Shown here: one piece after another, positions 1 to 64,000 of the stretch | Numbering within the stretch: the first letter of the stretch is position 1 | Layout of the letters: each line of letters begins with the position of its first letter | Source: Synechococcus sp. | GTDB taxonomy: Bacteria; Cyanobacteriota; Cyanobacteriia; PCC-6307; Cyanobiaceae | Direction: 5' to 3' | Assembly (NCBI GenBank): GCA_047285805.1 | Contig: JBJBCN010000002.1 | Span: forward strand, 704,001 to 768,000 | DNA: 64,000 bases | The notes under the pieces: model-generated | Seen by the model: the letters and a program-made list of their open reading frames with translations, nothing else | Told to the model about the DNA's origin: nothing | Database searches by the model: none | Position numbers and translations under genes: made by a program

Positions 1-2
1 AG

Positions 3-1181
3 TCGATCTGGCCGATTCTTCACAGCTTCCCGAGTTTTTTCGAGGTCAACAACGCCGACTGGCAGACCTTTAAAGACGTCAATCAACGCTTTGCCGAAGC
101 GGCCTGCAATGAAGCCGCCCCCGGAGCCTCAATTTGGATTCACGACTACAACCTTTGGTTGGCGCCCGGGTTCATTCGAGCCATTCGGCCCGATGTCAAA
201 ATCAGCTTCTTTCACCACACGCCCTTCCCTAGCAGTGATGTGTTCAGCATCCTGCCGTGGCGGGAAGAGATCATCGAAAGCCTGCTCAGCTGCGATGCCG
301 TCGGCTTTCACATTCCGCGTTATGCGGAGAACTTTGCCAGGGCCGCATCCAGCTTGCTCCCCGTCAAAAAGGGACCCAAAGCCGAGACTGCCAATCACTT
401 CCTCCCCTGCGGCAGTGCGCTCGCCCAACCTGATGCCACCCCATGGCTGGAGCAAAACGGGCATCGCGTCAAGTTGGTGGCGACACCAGTTGGCACCAGT
501 CCGGATTTGATTCGAGGTCTCAGGGATACCCCATCGGTTCAGGAGCTCATCCAGGAAATCGAAACCAACACGAAGCGTGGCCGCACCTTAATCCTCTCGG
601 CAAGCCGTGTGGATTACACCAAGGGCAACGAAGAACTGCTGCGCACCTTTGAGCGTCTGCTCGAGCGGAATGAAGCCATCCACGGCCAGGTGGTCTTGGT
701 CTTGGCCTGTGTCGCCGCCAACACCGGCATGAAGGTCTACGAGGACACTCAGCGGGGGATCGAGGAAACCGTGGGCCGCATCAATGGTCGCTTTAGCAAA
801 ATTGACTGGGTCCCCATTCGCCTGACCACCCAGCGCATTCCCTACGAGGAAATGGTTGCCTGGTTTGCCGCCTCTGACATCTGTTGGATCACCCCCCTTC
901 GGGATGGTTTGAACCTCGTTGCCAAGGAATATGCGGCGGCCCGGAAGGGGCGCGGCGGGACCCTAGTGCTCTCCGAATTCACCGGCGCGTCGGTCGTGAT
1001 GAAAGGAGCCGTCCTTACCAACCCCTACTCCCACAGGCGTATGGACGAGGCCATTGACCAGGCCCTGAGCCTCTCGCAACAAGAACAGGAGCAGCGGATG
1101 ACCTCCATGGCGGCCTCGGTGGATCAACTCAGCGTGGACAACTGGGCGCAGGAACAACTCGGGGCGATTGAGGCGCCGTGA
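3..1181 (+). CDS. ggpS: Glucosylglycerol-phosphate synthase (GT20 family), 5'-truncated by the window edge
   Basis: OtsA/GT20 motifs WIHDYNL, FFHHTPFP, RVDYTKG, PLRDGLNLVAKEY, LSEFTGA; adjacent to GG transport and ggpP genes. Confidence 0.9.
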   Translation, partial: SIWPILHSFPSFFEVNNADWQTFKDVNQRFAEAACNEAAPGASIWIHDYNLWLAPGFIRAIRPDVKISFFHHTPFPSSDVFSILPWREEIIESLLSCDAVGFHIPRYAENFARAASSLLPVKKGPKAETANHFLPCGSALAQPDATPWLEQNGHRVKLVATPVGTSPDLIRGLRDTPSVQELIQEIETNTKRGRTLILSASRVDYTKGNEELLRTFERLLERNEAIHGQVVLVLACVAANTGMKVYEDTQRGIEETVGRINGRFSKIDWVPIRLTTQRIPYEEMVAWFAASDICWITPLRDGLNLVAKEYAAARKGRGGTLVLSEFTGASVVMKGAVLTNPYSHRRMDEAIDQALSLSQQEQEQRMTSMAASVDQLSVDNWAQEQLGAIEAP

Positions 1182-2437
1182 TGAGCCGCAGCGCTGGGCT
1201 CATGACGCTGGCCTGCCTTCTAGGCAGCCTGCTGTTGAGCGTGGCGCTCTGGGCCAAGCCCGCGCCAGAGCCGGTATCCATTTTGATGCCCGCTCCCTTT
1301 GCCGATTCCACGGCTGAGCTGGTAGAGACTTTCAACCGTGAGCACCCCGGCATTGCCATCAGGGTGACCCGAGGCCCCCTGGAAACGGAGGCGGTGTCGG
1401 ACTTGGCGATCAGCAGCCTCTTGCTTGGCAACAGTCCCTACGACGTTCTCTTGATGGACGTCACCTGGACGCCGAAATACGCCAAGGCTGGCTGGCTGGA
1501 GCCGCTCGAAGCCTGGCTCGGAGCCGATGCCCTGAATGACCTCGCCCCGGGAGCGGAGCTCGGCAATGCCTTTGATGGCCACCTCTGGCGCTTCCCCCTT
1601 GTGGCCGACATGGGCCTGCTGTTCTGGCGGACGGACCTCATGGAGGCGCCCCCGAGAACACCCGCTGAGCTGGAAGCCATCAGCCAGTCCCTACAGCAAC
1701 AGGGGCGAGTCCGCTGGGGTTACGTGTGGCAAGGCCGTCAATACGAGGGGCTCAGCTGCACCTATCTCGAGGTCCTGCGAGGCTTCGGGGGACGTTGGCT
1801 TCGGGATGGTTCGCCGGAACTCAACAGCAAAGCAGCGATCGCGGCCAGCCAATGGCTCCGTCATCTCGTCGAGGTGGGCATCACGCCTCCGGCGGTGGCC
1901 AACATGGCCGAACCGGAAGCCCTGCAAACCTTCGAGACGGGTGATGCCGCGTTTATGCGCAACTGGCCCTATGCCTGGGCCGAACTGAACAAGGACGGCT
2001 CCCTCTTGGCCGGGAAAGTCGGAATTACCACCATGGTAAGTGAACACCATGAACCGCATGTGGCCACCCAGGGCAGTTGGGGGCTTGCCGTGCTCTCCAG
2101 TTCCAAACACAAGCAAGCCGCCGTTGAGGCTCTGCAGTACCTGACCAGTACTGACGCACAAAAGCAACTGAACCTGCACTGGGGCTACACACCGACCCGC
2201 CTCAGCGTCTTCGAGGACCCGAACCTGATCCGCACCAATCCGATCCTTCCGGAATTGCAAGCCGCACTGGCGGCTGCTGTGCTCAGGCCATTGACACCGA
2301 TCTATGCCCAGCTCAGTGACCTGTTGTACCGGGAGGTGAACACGGTTATTACCGGTGAGGTCGCAGCCGCTCCAGCCATGGAGATATTGCAGCGCAACAG
2401 CATCCAACTAGAGCGCTCCACGAGAGGGATCTCCTAA
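1178..2437 (+). CDS. Sugar/glucosylglycerol ABC transporter substrate-binding protein (GgtB-like)
   Basis: Signal peptide; DVTW and FMRNWPYAW motifs of trehalose/maltose-type binding proteins. Confidence 0.85.
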   Translation: MMSRSAGLMTLACLLGSLLLSVALWAKPAPEPVSILMPAPFADSTAELVETFNREHPGIAIRVTRGPLETEAVSDLAISSLLLGNSPYDVLLMDVTWTPKYAKAGWLEPLEAWLGADALNDLAPGAELGNAFDGHLWRFPLVADMGLLFWRTDLMEAPPRTPAELEAISQSLQQQGRVRWGYVWQGRQYEGLSCTYLEVLRGFGGRWLRDGSPELNSKAAIAASQWLRHLVEVGITPPAVANMAEPEALQTFETGDAAFMRNWPYAWAELNKDGSLLAGKVGITTMVSEHHEPHVATQGSWGLAVLSSSKHKQAAVEALQYLTSTDAQKQLNLHWGYTPTRLSVFEDPNLIRTNPILPELQAALAAAVLRPLTPIYAQLSDLLYREVNTVITGEVAAAPAMEILQRNSIQLERSTRGIS

Positions 2438-3328
2438 ATGCTCCGCTGGCGCCAACAGCTTTGGCTACTGCTCCCGGCCATGGGATTGCTCACCCTGGTC
2501 TTCCTGGTGCCCATCGGGCATTACGTCTGGTTGAGCACCCAAACCCAGACCGTCCTGACGGAACTGCGGCCTATCCCGGCCGGTGCTGCCCAATGGATTC
2601 GTCTCTGGAACGACAGCCGCTTCTGGCGGGACGCCTGGCAAACCCTTCGATTTGCTGGCCTTTCAGTGACCACAGAAATGGTCCTGGGTCTGGCGATCGC
2701 TCTGTTGTTAAACGAGCCCCTGCGCGGAAGAAGCAGTTTGCGCACGATCAGCCTGCTGCCCTGGGCCCTGCCGACGACGGTCATGGCCTTGGGCTGGCGC
2801 TGGATTTTTAACGATCCCTATGGCCCGATCAACCAAGCGCTTAGCTGGATTGGAGTGACGCCGATTCCCTTTCTGGCAAACCCTGCGATCACCTGGATCG
2901 CCATGGTTTGGGCCGACACCTGGAAGACGACCCCGTTTGTCGCTCTGCTGTTGTTGGCGGGTTTGCAGAACATCCCCCGTGACCTGTACGAGGCCGCGCA
3001 GTTGGAGGGTGCCTCTGCGTGGCAGTCCCTGGGGCGAATCACTATTCCCCTCCTCACACCTTATCTCTTAATCGCCCTGGTCTTTCGCCTGGCCCAAGCG
3101 CTCGGGGTCTTCGACCTTGTCCAGGTGCTCACGGGCGGTGGGCCAGCGGGCAGCACGGAAAGCTTGGCCTTCTACGCGTACCTCAACGCCATGCGCTTCC
3201 TGGACTTTGGCTACAGCGCCACCGTCATGCTCGGTGCCTTTGCGGGATTACTGGTGTTGTGTAGCGGACTAGCGGTCGTCTGGTGGTTGAGCGGCGGCCG
3301 TCAAGAACTAGCCCAAGGTGAGCGGTAA
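2438..3328 (+). CDS. Carbohydrate ABC transporter permease (GgtC-like)
   Basis: TM helices; EAA loop (LYEAAQLEGAS). Confidence 0.9.
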   Translation: MLRWRQQLWLLLPAMGLLTLVFLVPIGHYVWLSTQTQTVLTELRPIPAGAAQWIRLWNDSRFWRDAWQTLRFAGLSVTTEMVLGLAIALLLNEPLRGRSSLRTISLLPWALPTTVMALGWRWIFNDPYGPINQALSWIGVTPIPFLANPAITWIAMVWADTWKTTPFVALLLLAGLQNIPRDLYEAAQLEGASAWQSLGRITIPLLTPYLLIALVFRLAQALGVFDLVQVLTGGGPAGSTESLAFYAYLNAMRFLDFGYSATVMLGAFAGLLVLCSGLAVVWWLSGGRQELAQGER

Positions 3329-4119
3329 TGGCTCGCCTTCTCGTCTTGATCTGGAGCCTCGGACCGATGCTCTGGCAGCTCTACACCTCCTTTCGACCCA
3401 GTGCCGTGCTCACCGAAGGAGCACGCGGCGGCTGGACCCTGGAGCACTACCAGCAACTCCTCAACGGTGAACCCCCGTTTCTGACCTACCTCCTCAACAG
3501 CGGGATCGTCGGTTTAAGCAGCACGGTCTTAACCCTGCTGCTTGCGATTCCCTGTGCCTATGCCCTGAGCCGGATGCAGGCCCATCGAGCCCGCAACATC
3601 AGCGTGGTGGTGGCAGCAGCAGCAGCCTTCCCGGCCGTCCTGCTCTTCCTGGCGCTTCTCGAGGTTGCCCGCGACTTACATCTTGCCAACAACCTATTCG
3701 CCCTCAGCCTTCCGTACGCCGGCCTTTGCCTACCCCTGGCCATCCTCTTGCTGCAGGCCGCCTTCCGAGACATCCCCGTGGAATTGGAGGAAGCCGCCCT
3801 AATGGAGGGCATGTCCCTCTGGCAACGCCTCCGCTGGGTGTTGCTTCCCTTGATGGCCCCAGCCATTTCCAGCGCGGCCCTGCTGATCTTCATCTTCTGC
3901 TGGAACGAATATCCGATTGCCCTCACCTGGTTGAGCCAGGCCGACCTGCTCACCCTGGCTCCCGCCATCGCGCGCATTGCAGGCTCCTCAATCTTCACTG
4001 TTCCCTACGGGGCCTTTGCCGCCGCCACCGTCCTGGGCAGCGCGCCCCTGCTGCTGATCATGTTGCTCTTCCAAAGACAGATCATTAGTGGCCTCACCCA
4101 AGGGGCCATTAAGGGCTAA
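3328..4119 (+). CDS. Carbohydrate ABC transporter permease (GgtD-like)
   Basis: LEEAALMEG, WNEY and C-terminal GLTQGAIKG. Confidence 0.9.
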   Translation: MARLLVLIWSLGPMLWQLYTSFRPSAVLTEGARGGWTLEHYQQLLNGEPPFLTYLLNSGIVGLSSTVLTLLLAIPCAYALSRMQAHRARNISVVVAAAAAFPAVLLFLALLEVARDLHLANNLFALSLPYAGLCLPLAILLLQAAFRDIPVELEEAALMEGMSLWQRLRWVLLPLMAPAISSAALLIFIFCWNEYPIALTWLSQADLLTLAPAIARIAGSSIFTVPYGAFAAATVLGSAPLLLIMLLFQRQIISGLTQGAIKG

Positions 4120-4157
4120 CCCCAAACACCACTCCACCCGATTCGCTTCTCCGCCTG

Positions 4158-5201
4158 ATGACCACCTCCAGTCCTGCTCGCACCGGTCTGGTTCTGAGCC
4201 AGCTCTGCCGCAGGGTTGGGCAGCAAATATTGCTGGACAACCTCAGCATGGAGGTTGCCCCTGGAGAAATCCTGGCGCTGCTGGGCCCGAGTGGCTGCGG
4301 GAAAAGCACCACCCTTCGCTGTGTCGCCGGTCTCGACCGCGCCAGCAGTGGCTCCATCGAACTGGCCGGCGAGGAGATCACTACGCGGCCGCCGGCCGAA
4401 CGCAACGTGGCCATGGTCTTCCAGAGCTACGCCCTCTATCCGCACCTGAGCGTCCGCAAGAACCTCAGCCTCGGCCTGGAACTGAGGCGCGTGCCCCCCG
4501 CCGATATTGAGAACGACGTCGAGCGCGTCCTTTCCCTGCTTCAACTGGAGGATTGCCGCGAACGCAAACCCGCAGAACTTTCGGGGGGACAGCGCCAGCG
4601 GGTAGCCCTAGCCCGAGCGCTGCTGCGGAAGCCCGCCCTGTTTTTGCTGGATGAGCCGATGAGCAACCTGGATGCCCAGCTCAGGGAGGACCTTCGCGGG
4701 GAGTTGCGGGGAATCCTGCGAAGCACCGGAGCACCTGTGGTCTACGTGACCCATGACCAACATGAAGCCATGGGCCTCGCGGATCGCATTGCCGTACTGA
4801 AGGGCGGAGAACTCCAACAACTGGACTCGGCCGCTGAGCTCTACCAAAATCCGCAGAATCAGTTCGTTGCCAGTTTCCTAGGGAGTCCTTCGATCAACCT
4901 GCTCCCCCTTCACCCCGGCGAATTGGTGGGTTTGCGGCCAGAACATCTGGAAGTGATGGAGGCCAACAGCCCATTGGCGCCCGAGTTAGCAGCCGTGGAT
5001 GCACAACGAGAGCACCTTGAATGGCTCGGGGACCGCGTCATCAGCCACTGGCGGGTTCGTGGCAGCACCGTAAAGGTGCTCTCCGATGCTCAAAGCAAGA
5101 GCGCTGCACGCGCGCAAGCCCATTACGGCCCGCTGCAGTTGCGCTGGAAGCGTGAGCATGAGCTGCACTTCGAGCAGGCCAGCGGTCGGCGGATTCGCTG
5201 A
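4158..5201 (+). CDS. ABC transporter ATP-binding protein (MalK/GgtA-like)
   Basis: GPSGCGKST, VFQSYALYPH, LSGGQRQR, DEPMSNLD. Confidence 0.92.
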   Translation: MTTSSPARTGLVLSQLCRRVGQQILLDNLSMEVAPGEILALLGPSGCGKSTTLRCVAGLDRASSGSIELAGEEITTRPPAERNVAMVFQSYALYPHLSVRKNLSLGLELRRVPPADIENDVERVLSLLQLEDCRERKPAELSGGQRQRVALARALLRKPALFLLDEPMSNLDAQLREDLRGELRGILRSTGAPVVYVTHDQHEAMGLADRIAVLKGGELQQLDSAAELYQNPQNQFVASFLGSPSINLLPLHPGELVGLRPEHLEVMEANSPLAPELAAVDAQREHLEWLGDRVISHWRVRGSTVKVLSDAQSKSAARAQAHYGPLQLRWKREHELHFEQASGRRIR

Positions 5202-5208
5202 TGTGGGT

Positions 5209-6732
5209 TTAGTCCCAGACCGTTTCGATGACGTTCATCGCTTGCAAATAAGCCGGAACGTCCTCGCTCGTCACCGACTCGTCGTCAACAAAACTGTCAC
5301 CGCTACCGGACCGGCGCGCCAAGTCCGCCACAACGGCACTCACCACGAGATCAACCGCGGCAGGATTATCGAGGTTCTGCAGGGCCTCGGCGTAGCGGCG
5401 GCTATGGGTCGGCCTGACGGACTCCTGGCAGTAGTTGCTTAACTCGCGACTCTCAGTCATCACCGAGAAGGCGGATTGCTTGGAGTTCTGACGACCAAAG
5501 ATGGCCATGTAGAGCAAATTGATCAAGGAGGCGTCGTGGAGAGGGATGCCGTACTGACGCACGATCTGGGGCCAATAACGCAAGGAGCGCAGTCCCTCTA
5601 GACCACCCTTTGATAGGCCTGCTTCATCACACCAGGCCTCAAATTCCTCGACGTTGGCTGGACAGCGGCCGGACTCGCGCATCCGTTTCGCCAGCACCGC
5701 TCCGGCCTGGAAATTGCGGGTTGGACTGCCAGAGGTGGGAAGCATCATGCTGCCGCGCACATCGGCGACCATCGCCGTCAGTTGCGAGAAGGTGTGGTCA
5801 CGAACCTTCTCCATGTCGCCATCGCGCACCAGAGCGGCCTCAATGCGCTGGACCCCGTAACCCAATTCGGTCAGAGCAATGGGCTGTCGGTGATAGAGGC
5901 GTTGGCGATCCGTTCGAGCAATCGACACGGTGGCCGCCTGGTCCAAACACTGCTCCAGCAGCAGCGTCAACAGCGTTGGCAGAACACCAGGGTTTTCCCG
6001 GTGGAAGGTGTAGCCAAAACCAGCAAAGATCGAGGCCATGTTTTTGGCGGCCTTGATGTATTGGCCTTCGATGTTGTGAACTCCGGCTGAAACCTGGAGG
6101 TTGGGGGAGAGACGATCCAGCAGCCGTGCCCCCAATAAGGCCGTCAGGGCATTGGGATGGCAGAAATTGGCTGTGAAACTGTCGAGGGGGTTGCGAAGGG
6201 CGCCATGGCGGTGAAAGCCCGTAAAAAAGCCCAAATTAGGTGCCTTTTGGCAAAGGACATAGGCCTCATTGGAGATCGGATCGTGGGTGAAGGACCCAGC
6301 CAAACAAGCCAGAACAACGTGCTCGCGGCCGAGCTCCTCACGTAGCCGAAAGGCCTCCTGCAGGTCCTCCTCAATGTGGTTGCTGTTCGCACTCAGCACC
6401 ACCAGCTCACAGTGCTGAATCAGATACCCCAGGTCATTGAGCACCGGCTTGCCCGCCTCGGTATGGGCACCCATACGCTCGATCGTGGAGCGGTGCTCAG
6501 GGTCCATCCCCGAGAGCTCCTCGCTTTTGAACGCCCCCAGAATTTTTCGACCGGGGCGTGCCGCCAACAGCAACCGAGAGCCGTCGGTTTGCATCGCGCA
6601 GTTGTAGGCCAGCGAAGCGGGATAGAGGCCGACGCTGTAGAAGCCCACCTTGCCCTCTTCCAGCGCGATCAGACGCCTTCGGATCCGTTCAGGATCAAGG
6701 TTGGATTCGAAAAAACCGTTCTGCAAGATCAC
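5209..6732 (-). CDS. Conserved protein, divergent NAD(P)H-dependent glycerol-3-phosphate dehydrogenase (GpsA)-like
   Basis: 507-aa ORF with colinear GpsA-like motifs (AAKNMASIFAG, TRNFQAG, LEGLRSL). Confidence 0.6.
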   Translation of the reverse strand: MILQNGFFESNLDPERIRRRLIALEEGKVGFYSVGLYPASLAYNCAMQTDGSRLLLAARPGRKILGAFKSEELSGMDPEHRSTIERMGAHTEAGKPVLNDLGYLIQHCELVVLSANSNHIEEDLQEAFRLREELGREHVVLACLAGSFTHDPISNEAYVLCQKAPNLGFFTGFHRHGALRNPLDSFTANFCHPNALTALLGARLLDRLSPNLQVSAGVHNIEGQYIKAAKNMASIFAGFGYTFHRENPGVLPTLLTLLLEQCLDQAATVSIARTDRQRLYHRQPIALTELGYGVQRIEAALVRDGDMEKVRDHTFSQLTAMVADVRGSMMLPTSGSPTRNFQAGAVLAKRMRESGRCPANVEEFEAWCDEAGLSKGGLEGLRSLRYWPQIVRQYGIPLHDASLINLLYMAIFGRQNSKQSAFSVMTESRELSNYCQESVRPTHSRRYAEALQNLDNPAAVDLVVSAVVADLARRSGSGDSFVDDESVTSEDVPAYLQAMNVIETVWD

Positions 6733-6796
6733 AACTGGGCCTCACACCATCCTTACGGACCATGGGAGGGTGTACGGCAGATCAGCGGCGAACTCC

Positions 6797-8002
6797 ATGG
6801 CGCGTCTCTCACTCGAGAAGCTGCAGGAAGAGATCAGCGCCAGCAACAACATCCTCTTGATCCAGGACCTTGATGGGGTCTGCATGCCCCTTGTACGCGA
6901 CCCCCTGACGCGGGTGCTGCCGCTGGAATACATCGAAGCGGTCAGCCGGCTCGGCCACAGCTTCCGCGTCCTCACCAACGGAGAACACAGCGGCAGCCGC
7001 GGGGTGAACCGGCTGGTGGAAAGGGCCCTCGGTGCGGAGCGTAATCCCGTCGAGGAAGGGCTCTACCTACCGGGACTCGCGGCGGGCGGCGTTCAATTCC
7101 AAAGCCAGCAAGGCGCCATCAGCCATCCCGGGGTCAGTGGAGCGGAGTTGGAGTTTCTCTCAGCCGTCCCAGCCCAACTCAGGGCAGGGGTGAAGGGCCT
7201 AGTGAAACGCCACCGTCCAGGCTGCACAGCCAATGTCCTCGAGCCGCTCAGTCAGGCGGCTGTGTTGGATAACCAACTCTCACCAACCCTGAATCTGAAC
7301 GTGCTCTTCGCCGGCCTCCAGCTGGAGCCAGCCGAACAACGTCAACTGCAGAAGGCCAGTCAAGAGCTGCTCGAAGACCTGGAGGAACAAGCCAAGCAAC
7401 AGGGTCTCGGGGATTCCTTTTTCCTGCACTTGGCCCCCAACCTCGGCACCCAGGACGGCAAAGAACAGCTCAAGTGGGCCAGCCCCGAGCACTGCGGCAC
7501 CAGCGACTTTCAGTTCATGCTCCGCGGCGCCGTCAAAGAGGCCGGGCTGTTGGTGCTGATCAACCAGCACATCGCCAGACAAACAGGCCATGCCCCCCTT
7601 GGGGATGACTTCAATGTGCGTACAGCTCCTCGCTCCGCAGAGGAGCTGTTGGCTCTGGCCCAGCAAGCGATTGCGCCCGATCAGATGCCCACCCTGATCG
7701 GAATTGCAGACACCATTACCTCCGAGTCTCGCGCGGAGGGCGCGCAGGTGCGTTGGAGACGTGGAGGCAGTGACCGAGGTTTTTTGACCCTGCTCCAGGA
7801 GGTCGGCCGCTCTTTTGGGTGTCCGAATAGAGTGGTTTTAGTGGACAGTAGTGGCGGCGAATTGGATCGGCCGAGCCTCCTGGACCCCAAGCTAAACGGC
7901 CTTAGCGATCCGGAGGATCCCCTACAGCTCGATGTCCTAGTCCCCGGGGGGCCAGCAGCCTACGTCGAGTGGTTCAACGGCATGGCACGCAACGTCTTTT
8001 AA
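6797..8002 (+). CDS. stpA: Glucosylglycerol-phosphate phosphatase
   Basis: HAD-like IQDLDGVCM, LTNGEH and RGGSDRGFL; start placed at ATG 6797. Confidence 0.9.
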   Translation: MARLSLEKLQEEISASNNILLIQDLDGVCMPLVRDPLTRVLPLEYIEAVSRLGHSFRVLTNGEHSGSRGVNRLVERALGAERNPVEEGLYLPGLAAGGVQFQSQQGAISHPGVSGAELEFLSAVPAQLRAGVKGLVKRHRPGCTANVLEPLSQAAVLDNQLSPTLNLNVLFAGLQLEPAEQRQLQKASQELLEDLEEQAKQQGLGDSFFLHLAPNLGTQDGKEQLKWASPEHCGTSDFQFMLRGAVKEAGLLVLINQHIARQTGHAPLGDDFNVRTAPRSAEELLALAQQAIAPDQMPTLIGIADTITSESRAEGAQVRWRRGGSDRGFLTLLQEVGRSFGCPNRVVLVDSSGGELDRPSLLDPKLNGLSDPEDPLQLDVLVPGGPAAYVEWFNGMARNVF

Positions 8003-8063
8003 AAACTTGGGCTGACAGTCGCCGCAGAACGGCCTATCCCAGGGGTAGTCACCGTTCATTCTG

Positions 8064-9812
8064 ATGCCAGAGGGGGCCAGCAGGACTCAACCCTGGCCCC
8101 CAGCACCGGGACACCATCCCTGGTGGGATGGGGCTGTCATCTATGAACTCATCCCCCGCTGCTACAGCGATTCCGATGGTGATGGAATCGGTGATTTCGG
8201 TGGTCTCACCAAACGGCTGGGCTACCTGCGTTGGCTAGGGGTCGATGCCATCTGGATGACCCCGATCTATCCGTCTCCACTACGGGATGGCGGGTACGAC
8301 ATCACGGACTTCACCGACATCCATCCTGAACTCGGGGACCTCGACGCCTTCCATCGGTTCGTCGAAGCGGCCCATGCCCACGGCATCCGGGTCGTGATCG
8401 ACCTGGTGTTGAACCACACCAGTCAGCTTCATCCTTGGTTTCAACGGGCTCGCTTTGCCGAGCGGGGGAGCCCGGAGCGGGACTGCTACGTCTGGAAAGA
8501 CGACCCCGACGGTTACAGCGAGGCTCCCGTCCTCTTCCGTCACTTTGAGGATTCCAATTGGTCCTGGGATCCGATTGCACAGCAGTACTACCTGCATCGC
8601 TTCCTGCATCACCAACCAGACCTCAACTACGACAATCCAGCTGTCCAAGAGGCGGTACTCCAAGTCGTCGACTTCTGGTTGGCCCGAGGCATTGACGGCT
8701 TTCGCCTCGATGCAATTCCGTTTCTGTTCGAACGGGAGGGCACCCGCTGTGAAGGTCTGCCGGAAACCCACGCCTTCCTAAAAACCCTGCGGCAACGGGT
8801 TGACGCGTTCAGCGCGGAGCATCCTGGCCGCGACATTCTTCTGTTGGCGGAAGCGATTCAGCCGGTGGAGGAAGCCATGCCCTACCTCGAAGACGGGGAG
8901 CTGCATGCTGCCTTTAATTTCGCCCTCACGGCTCATCTCTTCGCATCCGTCGCCCACGGGGAGACCAAAAGCCTCAATCGCTTCCTCAAGGAGATCAGCA
9001 ATCTGGACTGCGGCCGCGGTTGGGCGCTGCCGCTGCGGAACCACGACGAACTGTGGTTAGGCGATGGCCATCTCGTACCCGATGAGGTCATTCATTGGGT
9101 GCGCCATGGCCTACCGGCTGCCCATGGCCATTGGCTCAATTGGGGCATCAATCGACGCCTGGCACCTCTGCTGAACGGTGACCCGCGGCCAAACATGGCC
9201 CTCCATGCGCTGCTTTACAGCTTGCCGGGCATGCCATGCCTCTATTACGGAGATGAGCTGGGCATGGGGGACTGGCCTGGACTGCGGGACCGTGACCCCA
9301 ATCGCACACCGATGGCCTGGAGTCCGGACCGCAACGGCGGCTTCTCAGCGGCCCCCGATCCGCTGCTGGTGCTCCCCCCGATCACGGCACCGGGATACGA
9401 CTACCGGGTGATCAACGTTGAGGTTCAGAAATCTCTGAAGGGCTCGCTGTTGAATTGGCATCGCCACATGTTGGTGAGCCGCAAGCTGCTGCCAGCCCTC
9501 AGGCACGGGGACTTTGAACTGCTGCCGAGCCATCACCCGAGCGTGGTCAGCTTCATTCGGCGCTGCGAGGCCATGACAGTCCTGGTGGCGGTCAACCTCA
9601 GCGGGACCGGCGCCTCAACCGAAATCGACCTCAGCCGTTGGGAAGGTGAACGCATACGCGAGTTGCTTTGGGGTTGTGAATTCCCCGAAGCGACGCGCGA
9701 GTGGTTCGTCTACCTGCAGGCTTATGGCTTTGGATGGTGGTTAATCGGCGATATGGAACTTGCCAGCAACAGCGATTCCGCCGCGGGCGTGAGCCGATCG
9801 GCCTCAGCCTGA
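8064..9812 (+). CDS. treS: Trehalose synthase-like GH13 alpha-glucosyltransferase/hydrolase
   Basis: GH13 motifs DLVLNHTS, QPDLN, GFRLDA, LAEA, LRNHDEL. Confidence 0.8.
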   Translation: MPEGASRTQPWPPAPGHHPWWDGAVIYELIPRCYSDSDGDGIGDFGGLTKRLGYLRWLGVDAIWMTPIYPSPLRDGGYDITDFTDIHPELGDLDAFHRFVEAAHAHGIRVVIDLVLNHTSQLHPWFQRARFAERGSPERDCYVWKDDPDGYSEAPVLFRHFEDSNWSWDPIAQQYYLHRFLHHQPDLNYDNPAVQEAVLQVVDFWLARGIDGFRLDAIPFLFEREGTRCEGLPETHAFLKTLRQRVDAFSAEHPGRDILLLAEAIQPVEEAMPYLEDGELHAAFNFALTAHLFASVAHGETKSLNRFLKEISNLDCGRGWALPLRNHDELWLGDGHLVPDEVIHWVRHGLPAAHGHWLNWGINRRLAPLLNGDPRPNMALHALLYSLPGMPCLYYGDELGMGDWPGLRDRDPNRTPMAWSPDRNGGFSAAPDPLLVLPPITAPGYDYRVINVEVQKSLKGSLLNWHRHMLVSRKLLPALRHGDFELLPSHHPSVVSFIRRCEAMTVLVAVNLSGTGASTEIDLSRWEGERIRELLWGCEFPEATREWFVYLQAYGFGWWLIGDMELASNSDSAAGVSRSASA

Positions 9813-11284
9813 TCCAAAAAAGCGATCCGACTGCGCCGTTCCAGAAGATCCTCGCTTGTCTTTGCCCACTCGAAGTGGATGTTGTAGCGCCACTCCGCTA
9901 GGCAGACCGGCGCCACCGCACTCAGGGGTGTGGCTTCGGACGAATCGATTCCCTGCCCAAGCACTTGCTCGGCTTGCAGGCCGTAGTTGGCGATCAGGTG
10001 ATCGATCTGTTGACGTTGCAGCGCACCCGTCGGGGTCAACTGCTCGAGCCGCTCGCGCAGCGCCGACAGAGAAGCCAGGGTCTGATCCGGACTCGAACCG
10101 GCCCCAAGCAAGGGCAACGGCTCTGGAGCAGGGAGTGTCTGGTTCAGCTGGGCTGCGATGGCCTTGAGGGCATCAAGGGCCAAGACCCGGCAGGTTGTCC
10201 ACTTGCCACCAAGCAGGCTGATCAGACCGCAGTCCAAGCGCTCGACTTCGTGTTCGCGCACCACCTTGCTGCTGCCGCGATCGGAGTCGGGCTGGATCAG
10301 GGGCCTGCCTCCCGCCCATCGACTCGAGACCGTCAAGGTGGTCTGGGCCGGGAACCAGCGCCGGACATGGTCCATGAGGAAGGTCTCCTCAGCGCCGGAG
10401 ACCGTGGTGGCGTCCGCGACCGCACAGGCGGAGTCGGTGGTGCCTACGAGGGTTCTCCCCTTGAAGGGCAAGACGAACATCACGCGGCCATCACTGGTCT
10501 TGGGAATTAAGAGTCCGGTGCCGGCTGGGCATAACTGCTGCTCAAGAACCAGATGCACACCGCGGCTGACCAGGAGCCGTTCCCGACAGTCGGGCTGGGC
10601 CAGGGCCCGAAGACGGTCGGCCTGAATGCCGGTGGCATTCACGATGCAACGGGCCGGCCAGCGGCTGGAGGATCCATCGCCATTACGCGTGAGCGCGGCC
10701 ACAACCTGGCCCCCGTCATGCTCAAAGTCGACGACAGCACAGTCCCGCTGGACGACGGCGCCAGCGGACTCGGCCGTGAGCAACAGCAGCAGGTTCAGCC
10801 GTGCATCGTCGAATTGACCATCGCTGTAGAACACCGCCCCATGGCGTTCAGGGTCCAAAGCCGGTAACACCGCTTGCAATTGCTGGCGGTTGATGCCGCG
10901 ACTGGGCTCCAGGCCGGCTGAACCAGCCAGGAGGTCGTACATCCCTAAACCCATTCGGTAATAGGCCTGCTCAACAGGCCCCTGGGTGGGCAGGGCAATG
11001 CGAAGGGGCTGGGCCAGAAACGGGGCCTGATCAATCCAGTACTGCCGCTCAGAGAGCGCTTCCCGCACCAACTTCAGCTGGGCGGGGTCCAGTTGTTTGA
11101 AGGCGAGCTCGAGGTAGCGAACACCGCCATGCAACAACTTCGTGCTGCGCGAACTGGTGCCCTGCCCGGGATCACCCGCCTCGAGCAGCGCAACCCGTAG
11201 TCCACGACGCACCCCTTCGTATGCCAGGGCAGCACCGCTGCTGCCCCCACCAACGATCAGCAGATCAAACCGATCCATCGCCAT
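9722..11284 (-). CDS. glpD: FAD-dependent glycerol-3-phosphate dehydrogenase
   Basis: GGGSSG, GTSSRSTKLLHGGVRYLE, GGKWTT. Confidence 0.92.
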   Translation of the reverse strand: MAMDRFDLLIVGGGSSGAALAYEGVRRGLRVALLEAGDPGQGTSSRSTKLLHGGVRYLELAFKQLDPAQLKLVREALSERQYWIDQAPFLAQPLRIALPTQGPVEQAYYRMGLGMYDLLAGSAGLEPSRGINRQQLQAVLPALDPERHGAVFYSDGQFDDARLNLLLLLTAESAGAVVQRDCAVVDFEHDGGQVVAALTRNGDGSSSRWPARCIVNATGIQADRLRALAQPDCRERLLVSRGVHLVLEQQLCPAGTGLLIPKTSDGRVMFVLPFKGRTLVGTTDSACAVADATTVSGAEETFLMDHVRRWFPAQTTLTVSSRWAGGRPLIQPDSDRGSSKVVREHEVERLDCGLISLLGGKWTTCRVLALDALKAIAAQLNQTLPAPEPLPLLGAGSSPDQTLASLSALRERLEQLTPTGALQRQQIDHLIANYGLQAEQVLGQGIDSSEATPLSAVAPVCLAEWRYNIHFEWAKTSEDLLERRSRIAFLDQAEADRLTPAAESLLLASSISPINHHPKP

Positions 11285-12779
11285 GCCACTGCAAACAACG
11301 TTCAACGGCCTGGTCCCAGCGGCGGCACCAGCGCTCCCGTTCGGATGCGTCACGCTGGGGAGTGACCTGGATCGAGGAGGCGCGGGTGGCCATGGCAATC
11401 GGCCCCAGATCGTTCAGCACCCCGGCGCCCTCACCGGCCATCAAGGCCACTCCGAAGGCCGTTGATTCGAGATTTGCCGGCCTGACCACCTGCACGCCGG
11501 CACTGTCGGCTTGAGCCTGGAGCAGGACCGCCGACGCGGCCGCTCCCCCGTCAACGGCAATTGTGTCCAAGGGAGCACCGAGCGCTTCAGCGGCACCACG
11601 CAACAGGCCGGTAACGGCTAGGGCGATACCCTCCAGTGCCGCACGGGCGATCTGCGGGGCAGCTGTGTCACGAGTCATGCCAATCAGCAGCGCCCGGGCG
11701 TTGGGATCCCAGTGAGGGGATCCCCAGCCGGTGAAGGCCGGCACGAGCATCAATTCACCCGCGCTCTCCACCATGGAGGCCAGGGCATCGACCTCGGAGG
11801 ACTCGCTAATGATTCCTAGGCCATCGCGCAGCCACTGGATCACCGTTCCGGCATTGAAGAGACTGCCCTCAATGCAATAGGTAGTGCTGCCGTCGGCGTT
11901 GCTCCAACCGACCGTGCTCAAGAGCCCCCCTGCAGCCCGTTGCGGGCGTAGGCCACTGTTCACCACCAGAAAGGCACCGGTGCCGTAGGTGCACTTCGCT
12001 TGGCCCGGTTCGAAGCAGAACTGGCCATAACTCGCCGCCTGCTGGTCACCCAGCATTGCCGTGATGGGGGTACCGGCGAAGGGAAGCCCCTCCGCGATGA
12101 CGGCAAAGGCGCTTCGGGTTGGCAGTAGTTCAGGGAGGGCAGCGGCCGTTAATCCGACGCGTTGGATCGCTTCCGACAACCAGCACAACTGCTCAAGGTC
12201 CAGCAACAACGTCCGACTGGCATTGCTGATGTCGGTGGCATGGCGTGTTCCGCCGCTGAGGTGCCACAGCAGCCAGCTGTCGACGGTGCCAAAGCAAAGG
12301 TCATCGGCGGCCAGAGCCTGCCGGGCCTCAGGATGGGCCTCGAGCATCCAGGCGATCTTGCTGGCACTGAAATAAGGGTCCAGCACCAGTCCAGTCTGGC
12401 GCTGCCAAGACTCGGAAAAGGATTCACTCTTCCAGCCCGCGCAAATCGACGCTGTGCGACGGTCCTGCCAAACCAGGGATGGGCCGAAGGCTTCGCCCGT
12501 GCTGCGGCGCCAGAGCGTGGTTGTCTCCCTTTGGTTGGTGATCCCGCAGGCACAAACCGATTGGCGCTGCTCTGGGCTCAAGCGCTGCTCCAGCAAGGCC
12601 ATGGCCTCCAGTTGGCTTTGCCAGATCGCGGCGGCGTCCTGTTCGACCCAGCCATCACTGGGGTACTGAATCGCTAGAGGCACCTGGGCGGAGGCGACCG
12701 TGACACCGCGGGCGTCGAAAAGAACCGCGCGGGAGCTGCTGGTGCCCTGATCAAGGGCTAGGAGATAGGACTCGGACAC
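11265..12779 (-). CDS. glpK: Glycerol kinase
   Basis: ALDQGTSSSR, GITNQRETT, WQDRRT, GDQQAA, KCTYGTG; GTG start inferred. Confidence 0.93.
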   Translation of the reverse strand: MSESYLLALDQGTSSSRAVLFDARGVTVASAQVPLAIQYPSDGWVEQDAAAIWQSQLEAMALLEQRLSPEQRQSVCACGITNQRETTTLWRRSTGEAFGPSLVWQDRRTASICAGWKSESFSESWQRQTGLVLDPYFSASKIAWMLEAHPEARQALAADDLCFGTVDSWLLWHLSGGTRHATDISNASRTLLLDLEQLCWLSEAIQRVGLTAAALPELLPTRSAFAVIAEGLPFAGTPITAMLGDQQAASYGQFCFEPGQAKCTYGTGAFLVVNSGLRPQRAAGGLLSTVGWSNADGSTTYCIEGSLFNAGTVIQWLRDGLGIISESSEVDALASMVESAGELMLVPAFTGWGSPHWDPNARALLIGMTRDTAAPQIARAALEGIALAVTGLLRGAAEALGAPLDTIAVDGGAAASAVLLQAQADSAGVQVVRPANLESTAFGVALMAGEGAGVLNDLGPIAMATRASSIQVTPQRDASERERWCRRWDQAVERCLQWHGDGSV

Positions 12780-12880
12780 AGGCAAAAGGGTTTCCCCACT
12801 CTTACGGGTATCCCCTGGATCTGTCAGGGCCTTGACGCAGCACGAGACAGTGGGAGCCTCAGAGCCGGTCACTGTTGTTC

Positions 12881-13912
12881 ATGGTCTCAATGTCAACGCT
12901 CCTGCCGGCCTTGTTGGCCTTGATCGGTGGGGGGTTGCTCTCGCTTCTCGTCGCGCGGGTCTTTGGGGTCGTCTTTGGTCGCCTGACCCGGAAGACGAGG
13001 AGTGAAACAGACGACTTCATCGTTCAGGTCATCGTCGAGACAATCCCGATCCTGGGTTGGGTGGTCAGCGCAAGCTGGGCCTGGTGGCTCATCCCAACCG
13101 CGCCGGAAGCGGATCGGGTGGTCTTCACCATCACCAAGCTGATCCTGGGGGTCTTCCTGGTGCGGCTCGTGAACCGCATCAGCCTGCGTCTTCTGCAACG
13201 CTCCGCGATCCACAGCGGTGACCCTGCCGTGGGGAGCATGCTCCGGGCCCTCGCCCCGATGTTGCGCTCCCTGGTCTGGTGCGTGGGCGCCGTCCTCTAT
13301 CTCCAAAACATCGGCGTCCAAATGGCGGCAATCTGGGCCCTCCTCAGCGCCGGTGGAATTGGCGCGGGCTTGGCGTTAAAACAGCCAGTCTCCGAATTTT
13401 TTGAATACATCACGATCCTCCTGGACAAGCCCTTCCAAACCGGTCAATTCATCAACGTCGGCGAGGTCTGGGGAACGGTGGAACGGGTCGGCGTGCGCTC
13501 CTCCCGTCTACGCAGCGTCAACGGCGAGACAATCGTGATGAGCAACAGCGCCCTCACCAGCTCGGTGGTGGCCAATTACGGAGAAATGCAAGAGCGGCGG
13601 CTGATCTATCGCTTGGGGGTGACCTACGACACCAGCCAGGCCGTTTTGGAGCAGATACCGTGCCTGCTGAAGGCCATCGTTGAGCAGGGCGGGGATGCCC
13701 GCTTTGACCGGGCCCATTTCGTGGCGTTCAACAGCAGCAGCCTCGACTTTGAGTTGGTCTATTTCGTTCCCTCCAGCGACTACATCCAGGCCATGGAGGC
13801 CCAGCAACGGATCAATCTCGACATCGTTCAACGCTTCGCGCAGGAGGGAATTGAGTTCGCCTTCCCCACCCAGACCCTGCACGTTCACAGAGCCTTGGAT
13901 ACTGGGGTCTAA
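12881..13912 (+). CDS. Small-conductance mechanosensitive channel (MscS family)
   Basis: TM region, DKPFQTG, GTVERVGVRSSRL, GIEFAFPTQTL. Confidence 0.9.
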   Translation: MVSMSTLLPALLALIGGGLLSLLVARVFGVVFGRLTRKTRSETDDFIVQVIVETIPILGWVVSASWAWWLIPTAPEADRVVFTITKLILGVFLVRLVNRISLRLLQRSAIHSGDPAVGSMLRALAPMLRSLVWCVGAVLYLQNIGVQMAAIWALLSAGGIGAGLALKQPVSEFFEYITILLDKPFQTGQFINVGEVWGTVERVGVRSSRLRSVNGETIVMSNSALTSSVVANYGEMQERRLIYRLGVTYDTSQAVLEQIPCLLKAIVEQGGDARFDRAHFVAFNSSSLDFELVYFVPSSDYIQAMEAQQRINLDIVQRFAQEGIEFAFPTQTLHVHRALDTGV

Positions 13913-13973
13913 CCCCACTTGCTATGATGGGTACTTGGGCGAATTGCCCAATGTTGTGTTTTAGAAGACGGTC

Positions 13974-14210
13974 ATGTCCCGGGTCTGCCAACTCACCGGC
14001 AAGCGTGCCAACAACGGTATGGCCGTCTCGCACTCCCACATCCGCACCAAGAAGCTTCAGCAGGTGAACCTGCAAGAGCGCCGTCTGTGGTGGGCTGAGG
14101 GGAACCGCTACGTCAAGCTCCGGGTCTCCACCCGAGCTATCAAGACCATCCAGAAAAAGGGTCTTGGCGCCTACGCCAAGCAGCTCGGCATCAACCTGGC
14201 CAAGATCTGA
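13974..14210 (+). CDS. rpmB: 50S ribosomal protein L28
   Basis: [22 protein letters not shown]. Confidence 0.97.
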
Positions 14211-14241
14211 GCTTCAATTCTGAGAGTTCCTCAGGATTCCT

Positions 14242-14802
14242 TTGAAGCGCCGCGATCTGCTCTTCTCCTTTGGTGCTGCGGCCGTCGGCCTGCTGGGAGT
14301 CCCCCGGCAGGCTTTTTCAATGGGCGGCACCTTGCCCGAGCTCAACCTGCCGGCGCCAGGATTCACGCTCCCGGGCGTCGTTCCCAGCGCCGATGGTGCG
14401 ATCGAAGCCGAGCGCAGCCTGGCTGACTTTCAAGGCCAGTGGCTGGTCCTCTACTTCTATCCCCGCGACTTCACCGAAGGCTGCACAATCGAGGCCAAGG
14501 GCTTTCAACGGGACCTTGCGCGTTTCCATTCACTCAATGCCGAGGTCGTGGGCATCAGCGCCGACGACACGGACTCCCATAAGGAGTTCTGCGGCAGTGA
14601 AGCGCTTAGCTACCCACTGCTCTCGGATCCTGGCGGGCAGACAAGCAAACGTTATGGCAGCTGGATTCCCCCCTTCTCACAACGGCACACCTTCCTAATT
14701 GACCCCAAGGGGGTGCTCCGAGAGACCTGGCTAGGCGTCCGGCCGTTAGCGCACAGCCAGGAGATCCTGAAGGTTCTGGGGGAACTCCAAGCGGCTGGCT
14801 AA
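14242..14802 (+). CDS. bcp: Peroxiredoxin Q/BCP family
   Basis: LYFYPRDFTEGCTIEA; N-terminal RR-type signal. Confidence 0.88.
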   Translation: MKRRDLLFSFGAAAVGLLGVPRQAFSMGGTLPELNLPAPGFTLPGVVPSADGAIEAERSLADFQGQWLVLYFYPRDFTEGCTIEAKGFQRDLARFHSLNAEVVGISADDTDSHKEFCGSEALSYPLLSDPGGQTSKRYGSWIPPFSQRHTFLIDPKGVLRETWLGVRPLAHSQEILKVLGELQAAG

Positions 14803-14812
14803 CCAATCAGCC

Positions 14813-14992
14813 TCAGCCGAGATGTTGGCGAAACCGTTGTTCCATAAGGCGCAGGTGCGCCTGTCCAGCCGGAAGGCTGTCGCAGAAGAGGCAGATCCCT
14901 TGAAAACACACCTGGAACAATTCGCCCTCACTCGAGCGAAGTTGGTAAATGGCTCCACCTTGGGGATCAACCAACACAGGGGACTGGGCCAT
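14813..14992 (-). CDS. Small hypothetical protein
   Basis: 59-aa ORF MAQSPVLVDP...; Cys-containing, divergent from the ATP-grasp operon. Confidence 0.55.
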   Translation of the reverse strand: MAQSPVLVDPQGGAIYQLRSSEGELFQVCFQGICLFCDSLPAGQAHLRLMEQRFRQHLG

Positions 14993-15087
14993 AGATGTGC
15001 AGGAGGAACGACCAGAGGCTGACGCAACAGCGGAGCAGCTGCCATAGGTGCTTCGACTCAAGTCCGTGGCTGGATAAAGACCTACCC

Positions 15088-15101
15088 GTAGCAAGCGCTA
15101 C
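15088..15101. promoter_or_regulatory. NtcA-type box GTA-N8-TAC
   Basis: GTAGCAAGCGCTAC within the palindrome CCCGTAGC...GCTACGGG. Confidence 0.6.
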
Positions 15102-15127
15102 GGGGCGTCTTCAGGGTGATTTTTTCG

Positions 15128-15169
15128 GTAGCAATCACAACCCGGAGGGACCAGACGGCTCTGCATGAT
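15128..15169 (+). promoter_or_regulatory. Putative NtcA-activated promoter (GTA-N8-AAC, N22, CATGAT)
   Basis: Class II NtcA spacing, directly upstream of ATG 15191. Confidence 0.45.
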
Positions 15170-15190
15170 CGACTCAACTCTGGTCCGACA

Positions 15191-16630
15191 ATGTTTACCG
15201 CGTACAGGCCAAAGAAGGGGTACGACGAATACTTCAACGCCGCAGATACACCGCGTTCGGCACTGAAGCCACTGGTCCATTCCCTCGGAGCTCTGGGACT
15301 GGATCATCTCAACCGAAACCATGCGGCTGCCGGGGTTCTTCTGAAACGGCTGGGTGCAACCTTCAGGTTGAACGACTCAGGTGGACGCGTGGGTGAACGG
15401 ATCCTCCCTTTTGATCCCCTACCGCGCTTGATTCCAGCAGGGGAGTGGGAGCAACTCGAGCGAGGCCTGGCCCAGCGCTTGGAGGCCATCGATCTGTTCT
15501 TGGCCGATGTCTATGGCCCGCAGCGGATCATCCAAGACGGGATCATCCCCCGGGAGCATGTCGAGAGTTCACAGGGCTGGAGACCGGTCCTGCAGGGGGT
15601 CAAACCACCTCTCGATAAGTGGTGCCAAATCTCTGGCCTGGACCTCATCCGGGATGGCGAGGGAACCTGGCACGTGCTCGAAGACAACCTGCGCTGCCCC
15701 TCCGGTGTCGCCTACTTCCTCGAAAACAGGCGGGTGATGAAGCGGATGTTCCCTAGCCTCTTTAGCGGGCGGGTCGTTCAGCCAATAGATCGCTATCCCT
15801 CACAACTGCTAAAAACCCTGCGGGAATTGGCTCCCTGGACGGAAACACCGCGGGTGGTCTTGCTCACTCCAGGGGTACTCAACAGCGCCTATTTCGAGCA
15901 CAGCTATCTGGCTCAACAAATGGGCATCCCACTGGTAGAAGGTCGAGATTTGGCCTGTGAAGAAGGCAGGGTATGGATGCGAACAACGCGCGGACTGGAA
16001 GCGGTTGATGTTATTTATCGGCGCATCGATGACGACTTCCTCGATCCCGCCGTCTTCCGCAGCGATTCGATGTTGGGCGTGCGCGGGTTGCTGGAGGTTT
16101 ACGCCCAGGGACGTGTCGCTATTGCCAATGCCCCCGGCACCGGCATTGCCGACGACAAGTTGATATATGCCTTTGTCCCCGACATGGTGCGCTACTACCT
16201 CGGCGAAGAGCCAATTATCGCGAACGTTCCCACCTATCTCTGCTCCAGGCGACAGGATCAGGCGTATGTACTGGCCCACCTCAGGGAGCTGGTGGTCAAG
16301 GCCGTCTCTGAAGCCGGGGGCTATGGAATGTTGATCGGCCCCCACGCCAGCAGCGACGAAATCGAAAAGTTCGCCGCCAAGATCCAAGCCAACCCCCGGA
16401 ACTTCATCGCCCAACCGACGCTGGAGCTCTCGACGGTCCCCTCGCTGAGTGACGGCGAGCTTTATCCCTGCCATGTGGATCTGAGGCCGTACATCCTCCG
16501 TGGCAACAGCACCTGGGTCACGCCCGGTGGCTTGACCCGCGTGGCTCTCAAGCGCGGATCGCTGGTAGTGAACTCCTCCCAGGGCGGTGGTTGCAAGGAC
16601 ACCTGGATCGTGGAGGACGGCCGATGCTAA
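15191..16630 (+). CDS. Circularly permuted type-2 ATP-grasp protein
   Basis: VLEDNLRCPSG, NSAYFEH, VIYRRIDDDFLDP, GGLTRVAL, VVNSSQGGGCKDTW. Confidence 0.92.
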   Translation: MFTAYRPKKGYDEYFNAADTPRSALKPLVHSLGALGLDHLNRNHAAAGVLLKRLGATFRLNDSGGRVGERILPFDPLPRLIPAGEWEQLERGLAQRLEAIDLFLADVYGPQRIIQDGIIPREHVESSQGWRPVLQGVKPPLDKWCQISGLDLIRDGEGTWHVLEDNLRCPSGVAYFLENRRVMKRMFPSLFSGRVVQPIDRYPSQLLKTLRELAPWTETPRVVLLTPGVLNSAYFEHSYLAQQMGIPLVEGRDLACEEGRVWMRTTRGLEAVDVIYRRIDDDFLDPAVFRSDSMLGVRGLLEVYAQGRVAIANAPGTGIADDKLIYAFVPDMVRYYLGEEPIIANVPTYLCSRRQDQAYVLAHLRELVVKAVSEAGGYGMLIGPHASSDEIEKFAAKIQANPRNFIAQPTLELSTVPSLSDGELYPCHVDLRPYILRGNSTWVTPGGLTRVALKRGSLVVNSSQGGGCKDTWIVEDGRC

Positions 16631-17661
16631 GCCGCGTTGCCGACTCCCTGTATTGGATCAACCGCTATGTCGAGCGGGCTGAGAACATCTCCCGCTTTGT
16701 CGAGGTCAGTGAGGCGATGGCCCTGGACTGTCCTCCGGGTAGTGCAGAACCTTGGCAACCCCTCATCTATGCCAGTGGACATCGCACCCTCTTTGATGCG
16801 GTCTACCCCGATGGTGGGCCACAGAAGGTCGTCGAGTTCCTTGTGCGGGCGGAAGCCAACCCGAGCAGCATCGTCAACTGCATCGCCATGGCCCGGGAGA
16901 ACGCTAGGCAAATCCGTGATGTGATCACCAGCGAAATGTGGGAGCACCTCAACGGTCTCTACTGGACCCTGGTGGAGAACGAGTGTTTCTGGGAGGAACC
17001 AACCCAGGAGCAGCTCCGGGAGATTCGCCGAGGTTGTCAGCTTTTCTATGGCATCGCGGATGCCACGTTGAGCCGGGACCTCAGCTGGCAGTTCAGCAGG
17101 CTCGGCCGACTGATTGAGCGAGCGGACAAAACGACCCGCATCCTCGACGTGAAGTATTTCCTGCTGCTGCCCAGTCCCGATGACGTCGGTGGCGTGCTCG
17201 ACGAACTGCAGTGGATGTCTCTGTTGCACAGTGCCGGTGCCTATCAGATGTTTCGCCAATCCAATGTCGGTGACATCTCTCCAGAAGGGGTGGCAGCCTT
17301 TCTGCTGCTGAACCCGCTCTTCCCGCGCTCGGTCCGCTACTGCCTTGAGCGAATCCACGAGACCCTCCAGCTGATCGGCCGAGAATCCGCGCAGGGAACA
17401 CCCGATGACCTGGAGTGCAGGGTGGGACTTACGCAGGCCCGGTGGAGTTACACCAAAATCGACAAGCTGATCGCCGGAGGGCTGCATGAAGCCATCGATG
17501 AGTTGCAGCAGGACTTGAACGAACTCCACAACCTGATTCACGACCGCTATTTCGTCCTCCCTGGAGGCCTCAGCCCAGACGACGACACGGTGATCCCTAT
17601 GAAACAGAGCGCTTTAACAAACACGGCCTCTGATCAAGATCTGGCATGCACGCCCGCTTAA
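16624..17661 (+). CDS. Alpha-E domain protein
   Basis: MLSRVADSLYWINRYVERAEN, ARENAR, IERADKT, FPRS. Confidence 0.92.
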   Translation: MLSRVADSLYWINRYVERAENISRFVEVSEAMALDCPPGSAEPWQPLIYASGHRTLFDAVYPDGGPQKVVEFLVRAEANPSSIVNCIAMARENARQIRDVITSEMWEHLNGLYWTLVENECFWEEPTQEQLREIRRGCQLFYGIADATLSRDLSWQFSRLGRLIERADKTTRILDVKYFLLLPSPDDVGGVLDELQWMSLLHSAGAYQMFRQSNVGDISPEGVAAFLLLNPLFPRSVRYCLERIHETLQLIGRESAQGTPDDLECRVGLTQARWSYTKIDKLIAGGLHEAIDELQQDLNELHNLIHDRYFVLPGGLSPDDDTVIPMKQSALTNTASDQDLACTPA

Positions 17662-18518
17662 TACACCGCTTCAACTACTGCTACACCCAACCCGTCCTGC
17701 TGGGATCGCATCGCTTTTGCCTGCGGCCCAGGCCCCACGGCTTCCAACGCTTGATTGACTTCAAATTGGAGATCAGCCCCGAACCCAGTCAGCTCTACGA
17801 GCTTATGGCTGCAGGCGGTGACACGATTACGCGGGCTCGCTTTCTGCAGGAAACAGAGGTCTTTCAGGTGGTCGCGACCAGCGAAGTGGAAACCTTCACC
17901 CCACCGCTGATTGAAGCCTGTCTGGACGAGAGCATGCTGCGGTTACCACTCACCATCGGCAGGCTCAATCCGGATTTGATGAGCAACCTCCAAGGCTGGT
18001 TACCGAATGGGCAACACGATGCCGCCGCCGTCGATCTCGCCCAGGAAGCTCTCACGGGCAGCGACGGGAGTTGCTTGAGCTTCCTGCAACAACTCATCGA
18101 AATCATTCAGGACCGGGTGAAGTACACCGAGCGGCATGAGGGACCCGCTTGGCCAGCAGGTCAAACCCTCAAGGAGCGCATCGGCTCCTGCCGTGATCTC
18201 GCGATGTTGATGATCGAGTGCTGCCGCAGTGTCGGGCTTCCAGCTCGATTTGTCAGCGGCTATCACCTGGTAGAGCCCAAGCCGGGCCACTACGACCTCC
18301 ACGCCTGGACGGAGGTCTATCTGCAGGGAGCTGGTTGGCGAGGATTTGATGCCAGCGGACAAGGGGCGGTGGATGATCGCTACATCCCCGTGGTGACCTC
18401 CTCCAAATCAGAATTGACCGCGGCGGTGAGTGGAACCTTCTCCGGCCCAACAGGGGTCCAAAGCAGCTTGGCCTGGGAGATTGAGGCCGAACTGCTCAGC
18501 CCAGCCTCTCGCCAATAG
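17646..18518 (+). CDS. Transglutaminase-like protein
   Basis: GSCRDLA, ARFVSGY, LHAWTEVY, GFD catalytic triad. Confidence 0.92.
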   Translation: MHARLIHRFNYCYTQPVLLGSHRFCLRPRPHGFQRLIDFKLEISPEPSQLYELMAAGGDTITRARFLQETEVFQVVATSEVETFTPPLIEACLDESMLRLPLTIGRLNPDLMSNLQGWLPNGQHDAAAVDLAQEALTGSDGSCLSFLQQLIEIIQDRVKYTERHEGPAWPAGQTLKERIGSCRDLAMLMIECCRSVGLPARFVSGYHLVEPKPGHYDLHAWTEVYLQGAGWRGFDASGQGAVDDRYIPVVTSSKSELTAAVSGTFSGPTGVQSSLAWEIEAELLSPASRQ

Positions 18519-18523
18519 CGGCT

Positions 18524-19000
18524 CTACCAACTCACGCCGTGCAACTTGGGCAAGGGAGCACTGCGGTAGGTCGTCGCAAAGAGCCGAGGAATCAGCCTGC
18601 TGTTGTACACACGAAATTCACGGGTCACGCAGACGTCGGGCTCACGAATGGCCTGATTGAGGACCACAGAGCCCTCCTCGTCGGAGATCGAACGATGAAA
18701 CGTTCCTGGTGGAATCCGCAGGATGTCGCCGCCGGTGTCCAGACGAACAATGTGATACGGGTAACTCCAACCAAAATTGACCAGAAAGAAGACACGCCCA
18801 CCCGTGAGAGCGAGCAGGTTGTCCTCCTGGTGCGGGTGCAAATAAAACTGCCAGGCCCCCGTGTTGGCATCATCGGGTGGGCTCACCGCTGGCCCGCTGT
18901 GGATGACCAAATCGCGGGCGTTGGACTGATCAACCGTGATGTCGAAGAAACGAACCGCCGGCGTATCGCGGAACTTCTCGTAGGGAATCAGCTCAAACAT
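18524..19000 (-). CDS. Cupin-fold conserved cyanobacterial protein
   Basis: FYLHPHQEDNL and IPPGTFHRS cupin motifs. Confidence 0.75.
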   Translation of the reverse strand: MFELIPYEKFRDTPAVRFFDITVDQSNARDLVIHSGPAVSPPDDANTGAWQFYLHPHQEDNLLALTGGRVFFLVNFGWSYPYHIVRLDTGGDILRIPPGTFHRSISDEEGSVVLNQAIREPDVCVTREFRVYNSRLIPRLFATTYRSAPLPKLHGVSW

Positions 19001-19105
19001 TTGAGTTTGGGATGACTCCATTGACTGCCGAGCGCTGGCTCAATGAACCGCACACCGTTGTCGACGAGCAGTGTGCTGGGATACCTAATAGCGAATTACT
19101 GCGGG

Positions 19106-20308
19106 TCAACCCTCGAGCTGTCGCCCCCGCCAGGTCCAGCCACGGCCCGTGGTCGTCTTCCAGATGCTGGCTGGAACAATCGCGGCGATGAGCAGTGCAC
19201 CAAGCCAGCTCAACCACCAATAACGAGTGGGTGTGCCAAAGCGCCAGGCACTCCAAAGACGGATTGCCAAGACGAGGAGCAACGACGTCGTCACGACGGC
19301 CAGGGTGGGCATAGACACAGATCCCAGCAGCAACCACTGCAGCAGCAGGACCACTGCGGAAAGCCAAGGCACAGCGAAGAGCAGGAGCACAACACCAACG
19401 CTCCCAGCCGCTTTGAACCCGTTGCGATCCACCCCAAGAAACCAATTTTTGGTCCAGCCTTCCCAGAGGGCTGTGAAGGTGCGATACATATGCAGATCTA
19501 CCAAATCAACGCCGAGCATGTAACGCAAACGCAACTGTGATTGCTTGATCTTGCGCGCAAGGGCGAGATCTTCGACAACCTCCGAAGCGACTCCGCGGTG
19601 ACCGCCAATGGCTCGATAACTGGAATGGCGAAACAGCATGAACGGACCCGCCGCAAACGCCGTTGGGTCATCCGGATCGTTGCTACGGCGAATCGGGAAA
19701 CCAAGGCCAAGCAACGTGGCCACGATCGGTTGCACCAACCACTCCGCCAGACAACTGCACTCCAGGCGCGGTGCCAGGGTCAACAGATCACTCCTTTGCG
19801 AACACGCCTCCTGCAGGGCCGCTTCAATCACCCCTGGCCGCAGGCGGACATCGGCATCCAAGAAGAGAAACCACTGGCTTGAGAGATCAGCATCAGGCCA
19901 GGACAGGGCCGCGCCGACGCTGGCGGGCCAGTTTTTGCCTGACCACCGCTCGCCCTTAGGCCGGGGACCGGCCTGCACGATGCTCCAACGCAAATCATTG
20001 CGCGGGCAGGCCTCGCGAATCGCGTCGGCCAGGACTTGGGTGTCATCGCTGGAGGCATCGTCGATCACCACGAGCTCAATCGGCCAGTCCGCCGGTGCCG
20101 CCGCGACGATGGCCTGGAGACAGTCCGTGATGTTGTCGTGTTCGTTGTAGGCCGGCACGAGGATCCGCAGCCAGCTGCAACCCTCGGGCCGTTCCTGCGA
20201 GTCACTTGCCCTCAGCCGCGGCGCACGTCCCAGTTGCAGCTCAAGGGCCAACAACAACAGCAGCAAGCAGGCACTGCTGGCGCTCGCCAGCCAAAGGATC
20301 AGCGGCAT
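19106..20308 (-). CDS. GT2 glycosyltransferase (CruG-like carotenoid glycosyltransferase)
   Basis: VPAYNE, DDASSD, WSGKNW, FLDAD, VVEDLAL, EGWTKNW. Confidence 0.8.
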   Translation of the reverse strand: MPLILWLASASSACLLLLLLALELQLGRAPRLRASDSQERPEGCSWLRILVPAYNEHDNITDCLQAIVAAAPADWPIELVVIDDASSDDTQVLADAIREACPRNDLRWSIVQAGPRPKGERWSGKNWPASVGAALSWPDADLSSQWFLFLDADVRLRPGVIEAALQEACSQRSDLLTLAPRLECSCLAEWLVQPIVATLLGLGFPIRRSNDPDDPTAFAAGPFMLFRHSSYRAIGGHRGVASEVVEDLALARKIKQSQLRLRYMLGVDLVDLHMYRTFTALWEGWTKNWFLGVDRNGFKAAGSVGVVLLLFAVPWLSAVVLLLQWLLLGSVSMPTLAVVTTSLLLVLAIRLWSAWRFGTPTRYWWLSWLGALLIAAIVPASIWKTTTGRGWTWRGRQLEG

Positions 20309-21354
20309 AAGGCGCTGGTCAACACCCAACGGTGCAGCTCCAAGGTCGAGCGAATCGAGGCGATCACCTTGCTCTCCGGTGGTTGGTCTAGGGTTCGGCT
20401 CCACTGCTCGAGGCAGTTCGATGCCGCCGAACGAGAGGCGAGATCCAAAGCATCACAGTGCAACTGATCGGCACAAGCCTTGACCTTGGGGTCATAACTC
20501 AAAGCAGAGACGGGTGCACCGGACAGTGCCGCCAGGATCAGGGCGTGCAGACGCATCGCCAGAACCAACCCAGAGGAACGGAACACCGCCATCGCCTCCC
20601 TTGGGTTCTCCGCCTGGAGTTGACGGCTGCGCCGGGATAACGCCTCAGGGATGAGGCCCTCGTTGCGGAAGTGCTCGAGAAGGGAATGGTCCTGTTCGCA
20701 GTGGAAGGGAAGCCAGAGCACCTCGCGATCGGCCTGGGCCGCCAATTGATCAAGCGCTTCGAGATAGGGGATCCAATCGGAACCTTGAAGCAAAGGCGTC
20801 GGACGCCAGCAGACCACGATCGGGCCTCCACGGCCCAGCCACTGCTGTTGGGGCAAGAACCAGACCGCATCACCGGCATCCTTACCATCACAGCCAAGAC
20901 GGCGAGCCAAGGTTGCCGATTCCGGGTCACGCCAACTGAGGGCCGTGGTCAACGACAACAGGAGACGGACCAACGCACGGCTGCGCCGGCGTTTCAACGG
21001 GCCCAAGCCCTGGGCCCAAAGCACGACAGGTTTGCCCTGCAGGCGCGCCGCCATGATCAGAGCGCCGTAATAAAGCAGGCTCTTGAAGCTTGTGCTGTCC
21101 TGCAACAGGCTCCCGCCACCCAAGACCAAGGCCTGACAGGAGCGCAGACGAGCGAGAACCACCTTCAGGTCCCGTCGTTGAACGGTCTCAACGCCATGCA
21201 GCCGTTGAACTTGGCTCTGGTCAAAGGCCGTCACCACAGGGATGAGGGACTGGGGTAGTTCCCCAAGCAACGCCTGCAGCAAGGCGTCATCTCCCAGGTT
21301 GTGTTCGCCGTAGTAGCCGCAGAGCAGAACGGACTGGGGCACAGCACGCAACAC
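20299..21354 (-). CDS. csaB: Polysaccharide pyruvyl transferase
   Basis: GYYGEHNLGDD, GGGSLLQDSTS, MRLHALI, SYDPKV. Confidence 0.9.
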   Translation of the reverse strand: MLRAVPQSVLLCGYYGEHNLGDDALLQALLGELPQSLIPVVTAFDQSQVQRLHGVETVQRRDLKVVLARLRSCQALVLGGGSLLQDSTSFKSLLYYGALIMAARLQGKPVVLWAQGLGPLKRRRSRALVRLLLSLTTALSWRDPESATLARRLGCDGKDAGDAVWFLPQQQWLGRGGPIVVCWRPTPLLQGSDWIPYLEALDQLAAQADREVLWLPFHCEQDHSLLEHFRNEGLIPEALSRRSRQLQAENPREAMAVFRSSGLVLAMRLHALILAALSGAPVSALSYDPKVKACADQLHCDALDLASRSAASNCLEQWSRTLDQPPESKVIASIRSTLELHRWVLTSALCR

Positions 21355-21384
21355 GCATACCCAAGCTTCGCATCGATGCCAGCG

Positions 21385-21585
21385 CTAAGCAGCGGCCACC
21401 AGGCGCTGTCTCAGCAGAGGCAACTCCTCATCGATCCGCTCCCGGGCTAAATCGAGGGAGGAACAGGTGCCAAGGGAGAGGCCGCTGCGGTGGCGAATCT
21501 CAAAACAGTGGCGCTGATCGGGGGGAGCCAACAGCGCAATGCGGCAACCGCGATGAATCCAGGCAGGAGGCTGCTGTGATGTCAC
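21385..21585 (-). CDS. Small hypothetical protein
   Basis: Compact ORF upstream of csaB; GTG start inferred. Confidence 0.5.
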   Translation of the reverse strand: MTSQQPPAWIHRGCRIALLAPPDQRHCFEIRHRSGLSLGTCSSLDLARERIDEELPLLRQRLVAAA

Positions 21586-21658
21586 GGATGAATCGAATGG
21601 ATCAAGTCCACTAGAGCGTTCACAGGACCAGTGATCAAGTTGCGGCCCGGAAGAAATC

Positions 21659-21853
21659 TCAAAGATTGGGAAGAAGTGCGGAGAGTTGCTCCTGAAATCC
21701 GCCCTTCGGCATGCCACCTTTGATCTCCCCTTTAAGGCTGAACTCGCCTTCTGGGTCTTCGACAACGAGGTAAGTCGGCCAGCCCATTCCTTCTTTCTTG
21801 GGGTACTGCGCCAACAGAACCTTGCGGTATTTCCGGTAGGTCTCCGTGTCCTG
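21659..21853 (-). pseudogene. Displaced 3' fragment of the thioredoxin-like gene (island 1 left att)
   Basis: Encodes QDTETYRKYRKVLL..., nearly identical to the C-terminus of 30399-30701; no 5' part. Confidence 0.9.
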
Positions 21854-21964
21854 GCGTAGATGCGTCAACTTCCGAGAACCCGCTCCACGACTTCAGCTGC
21901 ACTGCAGCGGTTCTCGCTAGTTAGCTTTCCATAACGATCCGTATAGTCCAGACTAGGCACAGGC

Positions 21965-22315
21965 TTGGCACAGCCAGGGACCAAGAACCAGCGCGCTTTC
22001 AAAAAGCTGCTCGATAAGGCGAATGATCGCCTTGCTGGTGGGAAGCGGAAAGTACGAATAAATCTGCCTTCATTGAGCCACCGGACGTTATTTCTCAGAG
22101 CGACGCTTCCGCCGAAACCTGGAGAGCCGCCACGGGGCAACACACAGCAACGAATCCAGATCCCTTGCGAGGCATCTGCGCCAGGGTTGATCGAAGCGGA
22201 GAAACTCGCAATTCAGCTTGACGCAAGCAGCATTGCGACTGACAAAAGTGACCAATGCCACCAACCAATCGTTCATGCGCCGACTAAATCAGCCCGACTA
22301 ATGCCCTATGCCTGA
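21965..22315 (+). pseudogene. N-terminal remnant of a cyanobacterial tyrosine integrase
   Basis: ANDRL..LFLRATLPPKPG..QQRI..GLIEAEKLA resembles integrase N-termini; no catalytic domain; abuts att. Confidence 0.65.
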
Positions 22316-22349
22316 GATGGTGCCAGGTATTGGGTGCTGATTTGTTGGC

Positions 22350-23411
22350 TTATTGGTGTGATTGTAGAAATAAAAAGCCCTTGCGTTTACAAGGGCTTTG
22401 GGTGGTTAGCCTACAAAACAGGTCTTCCCCTGATGGGTCTCTACGGTGTCTTTTTCGTGGTGGGTGTTGGCGCAAATCGTGCACCCGCACATCCCTATTA
22501 CTTAGCGTTGAGGTTAGGGCACTAACAGCGGCATTGGTTTTCAGTGTTTCTTTGCCAGGACCGCCATTGGTCTGGAAGCGCCACTTGATGTCTGCGGAGA
22601 AGCGTGACTTGAAGGCACTGTCATAAGAGAGGTTGGTGCCAACCGTTAGTCCGTTGTTGATGGCATAAGCGAGGCGACGCAAGACACCAGAGCCATCGGC
22701 TGCCCCTGCATCACCGTTTTGGTAGTAGTAACCAACAGATGCTCTTAGTGCTGGCGTCAGGTTGTAACCCGCATCTAAGCCATAGGTGTCTAGTGCACCG
22801 CCTTCATAGACGGTGTTGAGCTGGGAGTTGGTGGTGCCAGTGGGAAGGAGCGCATAGGCATTGAATGCCCACTTATCGCTCACCGCTTATGCATTGATGG
22901 CAGCCTGCTGGAAGAAGGCGGTGCGTGTGGCATAGACAGGGATGCCTGTATCCGCAGGACCCTTGCTCAAAGTGCAGGTGTCATAGCCCGCATTCAGTCG
23001 ATACATCCAACTGCGATCACCATTGAGCCAGCGATAGACCAAGCGAGATGAGGTGGAGATGGTGGTGCCAGCAACGGTGGTGTTGATGATGCTGCTGCTA
23101 TTACCCCAGTCCGAGAAGTTGGCATTCGCCAAGACATCAGCAAAGAAGACGCTGTTGCTGCCGACCACCATTGGAAGGAAGCCACACAGACCGGCTTGGT
23201 TGGGAGTGCCAGCGGCTTGCGTTTGCGCATGGATGCCGACCTGAGGTTTGACTAAGTCCTTGAGCTGAATGCTCATCACGCCCAAGTCACTGGCGCTGCT
23301 GTGCCCATCAGCTTTTGCAGGGAGAGTGGCGACTGCCAATGCAGATGCCATCACCCAATCGACAAGGTCCGCAACATCAGCACTGGTTTGTAGTTCCGCC
23401 GACGTTGCCAT
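22350..23411 (-). pseudogene. Outer-membrane beta-barrel-like (inverse-autotransporter-like) protein, disrupted
   Basis: Two same-frame ORFs split by TAA at 22887; probable frameshift in the signal peptide near 23350; beta-strand rich (NAGYD, GYYYQ, SYDSAF). Confidence 0.65.
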
Positions 23412-23720
23412 ATGGAGAGCGCCGGTCTACTAGTCCTCAGTAAGCCGAAACGATGAGGGGATGGGGGAGCTATTGCACTCCCGCGCACGGACGCGCTGTC
23501 TTCAGTGCGCCTCCAGCTCGGTGATAGCGCTAGTGGCCTCAAAGGATCAACAAGGAGGGCGACCTGCCTGGCTATGTGGGCTAGAGACTTTTCCTACATC
23601 ACCCCCACCAGGGGCTTAGAGGAGTTTTCCCACATGGGCTAAGTAGACGTACCGATTGCAACGGCTACCGGTGCCGGCAGAATCAAGGCATCCGGGACGA
23701 ATCCTGGGTAGGGAGATCTA

Positions 23721-23749
23721 GACCGCGGAGAAGCCACCGCGGTTTTTTT
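23721..23749 (+). terminator. Intrinsic terminator
   Basis: ACCGCGG/CCGCGGT stem followed by a T-run. Confidence 0.7.
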
Positions 23750-23764
23750 ATGTCTACGGAAAAC

Positions 23765-24067
23765 TCAGTGCCCGGCGTGATCGCCTTCCTCGACGATGGA
23801 AACACTGACATTGCTGTGCGGCTCGCGGAGCGTTATCAGTTCCTGGTATTCAGTGGCGTCATAGGCAGCTTTCGCAGCAGCCAGGCTCTCGAATTCGATG
23901 ATCACGGTCAGATGGCCAGGGTTGCCTTCTCGAACATCAGTGTTCAGCTCTCGAACAAGGAAGCGTGCTCCGCATTTGGCGAGATAGGAGCCTGCAGCTT
24001 CGATGTAAGGCCCCATCCCTTCTGGGTTGGTGATTGAGCCCGCGACGTTCCAGTAGGCCTTGGCCAT
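23765..24067 (-). CDS. DUF1330 family protein
   Basis: Family pattern REG..VIIEFESLAAAKAAYDATEYQ..R..IVE. Confidence 0.85.
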   Translation of the reverse strand: MAKAYWNVAGSITNPEGMGPYIEAAGSYLAKCGARFLVRELNTDVREGNPGHLTVIIEFESLAAAKAAYDATEYQELITLREPHSNVSVSIVEEGDHAGH

Positions 24068-24148
24068 TTCCTTTTAGAAGCTCAGAGGATCCTTACACGC
24101 ATCTTTTGGATCAGATTCAGCCTTCCTGCCCGATAGGAGATCCGCAGG

Positions 24149-24850
24149 ACAGTTCGCGGGCGGCAGGGAGTGTTGAGGTGGGGGCGACTGCGTCAGGCAG
24201 CGCCCCCGTAAGGATTACGCGTAGATTTTGGCGATCAGCGGACCAGCTTCTTCGTCAGAGAGAACCGGAGTCACTTCCCAATCCAGGCACTCAGCCCACT
24301 CAGCCGCATGCTCGTAGCAAGCAGATGCATCATCCGCCTCAACAAGAATCCAACCTTGTACCGATCCAGGTGCGTGGAAGCGTTTCCAGGACTTGCACGC
24401 CGGGAAAGGAGCACCTGTCGCCATGAACTTTTTGGCGGCAATTTCGTGATAGCCGGTCTTGAAAGACCAGTGCATCAAAAAGGTCATGGAAAATTTGCTA
24501 ACCCACGCACAGTGACCGCAACGAAGTGAATCCATGCGTGTTAACCGCTACTGGCAAGCGTTTGCCTCTGGACCAACAGCTGCCCTAGCCACAGCTCGCG
24601 GCGGGGAATGTTGAGGAGGGGGGCTCCCGTATTGCCCCCCCTCCTGTATGAGAGAGAACCTTCTGCCCAGCACGAGCAGAAAGCCGTCGTGTTTTCCCTC
24701 CCCAAAACGGTATGAAGAGCGCATGTAAACGCCGGTTCTCGTAATCACTCCGATGGCATCTTTCAGTTACCAGCGTTTGTGCCCAACCAACATCTCCCCG
24801 ACTCACGGCTCAGTAACGCGGAGTGTTGTGGGGGAGCTTGGCACTCCCCC
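24149..24850. repeat. Three copies of a CAG..CGCG..GGARTGTTG + GC-hairpin motif
   Basis: Copies at 24149-24207, 24591-24644 and 24811-24850. Confidence 0.7.
24215..24487 (-). CDS. DUF3303 family protein
   Basis: MTFLMHW..RFHAPGS..HAAEW..EVTPVLSDEEA. Confidence 0.85.
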   Translation of the reverse strand: MTFLMHWSFKTGYHEIAAKKFMATGAPFPACKSWKRFHAPGSVQGWILVEADDASACYEHAAEWAECLDWEVTPVLSDEEAGPLIAKIYA

Positions 24851-25400
24851 GTCTCGGACAACGACCTATGCACCGGTCGCTACCCCAGCTGTTATGGCTC
24901 TGGTCGACTCAGGAATGCAAGGGGCACCATGGAGGCACGACCAGCGGTCTAAACACCTGACTTACTGACCAGGAGCTGGCGGTCGAGTTCCGCTGGACAC
25001 TTCTCACCCGCTGGGGCGTAGGTGGCTTCAACGGGTAAGAGGTCGAGGGTGACGACTTCACCTGCAAGTGCGACCTATGCCGCAGGAACCGCCCCACCGC
25101 CTGGGGAAAGAAACATAGCTGATGGGATTCCTTGCTTTTCTTTTGGGCGCTAACCCAACCGTGACCGGAACGCCAGGATTCAAGTCGCCGACATGCCGGG
25201 CAGCTCACTGGGAGATTTGGAAATCACAGCGAACTGACCGGTGTTACGGGCTATCTCCGCCACGATTTCCTTCGGTGTTGCATACGTAGGGCCAAAGCAA
25301 GCAGTCCGAGAAAAGGCAGTGCTAGTCCAGTACTGAAGGACGGACGCGACTGTCGACGCCACTGCAAGTCGAATGGCTCAACGGGATACGCTGATGCTGC

Positions 25401-25414
25401 GTAGCGGTTGCTAC
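25401..25414. promoter_or_regulatory. NtcA-type palindrome
   Basis: GTAGCGGTTGCTAC. Confidence 0.4.
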
Positions 25415-26326
25415 TGTTTGCGGACGTTCGTTCCTCCCCTTGGGGAATGCATGATTTGGCAGCGAGGAACGGGGCTGTCATTTCGAGGCTCATGCCATGA
25501 ATACACTCGCCCTCATTCGCGCCAAAATTCTCAAGGCCAAGCGTCTTGAGGAGGCTCAACTGGCCGGACTGAATCGCACCATGCTTCCTATCTTCTGATC
25601 GCAACTGCGTGAGCTCAAAGCGTCGTGCTGGGTCGCTTTTTTGGGCTTAACCGGGACTAGGGCAGCCCTTTCTGCGTCCATTGAGCGCAAGACGCAACCG
25701 CAATTACGACGCATTAAGGAAGGCCGCCTCTCCCCGGTGGAAGAGGCGGCCTACCTAGGTCGTTCATGCATGGGATACACCCATTTCTTGATGGACGAAA
25801 GATGGGTTCGGAGCTGCGGAGGGATGGCACCTGGGGCCATTGGTCCAGGTGTTGAGCGGTTGTCTCCGGAAGGGCACCTTGGACGATGCGGGTTGGAGTG
25901 TCGACAGTTCAGGCGTACAGATCAATGCCCGAACTGACGACCCACTCACGTCTTCAAAAGACTGTTGGAGCAGGGGCCATCAGTCAGCTCGCTCCTGCTG
26001 AAGCCTCAGGTGGAGTGTCGTTCATAAACGCCCCCGAAATCGATGCCAACACCATGCCCGCATAAGCGGCTTCTGGGCATCAGCCTTTTTGCGCATTGCC
26101 TTTCGAGGCCGATCGTCCGATAGTCAGGAAAGCGTGCCTGTGGTTGGAAGCCGCTAAGAGGCTCCACTCATCAGACGCCCTGAAGCTTCGCGGCGGTGCA
26201 TGACGCGATCGCCTGACTCTCTTGAAGGGGACTGGTTTTTCAGTGCATGAGGCAGCCTTCGGGTCGCCTTTTCTCTTGCCCCTTGGCATCCACCATGGGC
26301 ATTCTGGCTGCAGCCGCTTATAGGCC

Positions 26327-26527
26327 TTGCTTCGTCTGCTCATCGGGATCGGAGTCACCCTGCTTCCTCTGCAGTTGTGGTCGCACCCAAAGGGCATGTA
26401 TCCATCACAAGCGGCAGCGGCTAAGAGAGCTCAAGAGCTTGGATGCGAAGGAACTCATATGAATGAAGGGAAATGGATGCCATGCCTTGACGAGGCCTCG
26501 CTCCACCAAGCATTGCGAAAACAGTGA
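26327..26527 (+). CDS. DUF3721 family secreted small protein
   Basis: AAKRAQELGCEGTH..KWMPC. Confidence 0.8.
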   Translation: MLRLLIGIGVTLLPLQLWSHPKGMYPSQAAAAKRAQELGCEGTHMNEGKWMPCLDEASLHQALRKQ

Positions 26528-26769
26528 ATCTTCGACGCACCCATCGAGTGATCGTGCCTGTAGCAGCCGTACCACTCCTTGTTATTTCCCTTTCAGGCTC
26601 GGTCTACAGCGGCTTGCTTGATCAAGGAATCGATGCCTTCTGGCTGTTAAGGCTGCATACCGGCCGGCTCGGACCAATTAATTTGCAGCCCTACTACTCA
26701 GTGATTCTTGGCCTATTGCCAATTGCATTGATTGCCTCTGGTGTATCACTATTGCTACCTAAAGGATGA
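26524..26769 (+). CDS. PepSY-associated-like small membrane protein
   Basis: LRRTHR..PLL..SG..WLLRLHTG; two TM helices; overlaps the upstream stop. Confidence 0.7.
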   Translation: MNLRRTHRVIVPVAAVPLLVISLSGSVYSGLLDQGIDAFWLLRLHTGRLGPINLQPYYSVILGLLPIALIASGVSLLLPKG

Positions 26770-27022
26770 AGTCCAAGAAGTTCTACGTAGACGAAGGTCG
26801 CTTGAGTTGGGTCCTTCCATCCTTGACGAAGAAAAAGACAAAGTCGACCTAACGCAATGCTGATTACGCCCGAATCAGTCGTACTTAAGGGAGAGGTCTT
26901 CAGCGATGCGACTCGGATCGAGGGTCTGGACAGACCTGGCTGGACAAGGTTTCACACGTTGCAATATCACTGGCACAAAATACACTCCGGCCTCAGAAAG
27001 AACGTCGGAAGGGGTATTGGTA

Positions 27023-27117
27023 GGCGACTGGGGGAACCCAGCCACCACCACACGGATCGAGGAGTTCACGTCTCGTCCTCTGGAGTTATGGCAACGCCTA
27101 CGAAATGAGGCAACAGC
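27023..27117 (+). repeat. Island-shared structured repeat, copy A
   Basis: 85/95 identical to the reverse complement of 59939-60033. Confidence 0.85.
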
Positions 27118-27198
27118 GCTCCGGCCGCAGAACTCTCGGCTTTTTCCGTAGCTTGTTTCGACTGGTTGGGGCAGAATAATCCCAGCATCTCAACCTGG

Positions 27199-27657
27199 AT
27201 GAAGCGCCTTCTCGCATTCGGCACCATTGCCCTGACATTAGCTGCATGTAGTGCTAATCAAAAACCCCAAACGTCGCCCAATTCAACGAAACCTGAGATT
27301 CAGGAGGTCTTTAGTAGTGCTGAGACTTTGAATGGAACTGCTCTTAAGTACCCCTCAGGCAAACCAGAGCTGCGCCTCTACCGAGTTGAAATTCCTGCTG
27401 GAGGGAAGATTCCTCTCCATACTCACCCTGCTCCAATGATGGTTTATGTGCAAGGTGTCAGATCTGGTTCATTACTCAACACTCGAGTTCAGCCTGACGG
27501 GACTGAAGTTAAAACTGTTTTCAAGCCAGGTGAGGCATTTGTCGAAGGTGCCAATGAGCCTCATTACGTCGAGAATGTCGGCAAAGAGCCAACAATCGTT
27601 TGGGTAACAGCTGCTTCGGTCGAAGGCATGCCTACAACAGAGTTCATTGTCGAATGA
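27199..27657 (+). CDS. Cupin-domain lipoprotein
   Basis: Lipobox LAAC; IPLHTHP; EPHYVEN. Confidence 0.85.
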   Translation: MKRLLAFGTIALTLAACSANQKPQTSPNSTKPEIQEVFSSAETLNGTALKYPSGKPELRLYRVEIPAGGKIPLHTHPAPMMVYVQGVRSGSLLNTRVQPDGTEVKTVFKPGEAFVEGANEPHYVENVGKEPTIVWVTAASVEGMPTTEFIVE

Positions 27658-27693
27658 TTTCGACTTAGGTTGGCTGGGCTTGCGCAGGGCCTA

Positions 27694-28073
27694 CTACGGG
27701 CGCTTTTGGGGCTGAGCTGACATTCCGATGAGATTGTCGAGCTCGGCGATGCAAGCAACCATTGAGCTGGGTTGATTGGTCGCCAAGCTCTGTTGGGCAC
27801 CCTCCATCGACAGCCAGATGCACTGGGTCACGATCGCGGGGCGGTCGCACTCGCTGACCTCGAAGTCTTGCTTCAACAGGGCGTAAGCCTTCTTGACTGC
27901 GCGCTGGGCTGTGCGCCTGCTGCAGAAAGCACCCCCACCCCGCCGCCAGACGCGACCCAACGACACTGGGGCTGTTCCCGCGGCTGAGTAGGTCTAGAGC
28001 GGCTTCTACGCGGTAATTTAGTGCGGATTCATTGGTCTCTCCAGAGCCAGAGGAGGAGATTTCTGTAGGCATG
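27694..28073 (-). pseudogene. Frameshifted HTH-like island protein
   Basis: RVEAALDLLSRG..LAAGWGC continues in another frame as SRRTAQRAVKKAY. Confidence 0.5.
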
Positions 28074-28259
28074 AGCAAGCCCGACACCAGGTAGTGGTGT
28101 GAGCTGCTGGCTCATCTCTCTAGTGGTGTCGGTGTGTTCTGCTACCTCCATTGTTTCAGCAAGAGCGTTGGCAGCAATGACAAGTTGAGGTGAAATCACG
28201 ATTACAGCTCTTGCTCATGACTGGCGCGTCTAAGTCCATATGGACAAGATGGGCTTGTA

Positions 28260-29024
28260 GTGCCAAGCAATGCAGTGCTCCTACTTCGAGAAAAGATCTT
28301 TCGTTGGTTAGGGGAAGAAGAGAAGAACAGGACGACGAATCTTGGGAAAGCAATCGGTCTGGTGATCGTCTTTTCAGTTGGGCTCGCTGTTATTGCTACT
28401 GAGCCAATAGCACGAGACTCTTATGGCAGTCTACTGATAAAGCTTGATATAGCAGTTGCAGTGCTGTTTCTGGCTGAATACATCGTTAGGCTCTGGGTAG
28501 CCCCATTGAGAAAGGACGCCAGAGGAGGGGTAAGGGGTGCACTGGATTACGCGCTGACTCCTCTCGCCATTCTTGACCTGCTTGCAATTGCACCGACCAT
28601 TTTGGGTTTTGTGACTCCGGAGCTCTATCTTCTGCGAATCCTTCGCCTGGTACGAATAGGTCGCATTGGGCGCTCCAAGAGATTCAGGAAGAGTGTCAAG
28701 CACTTCAATCGAGCAATCGCATCAAAGAAGGAGGAATTACAGATCTCTGCTGTCTACACCGGAATCGTAATGTTTGTTAGTAGTGTTTTGATGTTTGTTG
28801 CGGAAGGGTCTGTCCAGCAAGAGCAGTTTGGATCGATCCCACGGTGCCTGTGGTGGTCAATTGTGACTGTGACAACCGTCGGCTATGGAGATGTTTATCC
28901 AGTTACGTTCTTTGGACGTGTTATCGCGGCATTGACTGCAATCTGCGGTGTTGCAGCGATCGCCATACCAATCGGGATTATTTCTGCAGGATTTACTGAG
29001 TCTCTCGGCTCCGAAAAGTCTTAA
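28260..29024 (+). CDS. Voltage-gated-type potassium channel
   Basis: S4-like LRILRLVRIGR; selectivity filter TVTTVGYGD. Confidence 0.92.
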   Translation: MPSNAVLLLREKIFRWLGEEEKNRTTNLGKAIGLVIVFSVGLAVIATEPIARDSYGSLLIKLDIAVAVLFLAEYIVRLWVAPLRKDARGGVRGALDYALTPLAILDLLAIAPTILGFVTPELYLLRILRLVRIGRIGRSKRFRKSVKHFNRAIASKKEELQISAVYTGIVMFVSSVLMFVAEGSVQQEQFGSIPRCLWWSIVTVTTVGYGDVYPVTFFGRVIAALTAICGVAAIAIPIGIISAGFTESLGSEKS

Positions 29025-29232
29025 AGAAGATTCTCGAATCCCTGCAGGGCATCAAAGAATTTCTCTGCGCACCTGGCATTAATGAACATGTATTTCTCGT
29101 AAAACCCTGACCGTGACCTGAGGGTGATTTCGCCAAAACTCATCAGCGGGAGCTGCCGATTATCGGTGTAACACTTGTCGCTGCCCCTTGAGCGCGTTAA
29201 AAAAGTCAGAGAAGTCCAACAACCCAAAACAG

Positions 29233-29598
29233 ATGCTTACTGATCAAGAACTGCTCGCCAAGGTCAAGGAGTTGGGTGATGCTCCAAAGACTGAGCTGGC
29301 AACCGCATGTGGATACGTCTCCAAGAAGAAGGACGGTTCAGACCGGGTGAACTTCACTGCCTTCTACGAGGCGCTCCTGAACGCGAAAGGCATTGACCTA
29401 GGCAATGGAGGCAAGAGTGTCGGGAAGGGAGGCAGGAAGCTTTCCTACACCGCAAAGGTTCAGTTCAACGGCAACCTGATGATCGGCAAGGCATACACCG
29501 CCATGCTCGACCTGAAACCAGGCGACGACTTTGAAATCAAATTGGGCAGGAAGTCGATCCGACTGATTCCTGTCGGTAGTTCTGAAGAAGAGGAGTAG
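29233..29598 (+). CDS. Cyanobacterial AbrB-like (cyAbrB) transcriptional regulator
   Basis: ACGYV..FTAFYEALLNAKG..GRKLSY..NGNLMIGKAYT..FEIKLGRK. Confidence 0.92.
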   Translation: MLTDQELLAKVKELGDAPKTELATACGYVSKKKDGSDRVNFTAFYEALLNAKGIDLGNGGKSVGKGGRKLSYTAKVQFNGNLMIGKAYTAMLDLKPGDDFEIKLGRKSIRLIPVGSSEEEE

Positions 29599-29601
29599 GG
29601 A

Positions 29602-29631
29602 CAAAAAAAGAGGCGGGTTTCACCCCGCCTC
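29602..29631 (-). terminator. Intrinsic terminator (U-tract on the minus strand)
   Basis: GAGGCGGG/CCCGCCTC stem with a T7 run on the minus strand. Confidence 0.7.
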
Positions 29632-30398
29632 AGGTTCTCCCTTGAAACCCATTCGAAGGTCTCGGATCGATAGTGCGGCCAGGCATCAATCTATGACGTG
29701 CCTTTGGTCACCCATTGAGCCATGCGTGTGGCACTAAACACTCGGCCTGAGGTTCTCAGTGCAGTCAGTGGGCAGTGCCCCTCCAACGACCAGCCGAGAA
29801 AACCTCCATGGGATTACTAGCCACAGAGGTTTGCGCTCACAGCGACTGCGTCTGCGCCGTGCTGTCCGAAAAGATTCGAGACCAGTTTTGTGCTGGCGGA
29901 AACCGTCTGCAGCTCAGGCGACTGAGACCTGCTGTAGCTAAAGCTGCCTAGGTGCCGCTTGCACTTGCTGATGCCGACCCATTGAGAAGAGCCATAAGAT
30001 AAAAACCCCCGACTTCGAAACTAAGACGTCGGAGGGGTAATGGGCGGGCTCAGGGAGAAATCAGGGAGAGTGTTAGCTCCCCGGCGGATCGCTTGGACTC
30101 GCCAATCAGCGTTCCTACGATCATTTATGGCAAAGCCCATTGGGGTGGTGCGAGGGCTTGTAAAGAAGCTCTACTGCGACTGCACACCCGCATACTGGCG
30201 CTTGGTACCAAAATGAGCCATAACCAAGGTCTGCCGTGCAGTGCATAGGGTGAGAGAGGAGCCTGGTGATGACCGGCTTTTTTCTTGTCAACACATCAGA
30301 TGGCCGACCCACTGCTCACTAGTGGGAAGTGGAAGGACTATCACTCGGCTTGAGCCACAGGCAAGCGGACTAATTAGGCACAAAATCAGGCACAGGGC

Positions 30399-30701
30399 TC
30401 AGATCAGTGCCGAGAGTTTGGTCCTGAAATCCCCCTTCGGCATGCCGCCTTTGATCTCCCCTTTAATACTGAACTCGCCTTCTGGGTCTTCGACTACGAG
30501 GTAAGTCGGCCAGCCCATTCCTTCTTTATTGGGGTACTGCGCCAACAAAACCTTGCGGAATTTCCTGTAGGTCTCCGTGTCCTGAAGCATTACGCTGACA
30601 AAGGTGCACCCCAACTCTTCGGTGACCTTGCTGTCGTAATGACTCATCCGGTGGCAGGTGCCGCAATCCTCGGAGCTGAACTTGAGGACCGTGAGTGTCA
30701 T
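30399..30701 (-). CDS. Thioredoxin-like protein (integration target)
   Basis: CGTC motif and WPTY cis-Pro loop. Confidence 0.88.
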   Translation of the reverse strand: MTLTVLKFSSEDCGTCHRMSHYDSKVTEELGCTFVSVMLQDTETYRKFRKVLLAQYPNKEGMGWPTYLVVEDPEGEFSIKGEIKGGMPKGDFRTKLSALI

Positions 30702-30725
30702 GCCAGGAGATGCAGCAGACACAAC

Positions 30726-30908
30726 CTAGTGGCACTGATCGAAGCTGATGTCACCTAAGAAACAAACATCGAGAAGACGTTGCAAAGCCGCCGCACGGGA
30801 GGGCAAGCCCCACTGCTCTTTGAGGGCATCCAAACGAGCTAAGTGAACAAGGCGGATGTCGCAGGTGACCTTGACACGCTCGTCACCCAGAAAAGGAAGG
30901 CTGTGCAT
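30726..30908 (-). CDS. Small ribbon-helix-helix/CopG-like protein
   Basis: VKVTCDI..LDALKEQWGLPSRAAALQRLLD. Confidence 0.55.
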   Translation of the reverse strand: MHSLPFLGDERVKVTCDIRLVHLARLDALKEQWGLPSRAAALQRLLDVCFLGDISFDQCH

Positions 30909-31164
30909 CTCCCTCGCGAATCGCTGCCGCAACAATGGCCGCGATCAAGGGGATGTCAACGCAAGACCGGAACCGGCAGGTAGGCAGGTGCGAAGCTGCA
31001 GGCCAGGGCGAGCTGCCTAAGGGGCACACCAAAGACGGTGCTCACGACATCGATGGCAACGCGGGACAGCAACCGACCAACACTGTTATCCCAATTGTAA
31101 AGAGACGTAAAGCAGAGCTGAGGTTGCGGGTGTCAGGTCCGCAATCGGTCCAACGGGCGGGGGG

Positions 31165-31989
31165 TTAAGGCGAAGACTCAACGTTGAAGCCGGTGACTTC
31201 CTGCTTGCTGTCCAAGCGGTCGGCCAGGGGCCTCGCTTCTTGGGCCAGCTGGCGTTTCAGCAGAACCCGGTCGGTGACATCCCGTTGGACGGACACCCAA
31301 TGGGTGAACCAACCCGAGGAATCGGCTAGGGGTGAGACCTTGAGCTCAATCCAACACGTGGATTGATCACGCCGGTAGTTGATGACCTGCATCGTCGCGG
31401 ACTTCCACTGGTCCATCGCCGCCCGCAGCGCAGCCGTGCTCTCCTTTGAGGTCTCAGGCCCTTCGAATAAACGCGGACTGCGGCCCAACACCTCATGCAG
31501 GGCGAAGCCGGTGTGCTCCAACAGGGATTTGTTGGCGTAAACAATGATCGGACCAGGGGCGTCCAAGGGTTCAGCCAAGGTCTCCAACACAGCGTCCTGG
31601 GCGGTATCCAACACTCCTTCAAGAAGGCGCCGATAGGCGTCTTCGTTTGTTTCCGCGGGCCCGGCATCCAGGCGCTGGGCCCGGCGCCGCAACACACCGA
31701 CCCCAAAGCCAGAGTCCGAGGCAAACAAGCGAATCCGCGTGGCCAACTCCACACCGGTGGGGTGAGGAAGGGGCAGGACATGGTCCCTGGCTCCTTCGGC
31801 TAGGCGCCTGTGCTCTTGGACAATCAGGTCAGCCAGCTGTGGCCAGCAGTCGTGGATGGGTTGACCGCACCACTCCTGGGCGTGATGCCCCAAACGCTGC
31901 TGAACGCCTCGGTCCACATGGGTGATCACACCGCGCGCGCCGCAGAGCACCAAACCATCCCCGGGCTCCAGCAGGAAGAAAGGGTGCAT
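31165..31989 (-). CDS. Tandem PAS (LOV-like) sensor with no output domain
   Basis: IVYAN..TGF..EVLGRSPRLFEG..NYRRD..W..VSVQRDVT. Confidence 0.8.
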   Translation of the reverse strand: MHPFFLLEPGDGLVLCGARGVITHVDRGVQQRLGHHAQEWCGQPIHDCWPQLADLIVQEHRRLAEGARDHVLPLPHPTGVELATRIRLFASDSGFGVGVLRRRAQRLDAGPAETNEDAYRRLLEGVLDTAQDAVLETLAEPLDAPGPIIVYANKSLLEHTGFALHEVLGRSPRLFEGPETSKESTAALRAAMDQWKSATMQVINYRRDQSTCWIELKVSPLADSSGWFTHWVSVQRDVTDRVLLKRQLAQEARPLADRLDSKQEVTGFNVESSP

Positions 31990-32030
31990 CTGAACAACCT
32001 ATCCGCGTTGAAAAAGCCGATGCTGATGGA

Positions 32031-32819
32031 ATGAGCGCAACCCCGTATTTCGAAGCCATTGCCGTTGAGGCCTGGCTCGGCTCCAGGCCCGTCTTCAAGG
32101 ACTTAACCCTGACCTTGCAGCTCGGTGAACCCACGGTGCTGCTGGGTCCCAACGGTGCCGGCAAAAGCGCCTTGATCCAGTTGATCAGCCGCAGCCTCTA
32201 CCCGGTTGTGAAACCAGGCTCAGCCCTCCGACTCTTCGGGAACAGCACCGTCAAACTCTGGGACCTGCGTCAACGGATTGGCTTTGTCTCGAGTGCTCTT
32301 GAAGCCAGCTACATCACAAGCGTCTGTGCGGAAGATGTCGTTCTTTCGGGAGTCTTTGGCTCAATTGGTTTAGGGCTTCCCCAACAGCCCACAGGCCAAC
32401 AGCGCGATCAGGCGCTTCAGCAACTCGAGCAACTCGGACTCAGCCATCTGCAAAGGCGCCCCTTTGGCGAATGCTCCGATGGACAACGCCGACGTTTGCT
32501 ACTCGGTCGTGCCCTGATTCACCACCCGGAGGTTCTCGTTCTCGACGAACCGATCAACGGGCTGGACTTCAAGTCCAAACACGAATTGCTCGCAACCCTG
32601 AGGCAGCTCAGCCACCAGGGGACCACGGTGCTGCTGGTGACCCACCAGTTGGATGCCGTCATTCCCGAGATCAAACACGCCGTTCTGATTAAGGAGGGGA
32701 CGATCGTGGGCGATGGTCCCGTCGCGGAACTCCTCACCAGCGAATCGTTGAGCGCATGCTTTGACACCCCCATGGCGGTGTTGGAGCAGGGGGGCTGGAG
32801 GCAAGCCGTCCCGCTTTGA
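32031..32819 (+). CDS. ABC transporter ATP-binding protein (ModF-like)
   Basis: GPNGAGKS, SDGQRRR, LDEP. Confidence 0.88.
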   Translation: MSATPYFEAIAVEAWLGSRPVFKDLTLTLQLGEPTVLLGPNGAGKSALIQLISRSLYPVVKPGSALRLFGNSTVKLWDLRQRIGFVSSALEASYITSVCAEDVVLSGVFGSIGLGLPQQPTGQQRDQALQQLEQLGLSHLQRRPFGECSDGQRRRLLLGRALIHHPEVLVLDEPINGLDFKSKHELLATLRQLSHQGTTVLLVTHQLDAVIPEIKHAVLIKEGTIVGDGPVAELLTSESLSACFDTPMAVLEQGGWRQAVPL

Positions 32820-32914
32820 AGCCATAAAAAACAGCCCATGTCGTGCTGTATGAGAGGGCTTCCTCGCCATCCAACCGAAGCCGGCAGCAGCAAGCGATAG
32901 ATCAATCGACTCAA

Positions 32915-34441
32915 TCAGCGCAGCGTCGGGCTCACATCCTTCAGCGGGATCGAGGCATTGCCCCAAGGGCCAACCGATAGGAGCGGCTCGGCACCCTGAC
33001 GCGGCGGAAGCGCGTCCCCCGCGCCATAGGCAGCCTCGACCCAGCCCAACAGCAACGGACCAAGAACGCCGCCGTTGCTCTGGTCACCAGGGCGCAGATT
33101 GAAATGGTCACCGCCCTTCGCCAGGACGAGCTGGTGACCAAAGGGAATGGCCTGACGCATGGGATCGATCGCCTCAGGATCAGGGGGCACAACCCAGTCA
33201 TAGGTGCCGCTGACCACGAGCAAGCGGGCGCTGGTGGCCTGGAGTTCGGGCAGCGCAAACAGCAGCGACATCGGCGGTGAGACGGCCGCCGCCGCCACCA
33301 CCCGCTGATCATGCAGAGCAGCCTGCTTAACGCCCTCCAACCAGCTGCACTGGAGGGTCCAGCTCAAGTTGCGCTGCGGGTCGTCGATTTGAGGGCAACG
33401 GCTCTTCAAGGTTGCCGACTGGGGAACCAATCCGGCCTGCTGCAGAGCTGTTGTCGCTCCCCAGGAGTGGCCGATGACGACTACGGCATCCGCATTGACG
33501 CCGGACACCCCGGCGAGTTGACCGTTTTGAATTGCATCGGTGACGGCGCTGAGATCACGAAAACGCAGCGCGAGCTCGACGGGCTTAGGGGGAGGGACCT
33601 CACCAGTCAACATCTTCATCTGCTCCCTGTTGTCGCTGCCGGGATGGCGCGGCAAAGCGACCGTGTAACCGCTGGACGCCAGCAGCGTTGCCCAGGAGAC
33701 AAAGTTTCTAGGGCTGTCCCACAGCCCGTGAGAGATCAGGACCAACCGCCCATTGCCGCCCTGAGCGGGTTGCAGCAGCACCACCTCCAGAGGGGAGGAG
33801 CGATGGCTGACCGACAAACGAGCCTGGCGTTGACGGGTGGACAGTGCTTGCGTCGTCGGAGCTGGCGCGACGGGCAGCACCGCAGGGGCCGCCTGGGCGA
33901 AGAGGCGGTTGGCCTGGGTGCGCTGGGCCAGCATGCGGCCGAGGATCATGCGCACCTGGCCCAGGTTGAAGCGAATCCGTTGACCGGGGAGGGCTTCGAT
34001 CAGCTCCACCAGGGTGGGTTCACCCGTTTGAGAGTGGGCCATCGCCTGATGCAGGGCAGCCCGAAAGGTCTGACCGGACAGATCCGGACTCCGCCCCTCG
34101 ATCGTCCCCAGAGACGAGACCACAAGCAGGGCCTGCTCCAATAACGGTGAACCCACCGAACCGTCGGCCAAACGGGTCAGGGACATCGGGATGGGCCGCT
34201 GCAGAAGCTGAAGTAGGACCTGACTGACAGCCCCATTGGAGGCACGATCCAGTTCGGCGAGGTCACTGCGGCCGGCCATCAGGGCCTGGGGACTCTTCAG
34301 CTCACTCACCCGAACACTGAAGCTCGAGTCCAAGAGCGGCAGCTCGATCAGAACGTCTTCAATCGCCCGCGCGGGGAAACCCGTGGAGGCGGCCACCAGA
34401 CAACCCAGTCCAAGCCTCTGAAACCACTGGAGACTCGGCAC
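32915..34441 (-). CDS. Alpha/beta hydrolase with DUF1400-like N-terminus
   Basis: ISHGLW, GHSWG nucleophile, GDHF. Confidence 0.85.
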   Translation of the reverse strand: MPSLQWFQRLGLGCLVAASTGFPARAIEDVLIELPLLDSSFSVRVSELKSPQALMAGRSDLAELDRASNGAVSQVLLQLLQRPIPMSLTRLADGSVGSPLLEQALLVVSSLGTIEGRSPDLSGQTFRAALHQAMAHSQTGEPTLVELIEALPGQRIRFNLGQVRMILGRMLAQRTQANRLFAQAAPAVLPVAPAPTTQALSTRQRQARLSVSHRSSPLEVVLLQPAQGGNGRLVLISHGLWDSPRNFVSWATLLASSGYTVALPRHPGSDNREQMKMLTGEVPPPKPVELALRFRDLSAVTDAIQNGQLAGVSGVNADAVVVIGHSWGATTALQQAGLVPQSATLKSRCPQIDDPQRNLSWTLQCSWLEGVKQAALHDQRVVAAAAVSPPMSLLFALPELQATSARLLVVSGTYDWVVPPDPEAIDPMRQAIPFGHQLVLAKGGDHFNLRPGDQSNGGVLGPLLLGWVEAAYGAGDALPPRQGAEPLLSVGPWGNASIPLKDVSPTLR

Positions 34442-34477
34442 AGGTAGAGCGGCAACGTCTTCACCATCATCAAGGGC

Positions 34478-34942
34478 ATGACACAGACCCAGAGCCCACC
34501 CCAGTCCCCCGCTCCGGTGGAAGTGGCCTTGGCGGTTATTGAGCGCGAGGGGCTCTGGTTACTGCAATTGCGTGATGACATCGCCGGAATCGTTGCCCCT
34601 GGCTGCTGGGGCCTGTTTGGGGGCCACCTCGAGCCAGGGGAGTCGCCGGAGGAGGCCCTACGCCGCGAGCTCTGGGAGGAAATTCGACTGCAGCTGGGTG
34701 CCGTTGAGCCCTGGTACGTCTCGCGCAGTCCTGAAAAAATTCGACATGTCTTCCGAGCCCACCTGCAGACAACGCTGCACGCACTCGAACTGATGGAGGG
34801 GCAAGATCTGGCGCTCTTCCCACCCAACGCGCTGGCCTATGGCCAGGGGTTCAGCCCAACACTCCAGCAGTTCAGACCCCTGGCGGAATCAACGCTGGAA
34901 GCGCTCAGCCGGCATCAGGCGGACTGCTCAACGATGCGGTAG
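34478..34942 (+). CDS. NUDIX hydrolase
   Basis: GGHLEPGESPEEALRRELWEEI. Confidence 0.92.
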   Translation: MTQTQSPPQSPAPVEVALAVIEREGLWLLQLRDDIAGIVAPGCWGLFGGHLEPGESPEEALRRELWEEIRLQLGAVEPWYVSRSPEKIRHVFRAHLQTTLHALELMEGQDLALFPPNALAYGQGFSPTLQQFRPLAESTLEALSRHQADCSTMR

Positions 34943-35550
34943 AAGCTGCGCTCATCCGAACAGCAAAGATCGGCGTAGTAACGCTCCAAGACGTCGTAGG
35001 CCGCGTCGTAACTGTCAAAGTACTGGCCGGCAATCGGATCCATGGGCTTCGCCGTCGCGTCCTGTTCGTCGAGGACGATGCGAAACACCGGTCGTTGAGG
35101 TTGCAAGCGATCCAGCAGGTCGCCAAAGCTGAGTCCCTCTCCAAAGGCGCGAATCAGGGGGTTCAAGCCAATCGACTGACGTTCGGGATGCAACTTGGCC
35201 ATGGGAACCAGCCAGAAACGCCACTGCTGCGGATCCAGGGGATGGTGCGGTGCAGCCCTGCTCTCTCCCAACAAACCAAACAACAGCGTGTTGGCCACGC
35301 CGCGGGGGATCTGGAACTGCACGCTGTTCGGCGTGGCCTGGTCGGTGGAGCTGTAAAACCCGGCCGTGCTGATCGAGATCTGCCAATCAGGGATTGGCAG
35401 CACCAGGGACTGAAGATCAGAGCTGGGCTTGGAGGGCCCCGTCTCCAGACCCAGACCGTTTAAGAGCAACCAGTGGCAGCTGGCTTCGCGAACCTCATCA
35501 GCCAGCAGATTCAGCGTGTTCCATTGCAAGAAGGCCGCGAGCTCAGACAT
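34915..35550 (-). CDS. Hypothetical protein (possible two-module fusion)
   Basis: ORF in an operon with the wbuC-like and tauE-like genes. Confidence 0.6.
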   Translation of the reverse strand: MSELAAFLQWNTLNLLADEVREASCHWLLLNGLGLETGPSKPSSDLQSLVLPIPDWQISISTAGFYSSTDQATPNSVQFQIPRGVANTLLFGLLGESRAAPHHPLDPQQWRFWLVPMAKLHPERQSIGLNPLIRAFGEGLSFGDLLDRLQPQRPVFRIVLDEQDATAKPMDPIAGQYFDSYDAAYDVLERYYADLCCSDERSFYRIVEQSA

Positions 35551-36033
35551 CAAACAAGCTCCTCCAATGCGCTTCCTGTTGCACCGATTCAAGCTCCCCT
35601 TCAAGGGGAAACCCACTGAAGAAATCTTTATCCGCCAAGGGTTGGTAAGAACCCTGCTTGAGTTCAAGAATCACGGAATCGTCCGCCAGGGCGACCAGTG
35701 AATTTAAGGCGCCTTCGGCGAGTTGCAGACCGCGCACGGGTCCACCGCATCGAGTCGCTGCTTCTGAATGCAGAGGCCGTTCTCGTCAAAGAGCAGAACG
35801 CCGATCGAGCCCTGCAGAACCACAAAGCATTCGAATCCCTCGCCGGTTCCCTAACGGCAGTGGCGATGGGGCCGGACGTAGGTCCCGGGCTTCATGACAT
35901 TCAAGAAACGCTGCACCAGGTCACTCTCCTGATGCAAGTTGAAATTCATCTGTTGTCGTTCACTCTCGCGAGCTCGACCCGCCACCTGATCGAACAGGTC
36001 TTGATCAATCAGCTGCAGCACAGAAGCCGTCAT
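35543..36033 (-). pseudogene. WbuC-family cupin metalloprotein, disrupted
   Basis: NLHQ..VQRFLN..PGTYVRPHRH; in-frame TAG at 35851; frameshift near 35745; ELKQG.YQP. Confidence 0.8.
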
Positions 36034-36203
36034 CGACAGGAGCTAGACATCAGCAACGGGTGGTAGCGATACGCACCGACAACCCAGACAAGCTCAGCGA
36101 ATTTGGATGGATCAAGAGGAGCAACCATGCCCGATTGGATCCGCCCCCTGATCGCCGTCGGCTTGACCAGCTGCAGTGTCGGTCTGTTCACGGCCCTCGC
36201 CGG

Positions 36204-36959
36204 CTAGGCCGCCAAGGCCTTCACGAGCAAAGACACACCCATCAGCAGACAGAGCACTTCGAAAGCTCGCTTGACCAGCTGAGATCCCCGCTTCAGTGCC
36301 ACGTGGGCCCCGAGGTAACCACCAGCCAAGGACCCCAGGAAGAGCATGGGCAACCAGCTCCAGGCGATTTGGCCCTGGACCCCGAGCGTGAGCGCGCCAG
36401 TCCCGTTCCAGAACAACCCCACCAAAATCAAGGTGTAGGCAACAGCCTTGCCGTAGTCCAAACCAAACCAACGGACGAGCCAGAGGGTGACAAAGAGCCC
36501 AGTCCCCGACGTCAGCGAGCCGTTGAGGAAGCCAATGGCCCACAGCACAACTGCTCCGAGCAGCGCGCGTCTCAGCGTCCATGGCCGTTCGCGAGCACTG
36601 GCACCGAGCTGCGGTCGGCAGGCGGAATAGGCCCCCAGCGCGATGGTCAACATTCCAAGCAACAGCGTTGAGAGCTGGGCCGGTAAGGCCAGGACCGTGC
36701 GGGCCCCGAGCCAGACCCCGGGTAGACCACTCAGAAGAATCAGAGCGGAGAGCCGCGCGTTGAGGCTGCTCTCCCGGGCATGACGAAGGCTGGCACCAAC
36801 CCCGAGGGAGACACTCGCCACTTTGTGGGTGGCCAAGGCCACCGGAAAGGGCAAGCCCAACAGGATCAAAGCCGGCAACTGGATCAAGCCAGCACCCCCT
36901 CCAGCGAGGGCCGAGAGGGCATTGGCGACAAGGGCCACCACCAGGAGCCCCAGCTGCAT
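36204..36959 (-). CDS. TauE/SafE (TSUP) family transporter
   Basis: SALAGGGAGLIQLP, ALATHK, multiple TM helices. Confidence 0.85.
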   Translation of the reverse strand: MQLGLLVVALVANALSALAGGGAGLIQLPALILLGLPFPVALATHKVASVSLGVGASLRHARESSLNARLSALILLSGLPGVWLGARTVLALPAQLSTLLLGMLTIALGAYSACRPQLGASARERPWTLRRALLGAVVLWAIGFLNGSLTSGTGLFVTLWLVRWFGLDYGKAVAYTLILVGLFWNGTGALTLGVQGQIAWSWLPMLFLGSLAGGYLGAHVALKRGSQLVKRAFEVLCLLMGVSLLVKALAA

Positions 36960-36976
36960 CCAGACAACCGTGAGGC

Positions 36977-38017
36977 TCAAGGACGACTCCGAAAATGAAG
37001 AGAGAAGGCCGCACTCAGGGCATTCGCCCAGCGCAAGGGGAGATACTGCGCGAGGGCCGCGATCACACGGTTCAACCGCCCTGGCACCAGAACAACGCTG
37101 GACCCCTTGAGACCATGCTCGGTCCACTGCACGAGTTGATCCACCGTCAACCAAAACAGACCTGGCAGCCGCTGCATCCGCTCTTCAACCCCGAGCACCG
37201 CGTGAAATTCCGTGTGGACATAGCCCGGACAGAGGGCCATGACCCGGATCCCGCAGCCGGCATTTTCGGCCGCCAGCGATTGGGAGAAACGGATCAAATA
37301 GGCCTTGACCGCGCTGTATAGGGTGCTCCCGGGCAGCCCTGGGATCAGTCCCGCCAAGGAGGCCACGTTCAACACGCAGCCTTGCCTTCGCTGCTGCATT
37401 TCAGGCAGCAGTTGCCGCGTCAGCTGCGTGGGAACACGAACCATCAGCTGAAGCATCCCTTCCTGTTGATCCCAGGAGGACGCTTCAAAGGTCCCGCGCA
37501 AGCCAAACCCGGCGTTGTTCACCAAGGTCTCGACCCAAACCCCCTCGGCCGCAAGACGGGCCAACAATTGATCGACGGCTCGCGGGGCATTGAGATCCAG
37601 GGCCATGGGCACGACCCGCAGGCCAAACCGCTCCTTCAAGGCCATGGCCTGCGACTCCAAGCGGTCGCCGCGGCGAGCCACAAGCACCAGCACCTCACTG
37701 CGCGGAGCAAAGGAGACGGCCAAGGCTGCACCTATGCCACTGGACGCCCCGGTGATCAACGTGCAGGGGCGGGCCGCCAGATCCGAAACGCGGTCCAGCG
37801 CGGGCTGACGGTTTGGGCTGGCGGAGAGCTGATTGGCCAGCTGCAAACAGGCATCCATTTCCTGCCAGAGCAACTCCCGCCGATCGGAACTCACCGAAAA
37901 GGAGCGGTGGTGAAGATCGCGGCCGACGTAGCGCAGGGCGTCAATCAACCGGCGCCGGTCCTCTGGGGCGAGGGCCTCAACAGACCAGGAGTCATCGCTC
38001 GTTGGAGTCACACCCAT
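36977..38017 (-). CDS. Short-chain dehydrogenase with N-terminal extension
   Basis: TGASSGIG, NNAG, YSAVK. Confidence 0.88.
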   Translation of the reverse strand: MGVTPTSDDSWSVEALAPEDRRRLIDALRYVGRDLHHRSFSVSSDRRELLWQEMDACLQLANQLSASPNRQPALDRVSDLAARPCTLITGASSGIGAALAVSFAPRSEVLVLVARRGDRLESQAMALKERFGLRVVPMALDLNAPRAVDQLLARLAAEGVWVETLVNNAGFGLRGTFEASSWDQQEGMLQLMVRVPTQLTRQLLPEMQQRRQGCVLNVASLAGLIPGLPGSTLYSAVKAYLIRFSQSLAAENAGCGIRVMALCPGYVHTEFHAVLGVEERMQRLPGLFWLTVDQLVQWTEHGLKGSSVVLVPGRLNRVIAALAQYLPLRWANALSAAFSLHFRSRP

Positions 38018-38489
38018 TGCATCTCGAGGACCTGTGCCACAGGACACGGTGCCGAACGGGGGCCCCCTGTTCAACTAGGTGGATGACGCGCAATCAGCCG
38101 TGATCCCCGCCGGTTTGGTCATCTTGGCCACGCCTGGCGTCAGCTCGCCTGGGTCAGCGCCGCCGCCCTCGCCCTTGGGGGAGAACTATTGGCCTGATCC
38201 CCTACTCGTACATCCAGTCGAAGGATTCGGGGCTTGCGGACGGAGCCTGGGGCTGAGATCCACCAGCTCGCTCAAGGCTCAGCTCAATGCTTAGGGCCAT
38301 AGCCAAGACCAGGAGGCCACCGGCCGCTGCAAAAGCCTGGGGATGCTCCACAACGGAAAAGGCTTGTTCCAACACCACAAGGACGGGGACTCACCCCATC
38401 CCTAGCCACGCTGATCGCACCTGTCCCAGAAGGGACTGGCGCTGCCAAAAGAAGAGACTTAAGATTGCTTTCAGGTTTGAGATCAGGGA

Positions 38490-38648
38490 GTGAACGAAAA
38501 CAATCCCGTCCTGCAGTCCATGCGCCAGGAACTGCAAGAACTCAAGCTTCGCTATGGCAACGCACCCACGGATTTCAACCGCTACCAGCTAGTTCGCCAC
38601 GAGCAGCGGCTGGCCCAGTGGGTCCCGAATGAAAAGATTGGCGCCTGA
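38490..38648 (+). CDS. Small hypothetical protein (52 aa, below the ORF-track cutoff)
   Basis: GTG-NENNPVLQSMRQELQELKLRYG...EKIGA*, ending just before the next gene. Confidence 0.6.
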   Translation: MNENNPVLQSMRQELQELKLRYGNAPTDFNRYQLVRHEQRLAQWVPNEKIGA

Positions 38649-38665
38649 GCGCAGTCTTGGACGGC

Positions 38666-39241
38666 ATGGAACCCAAAGCGATCCATCTGGGGCCAGGAGC
38701 CGACCTGCGCAAGAGCCTGGAGCAACTGGCCCAAAAGGAGCAGGCCGAAGGGTTTGTCCTGAGCGTTGTTGGCAATCTCAGCCAAGCCGCGTTTGCTTGC
38801 CCCGGCAGGGATCAACCAACTCTGCTCAGCGGTGAGCTGGAGATCATCACCCTGCAAGGAACGGTCTCGCCCAAGGGCGTGCACCTCCACCTGAGCTTCT
38901 CGGATGCTGAATGTCAGGTTTGGGGGGGCCACCTCGAGCACGGCAGCACGGTGCTGAAGGGCGCGGATTTGCTGGTGGGGCTCCTCCATCGCTCCAGTAG
39001 GGCGAGCCGCCCCATCGCGGACCATCACCCCCGCGTCCGGCTCGCGGTGGCTGAAGGCTGCCCCTGGTCCAGCCGTGCCATGCGAATGCTGCGCAGTCTT
39101 GGGATTCCCTTCGAGCTGGCCACACCCGAAACTGGTTCGGTGCCCCAAATCTGGATTGAGGGGACGATGATCGGCGGATACGAGGACCTGGCCGACTGGC
39201 ACGGCCAAGGAAAACTTGAGCGCTTCCGAACTGGCTTCTGA
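38666..39241 (+). CDS. PPC/DUF296 domain fused to a glutaredoxin-like domain
   Basis: EIITLQGT, HLHLS, GGHL; then CPWS, SVPQIW, IGGYEDL. Confidence 0.85.
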   Translation: MEPKAIHLGPGADLRKSLEQLAQKEQAEGFVLSVVGNLSQAAFACPGRDQPTLLSGELEIITLQGTVSPKGVHLHLSFSDAECQVWGGHLEHGSTVLKGADLLVGLLHRSSRASRPIADHHPRVRLAVAEGCPWSSRAMRMLRSLGIPFELATPETGSVPQIWIEGTMIGGYEDLADWHGQGKLERFRTGF

Positions 39242-39806
39242 CACCGGCACCTGGCAGCTCCACACCGGAGCAGGCTGCCAACTCGTGATCGGGCGCTTTC
39301 CTCCCTTCGCCTACGACGCCTCCAGGGGCGGGGGGCCGGTGGTCCACGGCCCAACGGATGGACAGGGCTTGGTGTCGCTGCAGGTTCCATGTGACGGGCT
39401 CACGATTCCCCCCCTCGATGGGCAAACCGCTCGTCTGTTCGGGCTGCCTCTGCCCCCAGGGATCAGCGTCCAGATCAAGCCGGACCGGTTGGAGGGCTCC
39501 CTCAACCCCCGCAATGGGGAGCTGCAGTTGACCTTTCGCTCACGCTTTCGCTTCACCGTGGGACAGGCCAAGGCCCCCCTCTACAAAGCGTCCGATCTTG
39601 TCGTCGAAACGGCCTTGACCAGCGGGAGTGTTCAGGGCCAACGGCACCGTGGGCAGGGCCAAGCCCTCAATGGCGAAGGCCGGGGACGTCTGGTGGGGGT
39701 CGCCACGATTGCGCCCTGCCAGGACGGCTGGCTGAATGCCTTCCTCGGTCTCCCCGATGAAGCCCTGGCCGTCATGGACGTCCAACTGATCGGACCATGG
39801 TCCTGA
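39216..39806 (+). CDS. Conserved hypothetical protein
   Basis: Overlapping operonic ORF. Confidence 0.7.
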   Translation: MSASELASDTGTWQLHTGAGCQLVIGRFPPFAYDASRGGGPVVHGPTDGQGLVSLQVPCDGLTIPPLDGQTARLFGLPLPPGISVQIKPDRLEGSLNPRNGELQLTFRSRFRFTVGQAKAPLYKASDLVVETALTSGSVQGQRHRGQGQALNGEGRGRLVGVATIAPCQDGWLNAFLGLPDEALAVMDVQLIGPWS

Positions 39807-40348
39807 AATCAGAGCTCAAGGCAACCCTGCTCATCCCGGTCATCGTGCTGGGAATCGCCTGGATGCAGGAGGGGGTCGATCAGCTCCTGTTCGGGGGGCA
39901 GTGGAATCTGCCGATGGCTCCCGGGGGCCCCGCGCTGGGAATCCTGACGGCCCCGTTTAGCCACGGCGGTTGGGGGCATCTGCTGGCGAACAGCACCCTG
40001 TTTCTGCCGCTGTCCTGGATGGTTTGCTTCAAGAGTAAACGGGACTATCTCGCGATCTGGCTGGGCGTCTTCATCACCGCGATTCCCGTCTGGCTGTGGT
40101 GGCCTACAGGCAGCCACGGACTCTCGGGCGTGGTCTACGGCCTGCTCGGTTATCTCTTGCTGATTGGCTGGCTCGAGCGCCGGCCCCTCAGCCTGGTCCT
40201 CTCCCTGAGCGCCCTGCTGTTCTATGGCGGAGTCCTGCCGAGCTTGCTGCCGGTCTTCACCCCGGCAGGGGTGAGCTGGATCGGCCACGCCAGCGGCTTT
40301 GCCGGCGGCCTGCTCGCCGCTGCTGCGGTCTCACGATCACGACGATGA
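39797..40348 (+). CDS. Rhomboid family intramembrane protease
   Basis: HLLAN, GLSGVVYG, SWIGHASG. Confidence 0.88.
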   Translation: MVLKSELKATLLIPVIVLGIAWMQEGVDQLLFGGQWNLPMAPGGPALGILTAPFSHGGWGHLLANSTLFLPLSWMVCFKSKRDYLAIWLGVFITAIPVWLWWPTGSHGLSGVVYGLLGYLLLIGWLERRPLSLVLSLSALLFYGGVLPSLLPVFTPAGVSWIGHASGFAGGLLAAAAVSRSRR

Positions 40349-41439
40349 CTGGAGCTAAACGCCAACGGTCCTCGCTCAAGCCTCTGGGTCTCGCAACCCT
40401 GATGAGCGGGTTCGCCCTGGCCGCAGCAGCAGAACCTTGGGCACCGGGAATGGAGCCACCACCGGTGCTGGAAGCCGCCACTGCGAAAGAGGCCCAGGCC
40501 CTGGATGCCCTACGCGCTCCAGGCCAGCGCAAGCCCTATCTCAAAGCGGCCCACGATCTCCTGCATCGCCACTGGGGCACCCAGGTCAAGCCGCAGCTGC
40601 TCTTTACCGGAGACAATGCCAACGGCTGCGGGGTCAAGCGGGTGCAGCATCCGATGGCCTTCTATTGCCCACCCAGCAAGCAAATCGCGATGGCCCTTGA
40701 ACTGCGCAGAAGCGTCAGGGCCGCCAAAGGACTGAGTGATCGCTCCCTACTCCTGCTTGACCTTGCCGTCCTGGCCCACGAATGGGGGCATCACGTCAAT
40801 CGAGAGAAGGGGCTCGGCCCCTTCGGTGGAGGGATGGGTCTGACCGTGAAACAAGAGGAGTTGGCCGCCGACTGGCGAACGGGGGTCTTTCTCGGCTGGT
40901 TGATGCGTGTTGGCGCCCTCAAGGTTGATGACTACTCGCAGACGGCGAATCTCCTGTTTGAGATGGGTGATTACGAGCGGATCTCCCGTCAACACCACGG
41001 CTACCCGAAGGACCGCTTCCAGGCATTAACCCGCGGCTTGAGCACCCAATTGGAACCAGGGCAAACCATTGGCGAATGGACGGTCGACACCGCCGAGACT
41101 TTCAGCCGGCGCCTCCCCGAGGAACCGAGGGATGTCTTGGTCGGTACCCGCCGGTACGAGGTCCGGCGCTTTGAGATCGAACGAGGACAACAGATCGCAA
41201 CTAACCTGATCGGCGGGCTGCTTGGGGCCGCAAGTTGTGTCTGGGGAAGTCAGAACCAGTGCGTCGGGATGGCGATGCAGCAGGGGAAAGGACGGGCCTT
41301 GGGGAGTTACACCGAGCAGGATCTCACCGTCTGGTGCAACAGCAGGACCTTTGATGTCAGTGCCGATGACTTCGACCCCCAACCGGTCGAGAACGACGGC
41401 AAAGGTCAGGCGCGCATATTGGCCTCGAGGGACTGCTGA
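40345..41439 (+). CDS. Neutral zinc metallopeptidase-like secreted protein
   Basis: AFYCP, LAHEWGHH, ELAAD, HG. Confidence 0.8.
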   Translation: MTGAKRQRSSLKPLGLATLMSGFALAAAAEPWAPGMEPPPVLEAATAKEAQALDALRAPGQRKPYLKAAHDLLHRHWGTQVKPQLLFTGDNANGCGVKRVQHPMAFYCPPSKQIAMALELRRSVRAAKGLSDRSLLLLDLAVLAHEWGHHVNREKGLGPFGGGMGLTVKQEELAADWRTGVFLGWLMRVGALKVDDYSQTANLLFEMGDYERISRQHHGYPKDRFQALTRGLSTQLEPGQTIGEWTVDTAETFSRRLPEEPRDVLVGTRRYEVRRFEIERGQQIATNLIGGLLGAASCVWGSQNQCVGMAMQQGKGRALGSYTEQDLTVWCNSRTFDVSADDFDPQPVENDGKGQARILASRDC

Positions 41440-41442
41440 GGG

Positions 41443-41685
41443 TTAGCTGGAAAGCCAGACGAGCTCAAGCGCCAGCTTGTCGGCCAGAGCGAAGTCTATG
41501 GCTTGCAAATGATGGAGTGCCAAGGCCCGGTGCTGGATGGGCAGGCGTCTGAGGTCGGCAACCGCCAGCTCCAGACAGCGTTGATCGAGCTCGAGATTCA
41601 CATAGGTTGAGCAGCGAACGGATCGAACCGTGGGGCGACAGGGGCATCCAGCGCGGAAGGCCAGATCCGCAGCTAGCCCCCTCAA
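41443..41685 (-). CDS. Hypothetical protein (start uncertain)
   Basis: Helical C-terminal half; true start may be the GTG at VNLELD. Confidence 0.45.
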   Translation of the reverse strand: MRGLAADLAFRAGCPCRPTVRSVRCSTYVNLELDQRCLELAVADLRRLPIQHRALALHHLQAIDFALADKLALELVWLSS

Positions 41686-41882
41686 CCTTGCAGCGTGTTG
41701 AGCTCTTCGTCTTGGCAGTGCTGCAGCCAGGCCTGCTGCAGATCGACACGGGTGATCCGATAGCCCAAGAGACGCGCCTGGAGCAGCAGCTCGTTGTCAT
41801 CGCTGCAGCGGCGTAGGAGTCGCCGCAGGTGCGGAAGCTCTTCGGCGTCCACGACCAAGCGCTCGAGTTCGTTCCAGCTCAT
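41682..41882 (-). CDS. Nif11-like leader peptide family protein
   Basis: MSWNELERLV..L..ARLLGYRIT..DL. Confidence 0.75.
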   Translation of the reverse strand: MSWNELERLVVDAEELPHLRRLLRRCSDDNELLLQARLLGYRITRVDLQQAWLQHCQDEELNTLQG

Positions 41883-42125
41883 AACGCTTTACCGGGTTCC
41901 AAACCATCGCAAAGCCAAAGAAGAGAAGCCAGGGCTTGGCGACGAGTCTCGCGAGCCTCCTGAGGCTCAACCGCGTGACCTCTGTCGGTGGAGGACCTTT
42001 GCCAGCCAGGGCGGCCACGCCCCTGTTGGGGACATGAGACTGCCGCTCGTTTGCAACGAGCTGTGTCATGCCCTTTCCCTGGAAGCCACTGATCCTTTAA
42101 CAACGTCTCAAGCCGCCAGCGGGCG

Positions 42126-43601
42126 ATGGGCTTCTTCGTTCAACTCACTGAAGCCATCGCAGAGCGCAAGTCCCTGCTGATGACGGGACTGGACCCCAAC
42201 CCGGAGATGCTGCAGAGCTGGGCTCAGCGCCGCGGGATGGGCAACCGTTCGTTCCTGAGCCAGGCCCGCCATTGGATCAAGGCCGTCGTCGAGGAAACCA
42301 GTCCCCACGTCTGCGCCATCAAAGCAAGCCTTGGCTTCTATCAAGCCCTCGGCCCTCTGGGGCTGGAGCTGCTGCTGGAGGTGCGGGATTTGGTGCCTCG
42401 GGATCTCCCTCTAATCATTGATGCCAAGCACGGTGATCTGAATTCCTCCACGGCCCTGGCCCACTACCTGTTCAAGGACCTCTGTGTCGATGCGGTCACC
42501 CTCTCGCCGATGGCGGGGCAGGACATTGCCGCCCCATTCTTGCTCTATCGGGATAAGGCCGTGGTGATCACCTGCCGGAGCTCCAACCCGGCGGCGAAAC
42601 GCATCCAGTACCACCCAAACGCGAACGACCCGCTGTTTCTGCAGATCGTTCGCGAGAGTCAACTCTGGGGTACTCCGGATCAGGTCTTGCTCGAGGTAGG
42701 CACCAGCGACCCCAAGGTGCTCTCCCAGGTCAGGCAGGCTGCACCCGAGCGGGTCTTGATGCTCCGCTCGATTTGGAGCGAAGAAGAGCGGGTGGACGGG
42801 CTATTGGAAGCCGGCCTCAGCCATTCGGCAGACGGGCTCCTGATCCCAATGCCCCAGAACCTGCTGGTTGAAGACGATCTCGCCGAGCAAGCCTCCGCAT
42901 TGAAGGAACGCATCAACCGCAGAAGGACAAGCTGGATGGAGCAGCACCGCTCCGATCAAGCCGAGACCTGTGAGCTGTGGTTGGCCGATCAAACGGACAG
43001 CCCGAGCTCGGCGGATCCAATGGCATCCCTGATCGTTGAACTCTTCGACATCGGTTGCCTGCTTCTTGGCGAATACGTCCAAGCGTCGGGAGCCGTTTTC
43101 AATTACTACATCGACCTGCGGCAGATCATCTCGGATCCCAACCTCTTCCACAGGGTCCTGCATGGCTACGCCCAAAGCATGGAGGGGCTGGAGTTTGACC
43201 GGATCGCGGGCATTCCCTACGGAGCCCTACCGACGGCGACCGGTCTGGCCCTGCAACTGCACAAACCACTGATCTACCCCCGCAAGGAAGTCAAAGCCCA
43301 CGGGGCCCGTCGCCTAATCGAAGGCGACTTCCTGGAGGGTGACCGTGTCGTCGTCGTCGATGACATCTTGATCAGCGGCAGCAGCGTGCTCGAGGGAATC
43401 GCCAAGCTCGAGGGTTCTGGCTTAGAGGTCAACGACGTCGTCGTCTTCATCGATCACGGCGGCAACCGCGACCAAAGTGCGCGGGAGCGGCTCAAGGCCA
43501 AGGGCTACGACTTCCACGCCGTGATGGACATCGAACAGATCACAAAGGCACTGCTGGCTGCGGGACGACTCACGCCTGAGCAAGCCAAGGTGTTGGGATA
43601 G
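42126..43601 (+). CDS. pyrFE: Bifunctional OMP decarboxylase / orotate phosphoribosyltransferase
   Basis: GLDP, DAKHGD; YYIDLR, RKEVKAHG, VVDDIL. Confidence 0.9.
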   Translation: MGFFVQLTEAIAERKSLLMTGLDPNPEMLQSWAQRRGMGNRSFLSQARHWIKAVVEETSPHVCAIKASLGFYQALGPLGLELLLEVRDLVPRDLPLIIDAKHGDLNSSTALAHYLFKDLCVDAVTLSPMAGQDIAAPFLLYRDKAVVITCRSSNPAAKRIQYHPNANDPLFLQIVRESQLWGTPDQVLLEVGTSDPKVLSQVRQAAPERVLMLRSIWSEEERVDGLLEAGLSHSADGLLIPMPQNLLVEDDLAEQASALKERINRRRTSWMEQHRSDQAETCELWLADQTDSPSSADPMASLIVELFDIGCLLLGEYVQASGAVFNYYIDLRQIISDPNLFHRVLHGYAQSMEGLEFDRIAGIPYGALPTATGLALQLHKPLIYPRKEVKAHGARRLIEGDFLEGDRVVVVDDILISGSSVLEGIAKLEGSGLEVNDVVVFIDHGGNRDQSARERLKAKGYDFHAVMDIEQITKALLAAGRLTPEQAKVLG

Positions 43602-43609
43602 GTTCAGTC

Positions 43610-43942
43610 GTGACGACTTCGGTGGGCAAGCTCCTGAGCACGGCCCTTGGGCTCATCGCTCTCGGCGTCCTGATGGTGAGCTGCGCTCCAGCCAACAGAC
43701 CGAGCCGTCCCAATGGAGAGCCCTCACCGGCCGAAGCCAACGCGCTCAACGAGGAACGGCTGAAGAAGGCGCACCAACTTCAGGCCTTGAGCGCGGACGC
43801 TGAAGATCTGTTCAACCGCGGTGAAAACGACCTGGCCTGTAATCGCGTCCGCCAGGCTCAGGAGCTCCAGACGGAGCTCGGCATTGAGCCCACCGATCAA
43901 GGTCTCGAACAAGCCCAGGCCTGCATCAGCGACGCACCTTGA
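43610..43942 (+). CDS. Hypothetical lipoprotein
   Basis: Signal peptide with MVSC lipobox. Confidence 0.65.
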   Translation: MTTSVGKLLSTALGLIALGVLMVSCAPANRPSRPNGEPSPAEANALNEERLKKAHQLQALSADAEDLFNRGENDLACNRVRQAQELQTELGIEPTDQGLEQAQACISDAP

Positions 43943-44943
43943 GCTCTCAGTCAACACCGATCGTCCTGGCCCAGGGCCTCAGCAAGACCTATCGGATAGC
44001 TGAAAAACAACCAGGGCTCAAGGGCACGTTACGGCATCTACTACACAGGCGCTACTGCGATCTGGAGGCGGTGAAAGGGATCCACTTCGCCATCGAAGAG
44101 GGGGAGATGGTCGGCTTCCTTGGGCCAAACGGCGCCGGGAAAACAACCACCTTGAAAATGCTGAGCGGGCTGATTCACCCGAGCGGCGGTGAGCTCTTGG
44201 TGGTCGGGGCCAAGCCCCAACGCCGTCAAGCAAGGTTCCTGCAGGACATCACCCTGGTGATGGGGAACAAGCAGCAGTTGATTTGGGACCTGCCGCCGTG
44301 GGACTCCATCCGTGTGAACGCCGCGGTCTACGGCATTCCCGAGGGAGTCATGAGGCGTCGGGTTAGCGAGCTAGCTGACCTCTTGGAACTCGGCGAAGAG
44401 CTGCATCGCCCGGTCCGCAAGCTTTCACTGGGCCAACGTATGAAAGCGGAACTGCTGACGTCCTTGCTGCACGAGCCGCGCGTGCTGTTTTTGGACGAGC
44501 CAACCCTGGGCCTCGATGTCACCGCCCAAGGACGGGTTCGCGATTTCCTCGCCGCCTACAACCGGCGCACAGGAGCGACGATCCTGCTTACTAGTCACTA
44601 CATGGCCGACATCACGACCCTCTGTGAACGCGTCCTGCTGATCCACGAGGGTGAACTGTTTCATGACGGTCCCCTTGGTGTGCTCACCAACCGATTGGCG
44701 CCCCACCGAAAGGTACGACTCGAACTCCAGCAGGCTCAGCCGCGGGAGGTCTTTGAGGCGTTCGGCAGCGTTGAATCCCTTCAGGAGCATCAGGTGCAAC
44801 TGCGGGTGCCCAGGGAGAAGCTAACCGAGACGGTCGCAGGGTTACTGGGGCACTTTGAGGTGTTGGATCTGGAGGTCAGCGACCCACCGATCGAGGACCT
44901 GATGCGGAGCCTCTTTCAGCAGGCGGGACAGAGCGAAGCGTGA
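43939..44943 (+). CDS. ABC exporter ATP-binding protein
   Basis: GPNGAGKTT, LSLGQRMKAEL, LDEPT. Confidence 0.9.
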   Translation: MSSQSTPIVLAQGLSKTYRIAEKQPGLKGTLRHLLHRRYCDLEAVKGIHFAIEEGEMVGFLGPNGAGKTTTLKMLSGLIHPSGGELLVVGAKPQRRQARFLQDITLVMGNKQQLIWDLPPWDSIRVNAAVYGIPEGVMRRRVSELADLLELGEELHRPVRKLSLGQRMKAELLTSLLHEPRVLFLDEPTLGLDVTAQGRVRDFLAAYNRRTGATILLTSHYMADITTLCERVLLIHEGELFHDGPLGVLTNRLAPHRKVRLELQQAQPREVFEAFGSVESLQEHQVQLRVPREKLTETVAGLLGHFEVLDLEVSDPPIEDLMRSLFQQAGQSEA

Positions 44944-45737
44944 CCTCGGCCCGTACTGCAATTCGGATCGCCAGAACCCTGCTGAGTACGCAGTACGCGT
45001 ACATGCTCGAATACCGCGCAGAAATTGCCCTTTGGGTCCTCTCCGGTGTCTTGCCCCTGATCATGCTTGGGGTCTGGCAAAACAGTGGGGCCGCCAGCCA
45101 GGCTGGATGGAGCCCTGGGCAACTGCGTCACTACTTTGTGGCGGCCTTTCTGGTGCGGCAATTCAGCGTGGTCTGGTTGATCCACGTCTTCGAAGAGGAC
45201 GTGGTCAGCGGCAAGCTGTCGCCGTTCCTGCTCCAACCGCTCCAACCCCTATGGCGTTACTTTGCGGCACACCTCGCTGAACAGGCCACCCGCATTCCTT
45301 TCGTCGCCCTGATGCTGCTGACGTTGGCCTGTGTGAACCCGGCTCTACTCTTGATTCCCAGTCTCCAGAACCTGGCCCTGGGGATTGCCGCGATTTGGGG
45401 CGCTTTTCTGCTCCGCTTTCTGCTGCAGACCCTCAGCAGCATGCTGTGTTTTTGGAGTGAGCGCGCCGCGGCGCTGGATCGACTCCTGGTGATCCCATAT
45501 GTGTTTCTCTCTGGTCTAGTGGCCCCGCTGGACACCTTCCCGCCGGCAATCAGAACCATCGCTCTGGCCACGCCATTTCCGGCCATGGTGGATTTCCCTG
45601 CCCGGCTCTTGGGGGGATTGCCCGTTAATCTAGGCGCTGGTTTCCTCAGCCTGATGGTCTGGTGTGGGCTGCTGAGCCCCCTCTGCTGGCTGAGCTGGCG
45701 ACGCGGAGTCCGGCGCTACGGCGCGATGGGGGCATGA
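44940..45737 (+). CDS. ABC-2 family permease
   Basis: MLEYRAE, LLQP; six TM helices. Confidence 0.85.
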   Translation: MTSARTAIRIARTLLSTQYAYMLEYRAEIALWVLSGVLPLIMLGVWQNSGAASQAGWSPGQLRHYFVAAFLVRQFSVVWLIHVFEEDVVSGKLSPFLLQPLQPLWRYFAAHLAEQATRIPFVALMLLTLACVNPALLLIPSLQNLALGIAAIWGAFLLRFLLQTLSSMLCFWSERAAALDRLLVIPYVFLSGLVAPLDTFPPAIRTIALATPFPAMVDFPARLLGGLPVNLGAGFLSLMVWCGLLSPLCWLSWRRGVRRYGAMGA

Positions 45738-46528
45738 GGCTCTCTCGCACCCTCAGCACCGTGCTGCAGTTCTGGCGCAGCTCCCTCGAGTCGGAAAGCG
45801 AATATCAGCTCAACTTGGTGCTGGAGTGCTTGGCCGTCAGCGGAAATCTGGCGGGAAGTCTCTTTGTTCTCGCGTTGCTGTTTAGCGGGCAATCCAACCT
45901 TGGGGGATGGAGCTGGAATGAAGCCCTGATCGTCCTCGGGCTGTACACCCTCCTGGATGGGTTCACGAGCTGCCTGCTGCAGCCCAACCTCAGCAAGATC
46001 GTCAACCACGTCCAGCAGGGCACCCTGGATTTCGTGCTGCTGAAACCGTTGGACAGCCAGCTCTGGCTCTCCCTGCGCTGTTTTTCGCCCTGGGGGATCC
46101 CCGCCCTGCTGGCCGGCGTTGTTTTGGTGGGCTTGGGTCTACAGCGCACTGGTACGGCCATACAAGGGGATGCGTTGGCCTTGGGGGCCGTCCTGTTGTT
46201 CAGCGGCGCCGCGATCCTCTACAGCCTCTGGTTCTTGCTGGCGGCCCTCTCGATTTGGTTCGTGAAGGTCTGGAATGCAACGGAGGTGCTCCGCTACACC
46301 CTTGTGGCAGGGCGCTATCCGGTGAGCGCCTACCCGCCAGCCCTACGGCTGGTGTTCGTCTTTGTTCTGCCGGTGGCGTTCATGACCACCATTCCGTCCC
46401 AGGCACTGCTGGGTCAAGGCTCCTGGCCATGGGCCGCGGGCTCCTTGCTGATGGCAGCCGGGAGCCTGCTGGCGAGCCGCTGGTTCTGGCGCTTTGCCCT
46501 GCGGCACTACACATCGGCGAGCAGCTAG
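45734..46528 (+). CDS. ABC-2 family permease
   Basis: GTLDFVLLKPLDSQ, GRYP, YTSASS. Confidence 0.85.
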   Translation: MRLSRTLSTVLQFWRSSLESESEYQLNLVLECLAVSGNLAGSLFVLALLFSGQSNLGGWSWNEALIVLGLYTLLDGFTSCLLQPNLSKIVNHVQQGTLDFVLLKPLDSQLWLSLRCFSPWGIPALLAGVVLVGLGLQRTGTAIQGDALALGAVLLFSGAAILYSLWFLLAALSIWFVKVWNATEVLRYTLVAGRYPVSAYPPALRLVFVFVLPVAFMTTIPSQALLGQGSWPWAAGSLLMAAGSLLASRWFWRFALRHYTSASS

Positions 46529-46592
46529 GTGCGCCACAACTTGCAACATCTACACAGGTTGGGTAGGCTTAAGCGTAGGGTCTAGGCGAAGA

Positions 46593-46841
46593 TTGGCCAG
46601 CGAACGCCACCAGGTCATCCTCAGCGAAAGCGCGGCGGACTGGGTGCGCGAGTTCTCCAAGGAGAAGCGGCACTCCATCTCCAAAGCGATCTCCATCCTT
46701 GTTGAGGAGGCGATTCAGCAACGCAGCATTCCAAGAATGGCAGCCGCAGCCGAGGGGGCATCTCAGGCCGATTTTTCCCTGTTTCTTCGCGAGAAGTTCT
46801 CCATGGACTTCGAGATCTGGCTGCGCTGCAAGCGCGGGTAG
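46593..46841 (+). CDS. Ribbon-helix-helix-like small protein
   Basis: RHQVILSE..SISKAISILVEEAI; TTG start inferred. Confidence 0.55.
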   Translation: MASERHQVILSESAADWVREFSKEKRHSISKAISILVEEAIQQRSIPRMAAAAEGASQADFSLFLREKFSMDFEIWLRCKRG

Positions 46842-46864
46842 GACCTACACGGACATTCGATTCC

Positions 46865-47278
46865 ATGACTCCCTCCTTCTGCTCTGACGTCAGCCTGGAG
46901 ACCTGCATCCAGCTCAGGCTATGGCTTAATCAACGCTTCGGGCCAACCCACGGCCAGGACAGTCCCCCCAGTGATCGGCTCGGGATCCAGGCCGGCCGGC
47001 TGGTGGCTCACGACCTGGTCGCCACGACCGAACGAGACCAGGTGATGGTCGACGTCTTCGCAGCAATACATAGCTGTATCGACGACTGGCTGGAGACGTC
47101 TCCAGTGCCATGGTCCCAGCGCCGCCTGATCAAGCGTCGTGCTGTCCGAGCCGGAGTGATCCAGTGCTGGCGCAGCGCCGCTGAGCTCCGGCCCGATGAC
47201 CCCAGCTACCAGGACTTGATGGAGCGGACCTGCGAGGCTGTCATCGCGGCCGAGCTGGGTGAAGAGCCGGAGCGCTAG
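46865..47278 (+). CDS. Hypothetical protein
   Basis: 137-aa ORF filling the gap. Confidence 0.55.
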   Translation: MTPSFCSDVSLETCIQLRLWLNQRFGPTHGQDSPPSDRLGIQAGRLVAHDLVATTERDQVMVDVFAAIHSCIDDWLETSPVPWSQRRLIKRRAVRAGVIQCWRSAAELRPDDPSYQDLMERTCEAVIAAELGEEPER

Positions 47279-47751
47279 CCCACAAAGCGCTTGTAGAGGA
47301 AGCGCACAAAGCCACCAATCAGGGGAACCGGAGCAAAGGTCGGACCGACGAAATCGAAATAATCACGGTGATCAACGATCAAGCCGTCACCATTCAGGAG
47401 CAGACGCGTCGCGCCGGGATAGACGAACTCGATGCCCTTGATCTTGAGCCCCATCGTCCATTCCACGAAGGCGGTTTGGCCGTTGATGACGACGGCATGG
47501 GGAGCCAGGTAGATGTCATCGCATCGCTTCACCAGACCGTCTTGGGCCTCGAGATAGGCCTGGAGACCATCGCGCGATTGGGTCGGATCCTCAAAATGAA
47601 CATGGGCTGCGTAGACCGCCTTCGACTGCTCATGGCTGGGGGCCGGTGCGCCGTAGGGCTTCGTGAAGAGGTCTCGCAGGGACTGCTCCGTTAATGGCAG
47701 CTGGAATCCGGAGGCGGAGGCAGTCACAACGCGAGTCTCAGGCCCAGTCAT
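47275..47751 (-). CDS. SnoaL/NTF2-like protein
   Basis: VHFEDP, IVDHRDYFD. Confidence 0.85.
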   Translation of the reverse strand: MTGPETRVVTASASGFQLPLTEQSLRDLFTKPYGAPAPSHEQSKAVYAAHVHFEDPTQSRDGLQAYLEAQDGLVKRCDDIYLAPHAVVINGQTAFVEWTMGLKIKGIEFVYPGATRLLLNGDGLIVDHRDYFDFVGPTFAPVPLIGGFVRFLYKRFVG

Positions 47752-48662
47752 CCTGGCGTCCGGGGTGGTGCGCTGCGTGGGTTCAACTGCAGATACCGCT
47801 CAACGGGCATGGGTTGGAGTTGCTCATAGCCAACGGGAAGCCAAAGATCTGCCTGCTGGGCGTTGTAGTGAATTTCCCAGTGGTACAAACCGACGATCGC
47901 CTGGGGATCGTCCTTGAGCAGGGAGGCATAGAGCAGCACCGCCTCGCCATAGAGGTCACTGTTGTTGTACCCCCAGAGGCCCCGGCGAATGCTCTTGAGA
48001 CCGCCCCGGCGAACCAGATAGCGGGCCGCGGCTTGGATGGCGTCATGGGGATTGCGAATGTCGCCCTTGCCGATCCCCGCCTCAGCCCAGGTGGTCGGCA
48101 AAAACTGCATTGGGCCTTGGGCATTGGCTACCGAGACGCCATCAATGCGACCCATCCCGGTTTCAACCAGGTTCACCGCCGCCAACACCTCCCAGTCAAT
48201 GCCCGTGGACGCCTCCGCTTTGCGGTAGTGGGAGAGAAGCTGGGGAAGCGGTTCAGGCTGAACAATCCGCCAGGCAGGGACCCGCGAGGGGCGGCGCTTG
48301 CTCATGGCGAGAAAGGCCCGCCTCGCTGCTAGATGCCGCTCCGCGACGGAACGCCAACGGGAGGGGAGCTGTTGGATCACCGCTGCGCTGCGCTGCCGAT
48401 CAGAGGACAACACCCGATAGATCACCTGCTGCTGATGACCCAAATCCGGTAAGTCAGCCGCCGGTGTCTCGGGATCCCGCAACAACGTCTCCAGCTCAGT
48501 CAAGCGACGAGCGATGGCGCTCGCATCCGCAGGGACCACCGGATAACTGCGCGGCGCGGACTGCGCAAGCGGTGCAGTTAGGGGGGAGCAGGCCACGCCA
48601 CCAGCAGCGACGCTAAATCCAGCCAAGGCAACAGCAAGAACCAGGCCGGCAGATCGCATCAC
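47748..48662 (-). CDS. Lytic transglycosylase (SLT domain)
   Basis: AVNLVET, AQGPMQFLPTTW, AAARYL, YN. Confidence 0.88.
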   Translation of the reverse strand: MMRSAGLVLAVALAGFSVAAGGVACSPLTAPLAQSAPRSYPVVPADASAIARRLTELETLLRDPETPAADLPDLGHQQQVIYRVLSSDRQRSAAVIQQLPSRWRSVAERHLAARRAFLAMSKRRPSRVPAWRIVQPEPLPQLLSHYRKAEASTGIDWEVLAAVNLVETGMGRIDGVSVANAQGPMQFLPTTWAEAGIGKGDIRNPHDAIQAAARYLVRRGGLKSIRRGLWGYNNSDLYGEAVLLYASLLKDDPQAIVGLYHWEIHYNAQQADLWLPVGYEQLQPMPVERYLQLNPRSAPPRTPG

Positions 48663-48737
48663 GGATACAAGTCAGCTCCGCCCATCCATACAGCATTCGG
48701 ACTCAGGTTGCAGACTGCACGGATCGATCAACGAGCC

Positions 48738-49388
48738 ATGACAGTTCTCGTGCTGGAAGAGTCCCAGAGACGCAAGTGGGATGGTTCAGACGATGTCCTC
48801 TTCTATGCCGAACCGCGGCTGGTTCATCACCTCGATCAGGCCTTTCGGACACGACTGACCGGCCTGTACGCCGAGCGCGTCCCGAAGAATGCCGTCGTCC
48901 TCGATCTGATGTCCAGCTGGGTCTCCCACCTCCCAGAGGACAAGCCCCTCGAGCGCGTTATCGGCCACGGCCTTAACGAGAAAGAGCTCGCAACCAACCC
49001 CCGCCTCGATAGCTACTGGCTGCAGAATCTCAACCAAAACCAAGAGCTGCCGCTGCCGGACGCAAGCATTGACGTCACCTTAGTCGTGGCCGGCTGGCAG
49101 TACCTCCAATATCCCGAAGCCATCGCCAGCGAGCTCCTCCGGGTGACCCGACCCGGCGGCCAGGTGATAGTGGCGTTCTCCAACCGGATGTTCTTCACCA
49201 AGGCTCCGCTGATCTGGACGGACAGCAGCGACCAAGGCCACCTGGAATATGTCGCCAGTGTTCTTGAGGCCCAAGGCTGGTCGACAGCGGAGCGAATCGC
49301 TCACACGACTAAAGCATCTGGGGTGATGGGGCTACTCGGTCAAGCCGGCGACCCCTTCTTTGCCGTCATCAGCATGAAGCCGACCTAA
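48738..49388 (+). CDS. SAM-dependent methyltransferase
   Basis: LDLMSSWVSHLP, FSNRMF. Confidence 0.85.
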   Translation: MTVLVLEESQRRKWDGSDDVLFYAEPRLVHHLDQAFRTRLTGLYAERVPKNAVVLDLMSSWVSHLPEDKPLERVIGHGLNEKELATNPRLDSYWLQNLNQNQELPLPDASIDVTLVVAGWQYLQYPEAIASELLRVTRPGGQVIVAFSNRMFFTKAPLIWTDSSDQGHLEYVASVLEAQGWSTAERIAHTTKASGVMGLLGQAGDPFFAVISMKPT

Positions 49389-49582
49389 GCGACCAGATCC
49401 CGGTCGCGGTCACCTCGAAGGGGCTGAGCGGCTCGCTTAGCAGCGGTGTACGCCAGTTCCAGAACGAGTCGCTTGGCCTTCAGGCGCAGGCGGTGCCTAT
49501 GGCTGATGAACGCCCGCAGCATCTGAAGTCCAACGACTCCATAGAGCGAAAGCAGCGCAGCGTTGGCAACGGCAGCAAGCAT
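49385..49582 (-). CDS. Small membrane hypothetical protein
   Basis: TM segment plus basic tail. Confidence 0.45.
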   Translation of the reverse strand: MLAAVANAALLSLYGVVGLQMLRAFISHRHRLRLKAKRLVLELAYTAAKRAAQPLRGDRDRDLVA

Positions 49583-49730
49583 GCGGCAGTCCCAAAGTTG
49601 GGTCCATGAGAACCGCCCCCAGGCGTTCGAGCCAGCAATCCGCCAAAAACTTCCTGATTTGGCTCTGCAAAGTTGTTGCCCGGAGCACCCGGGCGTTCAC
49701 GTAGGTTAAAGGCCGGTACAGGGCCTTCAG

Positions 49731-49967
49731 ATGACAGCAAGTTCAGAAGGTCTCACCATCGGCGAACTCGAGTCCAAGTACTTCCTCTACCGCAAGGCAC
49801 TCAAACAGCTTTTGCTCGAGGGCCGCTCGGCGGCTGGGATTGAAAAGACACTCGTCTGGAGCCGTCTCGAAACCCTGCACAACTGTCTGCCCCGCCAGTA
49901 CAAGGCACCCGATCAGATTCGCTATCAGCTGCAGCGCGAAATCCAGCGCGAGCGCACCGCGAGCTGA
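49731..49967 (+). CDS. DUF3136 family protein
   Basis: LTIGELE..Y.KAL..W.RLETLH.CLP..YKAP. Confidence 0.8.
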   Translation: MTASSEGLTIGELESKYFLYRKALKQLLLEGRSAAGIEKTLVWSRLETLHNCLPRQYKAPDQIRYQLQREIQRERTAS

Positions 49968-50038
49968 GCGCAACCTCTCCAACAGCTGACCCTGACAAGG
50001 GTCTAGGGGGAAGTTCCCGTGACAGATTTACCTCATAA

Positions 50039-51160
50039 TTGCGTGTGAGGCAGATGGATCGTGCCTCCTTGGCAGCAGCGGAAGCCTTTCATCCCCCGGG
50101 TGCGGTGCTGGGTGTCAGCCCCCTGGGGAGCGGCAATGTCAATGACACCTTCTTGGTGGAGACCCAAGCGGGGAAAGTCGTTCTCCAGCGGCTCAACACA
50201 GCTGTGTTCCCCTCCCCTGAGCAGGTGATGCGGAACCTCCAGACCGTAGAGGCCCATATTCAGCGCAAACAAGCCAGCCCCGGAGACAGTCGCTGGGAGC
50301 ACCCGCGTCTGGTTACCCCAGCGGATGGCAGGGAAGAGCCCTGGTACTGCTGCGCCGAGGGAGGGTTCTGGCGCTGCATGAGCTTCATCGAGAACGCCAC
50401 AAGCTTTGATCGGATCGCAGACGGAGAGCAGGCGTACCAACTCGGTCTGGGGCTAGGGCGCTTTCACCACCTAATCAGCGACCTTCCTCCATGGGAGCTC
50501 CACGACACACTCGAAGGGTTCCACATCACCCCGCACTACTTGGATCGATACCGGCAGGCCTTGGTCCGCACTGGAGTGCAGCCGTCCGAGGAGACCACAG
50601 CCTGCATTGCCTTCATTCGAGAGCGTGAGTCCTTCTGCTCAGTGCTCGAGCAAGCCAAGGCCTGCGGTGAATTGCAGGAACGTCCCATCCATGGCGACCC
50701 AAAAATCAACAACGTGATGCTCGACAGCGTCAGCGGCGAAGCCGTCGCTCTCATTGACCTGGACACGGTGAAGCCCGGGCTGGTGCACTACGACATCGGC
50801 GACTGCCTGCGCTCCTGCTGCAACCGGGAGGGTGAGGAGGCCGCTGATCTGCTGGGCGTGCAGTTTGATCTAGAGTTGGCCGAAGCGATCTTGAAAGGGT
50901 ATCTCGAAGCCGCCGCATCCATGCTGACCGCAACGGATCTGCGATTCATCCCCGAGTCAGCTCGTCTGATCAGTTTCGAGCTCGGTCTGCGCTTCTTCAC
51001 CGATCACCTCAACGGTGATCGCTATTTCAAGGTAACCGAAGCCGGCCAGAACCTCAGGCGCGCGCAAGTGCAATTTGCCCTGACCCAGAGCATTGAAGAG
51101 CAGTGGGAGCTTCTCCAAGCCCTGGTGCATGGCCTCACCACCAGCATGCAAGGCGCCTAA
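50039..51160 (+). CDS. Aminoglycoside-phosphotransferase-fold sugar kinase (N-acetylhexosamine kinase-like)
   Basis: GSGNVNDT, HGDPKINN, IDLDTV, ELGLRFFTDHL. Confidence 0.85.
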   Translation: MRVRQMDRASLAAAEAFHPPGAVLGVSPLGSGNVNDTFLVETQAGKVVLQRLNTAVFPSPEQVMRNLQTVEAHIQRKQASPGDSRWEHPRLVTPADGREEPWYCCAEGGFWRCMSFIENATSFDRIADGEQAYQLGLGLGRFHHLISDLPPWELHDTLEGFHITPHYLDRYRQALVRTGVQPSEETTACIAFIRERESFCSVLEQAKACGELQERPIHGDPKINNVMLDSVSGEAVALIDLDTVKPGLVHYDIGDCLRSCCNREGEEAADLLGVQFDLELAEAILKGYLEAAASMLTATDLRFIPESARLISFELGLRFFTDHLNGDRYFKVTEAGQNLRRAQVQFALTQSIEEQWELLQALVHGLTTSMQGA

Positions 51161-51162
51161 CG

Positions 51163-51723
51163 GTGCTCCGACTGCATCCCTTCCGTCAGGACTCAGGCCT
51201 CAAAGGGATTGTCCTGGAAGGCCATATCCGCTGGGTCGCCGATCAGCTCCTGCTCCAATTCAGGCTCCAGGGCCCCCAAAAGAAGCTGGTCTTCCCAAGC
51301 CAAACAGACGCACCCCAAAGGCTCGATGGTCTTTGGAACTCCACCTGTTTGGAGGCCTTTTTTGGAGTTCCTGGTAAACCCCACTACTGGGAGTTCAACC
51401 TCAGTCCGAGTGGCGATTGGAACCTCTATCGCTTGGATGATTACCGCCAGGGACTACTGCAGGAGGAGGGGATGGGGATCAGAGCGATCAGCCTTCAGAA
51501 GGAGGATTTGGGAAGCGCAGTCCAGCTAAAGGCAGACATCGCAATCGATCTTGGGGAGACCTTAAGGGCCCACCACAGTCTCGAAGGATCACTGACAGCG
51601 GTAATCGAACAGCAGGGCGTCGGTTGCAGTCATTGGGCCCTCAAACACTGCGGCGAAGAAGCCGATTTTCACCGCCGCGAAAGCTTCACCCTCGGCATTC
51701 ATAAAGAGCCTGAATCCGCGTAA
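51163..51723 (+). CDS. DOMON-like domain protein
   Basis: LWNSTCLEAF, YWEFNLSPSGDW, ADFH. Confidence 0.8.
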   Translation: MLRLHPFRQDSGLKGIVLEGHIRWVADQLLLQFRLQGPQKKLVFPSQTDAPQRLDGLWNSTCLEAFFGVPGKPHYWEFNLSPSGDWNLYRLDDYRQGLLQEEGMGIRAISLQKEDLGSAVQLKADIAIDLGETLRAHHSLEGSLTAVIEQQGVGCSHWALKHCGEEADFHRRESFTLGIHKEPESA

Positions 51724-51807
51724 CAAATCCGAAGAAATACTCGCGCTTTCAAGGGACCAGGAGGATCTCTGTAGCCTGCGCTACAGAAACTCTGTGCAAC
51801 AGCCAAC

Positions 51808-51993
51808 TTGAACGTCACCCACTGCGGGGAAGAGCATCTGATCAGCTTGACGACGGATGAAGCGGCTCAGCTTGTGGATGCTTGCGCGTTGCTGCTGCTG
51901 GCCTCCAAGACAACCCCTGATTGCCAACTCAAGCCCGAGATGGCCCAGGTGTTGCAAACGGTCTTCGAGCATTTCAGCACCCACGTCGTCTAA
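51808..51993 (+). CDS. Small conserved hypothetical protein
   Basis: 61-aa ORF upstream of the DUF2499 gene. Confidence 0.6.
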   Translation: MNVTHCGEEHLISLTTDEAAQLVDACALLLLASKTTPDCQLKPEMAQVLQTVFEHFSTHVV

Positions 51994-52015
51994 CCAGCGC
52001 CGCTAGAACCAGCGG

Positions 52016-52318
52016 ATGCACGCGCTCTCCCTACCCACCTGGTGGATCCATGTAGCTTCCGTCCTGGAGTGGGTCCTCGCCATTCTGGCGATCCAGCGCT
52101 GGGGGACTCGGAGGGGAGAACCGGAATGGACCTGGCTCGCCCTTGCCATGGTTCCAGCGCTGATCAGCGCCATGGCGGCCTGCATCTGGCATCTCTTTGA
52201 TAACGCCGACGAGATCTACGGACTCGTGGTCCTACAGGCCGGATGCACCGTCTTGGGCAACGGGACCATGGCACTGGCGGCCTGGAACCTCCAGCGGAGG
52301 CGGAGTGAGCTCGGATGA
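52016..52318 (+). CDS. DUF2499 (Ycf49-like) membrane protein
   Basis: MHALSLPTWWIHVASVLEW. Confidence 0.88.
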   Translation: MHALSLPTWWIHVASVLEWVLAILAIQRWGTRRGEPEWTWLALAMVPALISAMAACIWHLFDNADEIYGLVVLQAGCTVLGNGTMALAAWNLQRRRSELG

Positions 52319-52647
52319 GCAGGCTGATTCCGGCCATTAGTGAAGGGCTGCACGTTCTCGGCAACGTGGATCCCGCACCATTGTTTGCGGCGTCCCTCTT
52401 CCCCTACCTGGCGTTTCTGTGGTGGGCCTGGAGATCCAAGCGCTTTCCCCGCTTGGCCCTTTGGGGCTTTGGCTTCACCCTGGTCTTCGTCCTGATCACG
52501 ATTGCGGCAGCCATCCTTGCCGAAGAGATCTATGGCCAGCAGCTCGCGGATGTGGACCCGCTCCATGGCGGAGCCGAGCTGTTTTTAACCATCAGCAACG
52601 TGATGATCCTGCTTGGTTTTATGGACAAGGGGGTGAACAAGTCTTAA
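52315..52647 (+). CDS. DUF3593 membrane protein
   Basis: LFAASLFPYLAFL, LADVDPLHGGAE. Confidence 0.85.
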   Translation: MSRLIPAISEGLHVLGNVDPAPLFAASLFPYLAFLWWAWRSKRFPRLALWGFGFTLVFVLITIAAAILAEEIYGQQLADVDPLHGGAELFLTISNVMILLGFMDKGVNKS

Positions 52648-52704
52648 GCGAGGGCGCCATTCGCGAGAGGCCCTCTGACAATCAGGTGTCACCCAAAGAA
52701 TTCG

Positions 52705-52962
52705 ATGCTCGCTCCTCTGCTGGCTATCGCCCCCGCCTCCGTGGCCTGGTCTCCCAAGGTGGGCCTGGTGATGATCATCGCCAACGTGATCGCCATCGGC
52801 ATCGGCAAGGCCACCATCAAGTACCCCAACGAGGGTGCCCAACTGCCCAACCCAGCGATGTTCGGTGGCATGAGCCACGCAGCACTGCTGGCAACCACCT
52901 CCTTCGGTCACATCCTCGGCATAGGCGCCATCCTGGGCCTGGCCGCCCGCGGCGTGGTCTGA
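52705..52962 (+). CDS. psaK: Photosystem I subunit PsaK
   Basis: WSPKVGLVMI, SFGHILGIGAILGL. Confidence 0.95.
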   Translation: MLAPLLAIAPASVAWSPKVGLVMIIANVIAIGIGKATIKYPNEGAQLPNPAMFGGMSHAALLATTSFGHILGIGAILGLAARGVV

Positions 52963-52990
52963 AGTCCTCCATCCCGGTCCGTCTCGCCGG

Positions 52991-53017
52991 AGCCCCCCTG
53001 GTTCAGGGGGGCTTTTT
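52991..53017 (+). terminator. psaK intrinsic terminator
   Basis: AGCCCCCCTG/CAGGGGGGCT stem plus T-run. Confidence 0.85.
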
Positions 53018-53037
53018 GATTTGCGGGTACCAACGCC

Positions 53038-54249
53038 TCAGCGCAGACCGATCAGATAGGGAAGGGCCCGCAAGCCGTAGCGCTCAAAGCGGTACTCAAA
53101 CAACAGCTGCGACATGGCTTCAGCGCTGGCGGTGGCTTCGAGGCCAGCCATTAATCGTTCGAGTCGCCCATCGGCCCGTTCATCCGACAGCCCCAACCAG
53201 GTGCGCTTGGCGAGGCGGCCGCTTAAGGACCACCGCCAACCAAGTCGCCCGCGCAAACGCTTCGGGTAGGAAACCAGAGCCCTGGGCCGGCCCGCCAGGG
53301 CGTCCAGCAGAAGAGGGGCCAACACATCCGCACTAGCCAAGGCATGGCGAATCCCCTCCCCACCGAGAAGATTTCCTGTGCTCACGGCGTCTCCCAAGCC
53401 CAACAGAGAACCCCGTTGGTGGCATTCACGTCGGCAGATCGTGCTGCGAATCAGACCACCATGGCGATCGAGAACCGCCTCGGGCATGAGCTCTAGCCGC
53501 TGAAGCAGGGCTTGCTGAAGCTGATGCAGTGGGGGTTGAAGGCGGGTGCCGTCTTGCAACCGACAGACGCCCAGCTTCAATAGGCCGGGTTGCATCGGAA
53601 AGACCCAGCCATAGCCCTGGGGCACCCAGCGACTGCCCAACATGAAACTCAGTCGGCCGGACCAGTCCTGCCACTGGTCGGGGGAGACCCTGAGCAACCA
53701 CTCCACGCCGGAACCGCTGATCAATGGCCCCTGGGCCGGGTCCGGATCGCCCAACAACGCGCGCTTTTCACCGGTGGCATCCACCACAAAGCGACTAGTC
53801 ACGCTGGCCGTCCGTCCGCCACGCCCACGCAGCTCCGTTCGAGCCAGACCTTTGGCCAGGGTTTGGGTGAAACAGACCCGCCACCCCAGACGCAACTCCG
53901 CACCAAGGGCGCAAGCTTCATCGGCCAACCAGCGGCGCAACGCCGCAAAGTCCAAGACAACCCCGAGGGGGCCAGCGGCGGACCAGTGCCGCTGACGTTC
54001 TCCCGGTCCCAACAGCTGCCACTGGTCCCAACGGGCAGCAATCACCCGCTCGGGCAGCCGCCATCGATGGACTGCACTCAGGGGAAGGGCCGCACTGCTG
54101 AAGGCGTTCTCAGAGAAATCCGGAAGCGCGTCGACGACGAGAACCGAAGCCCCTGCCTCAGCGAGCTGTTGAGCCAAGCGGGACCCGGCGGGACCGGCCC
54201 CCGCGATCAGCACATCCCAGACTGCTTGATCAGGGATCGACTCAGACAC
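53038..54249 (-). CDS. FAD-dependent oxidoreductase (geranylgeranyl reductase/FixC family)
   Basis: GAGPAG, DATG, GYGWVFP, GDA..GEGI. Confidence 0.85.
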
Positions 54250-56149
54250 CCACAGCCTGACGCTTCAAGGTGCCGAAGCGATTCAGGATGGACTCGCTCA
54301 TTTGAGCTGGGGTGAGCCCCAGGGCCTGCTTGCTTTGGGCCGGGGTGGCGTGATCGACGAGAACGTCGGGAATGCCAATCCGATGCACCGGCACCAGGAC
54401 GTCCTGGTCGTTGAGGATTTCCACGACGGCGGCACCAAAGCCACCGGCTAGACAGCCCTCTTCCATGGTGACGACCTTGCCGATTCGTCTGGCCATGGGA
54501 AGAATCAGCGCTTCATCGAGGGGACGAAGGAAGCGAGCGTTGATCACGGCGGCGCGGACGCCTTGCTCCTGCAGCAAGCCAGCGGTGGCCATGGCGGGTG
54601 CCACCATCGATCCATAGGCCACGATCAGGAGGTCGTCGCCATCGGTCAGCAGTTCACCGCGACCGATTTCGAGGGGCTCCCAACCCTCTTCCATCAGTGG
54701 AGCCCCCTCGCCTTCACCGCGGGGAATGCGTAGGGCGGTCGGACCGTCGTGGTTGAGGCAGGTCACCATCATTCTCTGGAGCTCAGCTTCATCCTTGGGT
54801 GCCATCACCGTGAAGTTGGGGACGCAGCGTAAATAGGTAATGTCGTACTGGCCCTGGTGGGTCGGCCCATCGGCGCCGACGATGCCAGCGCGGTCCAACA
54901 CGAAGGTGACCGGCAGGTTCTGAATACCAACGTCATGGATCAGTTGGTCGTAGGCGCGTTGCAGGAAAGTGCTGTAGATCGCACAGACCGGACGGAGACC
55001 TTCGCAGGCCATGCCCGCAGCCATCGTCACCGCGTGCTGTTCAGCGATGCCGACGTCGAAATACTGCTGGGGACGCGCCTTCTCGAGCAAGTCCAGACCG
55101 GTGCCGGTGGCCATGGCCGCCGTAATGCCCACCACCCGGGGGTCCTGTTCGCAGAGCTTGACAAGGGTCTGGCCAAAAACCTTGCTGTAGCTGGGGGGCT
55201 TTGGCTTGCTTGAGGGATAGGCCTTGCCGGTGGCGAGATCGAAGGCGCTCTGGGCGTGGTAGCCCACTTGATCTTCTTCGGCGAAGGCATAGCCCTTGCC
55301 CTTGGTCGTGGCCACATGAACAAGAACCGGGCCCTCATGGGCGTGGGCCTGCTCGAACACATCGATCAAACCGCCGATGTCATGGCCATCTACCGGCCCC
55401 ATGTAGGTGAAGCCCAGCTCCTCAAACACCGCTCCCAACTTGGGAACGGCAAGCCGCTTCATGCTCTCTTTGAGGTTCTTGAGTTCGGGAGGGAGCTCGC
55501 CGTGCATGAACGGCAGATGCTTGATCGCTTCCTCGGCGTTGTCCTGAAGAAACTGAAGCGGTCGGCTGTGCCGCATCCGGTTCAGATGGGTGGACAGGGC
55601 TCCGACCGGGGGGCTGATCGACATGTCGTTGTCGTTCAGAACCACCAATAGGCGGGTCTTGGGCAGGTGACCGGCGTGGTTGATGGCCTCAAGGGCCATA
55701 CCACCGGTAAGTGAGCCATCGCCAATGACGGCAACGCTCTTGAAGTCCTCGCCGCGCTGGTCCCGGGCCAGGGCCATGCCGAGGGCCGCCGAAATAGAGG
55801 TGCTGGCATGGCCAGCACCGAAGTGGTCGAAGGGGCTCTCGCAGCGCTTCAGATAACCCGCGACGCCGTTCTTCTGGCGCAGGGTGTGGAAGTCGTTGTA
55901 GCGACCGGTGATCAGCTTGTGGGGGTAGGCCTGGTGGCCCACGTCCCAAACGACCCGATCCTTGTCGAGGTCGAGGGTTTGATAGAGGGCGAGGGTGAGC
56001 TCCACCACCCCCAGGCCTGGGCCAAGGTGGCCACCACTCGTGCTCACCACTTCCAGGTGACGCTCGCGGATTTGGCGGGCAATGCCTTCAAGCTCAGCGA
56101 CGCTGAGGCCATGCAGCTGATTGGGATGCGTCAGCTCGCTGAGATGCAT
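54242..56149 (-). CDS. dxs: 1-deoxy-D-xylulose-5-phosphate synthase
   Basis: [41 protein letters not shown]. Confidence 0.97.
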
Positions 56150-56267
56150 GCCTGGGGCCAAGATTGTGGTTCAGCCTACGCGCAGCAGGACATCATCTGG
56201 GGCGAATTCGATACCCCCCTAGACCGATGTCTGGGGCTTGCGACACTGGTGTGATCTTCCGATAGCG

Positions 56268-57860
56268 ATGACAGCCACCGGCTCTGCCCTGAACTCCAGC
56301 TCCGGCATGGAGATGCTGCAGCGAATCCTGCGAGCCAGGGTCTACGACGTGGCCATTGAATCGCCGCTCGATACCGCTCCGAACCTGTCGCGGCGCCTGA
56401 AGAACAACGTCCTTTTGAAGCGCGAGGACCTGCAGCCGGTCTTCAGCTTCAAGCTCCGGGGTGCCTACAACAAAATGGTTGGCCTCAGCCCGTCTGAGTT
56501 GGAACGGGGCGTTATCGCCGCCAGCGCCGGCAACCATGCACAAGGGGTGGCGCTCGGGGCCCAGCGACTCGGTTGCCGGGCGGTGATCGTCATGCCGGTG
56601 ACCACACCGGAGATGAAGGTCCGGGCCGTGGCGTCCCGCGGTGCAGAAGTCGTGTTGGAAGGCGACACCTACGACGCCGCCTGCGCTGAGGCCTATCGGC
56701 TAGCCGACGAACGCGGCCTGACCTTTATCCACCCCTTCGATGACCCGGAGGTGATCGCCGGCCAGGGAACCATCGGCCTCGAAATCCTCAGGCAATGCTC
56801 CGAACCCCCCGACGCCATCTACATCGCCGTTGGTGGTGGAGGCCTCATCGCGGGTGTGGGCGCCTACGTCAAGACCCTCTGGCCCAACGTTGAAGTGATA
56901 GGCGTTGAACCGGTTGATGCGGATGCGATGACCCGCTCGCTGGCCCTGGGTGAACGGGTGAAGCTGGAGCAGGTGGGACTCTTTGCGGACGGTGTCGCGG
57001 TGCGCGAAGTCGGAGTGCAGACCTTTGCACTGGCTCGCGAGGTCGTTGACGCGATGGTCACCGTCGACAACGACGCCATCTGCGCCGCCATTAAGGATGT
57101 TTTTGAGGACACCCGCTCCATCCTTGAACCGGCTGGCGCTCTCGCGGTGGCAGGCATGAAAGCTGACATCGCTCGACGAACACTTGAGGGGAAGACCCTG
57201 GTGGCCGTGGCCTGCGGGGCCAACATGAACTTTGATCGCCTGCGCTTCGTCGCCGAACGCACGGAGATCAGCGAGGACCGCGAAGCGATGTTGGCGGTGG
57301 AGATCCCCGAGCAAGCTGGGAGCCTCCGCCAGTTCTGCACCCTGCTGGGGCAGCGGAGCTTGACTGAATTCAGTTACCGGCTCGCCGACCCCTGCCGCGC
57401 CCACATCTTCGTGGGGGTCCAGACCAGTGGCAGCTCCGACGAGGAAGCGCTGATCCACAGCCTGAGGGATGCCGGGTTCCCGTGCCTGGACCTCTCGAAC
57501 GACGAGCTTTCGAAGCTGCACCTGCGTCACATGGTCGGAGGACGGCTTCAGGGCAGTACCGGTGAGGCCACCGGCCACGGCCGGGAACTGCTCTATCGCT
57601 TCGAGTTCCCCGAGCGGCCAGGAGCCCTAATGCGATTCCTGACCAGCCTGCACCCGAACTGGAACATCAGCATCTTCCACTACCGAAACCATGGGGCAGA
57701 TGTCGGCCGGATTGTCGTGGGCGTACAGGTCCCAGCGGCGGAAATGAACGATTGGCAGGGCTTCCTGGATAGCCTCGGTTACCAGTACGCCGATGAAACC
57801 GACAACCCGGCCTATCGCCTCTTCCTTGGAGAGCTGGCCGGCAGCCTGAGCGTGGGATAA
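56268..57860 (+). CDS. ilvA: Biosynthetic threonine ammonia-lyase
   Basis: FSFKLRGAYN, SAGNHAQG; ACT-like C-terminus FPERPGAL. Confidence 0.96.
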   Translation: MTATGSALNSSSGMEMLQRILRARVYDVAIESPLDTAPNLSRRLKNNVLLKREDLQPVFSFKLRGAYNKMVGLSPSELERGVIAASAGNHAQGVALGAQRLGCRAVIVMPVTTPEMKVRAVASRGAEVVLEGDTYDAACAEAYRLADERGLTFIHPFDDPEVIAGQGTIGLEILRQCSEPPDAIYIAVGGGGLIAGVGAYVKTLWPNVEVIGVEPVDADAMTRSLALGERVKLEQVGLFADGVAVREVGVQTFALAREVVDAMVTVDNDAICAAIKDVFEDTRSILEPAGALAVAGMKADIARRTLEGKTLVAVACGANMNFDRLRFVAERTEISEDREAMLAVEIPEQAGSLRQFCTLLGQRSLTEFSYRLADPCRAHIFVGVQTSGSSDEEALIHSLRDAGFPCLDLSNDELSKLHLRHMVGGRLQGSTGEATGHGRELLYRFEFPERPGALMRFLTSLHPNWNISIFHYRNHGADVGRIVVGVQVPAAEMNDWQGFLDSLGYQYADETDNPAYRLFLGELAGSLSVG

Positions 57861-57891
57861 CTTGCAAACAACGCGCTTTTCGGCACGGGGT

Positions 57892-58527
57892 ATGACAGGC
57901 GAAACCGAGAAGCCGACCCCTACGGACTCCGAGGCGATCGCGCTTCAACCAGCAAACAGCTCGCTCTCTCTCCCCGCACGGCTGGAGGCGATTCTTTATC
58001 TTAAAGGTCGAGCCATGACTAAAGGGGAATTAGCGGAGATATCGGGAGCCAGCCGTGACGAAGTCGAGGTGGGGCTCATCACCTTGATGGCCGACTACGC
58101 CCACCGGGACACGGCGCTGGAGATCCGACAGGAAAGCAAGCGCTATAGCCTGCAATTGCGGGATGGACTGGGGGACCTCGTTCAAAACTTGTTGCCCGTG
58201 GATCTCTCGACGGCGGCCCTGCGCACCCTGGCCACGATCGCGATCAAAAAGCGGATCTTGCAGTCCGATCTGGTCGATCTACGCGGTTCAGGGGCCTACG
58301 ACCACATCAAGGAACTGCTGGCCCAGAACTTCATTGAGCGCAAACGCCAAAGCGAAGGCCGTTCGTTTTGGTTGAGCCTCAGCGAGAAGTTTCATCGGAC
58401 CTTCTCGGTTAAAACCGATGAACTGGTTGCTCAGCGCAAAGCGGTCAAATCTGTTGCCGCTGCTGAGCCCGTCGAGGTCAATCGGGCCAGCGACGTCAGT
58501 GATGAGGAGTGGGAGCTTGCCGCCTAG
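57892..58527 (+). CDS. scpB: SMC-Scp complex subunit ScpB
   Basis: LEAILY, LSTAALRTLATIA, LRG. Confidence 0.92.
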   Translation: MTGETEKPTPTDSEAIALQPANSSLSLPARLEAILYLKGRAMTKGELAEISGASRDEVEVGLITLMADYAHRDTALEIRQESKRYSLQLRDGLGDLVQNLLPVDLSTAALRTLATIAIKKRILQSDLVDLRGSGAYDHIKELLAQNFIERKRQSEGRSFWLSLSEKFHRTFSVKTDELVAQRKAVKSVAAAEPVEVNRASDVSDEEWELAA

Positions 58528-58569
58528 GCCGCTCCCACTCCATAGAGTGATCCCAACGCAGCTGTAGCC

Positions 58570-58857
58570 ATGTCCATCCTCGGCGACCTGATCGGCGTCC
58601 TGATCCAGACGCTCTCGATCTACACGCTGGTGTTGTTCGTTCGGGTGCTGCTCAGCTGGTTCCCCAATCTGGATTGGGGCAACCCTGTTCTCTCCACGGT
58701 TAGCGCCATCACCGATCCGTACCTGAATGTCTTCCGGGGACTCATCCCACCCCTGGGCGGCCTGGATCTCTCCGCAATCGTCGCTTTCCTAGCCCTGCAA
58801 CTCCTGCAGGGTCTGCTCGAGCAAAGTCGCGGCTACTTCTACCCCGCGTTTTTCTAG
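58570..58857 (+). CDS. yggT: YggT/Ycf19 membrane protein
   Basis: RVLLSWFPN, TDPYLNVFR..IPP.GGLD. Confidence 0.93.
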   Translation: MSILGDLIGVLIQTLSIYTLVLFVRVLLSWFPNLDWGNPVLSTVSAITDPYLNVFRGLIPPLGGLDLSAIVAFLALQLLQGLLEQSRGYFYPAFF

Positions 58858-59025
58858 GCCGGATAGGCTTCGGCGACGACTTGCTCCAAGGGAAGCAGGT
58901 CAGACGTCAGAAGCATTGAACAACAGGGTTCTCAGCGAGCTCATCGGGCTCCGGATCAAATCTGGGTGAAATCAGCATGCTTCGCCCTTGAGGTTGATTA
59001 AGCAGCCCGGCCGAGAAAACAGAGC

Positions 59026-59355
59026 TCAACCTTCACGATGAGCCACTGGACAGGCCTGAGAGGCCCTTACCGGGGCCTTGCGTGGGCGATGCGCCTCAGA
59101 GGAAGCAAGCGGCAGCTCGCCGTGCCCCTTGCGCACGATTCCGGTCACGAGATTGGGGTTCACGGTGCGCACAACCCCGCTGTCCACGTCCGTGATCTGA
59201 AAGAAGGAGTTGGCGCTGCACCTTGCACCGCCTTCGCAGTGGATGACCTGACCGACCCACCAGCCGCCTTCATGCGGCTCAACCAGCACCGCGTCGCCGA
59301 CGCCGACCTGCAGAAAGACCGGTTCAAGAGAAGAGCTGCCGGTGATTGCCGCCAT
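59026..59355 (-). CDS. DUF3104 family protein
   Basis: FLQVGVGDAVLV, WWVGQVIHCEGGAR, FQITDVDSG..VN. Confidence 0.85.
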   Translation of the reverse strand: MAAITGSSSLEPVFLQVGVGDAVLVEPHEGGWWVGQVIHCEGGARCSANSFFQITDVDSGVVRTVNPNLVTGIVRKGHGELPLASSEAHRPRKAPVRASQACPVAHREG

Positions 59356-59588
59356 AGAACCCCTGAATAGTACGCAAGTTCTATCAGGGATCATGCCTAT
59401 GGCAATAGGAAAATTGGCTCATTCCAGGAGCGTGGCCAGCGCATGTGGACATGACCGTTGGCTGCCACGCATAAGCAATCGGGAAGTTGCCTAAAAACGA
59501 ATCAGCAGCTCGGATGATGTGTCAGAGCGAACACCCAGAAGTAAATGTGAATCGGTATCAAGGGTTGCCATTTACAGCAGCCTTTCCA

Positions 59589-59759
59589 GTGCAGTTCCAG
59601 TACCGAGGCGTTACGCACCCCAACATCAAGACCATCTCCGTTGAACAGAAGGAATGCGTCTATCGCGGCGTTTCTTATGTCCGCACCTTCGATGCCGAAA
59701 GCAAGGTCGTGGATTTGACAGCTAGTAAGGATGCAACCGACGAAGCACTGGCTGCCTGA
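59589..59759 (+). CDS. DUF4278-like small protein
   Basis: Two YRGV repeats; start uncertain (ORF open from 59487). Confidence 0.7.
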   Translation: MQFQYRGVTHPNIKTISVEQKECVYRGVSYVRTFDAESKVVDLTASKDATDEALAA

Positions 59760-59938
59760 GCCTCATCGCTCACATTGCGCTTCCGGCCCCGCTTAAGCGT
59801 TTTTTTGTTGGGCTTGCACTGACGGCAGCATCAAGGCCATAACCGCCAAGGACACGGTGGTCGTCACCCTGTGATCCGAAAGGGGGCTACTTCTCACACC
59901 AGCCCCCACCCCATCACCCCCGCTCCAGGGCTGGTGGG

Positions 59939-60033
59939 GCTGTTGCCTGATTTCGCAGGCTTTGCGATAACGCCAGAGGACGAGACGTGAACTCCTCGAT
60001 CTGTGTGGCGGCGGCTGGGTGGCCCCAGTCGCC
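59939..60033 (-). repeat. Island-shared structured repeat, copy B
   Basis: Inverted homologue of 27023-27117. Confidence 0.85.
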
Positions 60034-60216
60034 AACAACACCCTTCCGGGGCTTCTCTTTTGAAGCCGGAGAGGCTTTTGGGCACTACACCAGGGCGTGA
60101 CGGTCAGAACCCGTTGCAAACGGTGCTTGGCATTAGCCCATCGCCGAGGGCGCAGCCAGTCACGCGCGCTGCATCGACGAGATCAGGCAGCAGTGCGCTG
60201 ATGAGGGGCTGGAGCC

Positions 60217-61396
60217 TTAGGGGGTTTGCAGCACTGCTTGGACTTTGCTCAGCAGATTTGGCATATCAAGCCGGCGCCCATACTGCTGAATGTGGGTTGG
60301 GGTGAGTGGCCGCAAAGTGCTGCGGCCTCTCTGTAGTTTAGGCCAATCTCCACGCAGCGAAGGGCGAACGCATGGCGCTGAATACGCCGAAAGCTCAGGA
60401 GACAGAGATGGTTCGTATGTCTTTCGAGCCCGACGTAGCTGCTGGCTCATGGCCTTACCAGGCGTCTTGCTCTGAGCCAAAGCTGGACGGCCATATTTTT
60501 CCCATCGATACAGGAGGTCGTTGCAGTCCAACCCTGGTGGCGGAACAGCGGAAATCAATCGAAAATCCTTATTGCCGTACATAGTCGACCTGGGCCGCTT
60601 CATCTCGGCGGGAACATGACCGTCTCTCAGTTGAAGCGTGGTGAAGGCCAACTCCGCAGGCCTCAGCCCAAAGACAAACAAGAGATCCCAGCCGACCAGA
60701 TCAGATAGCGTCAGGCGGCTGCGCTGGAACATCGCCCTGGTCTGCGCGATTTCATAGTTGGTGAAGGCCCGGGCACCATCAATCGGATTGGCAGCATTGC
60801 CGTCACCGCGAAGGTCTGAGATGACCTCGGGCCAGTCCCACCCTGCAAATTTCCAGAGCCGGCGGTACCGGTCATGGGCTAATTGACGAGCCTTAGTGTC
60901 TGGATCCCACCGCCTCAGTGCAGCAAATAGCAGCTTCACCTCAGAGGGCCAGGCTTTTTCGGGGGCACATATAAGACGCGCAACGTAGGGCTGGTTCGCG
61001 ACCTTCCACGTCCGCTCGATCATTTTTCCCCCATCAGGGAGACGCGGAGGTGCTCGACCAGCTGGGCGAGGTTTGCTGCGCCAAGCCGCTGGGGATCGTT
61101 AGCCAGGGCGAGGCAATCAGGCCAAAGGAACAAACTCGCCTAGGACCTCGTCGTAGATCTTGCACGCCTCAGCAAGCGCAGCTACTGACGTAGAGGGGCC
61201 AGGATCGGTCCTGAGAGTGATGGCCCTTCGCTTTGGAGCCTCACCCATCTCTTCACCTGGGCGTAAAGGGAGTTCTGCGCTGACGACGCGCAGGCGATCG
61301 TTTTTGCACCTCGATGTTCCAGCCAGGACGGCCGCCTCGATGGAGCTTGAAGCCCTAGCTCAGGTCACTAATCCAGGCGGGGCGATCCTTGGCCAT
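60217..61396 (-). pseudogene. Tyrosine recombinase/integrase, disrupted
   Basis: FGLRPAEL; RHAFALR and GHS..HIQQY recoverable across frameshifts; early TAG after MAKDRPAWISDLS. Confidence 0.85.
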
Positions 61397-61545
61397 TCAC
61401 CTGGGGGGAAATCTGGTTGAAACTTTGCCCCACGCTGATGTAACCACAAGGATTCTGACGGGTCTCGACGTTTGAGACAGATCCGCCTAGAGGCTTGTAA
61501 TTACTGACTCAGAAGCCCAGACAGCAACTGGGATCTGCATTTTCG

Positions 61546-62055
61546 TCAGCCAGGAATTTCATCTGCGACGGCCTGCTCCAAGGGGAGCAGGTCATCAAAC
61601 TCCCCAGCCCGGGTTCGAACAGGGGCGCTGAACCCCCGTGCTTTCACGTTGGAAAAGGTGAACGGACCCGGTGTGCCCGCGGGGACGGCCAGACGCAACG
61701 CGAACGTTGAGGTGCCCTGTTCCACGTCACCAATCGAGCCGACCCGCGCCCGGTTCTGCAACACCGGCTCGCCACTGGCATCGAGAATTTGGGCAAAGAC
61801 GTCGATGTCGAAGATCGTCTTGCGTCCGGGATTTTCAACGCTGCCCCGCAGCACAAAACAGCTGGCGCCACTGGGGCGCTTCAGCTGGGGTTGCGCCCCA
61901 ATGTCCTCCGCCGGACAGGGATCGAGGCTGACGTCGTGAACCGTCAGACCAGCGGCCCAGGCACCGGGCGCAGAGCCCAGAAGCACAACCAGCGACAGGA
62001 CCAGGGCGGCCAGGGCACGGCCGACACCGTTTAAAAGCGCTCTACGCGTCTGCAT
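61546..62055 (-). CDS. Conserved secreted hypothetical protein (integration target)
   Basis: Signal peptide, Cys pair, Ig-like beta pattern. Confidence 0.8.
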   Translation of the reverse strand: MQTRRALLNGVGRALAALVLSLVVLLGSAPGAWAAGLTVHDVSLDPCPAEDIGAQPQLKRPSGASCFVLRGSVENPGRKTIFDIDVFAQILDASGEPVLQNRARVGSIGDVEQGTSTFALRLAVPAGTPGPFTFSNVKARGFSAPVRTRAGEFDDLLPLEQAVADEIPG

Positions 62056-62074
62056 CAGGCCATGCTCCAGCTCT

Positions 62075-62404
62075 TCAGCGGTGGTCGCCGCTGCCAGAGA
62101 TCACGTTACGGGCGACGCGACTGGCCAGTTTGTCCAGATTCGCCTGGGCCACCTCATCCAGGCTGAAGTCCAATTCGCTGGCGAGCTGCGCGACGTACCA
62201 GAGGACATCGCCCAGCTCCAACTTCAGGCTCGCGCGCACCTCAGTGGAGAATTCGCCGCCGGAATCTCGGAGAACCTTTTTGACCTTGTCCGCGACTTCG
62301 CCGGACTCGCCACAAAGCCCCAGGGTCGGGTAGATCGGGTTGGCGCCGACGTTGGGATAGCGCGCTGTCTGCCTGGCACCGTGCTGATAGGCGTTGAGAT
62401 CCAT
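62075..62404 (-). CDS. MazG-like nucleotide pyrophosphohydrolase
   Basis: LGLCGESGEVADKVKK, ELGDVLWY, NLDKL. Confidence 0.9.
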   Translation of the reverse strand: MDLNAYQHGARQTARYPNVGANPIYPTLGLCGESGEVADKVKKVLRDSGGEFSTEVRASLKLELGDVLWYVAQLASELDFSLDEVAQANLDKLASRVARNVISGSGDHR

Positions 62405-62464
62405 TGGTACGACTGCGCTGGAGGGCCTCGATGATAGTGTCGTGCCTCCCCTTTGGCGCCCCGA

Positions 62465-63922
62465 ATGGCCCTGCCCGATCTCACGCGTCGCACCAAGATC
62501 GTGGCAACCATCGGTCCCGCGACCGAATCCCCAGAACAGCTCAGGCGTTTGATCAAGGCGGGTGCTTCCACGTTCCGCCTGAACTTCTCCCACGGTGACC
62601 ACAGCGAGCATGCAGCACGGATCACCACTATCCGCAAAGTTGCGGCAGAAATGGGGGTTCACATCGGAATCCTGCAGGACCTCCAGGGCCCCAAGATTCG
62701 CCTGGGCCGCTTCAAGGATGGTCCGATCACCGTCGCCCAAGGTGACCCCTTCACCCTGACTTCCAGGGACGTCGAGTGCTGCCAAACCATTGCCACCGTC
62801 ACCTACGACAAGTTGGCCGATGAGGTGGTCTCAGGGAGCCGAATCCTCCTGGATGACGGACGCGTCGAGATGGTCGTCGACCGAGTCGAGCAGTCCTCGC
62901 AAACCCTCCATTGCTCCGTCACGGTGGGGGGGGTTCTCTCCAACAACAAGGGCGTCAACTTCCCGGATGTGCAGCTTTCGGTTCGTGCCCTGACAGACAA
63001 GGACCGTGAGGACCTCGAATTTGGCCTAAGCCAAGGCGTCGATTGGGTGGCCCTGAGCTTCGTGCGCAATCCCTCCGACATGGAGGAGATCAAGGCCCTG
63101 ATTCGCTCCCACGGCCACGACACGCCTGTGGTTGCAAAGATCGAAAAATTTGAAGCCATCGACCAGATGGATGCGCTGCTGCCGATGTGCGACGGCGTCA
63201 TGGTTGCCCGCGGCGACCTCGGTGTGGAGATGCCCGCCGAAGAAGTTCCTCTTCTGCAAAAGGAACTGATCCGCAAGTGCAACACCCTGGGCATCCCAGT
63301 GATCACGGCCACCCAGATGCTCGACTCAATGGTGAGCTGCCCAAGGCCAACCCGCGCAGAAGTTAGCGATGTCGCTAACGCAATTCTAGATGGCACCGAC
63401 GCCGTGATGCTCTCCAACGAGAGTGCCGTGGGCGATTACCCGGTCGAGGCCGTCGCGACCATGAGCCAAATCGCCCGGCGGATTGAGCGGGACTACCCCA
63501 GCCGCAGTAGCGATGGTCAACTGGCCTCTACGGTGCCGAACGCCATCTCCCACGCGGTCAGTTCCATTGCCAGCCAGCTGGAGGCGGCCGCCATCCTGCC
63601 GCTGACCAAAAGCGGATCCACGGCTCGCAACGTCAGCAAGTTTCGCCCCAGCACACCGATTCTGGCCATCACCAGCGACACCAAAGTGGCCTCTCAGCTT
63701 CAACTGGTCTGGGGTGTCACCCCCCTGCTGGTCTCCGACATGGACAACGCGGCAGCAACCTTCAATCGCGCCATGGAAGTGGCGGCTGAGGCGAATCTGC
63801 TGAAGGAAGGGGATCTGGTGATTCAAACAGCCGGCACCTTTGCCGATGTCAGCGGCTCAACGGACCTGGTCAAGGTCAGCGTCGTGGGCAAGGGCACCGT
63901 GCTGAACCCGAGCATCGTTTAA
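62465..63922 (+). CDS. pyk: Pyruvate kinase
   Basis: RRTKIVATIGP, DLQGPKIR, MVARGDLG, ATQML..PTRAE. Confidence 0.97.
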   Translation: MALPDLTRRTKIVATIGPATESPEQLRRLIKAGASTFRLNFSHGDHSEHAARITTIRKVAAEMGVHIGILQDLQGPKIRLGRFKDGPITVAQGDPFTLTSRDVECCQTIATVTYDKLADEVVSGSRILLDDGRVEMVVDRVEQSSQTLHCSVTVGGVLSNNKGVNFPDVQLSVRALTDKDREDLEFGLSQGVDWVALSFVRNPSDMEEIKALIRSHGHDTPVVAKIEKFEAIDQMDALLPMCDGVMVARGDLGVEMPAEEVPLLQKELIRKCNTLGIPVITATQMLDSMVSCPRPTRAEVSDVANAILDGTDAVMLSNESAVGDYPVEAVATMSQIARRIERDYPSRSSDGQLASTVPNAISHAVSSIASQLEAAAILPLTKSGSTARNVSKFRPSTPILAITSDTKVASQLQLVWGVTPLLVSDMDNAAATFNRAMEVAAEANLLKEGDLVIQTAGTFADVSGSTDLVKVSVVGKGTVLNPSIV

Positions 63923-63949
63923 AACAGGACAAAGCTGGCCATCCCGGCA

Positions 63950-64000
63950 ATGCCCGCCAAGCTGTCCATGCGCGAGACCGTCGGGATGGCCTTGGCCACC
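63950..64000 (+). CDS. Start of a probable ABC permease (FtsX/MacB-like), cut by the window end
   Basis: MPAKLSMRETVGMALAT resembles MacB-type N-termini; only 17 codons visible. Confidence 0.45.
   Translation, partial: MPAKLSMRETVGMALAT

Follow-up and report, generated by a model that had tools for sequence, protein, structure and literature searches.

Two islands share an inverted repeat

The window analysed here (64,000 nucleotides of Synechococcus sp. contig JBJBCN010000002.1) holds two islands: island 1 (21675..30584), which lies in a thioredoxin-like gene and retains an integrase N-terminal remnant (21965-22315), and island 2 (58870..61594), which sits at the 3' end of ORF 61546-62055 and carries a frameshifted tyrosine integrase (60217..61538, minus strand) that is 39% identical to an intact integrase in genome G023. 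They are bounded by direct repeats of 179 nt and 33 nt, respectively. These target duplications fall within coding sequences, so both islands are CDS-targeting, as an earlier note on this DNA had it.

No inverted repeat in the window is longer than the one formed by the element that the islands share (98 nt, 89%; the runner-up has 37 nt). Copy A (27023-27117) matches the reverse complement of 59939-60033 (copy B) at 85/95 positions, including an exact 29-nt core found at 27055-27083 in copy A; both figures agree with those first given. The weaker 5' similarity reported beyond the 95-nt match is real, given a BLASTN E of 4e-35 spanning 147 nt, and the stems named for the two copies exist.

The family is best read on the strand opposite to that of the earlier note, where it consists of TTGC/TTGACA, 18 nt, CATRAC and then 2-3 hairpins. 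Units of the kind represented by copies A and B are referred to as type 2, and those of a longer, paralogous repeat as type 1. Copy A, taken as a whole type 2 unit, covers 26972..27113 on the minus strand and would comprise a promoter and an RNA of ~107 nt. Its putative promoter is the motif TTGCCT, 17 nt, CATAAC (27085..27113, minus), the spacer of which contains a GCCT..AGGC inverted repeat; a first hairpin (27054..27078, minus) holding most of the 29-nt core, a second (27023..27046, minus) and a terminal hairpin with a U-rich tail (26972..27018, minus) follow, and a cassette junction lies at the foot of the last. Copy B (59943..60083, plus strand; predicted promoter and ~106-nt RNA) has a corresponding motif at 59943..59971 (plus), whose -10 box differs at one position (GCGATAAC). 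It lies 134-184 nt from the integrase stop (60217). The earlier note had placed it downstream of the integrase on the same strand; the distance stands, but with the RNA probably encoded on the other strand, copy B would converge on the integrase.

Immediately before copy B, in tandem, is a type 1 unit with three hairpins (59814..59946, plus, 90.1 bits), which has its own promoter-like motif at 59814-59843 (plus) and, in a loop at 59889-59899, the Yfr1/Yfr10 motif with one mismatch. Island 1 contains a full type 1 unit (24785..24923, minus, 126.9 bits; motif at 24891-24920, minus) and a degenerate one (23432..23553, minus, 27.1 bits). A 214-nt cassette between terminal-hairpin sites (24574..24788) recurs at two other loci, and a cassette of ~430-440 nt encoding a DUF3303 protein (24147..24573, minus), with a degenerate site at its end, is also found at four other loci with different neighbours. 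The paralogous repeats beside copy B and in island 1, as well as six further copies elsewhere in the genome, were absent from the earlier note.

A family of island repeats

The type 2 element, a unit of 133 bp, has eight copies in the genome, two of which are the window pair. Type 1 is an island repeat of ~140 bp with about 30 copies in this genome. As judged from sequence, type 2 is a variant of the larger type 1 family with the same layout. The type 1 model recognises type 2 at 38.5 bits and, in another search, at 14.4 bits; copy A is aligned end to end (14.4 bits, E 0.0023). Type 2 usually lies directly behind a type 1 unit, the tail of which its -35 box overlaps. Many family copies are truncated or drifting, while old copies carry a perfect TTGACA and hold orthologous positions across genomes.

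Linkage to islands was upheld: flanking GC is below 0.585 at 6/8 type 2 copies, compared with 20% of random sites. Among the genomes searched, the family is confined to this one genus of picocyanobacteria. Model matches outside the genus (6 genomes) and motif-pattern matches in 3/279 genomes lack the family layout and look like coding sequence by eye. Two Dietzia stretches from a pattern scan of genome contigs matched over only ~26 nt and were taken as chance.

A promoter-like motif at fixed spacing

Counted after dropping 7 further matches without the motif, in 38/52 type 1 ends the distance between CAA[GC] and GTTATGGC is exactly 19 nt, and the first half of the spacer mostly holds less than 0.3 bit per position. 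In genome G000 the strict pattern gave 7 matches at spacer 19 and 0 at 15-18 or 20-23, with model R1 and the motif both derived from the very sequences on which they are tested; an off-spacing control with the spacer one base longer gave 3 matches versus 4 for the reversed pattern. The type 2 spacer is 17 nt, one base shorter than that of type 1, and 10/13 copies fit it. Promoters tolerate a one-base shortening of the spacer.

Among the 55 sites with the motif, 8 clusters of short structured bodies can be distinguished behind it. Across the 8 clusters, a terminator-like hairpin lies at most 140 nt after the motif in a mean of 0.66 of members; the corresponding value is 0.13 on the divergent side, 0.33 in antisense and 0.09 in random island windows. 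In 5/8 clusters, at least 75% of members are so followed. Sigma-70 requires a T at the last -10 position, which the non-canonical CATRAC lacks. A consensus scan found neither a promoter nor a matching terminator at copy A or B. A group-3 sigma gene considered as the cognate factor was rejected, as it does not track the motif (19/22 genomes) and shows no co-occurrence pattern; a search for a viral relative of it found none.

Hairpins, termination and transcription

The type 1 hairpins covary, with 21 two-sided changes versus 10.6 in shuffles (0/500 shuffles as high), a figure that kinship may inflate; covariation in type 2 alone is not above shuffles (42/500). The type 1 tail is terminator-like in 6/21 copies, the antisense in 10/21, and its U content does not discriminate between strands (3.5 vs 3.2). 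The type 2 tail has 3 U in 8 nt in 10/13 copies. In four metatranscriptome assemblies from one study, the bin holding copy A has a depth of 0.6-1.3 and a neighbouring island element of ~90 nt a depth of 74-5889. This cover consists of contigs from mixed strains and gives neither strand nor level, and little weight can be put on the low value at copy A, a weak hint at best. One contig of depth 2 from an RNA run, which may be DNA, joins type 2 to the DUF3303 cassette.

Relation to known small RNAs

The element is not a known Rfam family: the window gave 0 matches at the gathering threshold, and only chance matches up to E 10. As a positive control, the same scan recovered Yfr1 and three Cyano-1 genes in G000 loci. 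The Cyano-2 model, run directly, scored at best 12.7 bits, elsewhere in G000. We found no description of the repeat in the openly accessible article texts that we searched; the available portions of PMC7368042, PMC5069720 and PMC3575428 hold nothing decisive on it.

As far as the accessible text of the sources goes, Yfr10, Yfr12, Yfr18 and Yfr2-5 are multicopy picocyanobacterial sRNAs (PMC2518516, PMC6778093, PMC6191309), and Yfr10 presents the Yfr1/Yfr10 motif within a hairpin loop (PMC6778093, PMC2518516). By these descriptions, the present element resembles all of them in being multicopy, island-prone, short and structured, at unconserved loci and often in tandem. It also resembles Yfr10 through its relatives: in one sister cluster under the same motif, 7/8 members display ACUCCUCACAC in a hairpin loop on this strand, and a one-mismatch version occurs in the type 1 unit beside copy B. 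Unlike Yfr10-like sRNAs, which carry it in a loop on top of a stem, type 2 lacks this 11-mer, having only ACUCCUC (9/13 copies), which is partly paired, and it has no Rfam match to Yfr1 or Cyano-1. Nor is pairing with Yfr2 predicted: the cofold gain of type 2 with the Yfr2 5' end is -6 to -9 kcal/mol, within shuffles, compared with -17 to -22 for Yfr1 and -9 to -15 kcal/mol for the sister family. The upstream motif differs from the palindromic CGRE1, the copy number is far higher than that given for Yfr sRNAs, and the copies, unlike theirs, bound gene cassettes.

Gene cassettes change neighbours at the terminal hairpin

Small island genes recur as cassettes whose neighbours change exactly at the AAC/GTT of the element's terminal hairpin, which has the form RYYYAAC ... 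GTT with one bulged base. Neighbouring sites less than 4 kb apart are co-oriented in 42/45 cases, and two of the three exceptions stem from a single palindrome that was called twice. Recurring site-to-site units measure 133, 214-224, 271-274, 372-381, 440, 1584 and 3502 nt, several of them with new neighbours. Left and right flanks combine many-to-many: 7/9 multi-member left-flank families have all-different partners, and the 9 right flanks that follow type 2 belong to 9 different families. Four left-flank families change partner at the same AAC with only about 3-10 nt in common. At locus L030, a one-ORF unit with a 10-bp direct repeat lies between type 2 and the DUF3303 cassette. Variants within the terminal hairpin follow neither flank, so the crossover position cannot be fixed. 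Cassette ORFs occur in both orientations, stop codons of either strand lie directly in front of the terminal hairpin, and the arrays, of 2-7 sites, are dispersed over many islands.

Cassette attC sites have R and L boxes, a length of 57 bp or more and complementary cassette ends. By eye, the present site spans ~47 bp with AAC/GTT and without L boxes, and the two ends of a cassette are complementary over about 4 nt only. No integron integrase exceeded the TIGR02249 cut-off in any of 5 genomes (best 25.8 of 265 bits), and no single integrase family accompanies the arrays. The shuffling of small genes could be integrase-independent or the work of a novel cassette system.

Discussion

From the copies, their paralogy, the motif, its spacing, the hairpins and the recurring junctions, all of them observed, we infer transcription and its strand, termination, a sigma factor and an exchange mechanism as follows. 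We judge it somewhat better than an even bet that the element is a multicopy small-RNA gene or promoter module, with an RNA of ~106 nt, whose terminal hairpin is a point of cassette exchange. The promoter-like motif would start a three-hairpin RNA on the strand opposite to that of the earlier note, and the type 2 RNA would probably end, leakily, at the last hairpin; because this terminator is weak, type 2 would also be a portable promoter for downstream sequence. Copies would have multiplied within islands, and the terminal hairpin that they share would have become the exchange point for small gene cassettes, most simply through homologous recombination between copies and slippage at the hairpin foot. 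Against this stand junctions with only 3-10 nt in common, which are hard to obtain by homologous recombination alone, a -10 box that is non-canonical for sigma-70, the weak tails of both types, the lack of covariation above shuffles in type 2 taken by itself and the thin RNA cover at copy A.

It is possible, though we think it unlikely, that the terminal hairpin is instead a single-strand recombination site for a trans-acting recombinase, with type 2 as a gene-less promoter cassette, much as in an integron. The co-oriented sites, the recurring units with new neighbours, the many-to-many flanks, the partner switches at one AAC and the L030 unit all fit such a device. In the available text of PMC11014356, Vibrio superintegrons hold gene-less promoter cassettes, a precedent for an ORF-less unit with a (here putative) promoter, and integron arrays and CALINs likewise show co-oriented imperfect palindromes, AAC/GTT ends and reordered small ORFs. 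The present arrays depart from integrons in the missing IntI and constant integrase family, a site shorter than attC and without L boxes, the scant end complementarity, ORFs in both orientations and arrays of few sites spread over many islands. The unfixable crossover also counts against a recombinase, as does the ability of hairpins to cause slippage at their foot unaided by an enzyme.

Improbable, in our view, is a purely cis-acting role, in which island genes would share the element as a leader module or as a terminator working in both directions. Duplication and gene conversion would have spread it, and it would make no free RNA or have largely decayed by now. The position of stop codons, on either strand, directly ahead of the terminal hairpin, the many truncated or drifting copies and the low RNA cover at copy A would suit it, but it leaves unexplained both the fixed-spacer motif before dissimilar terminated bodies and the existence of type 2, next to which no ORF of its own starts.

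We give still less credence to a non-autonomous rolling-circle mini-element of the IS91 kind. On this view CTTG would be the tetranucleotide that is targeted or nicked, the ori end would correspond to the pair of inner hairpins and the ter end to the terminal hairpin with GTTG, and neighbouring genes would be carried along by read-through. The layout agrees with IS91 ends as outlined in the accessible part of PMC13181058, where a CTTG target goes with a pair of palindromes at ori, a single one at ter and one-ended transposition. CAAG is followed by many different flanks, and type 2 has apparent empty sites. However, a Y2 HUH transposase was found in 0/5 genomes, the one Y1 enzyme, in G023 only, is ~70 kb from the nearest site found, and none of the 52 type 1 ends (G000 and fetched stretches) has a clean CTTG empty site. 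The bases just inside CTTG are variable, unlike those of a transposon end, and old copies stay where they are across genomes.

The earlier note's proposal, that the element serves mobilisation, packaging or regulation and belongs specifically to CDS-targeting integrase islands, has very little chance of being right and is largely refuted by distribution. In its favour, such islands house the two window copies, and one of these is 134 nt away from the integrase; the nearest tyrosine recombinase gene or remnant is 0.7-94 kb from the type 2 copies and within 1 kb of only 1/8, the six other copies being 5-94 kb away, with one of them 173 nt from tRNA-Val, and in G023 3/4 copies are about 100 kb from an integrase. 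Nor did a link to packaging or mobilisation emerge: viral contigs gave 0 matches for four exact patterns, and exact-pattern scans of phage and plasmid sets were likewise without match. The sets used for the exact-pattern scans may omit genomes near G000.

A decayed small protein gene can be all but dismissed: one frame is protein-like and open in several copies, but 1-nt indels are common, and the codon signal is absent in 6/6 frames, which bears out the non-coding nature first claimed (synonymous fraction 0.17-0.24, or 0.26-0.31 when counting single changes, vs 0.24-0.28 expected, alike in all six).

REP/BIME and Prochlorococcus PRE1 are dispersed palindromic repeats that lie after stop codons or in islands and serve as recombination substrates. 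The present family differs from them, PRE1 being compared by description only, in its fixed-spacer promoter-like motif and covarying inner hairpins, and no RAYT-type gene was found in G000.

How the tiny genes of picocyanobacterial islands are gained and reordered is poorly explained beyond integrase entry at tRNAs. As the cassette boundaries are marked by a defined repeat, the question of reordering can be put to the test with PCR and long reads. The shared non-canonical motif points to a regulon of an unassigned sigma or transcription factor made up almost only of island RNAs, new Yfr10-like RNAs among them. Doubtful, but of some consequence, is the idea that an sRNA gene has turned into an integron-like device with the terminal hairpin as a novel type of single-strand recombination site, a non-IntI recombinase, type 2 as a mobile promoter cassette and a CATRAC-specific sigma factor, a -10 specificity that is unreported; were it true, the position of an island gene, changed by reordering, would decide whether it is switched on. 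Enzymatic shuffling would represent a cassette system outside integrons; if no enzyme is involved, the family would be a lineage-limited sRNA family of moderate interest.

Conservation and distribution of the element

The element under study, hereafter type 2, is a real, lineage-limited non-coding element present in the window as copy A (26972-27113, minus strand) and copy B (59943-60083, plus strand). The 85/95 identity and 29-nt core that an earlier note had described for this pair were confirmed, the core lying at 27055-27083; the pair is the window's longest inverted repeat, with similarity reaching 147 nt (E 4e-35). Both islands containing these copies (21675-30584 and 58870-61594) also proved real, with direct repeats of 179 nt (thioredoxin-like gene) and 33 nt (end of ORF 61546-62055), respectively. 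The first of these target duplications (21675-21853/30406-30584) is long, its two copies being 89% identical, and gives the thioredoxin-like gene back its 3' half. The integrase adjoining copy B is frameshifted and shares 39% identity with an intact integrase of G023, another genome of the genus.

A profile search of the genome carrying the window (G000; 2.37 Mb, 61% GC, a picocyanobacterium judged from gene content) returned 8 type 2 copies with E values of 2e-27 or lower; the next match had 0.055. With 4 copies in G023, 1 in G049 and 1 on a metagenome contig, the total was 14 among the loci fetched. Low-GC flanks surround 6 of the 8 G000 copies. Distances to the nearest tyrosine recombinase gene or remnant are 0.7, 4.9, 5.5, 10.7, 13, 44, 55 and 94 kb, and tRNA-Val lies 173 nt from one of the copies. 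Type 2 is therefore tied to islands in general; a specific tie to CDS-targeting integrase islands, as had been proposed, is not supported.

Most type 2 copies are directly adjoined by type 1, a larger paralogous repeat (35 profile matches in G000) whose parts follow an identical order. A covariance model trained on 32 type 1 copies aligned type 2 end to end; the C3 copy scored 38.5 bits, and copy A scored 14.4 bits (E 0.0023). Matches were found in 13 of 45 genus genomes (35 in G000, 28 in G023, 16 in G049 and 1-4 in each of the others; training copies match by construction) and, weakly and without the layout of the repeats, in 6 of 150 genomes drawn from the family outside the genus. No description of the element was found in the literature searched.

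The non-coding reading of the earlier note held: the synonymous fraction was neutral in all six frames, which speaks against a protein-coding element, and type 2 matched no family in an Rfam scan which recovered Yfr1 and three Yfr2/Cyano-1 genes in G000. The type 1 hairpins covary, with 21 two-sided changes versus 10.6 in shuffles (0/500) and 83% of cells paired, the changes sitting mostly in two inner hairpins. Type 2 alone is 81.5% paired, with covariation not above shuffles (42/500).

A promoter-like motif and a predicted RNA

Among 52 type 1 ends, counted after removal of 7 matches without the motif, CAA[GC] lies exactly 19 nt from GTTATGGC in 38, 18 nt in one, and neither in 13. On the opposite strand this reads TTGC or TTGACA, 18 nt, CATRAC, the first half of the spacer being low in information. 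In G000, the repeats contain 12 of the 13 matches at spacing 18-19 but no match at any other spacing. A strict pattern was present in 9 of the 22 near-complete genomes of the genus and, once each, in 3 of 279 other genomes; a reversed-pattern control gave 0 and 3. For type 2, 10 of 13 copies give a loose fit to TTGCCT, 17 nt, CATAAC, the motif being intact in copy A and changed once in copy B; the -35 box of type 2 and the tail of the preceding type 1 unit overlap. The GCCT..AGGC inverted repeat, previously read as a stem, falls within the type 2 spacer, and may thus act as an operator in the DNA instead of forming a stem in the RNA. The predicted type 2 RNA (106-107 nt) would span 27078-26972 on the minus strand for copy A and 59978-60083 on the plus strand for copy B.

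At 55 sites the motif stands in front of sequences that fall into 8 clusters with more than one member. Terminator-like hairpins follow it in a mean of 0.66 of cluster members versus 0.13, 0.33 and 0.09 in controls; the tails of type 1 and type 2 themselves are weak. Some results speak against a small-RNA gene with its own promoter. The -10 box, CATRAC, has no terminal T; that of sigma-70 promoters ends in T. Consensus promoter scans were negative. The single group-3 sigma gene, broken in G000, is found in 19 of 22 genus genomes whether or not they carry the motif. This pseudogene (C2:874168-874800), intact in G023, G043 and G049, is one of two sigma-factor pseudogenes of G000, the other being C2:996170-996900. 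In several islands, a ~55-nt unit (G000 C2:298651, plus; C2:567652, minus) points head-on at type 1 units; it shares their -10 box and has a clear U6 terminator.

In one of the clusters, 7 of 8 members have a hairpin loop with ACUCCUCACAC, or a sequence close to it, on the motif strand, an arrangement described for Yfr10 (PMC2518516, PMC6778093). Because of this likeness, the RNA strand of the family is likely the motif strand. The motif itself is not CGRE1, which is palindromic (PMC6191309). Yfr10-like RNAs headed by this motif (G000 C2:295336 and C2:1227556; loci L201, L206, L208, L213 and L216) bear the 11-mer, or one mismatch to it, in the terminal loop; for the one at L206, pairing with Yfr2 5' ends is predicted. 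The same prediction was negative for type 2, a further point against the small-RNA reading.

Also against that reading, in four metatranscriptome assemblies from one study, which as contigs of mixed populations give neither expression level nor strand, copy A had a bin depth of 0.6-1.3 versus 74-5889 for a nearby island element (25930-26050), by far the deepest stretch. This second multicopy element is present 7 times in G000 and occurs in relatives as well, frequently at a distance of 1-4 kb from the type 1/type 2 family. It folds into a three-way structure, has no Rfam match and is possibly Yfr103-like.

Cassettes at the terminal hairpin

We collected 79 sites of the last hairpin, with its AAC/GTT foot, from G000, the fetched island stretches and locus L030. 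Neighbouring sites less than 4 kb apart are co-oriented in 42 of 45 pairs, and site-to-site units recur with a site at both ends: the DUF3303 unit of 440 nt occurs at five loci, one of 214-224 nt at three, and a lipoprotein unit of 271-274 nt at two, with part at a third. Across 58 sites the pairing of left with right flanks is many-to-many, and the identity among left flanks ends at AAC. Four left-flank families, copy A's included, switch at the same position to type 2, to type 1 or to some other sequence, with only about 3-10 nt in common. In L030, type 2 and the DUF3303 cassette are separated by a unit that has a 10-bp repeat on either side; its single 98-codon ORF (4046-4342, minus), without Pfam match, makes it a one-gene cassette.

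A hairpin-rich repeated spacer of ~95 nt (G000 C2:544745-544830, minus, and at least 8 other places) sits behind type 1 and extends up to the AAC junction, with five kinds of neighbour. A small CxCxxC protein family with an acidic tail (about 50-60 aa; L004 ~1330-1500, plus; L002, L006, L009; window ~24930-25120) is repeated in islands, often decayed, and ends shortly ahead of a terminal-hairpin site.

The main alternative, a dedicated integron-like system, is unlikely. The array behaviour, with type 2 as a gene-less promoter cassette, works much like the integron arrays described in PMC11014356, and this enzymatic reading stays alive because one nucleotide is used repeatedly as the junction. 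However, IntI was found in none of 5 genomes, the arrays have no constant integrase partner, and attC anatomy is lacking, so that they do not qualify as integrons. An IS91-like element fits on paper, its order of parts agreeing with the layout in PMC13181058, but no Y2 enzyme was found (0/5 genomes), nor a type 1 empty site, and the bases beside CTTG are variable. A RAYT-like Y1 HUH gene lies between two tyrosine integrase genes at L140 (G023:C1:1333252-1333593), with no site found nearby.

Slippage at a hairpin foot is enzyme-free. Cassette exchange could proceed by recombination between the 45-140-bp copies together with such slippage, and would need no new enzyme. On balance, we lean towards type 2 being a multicopy small-RNA gene/promoter module, whose terminal hairpin marks the exchange points of island cassettes.
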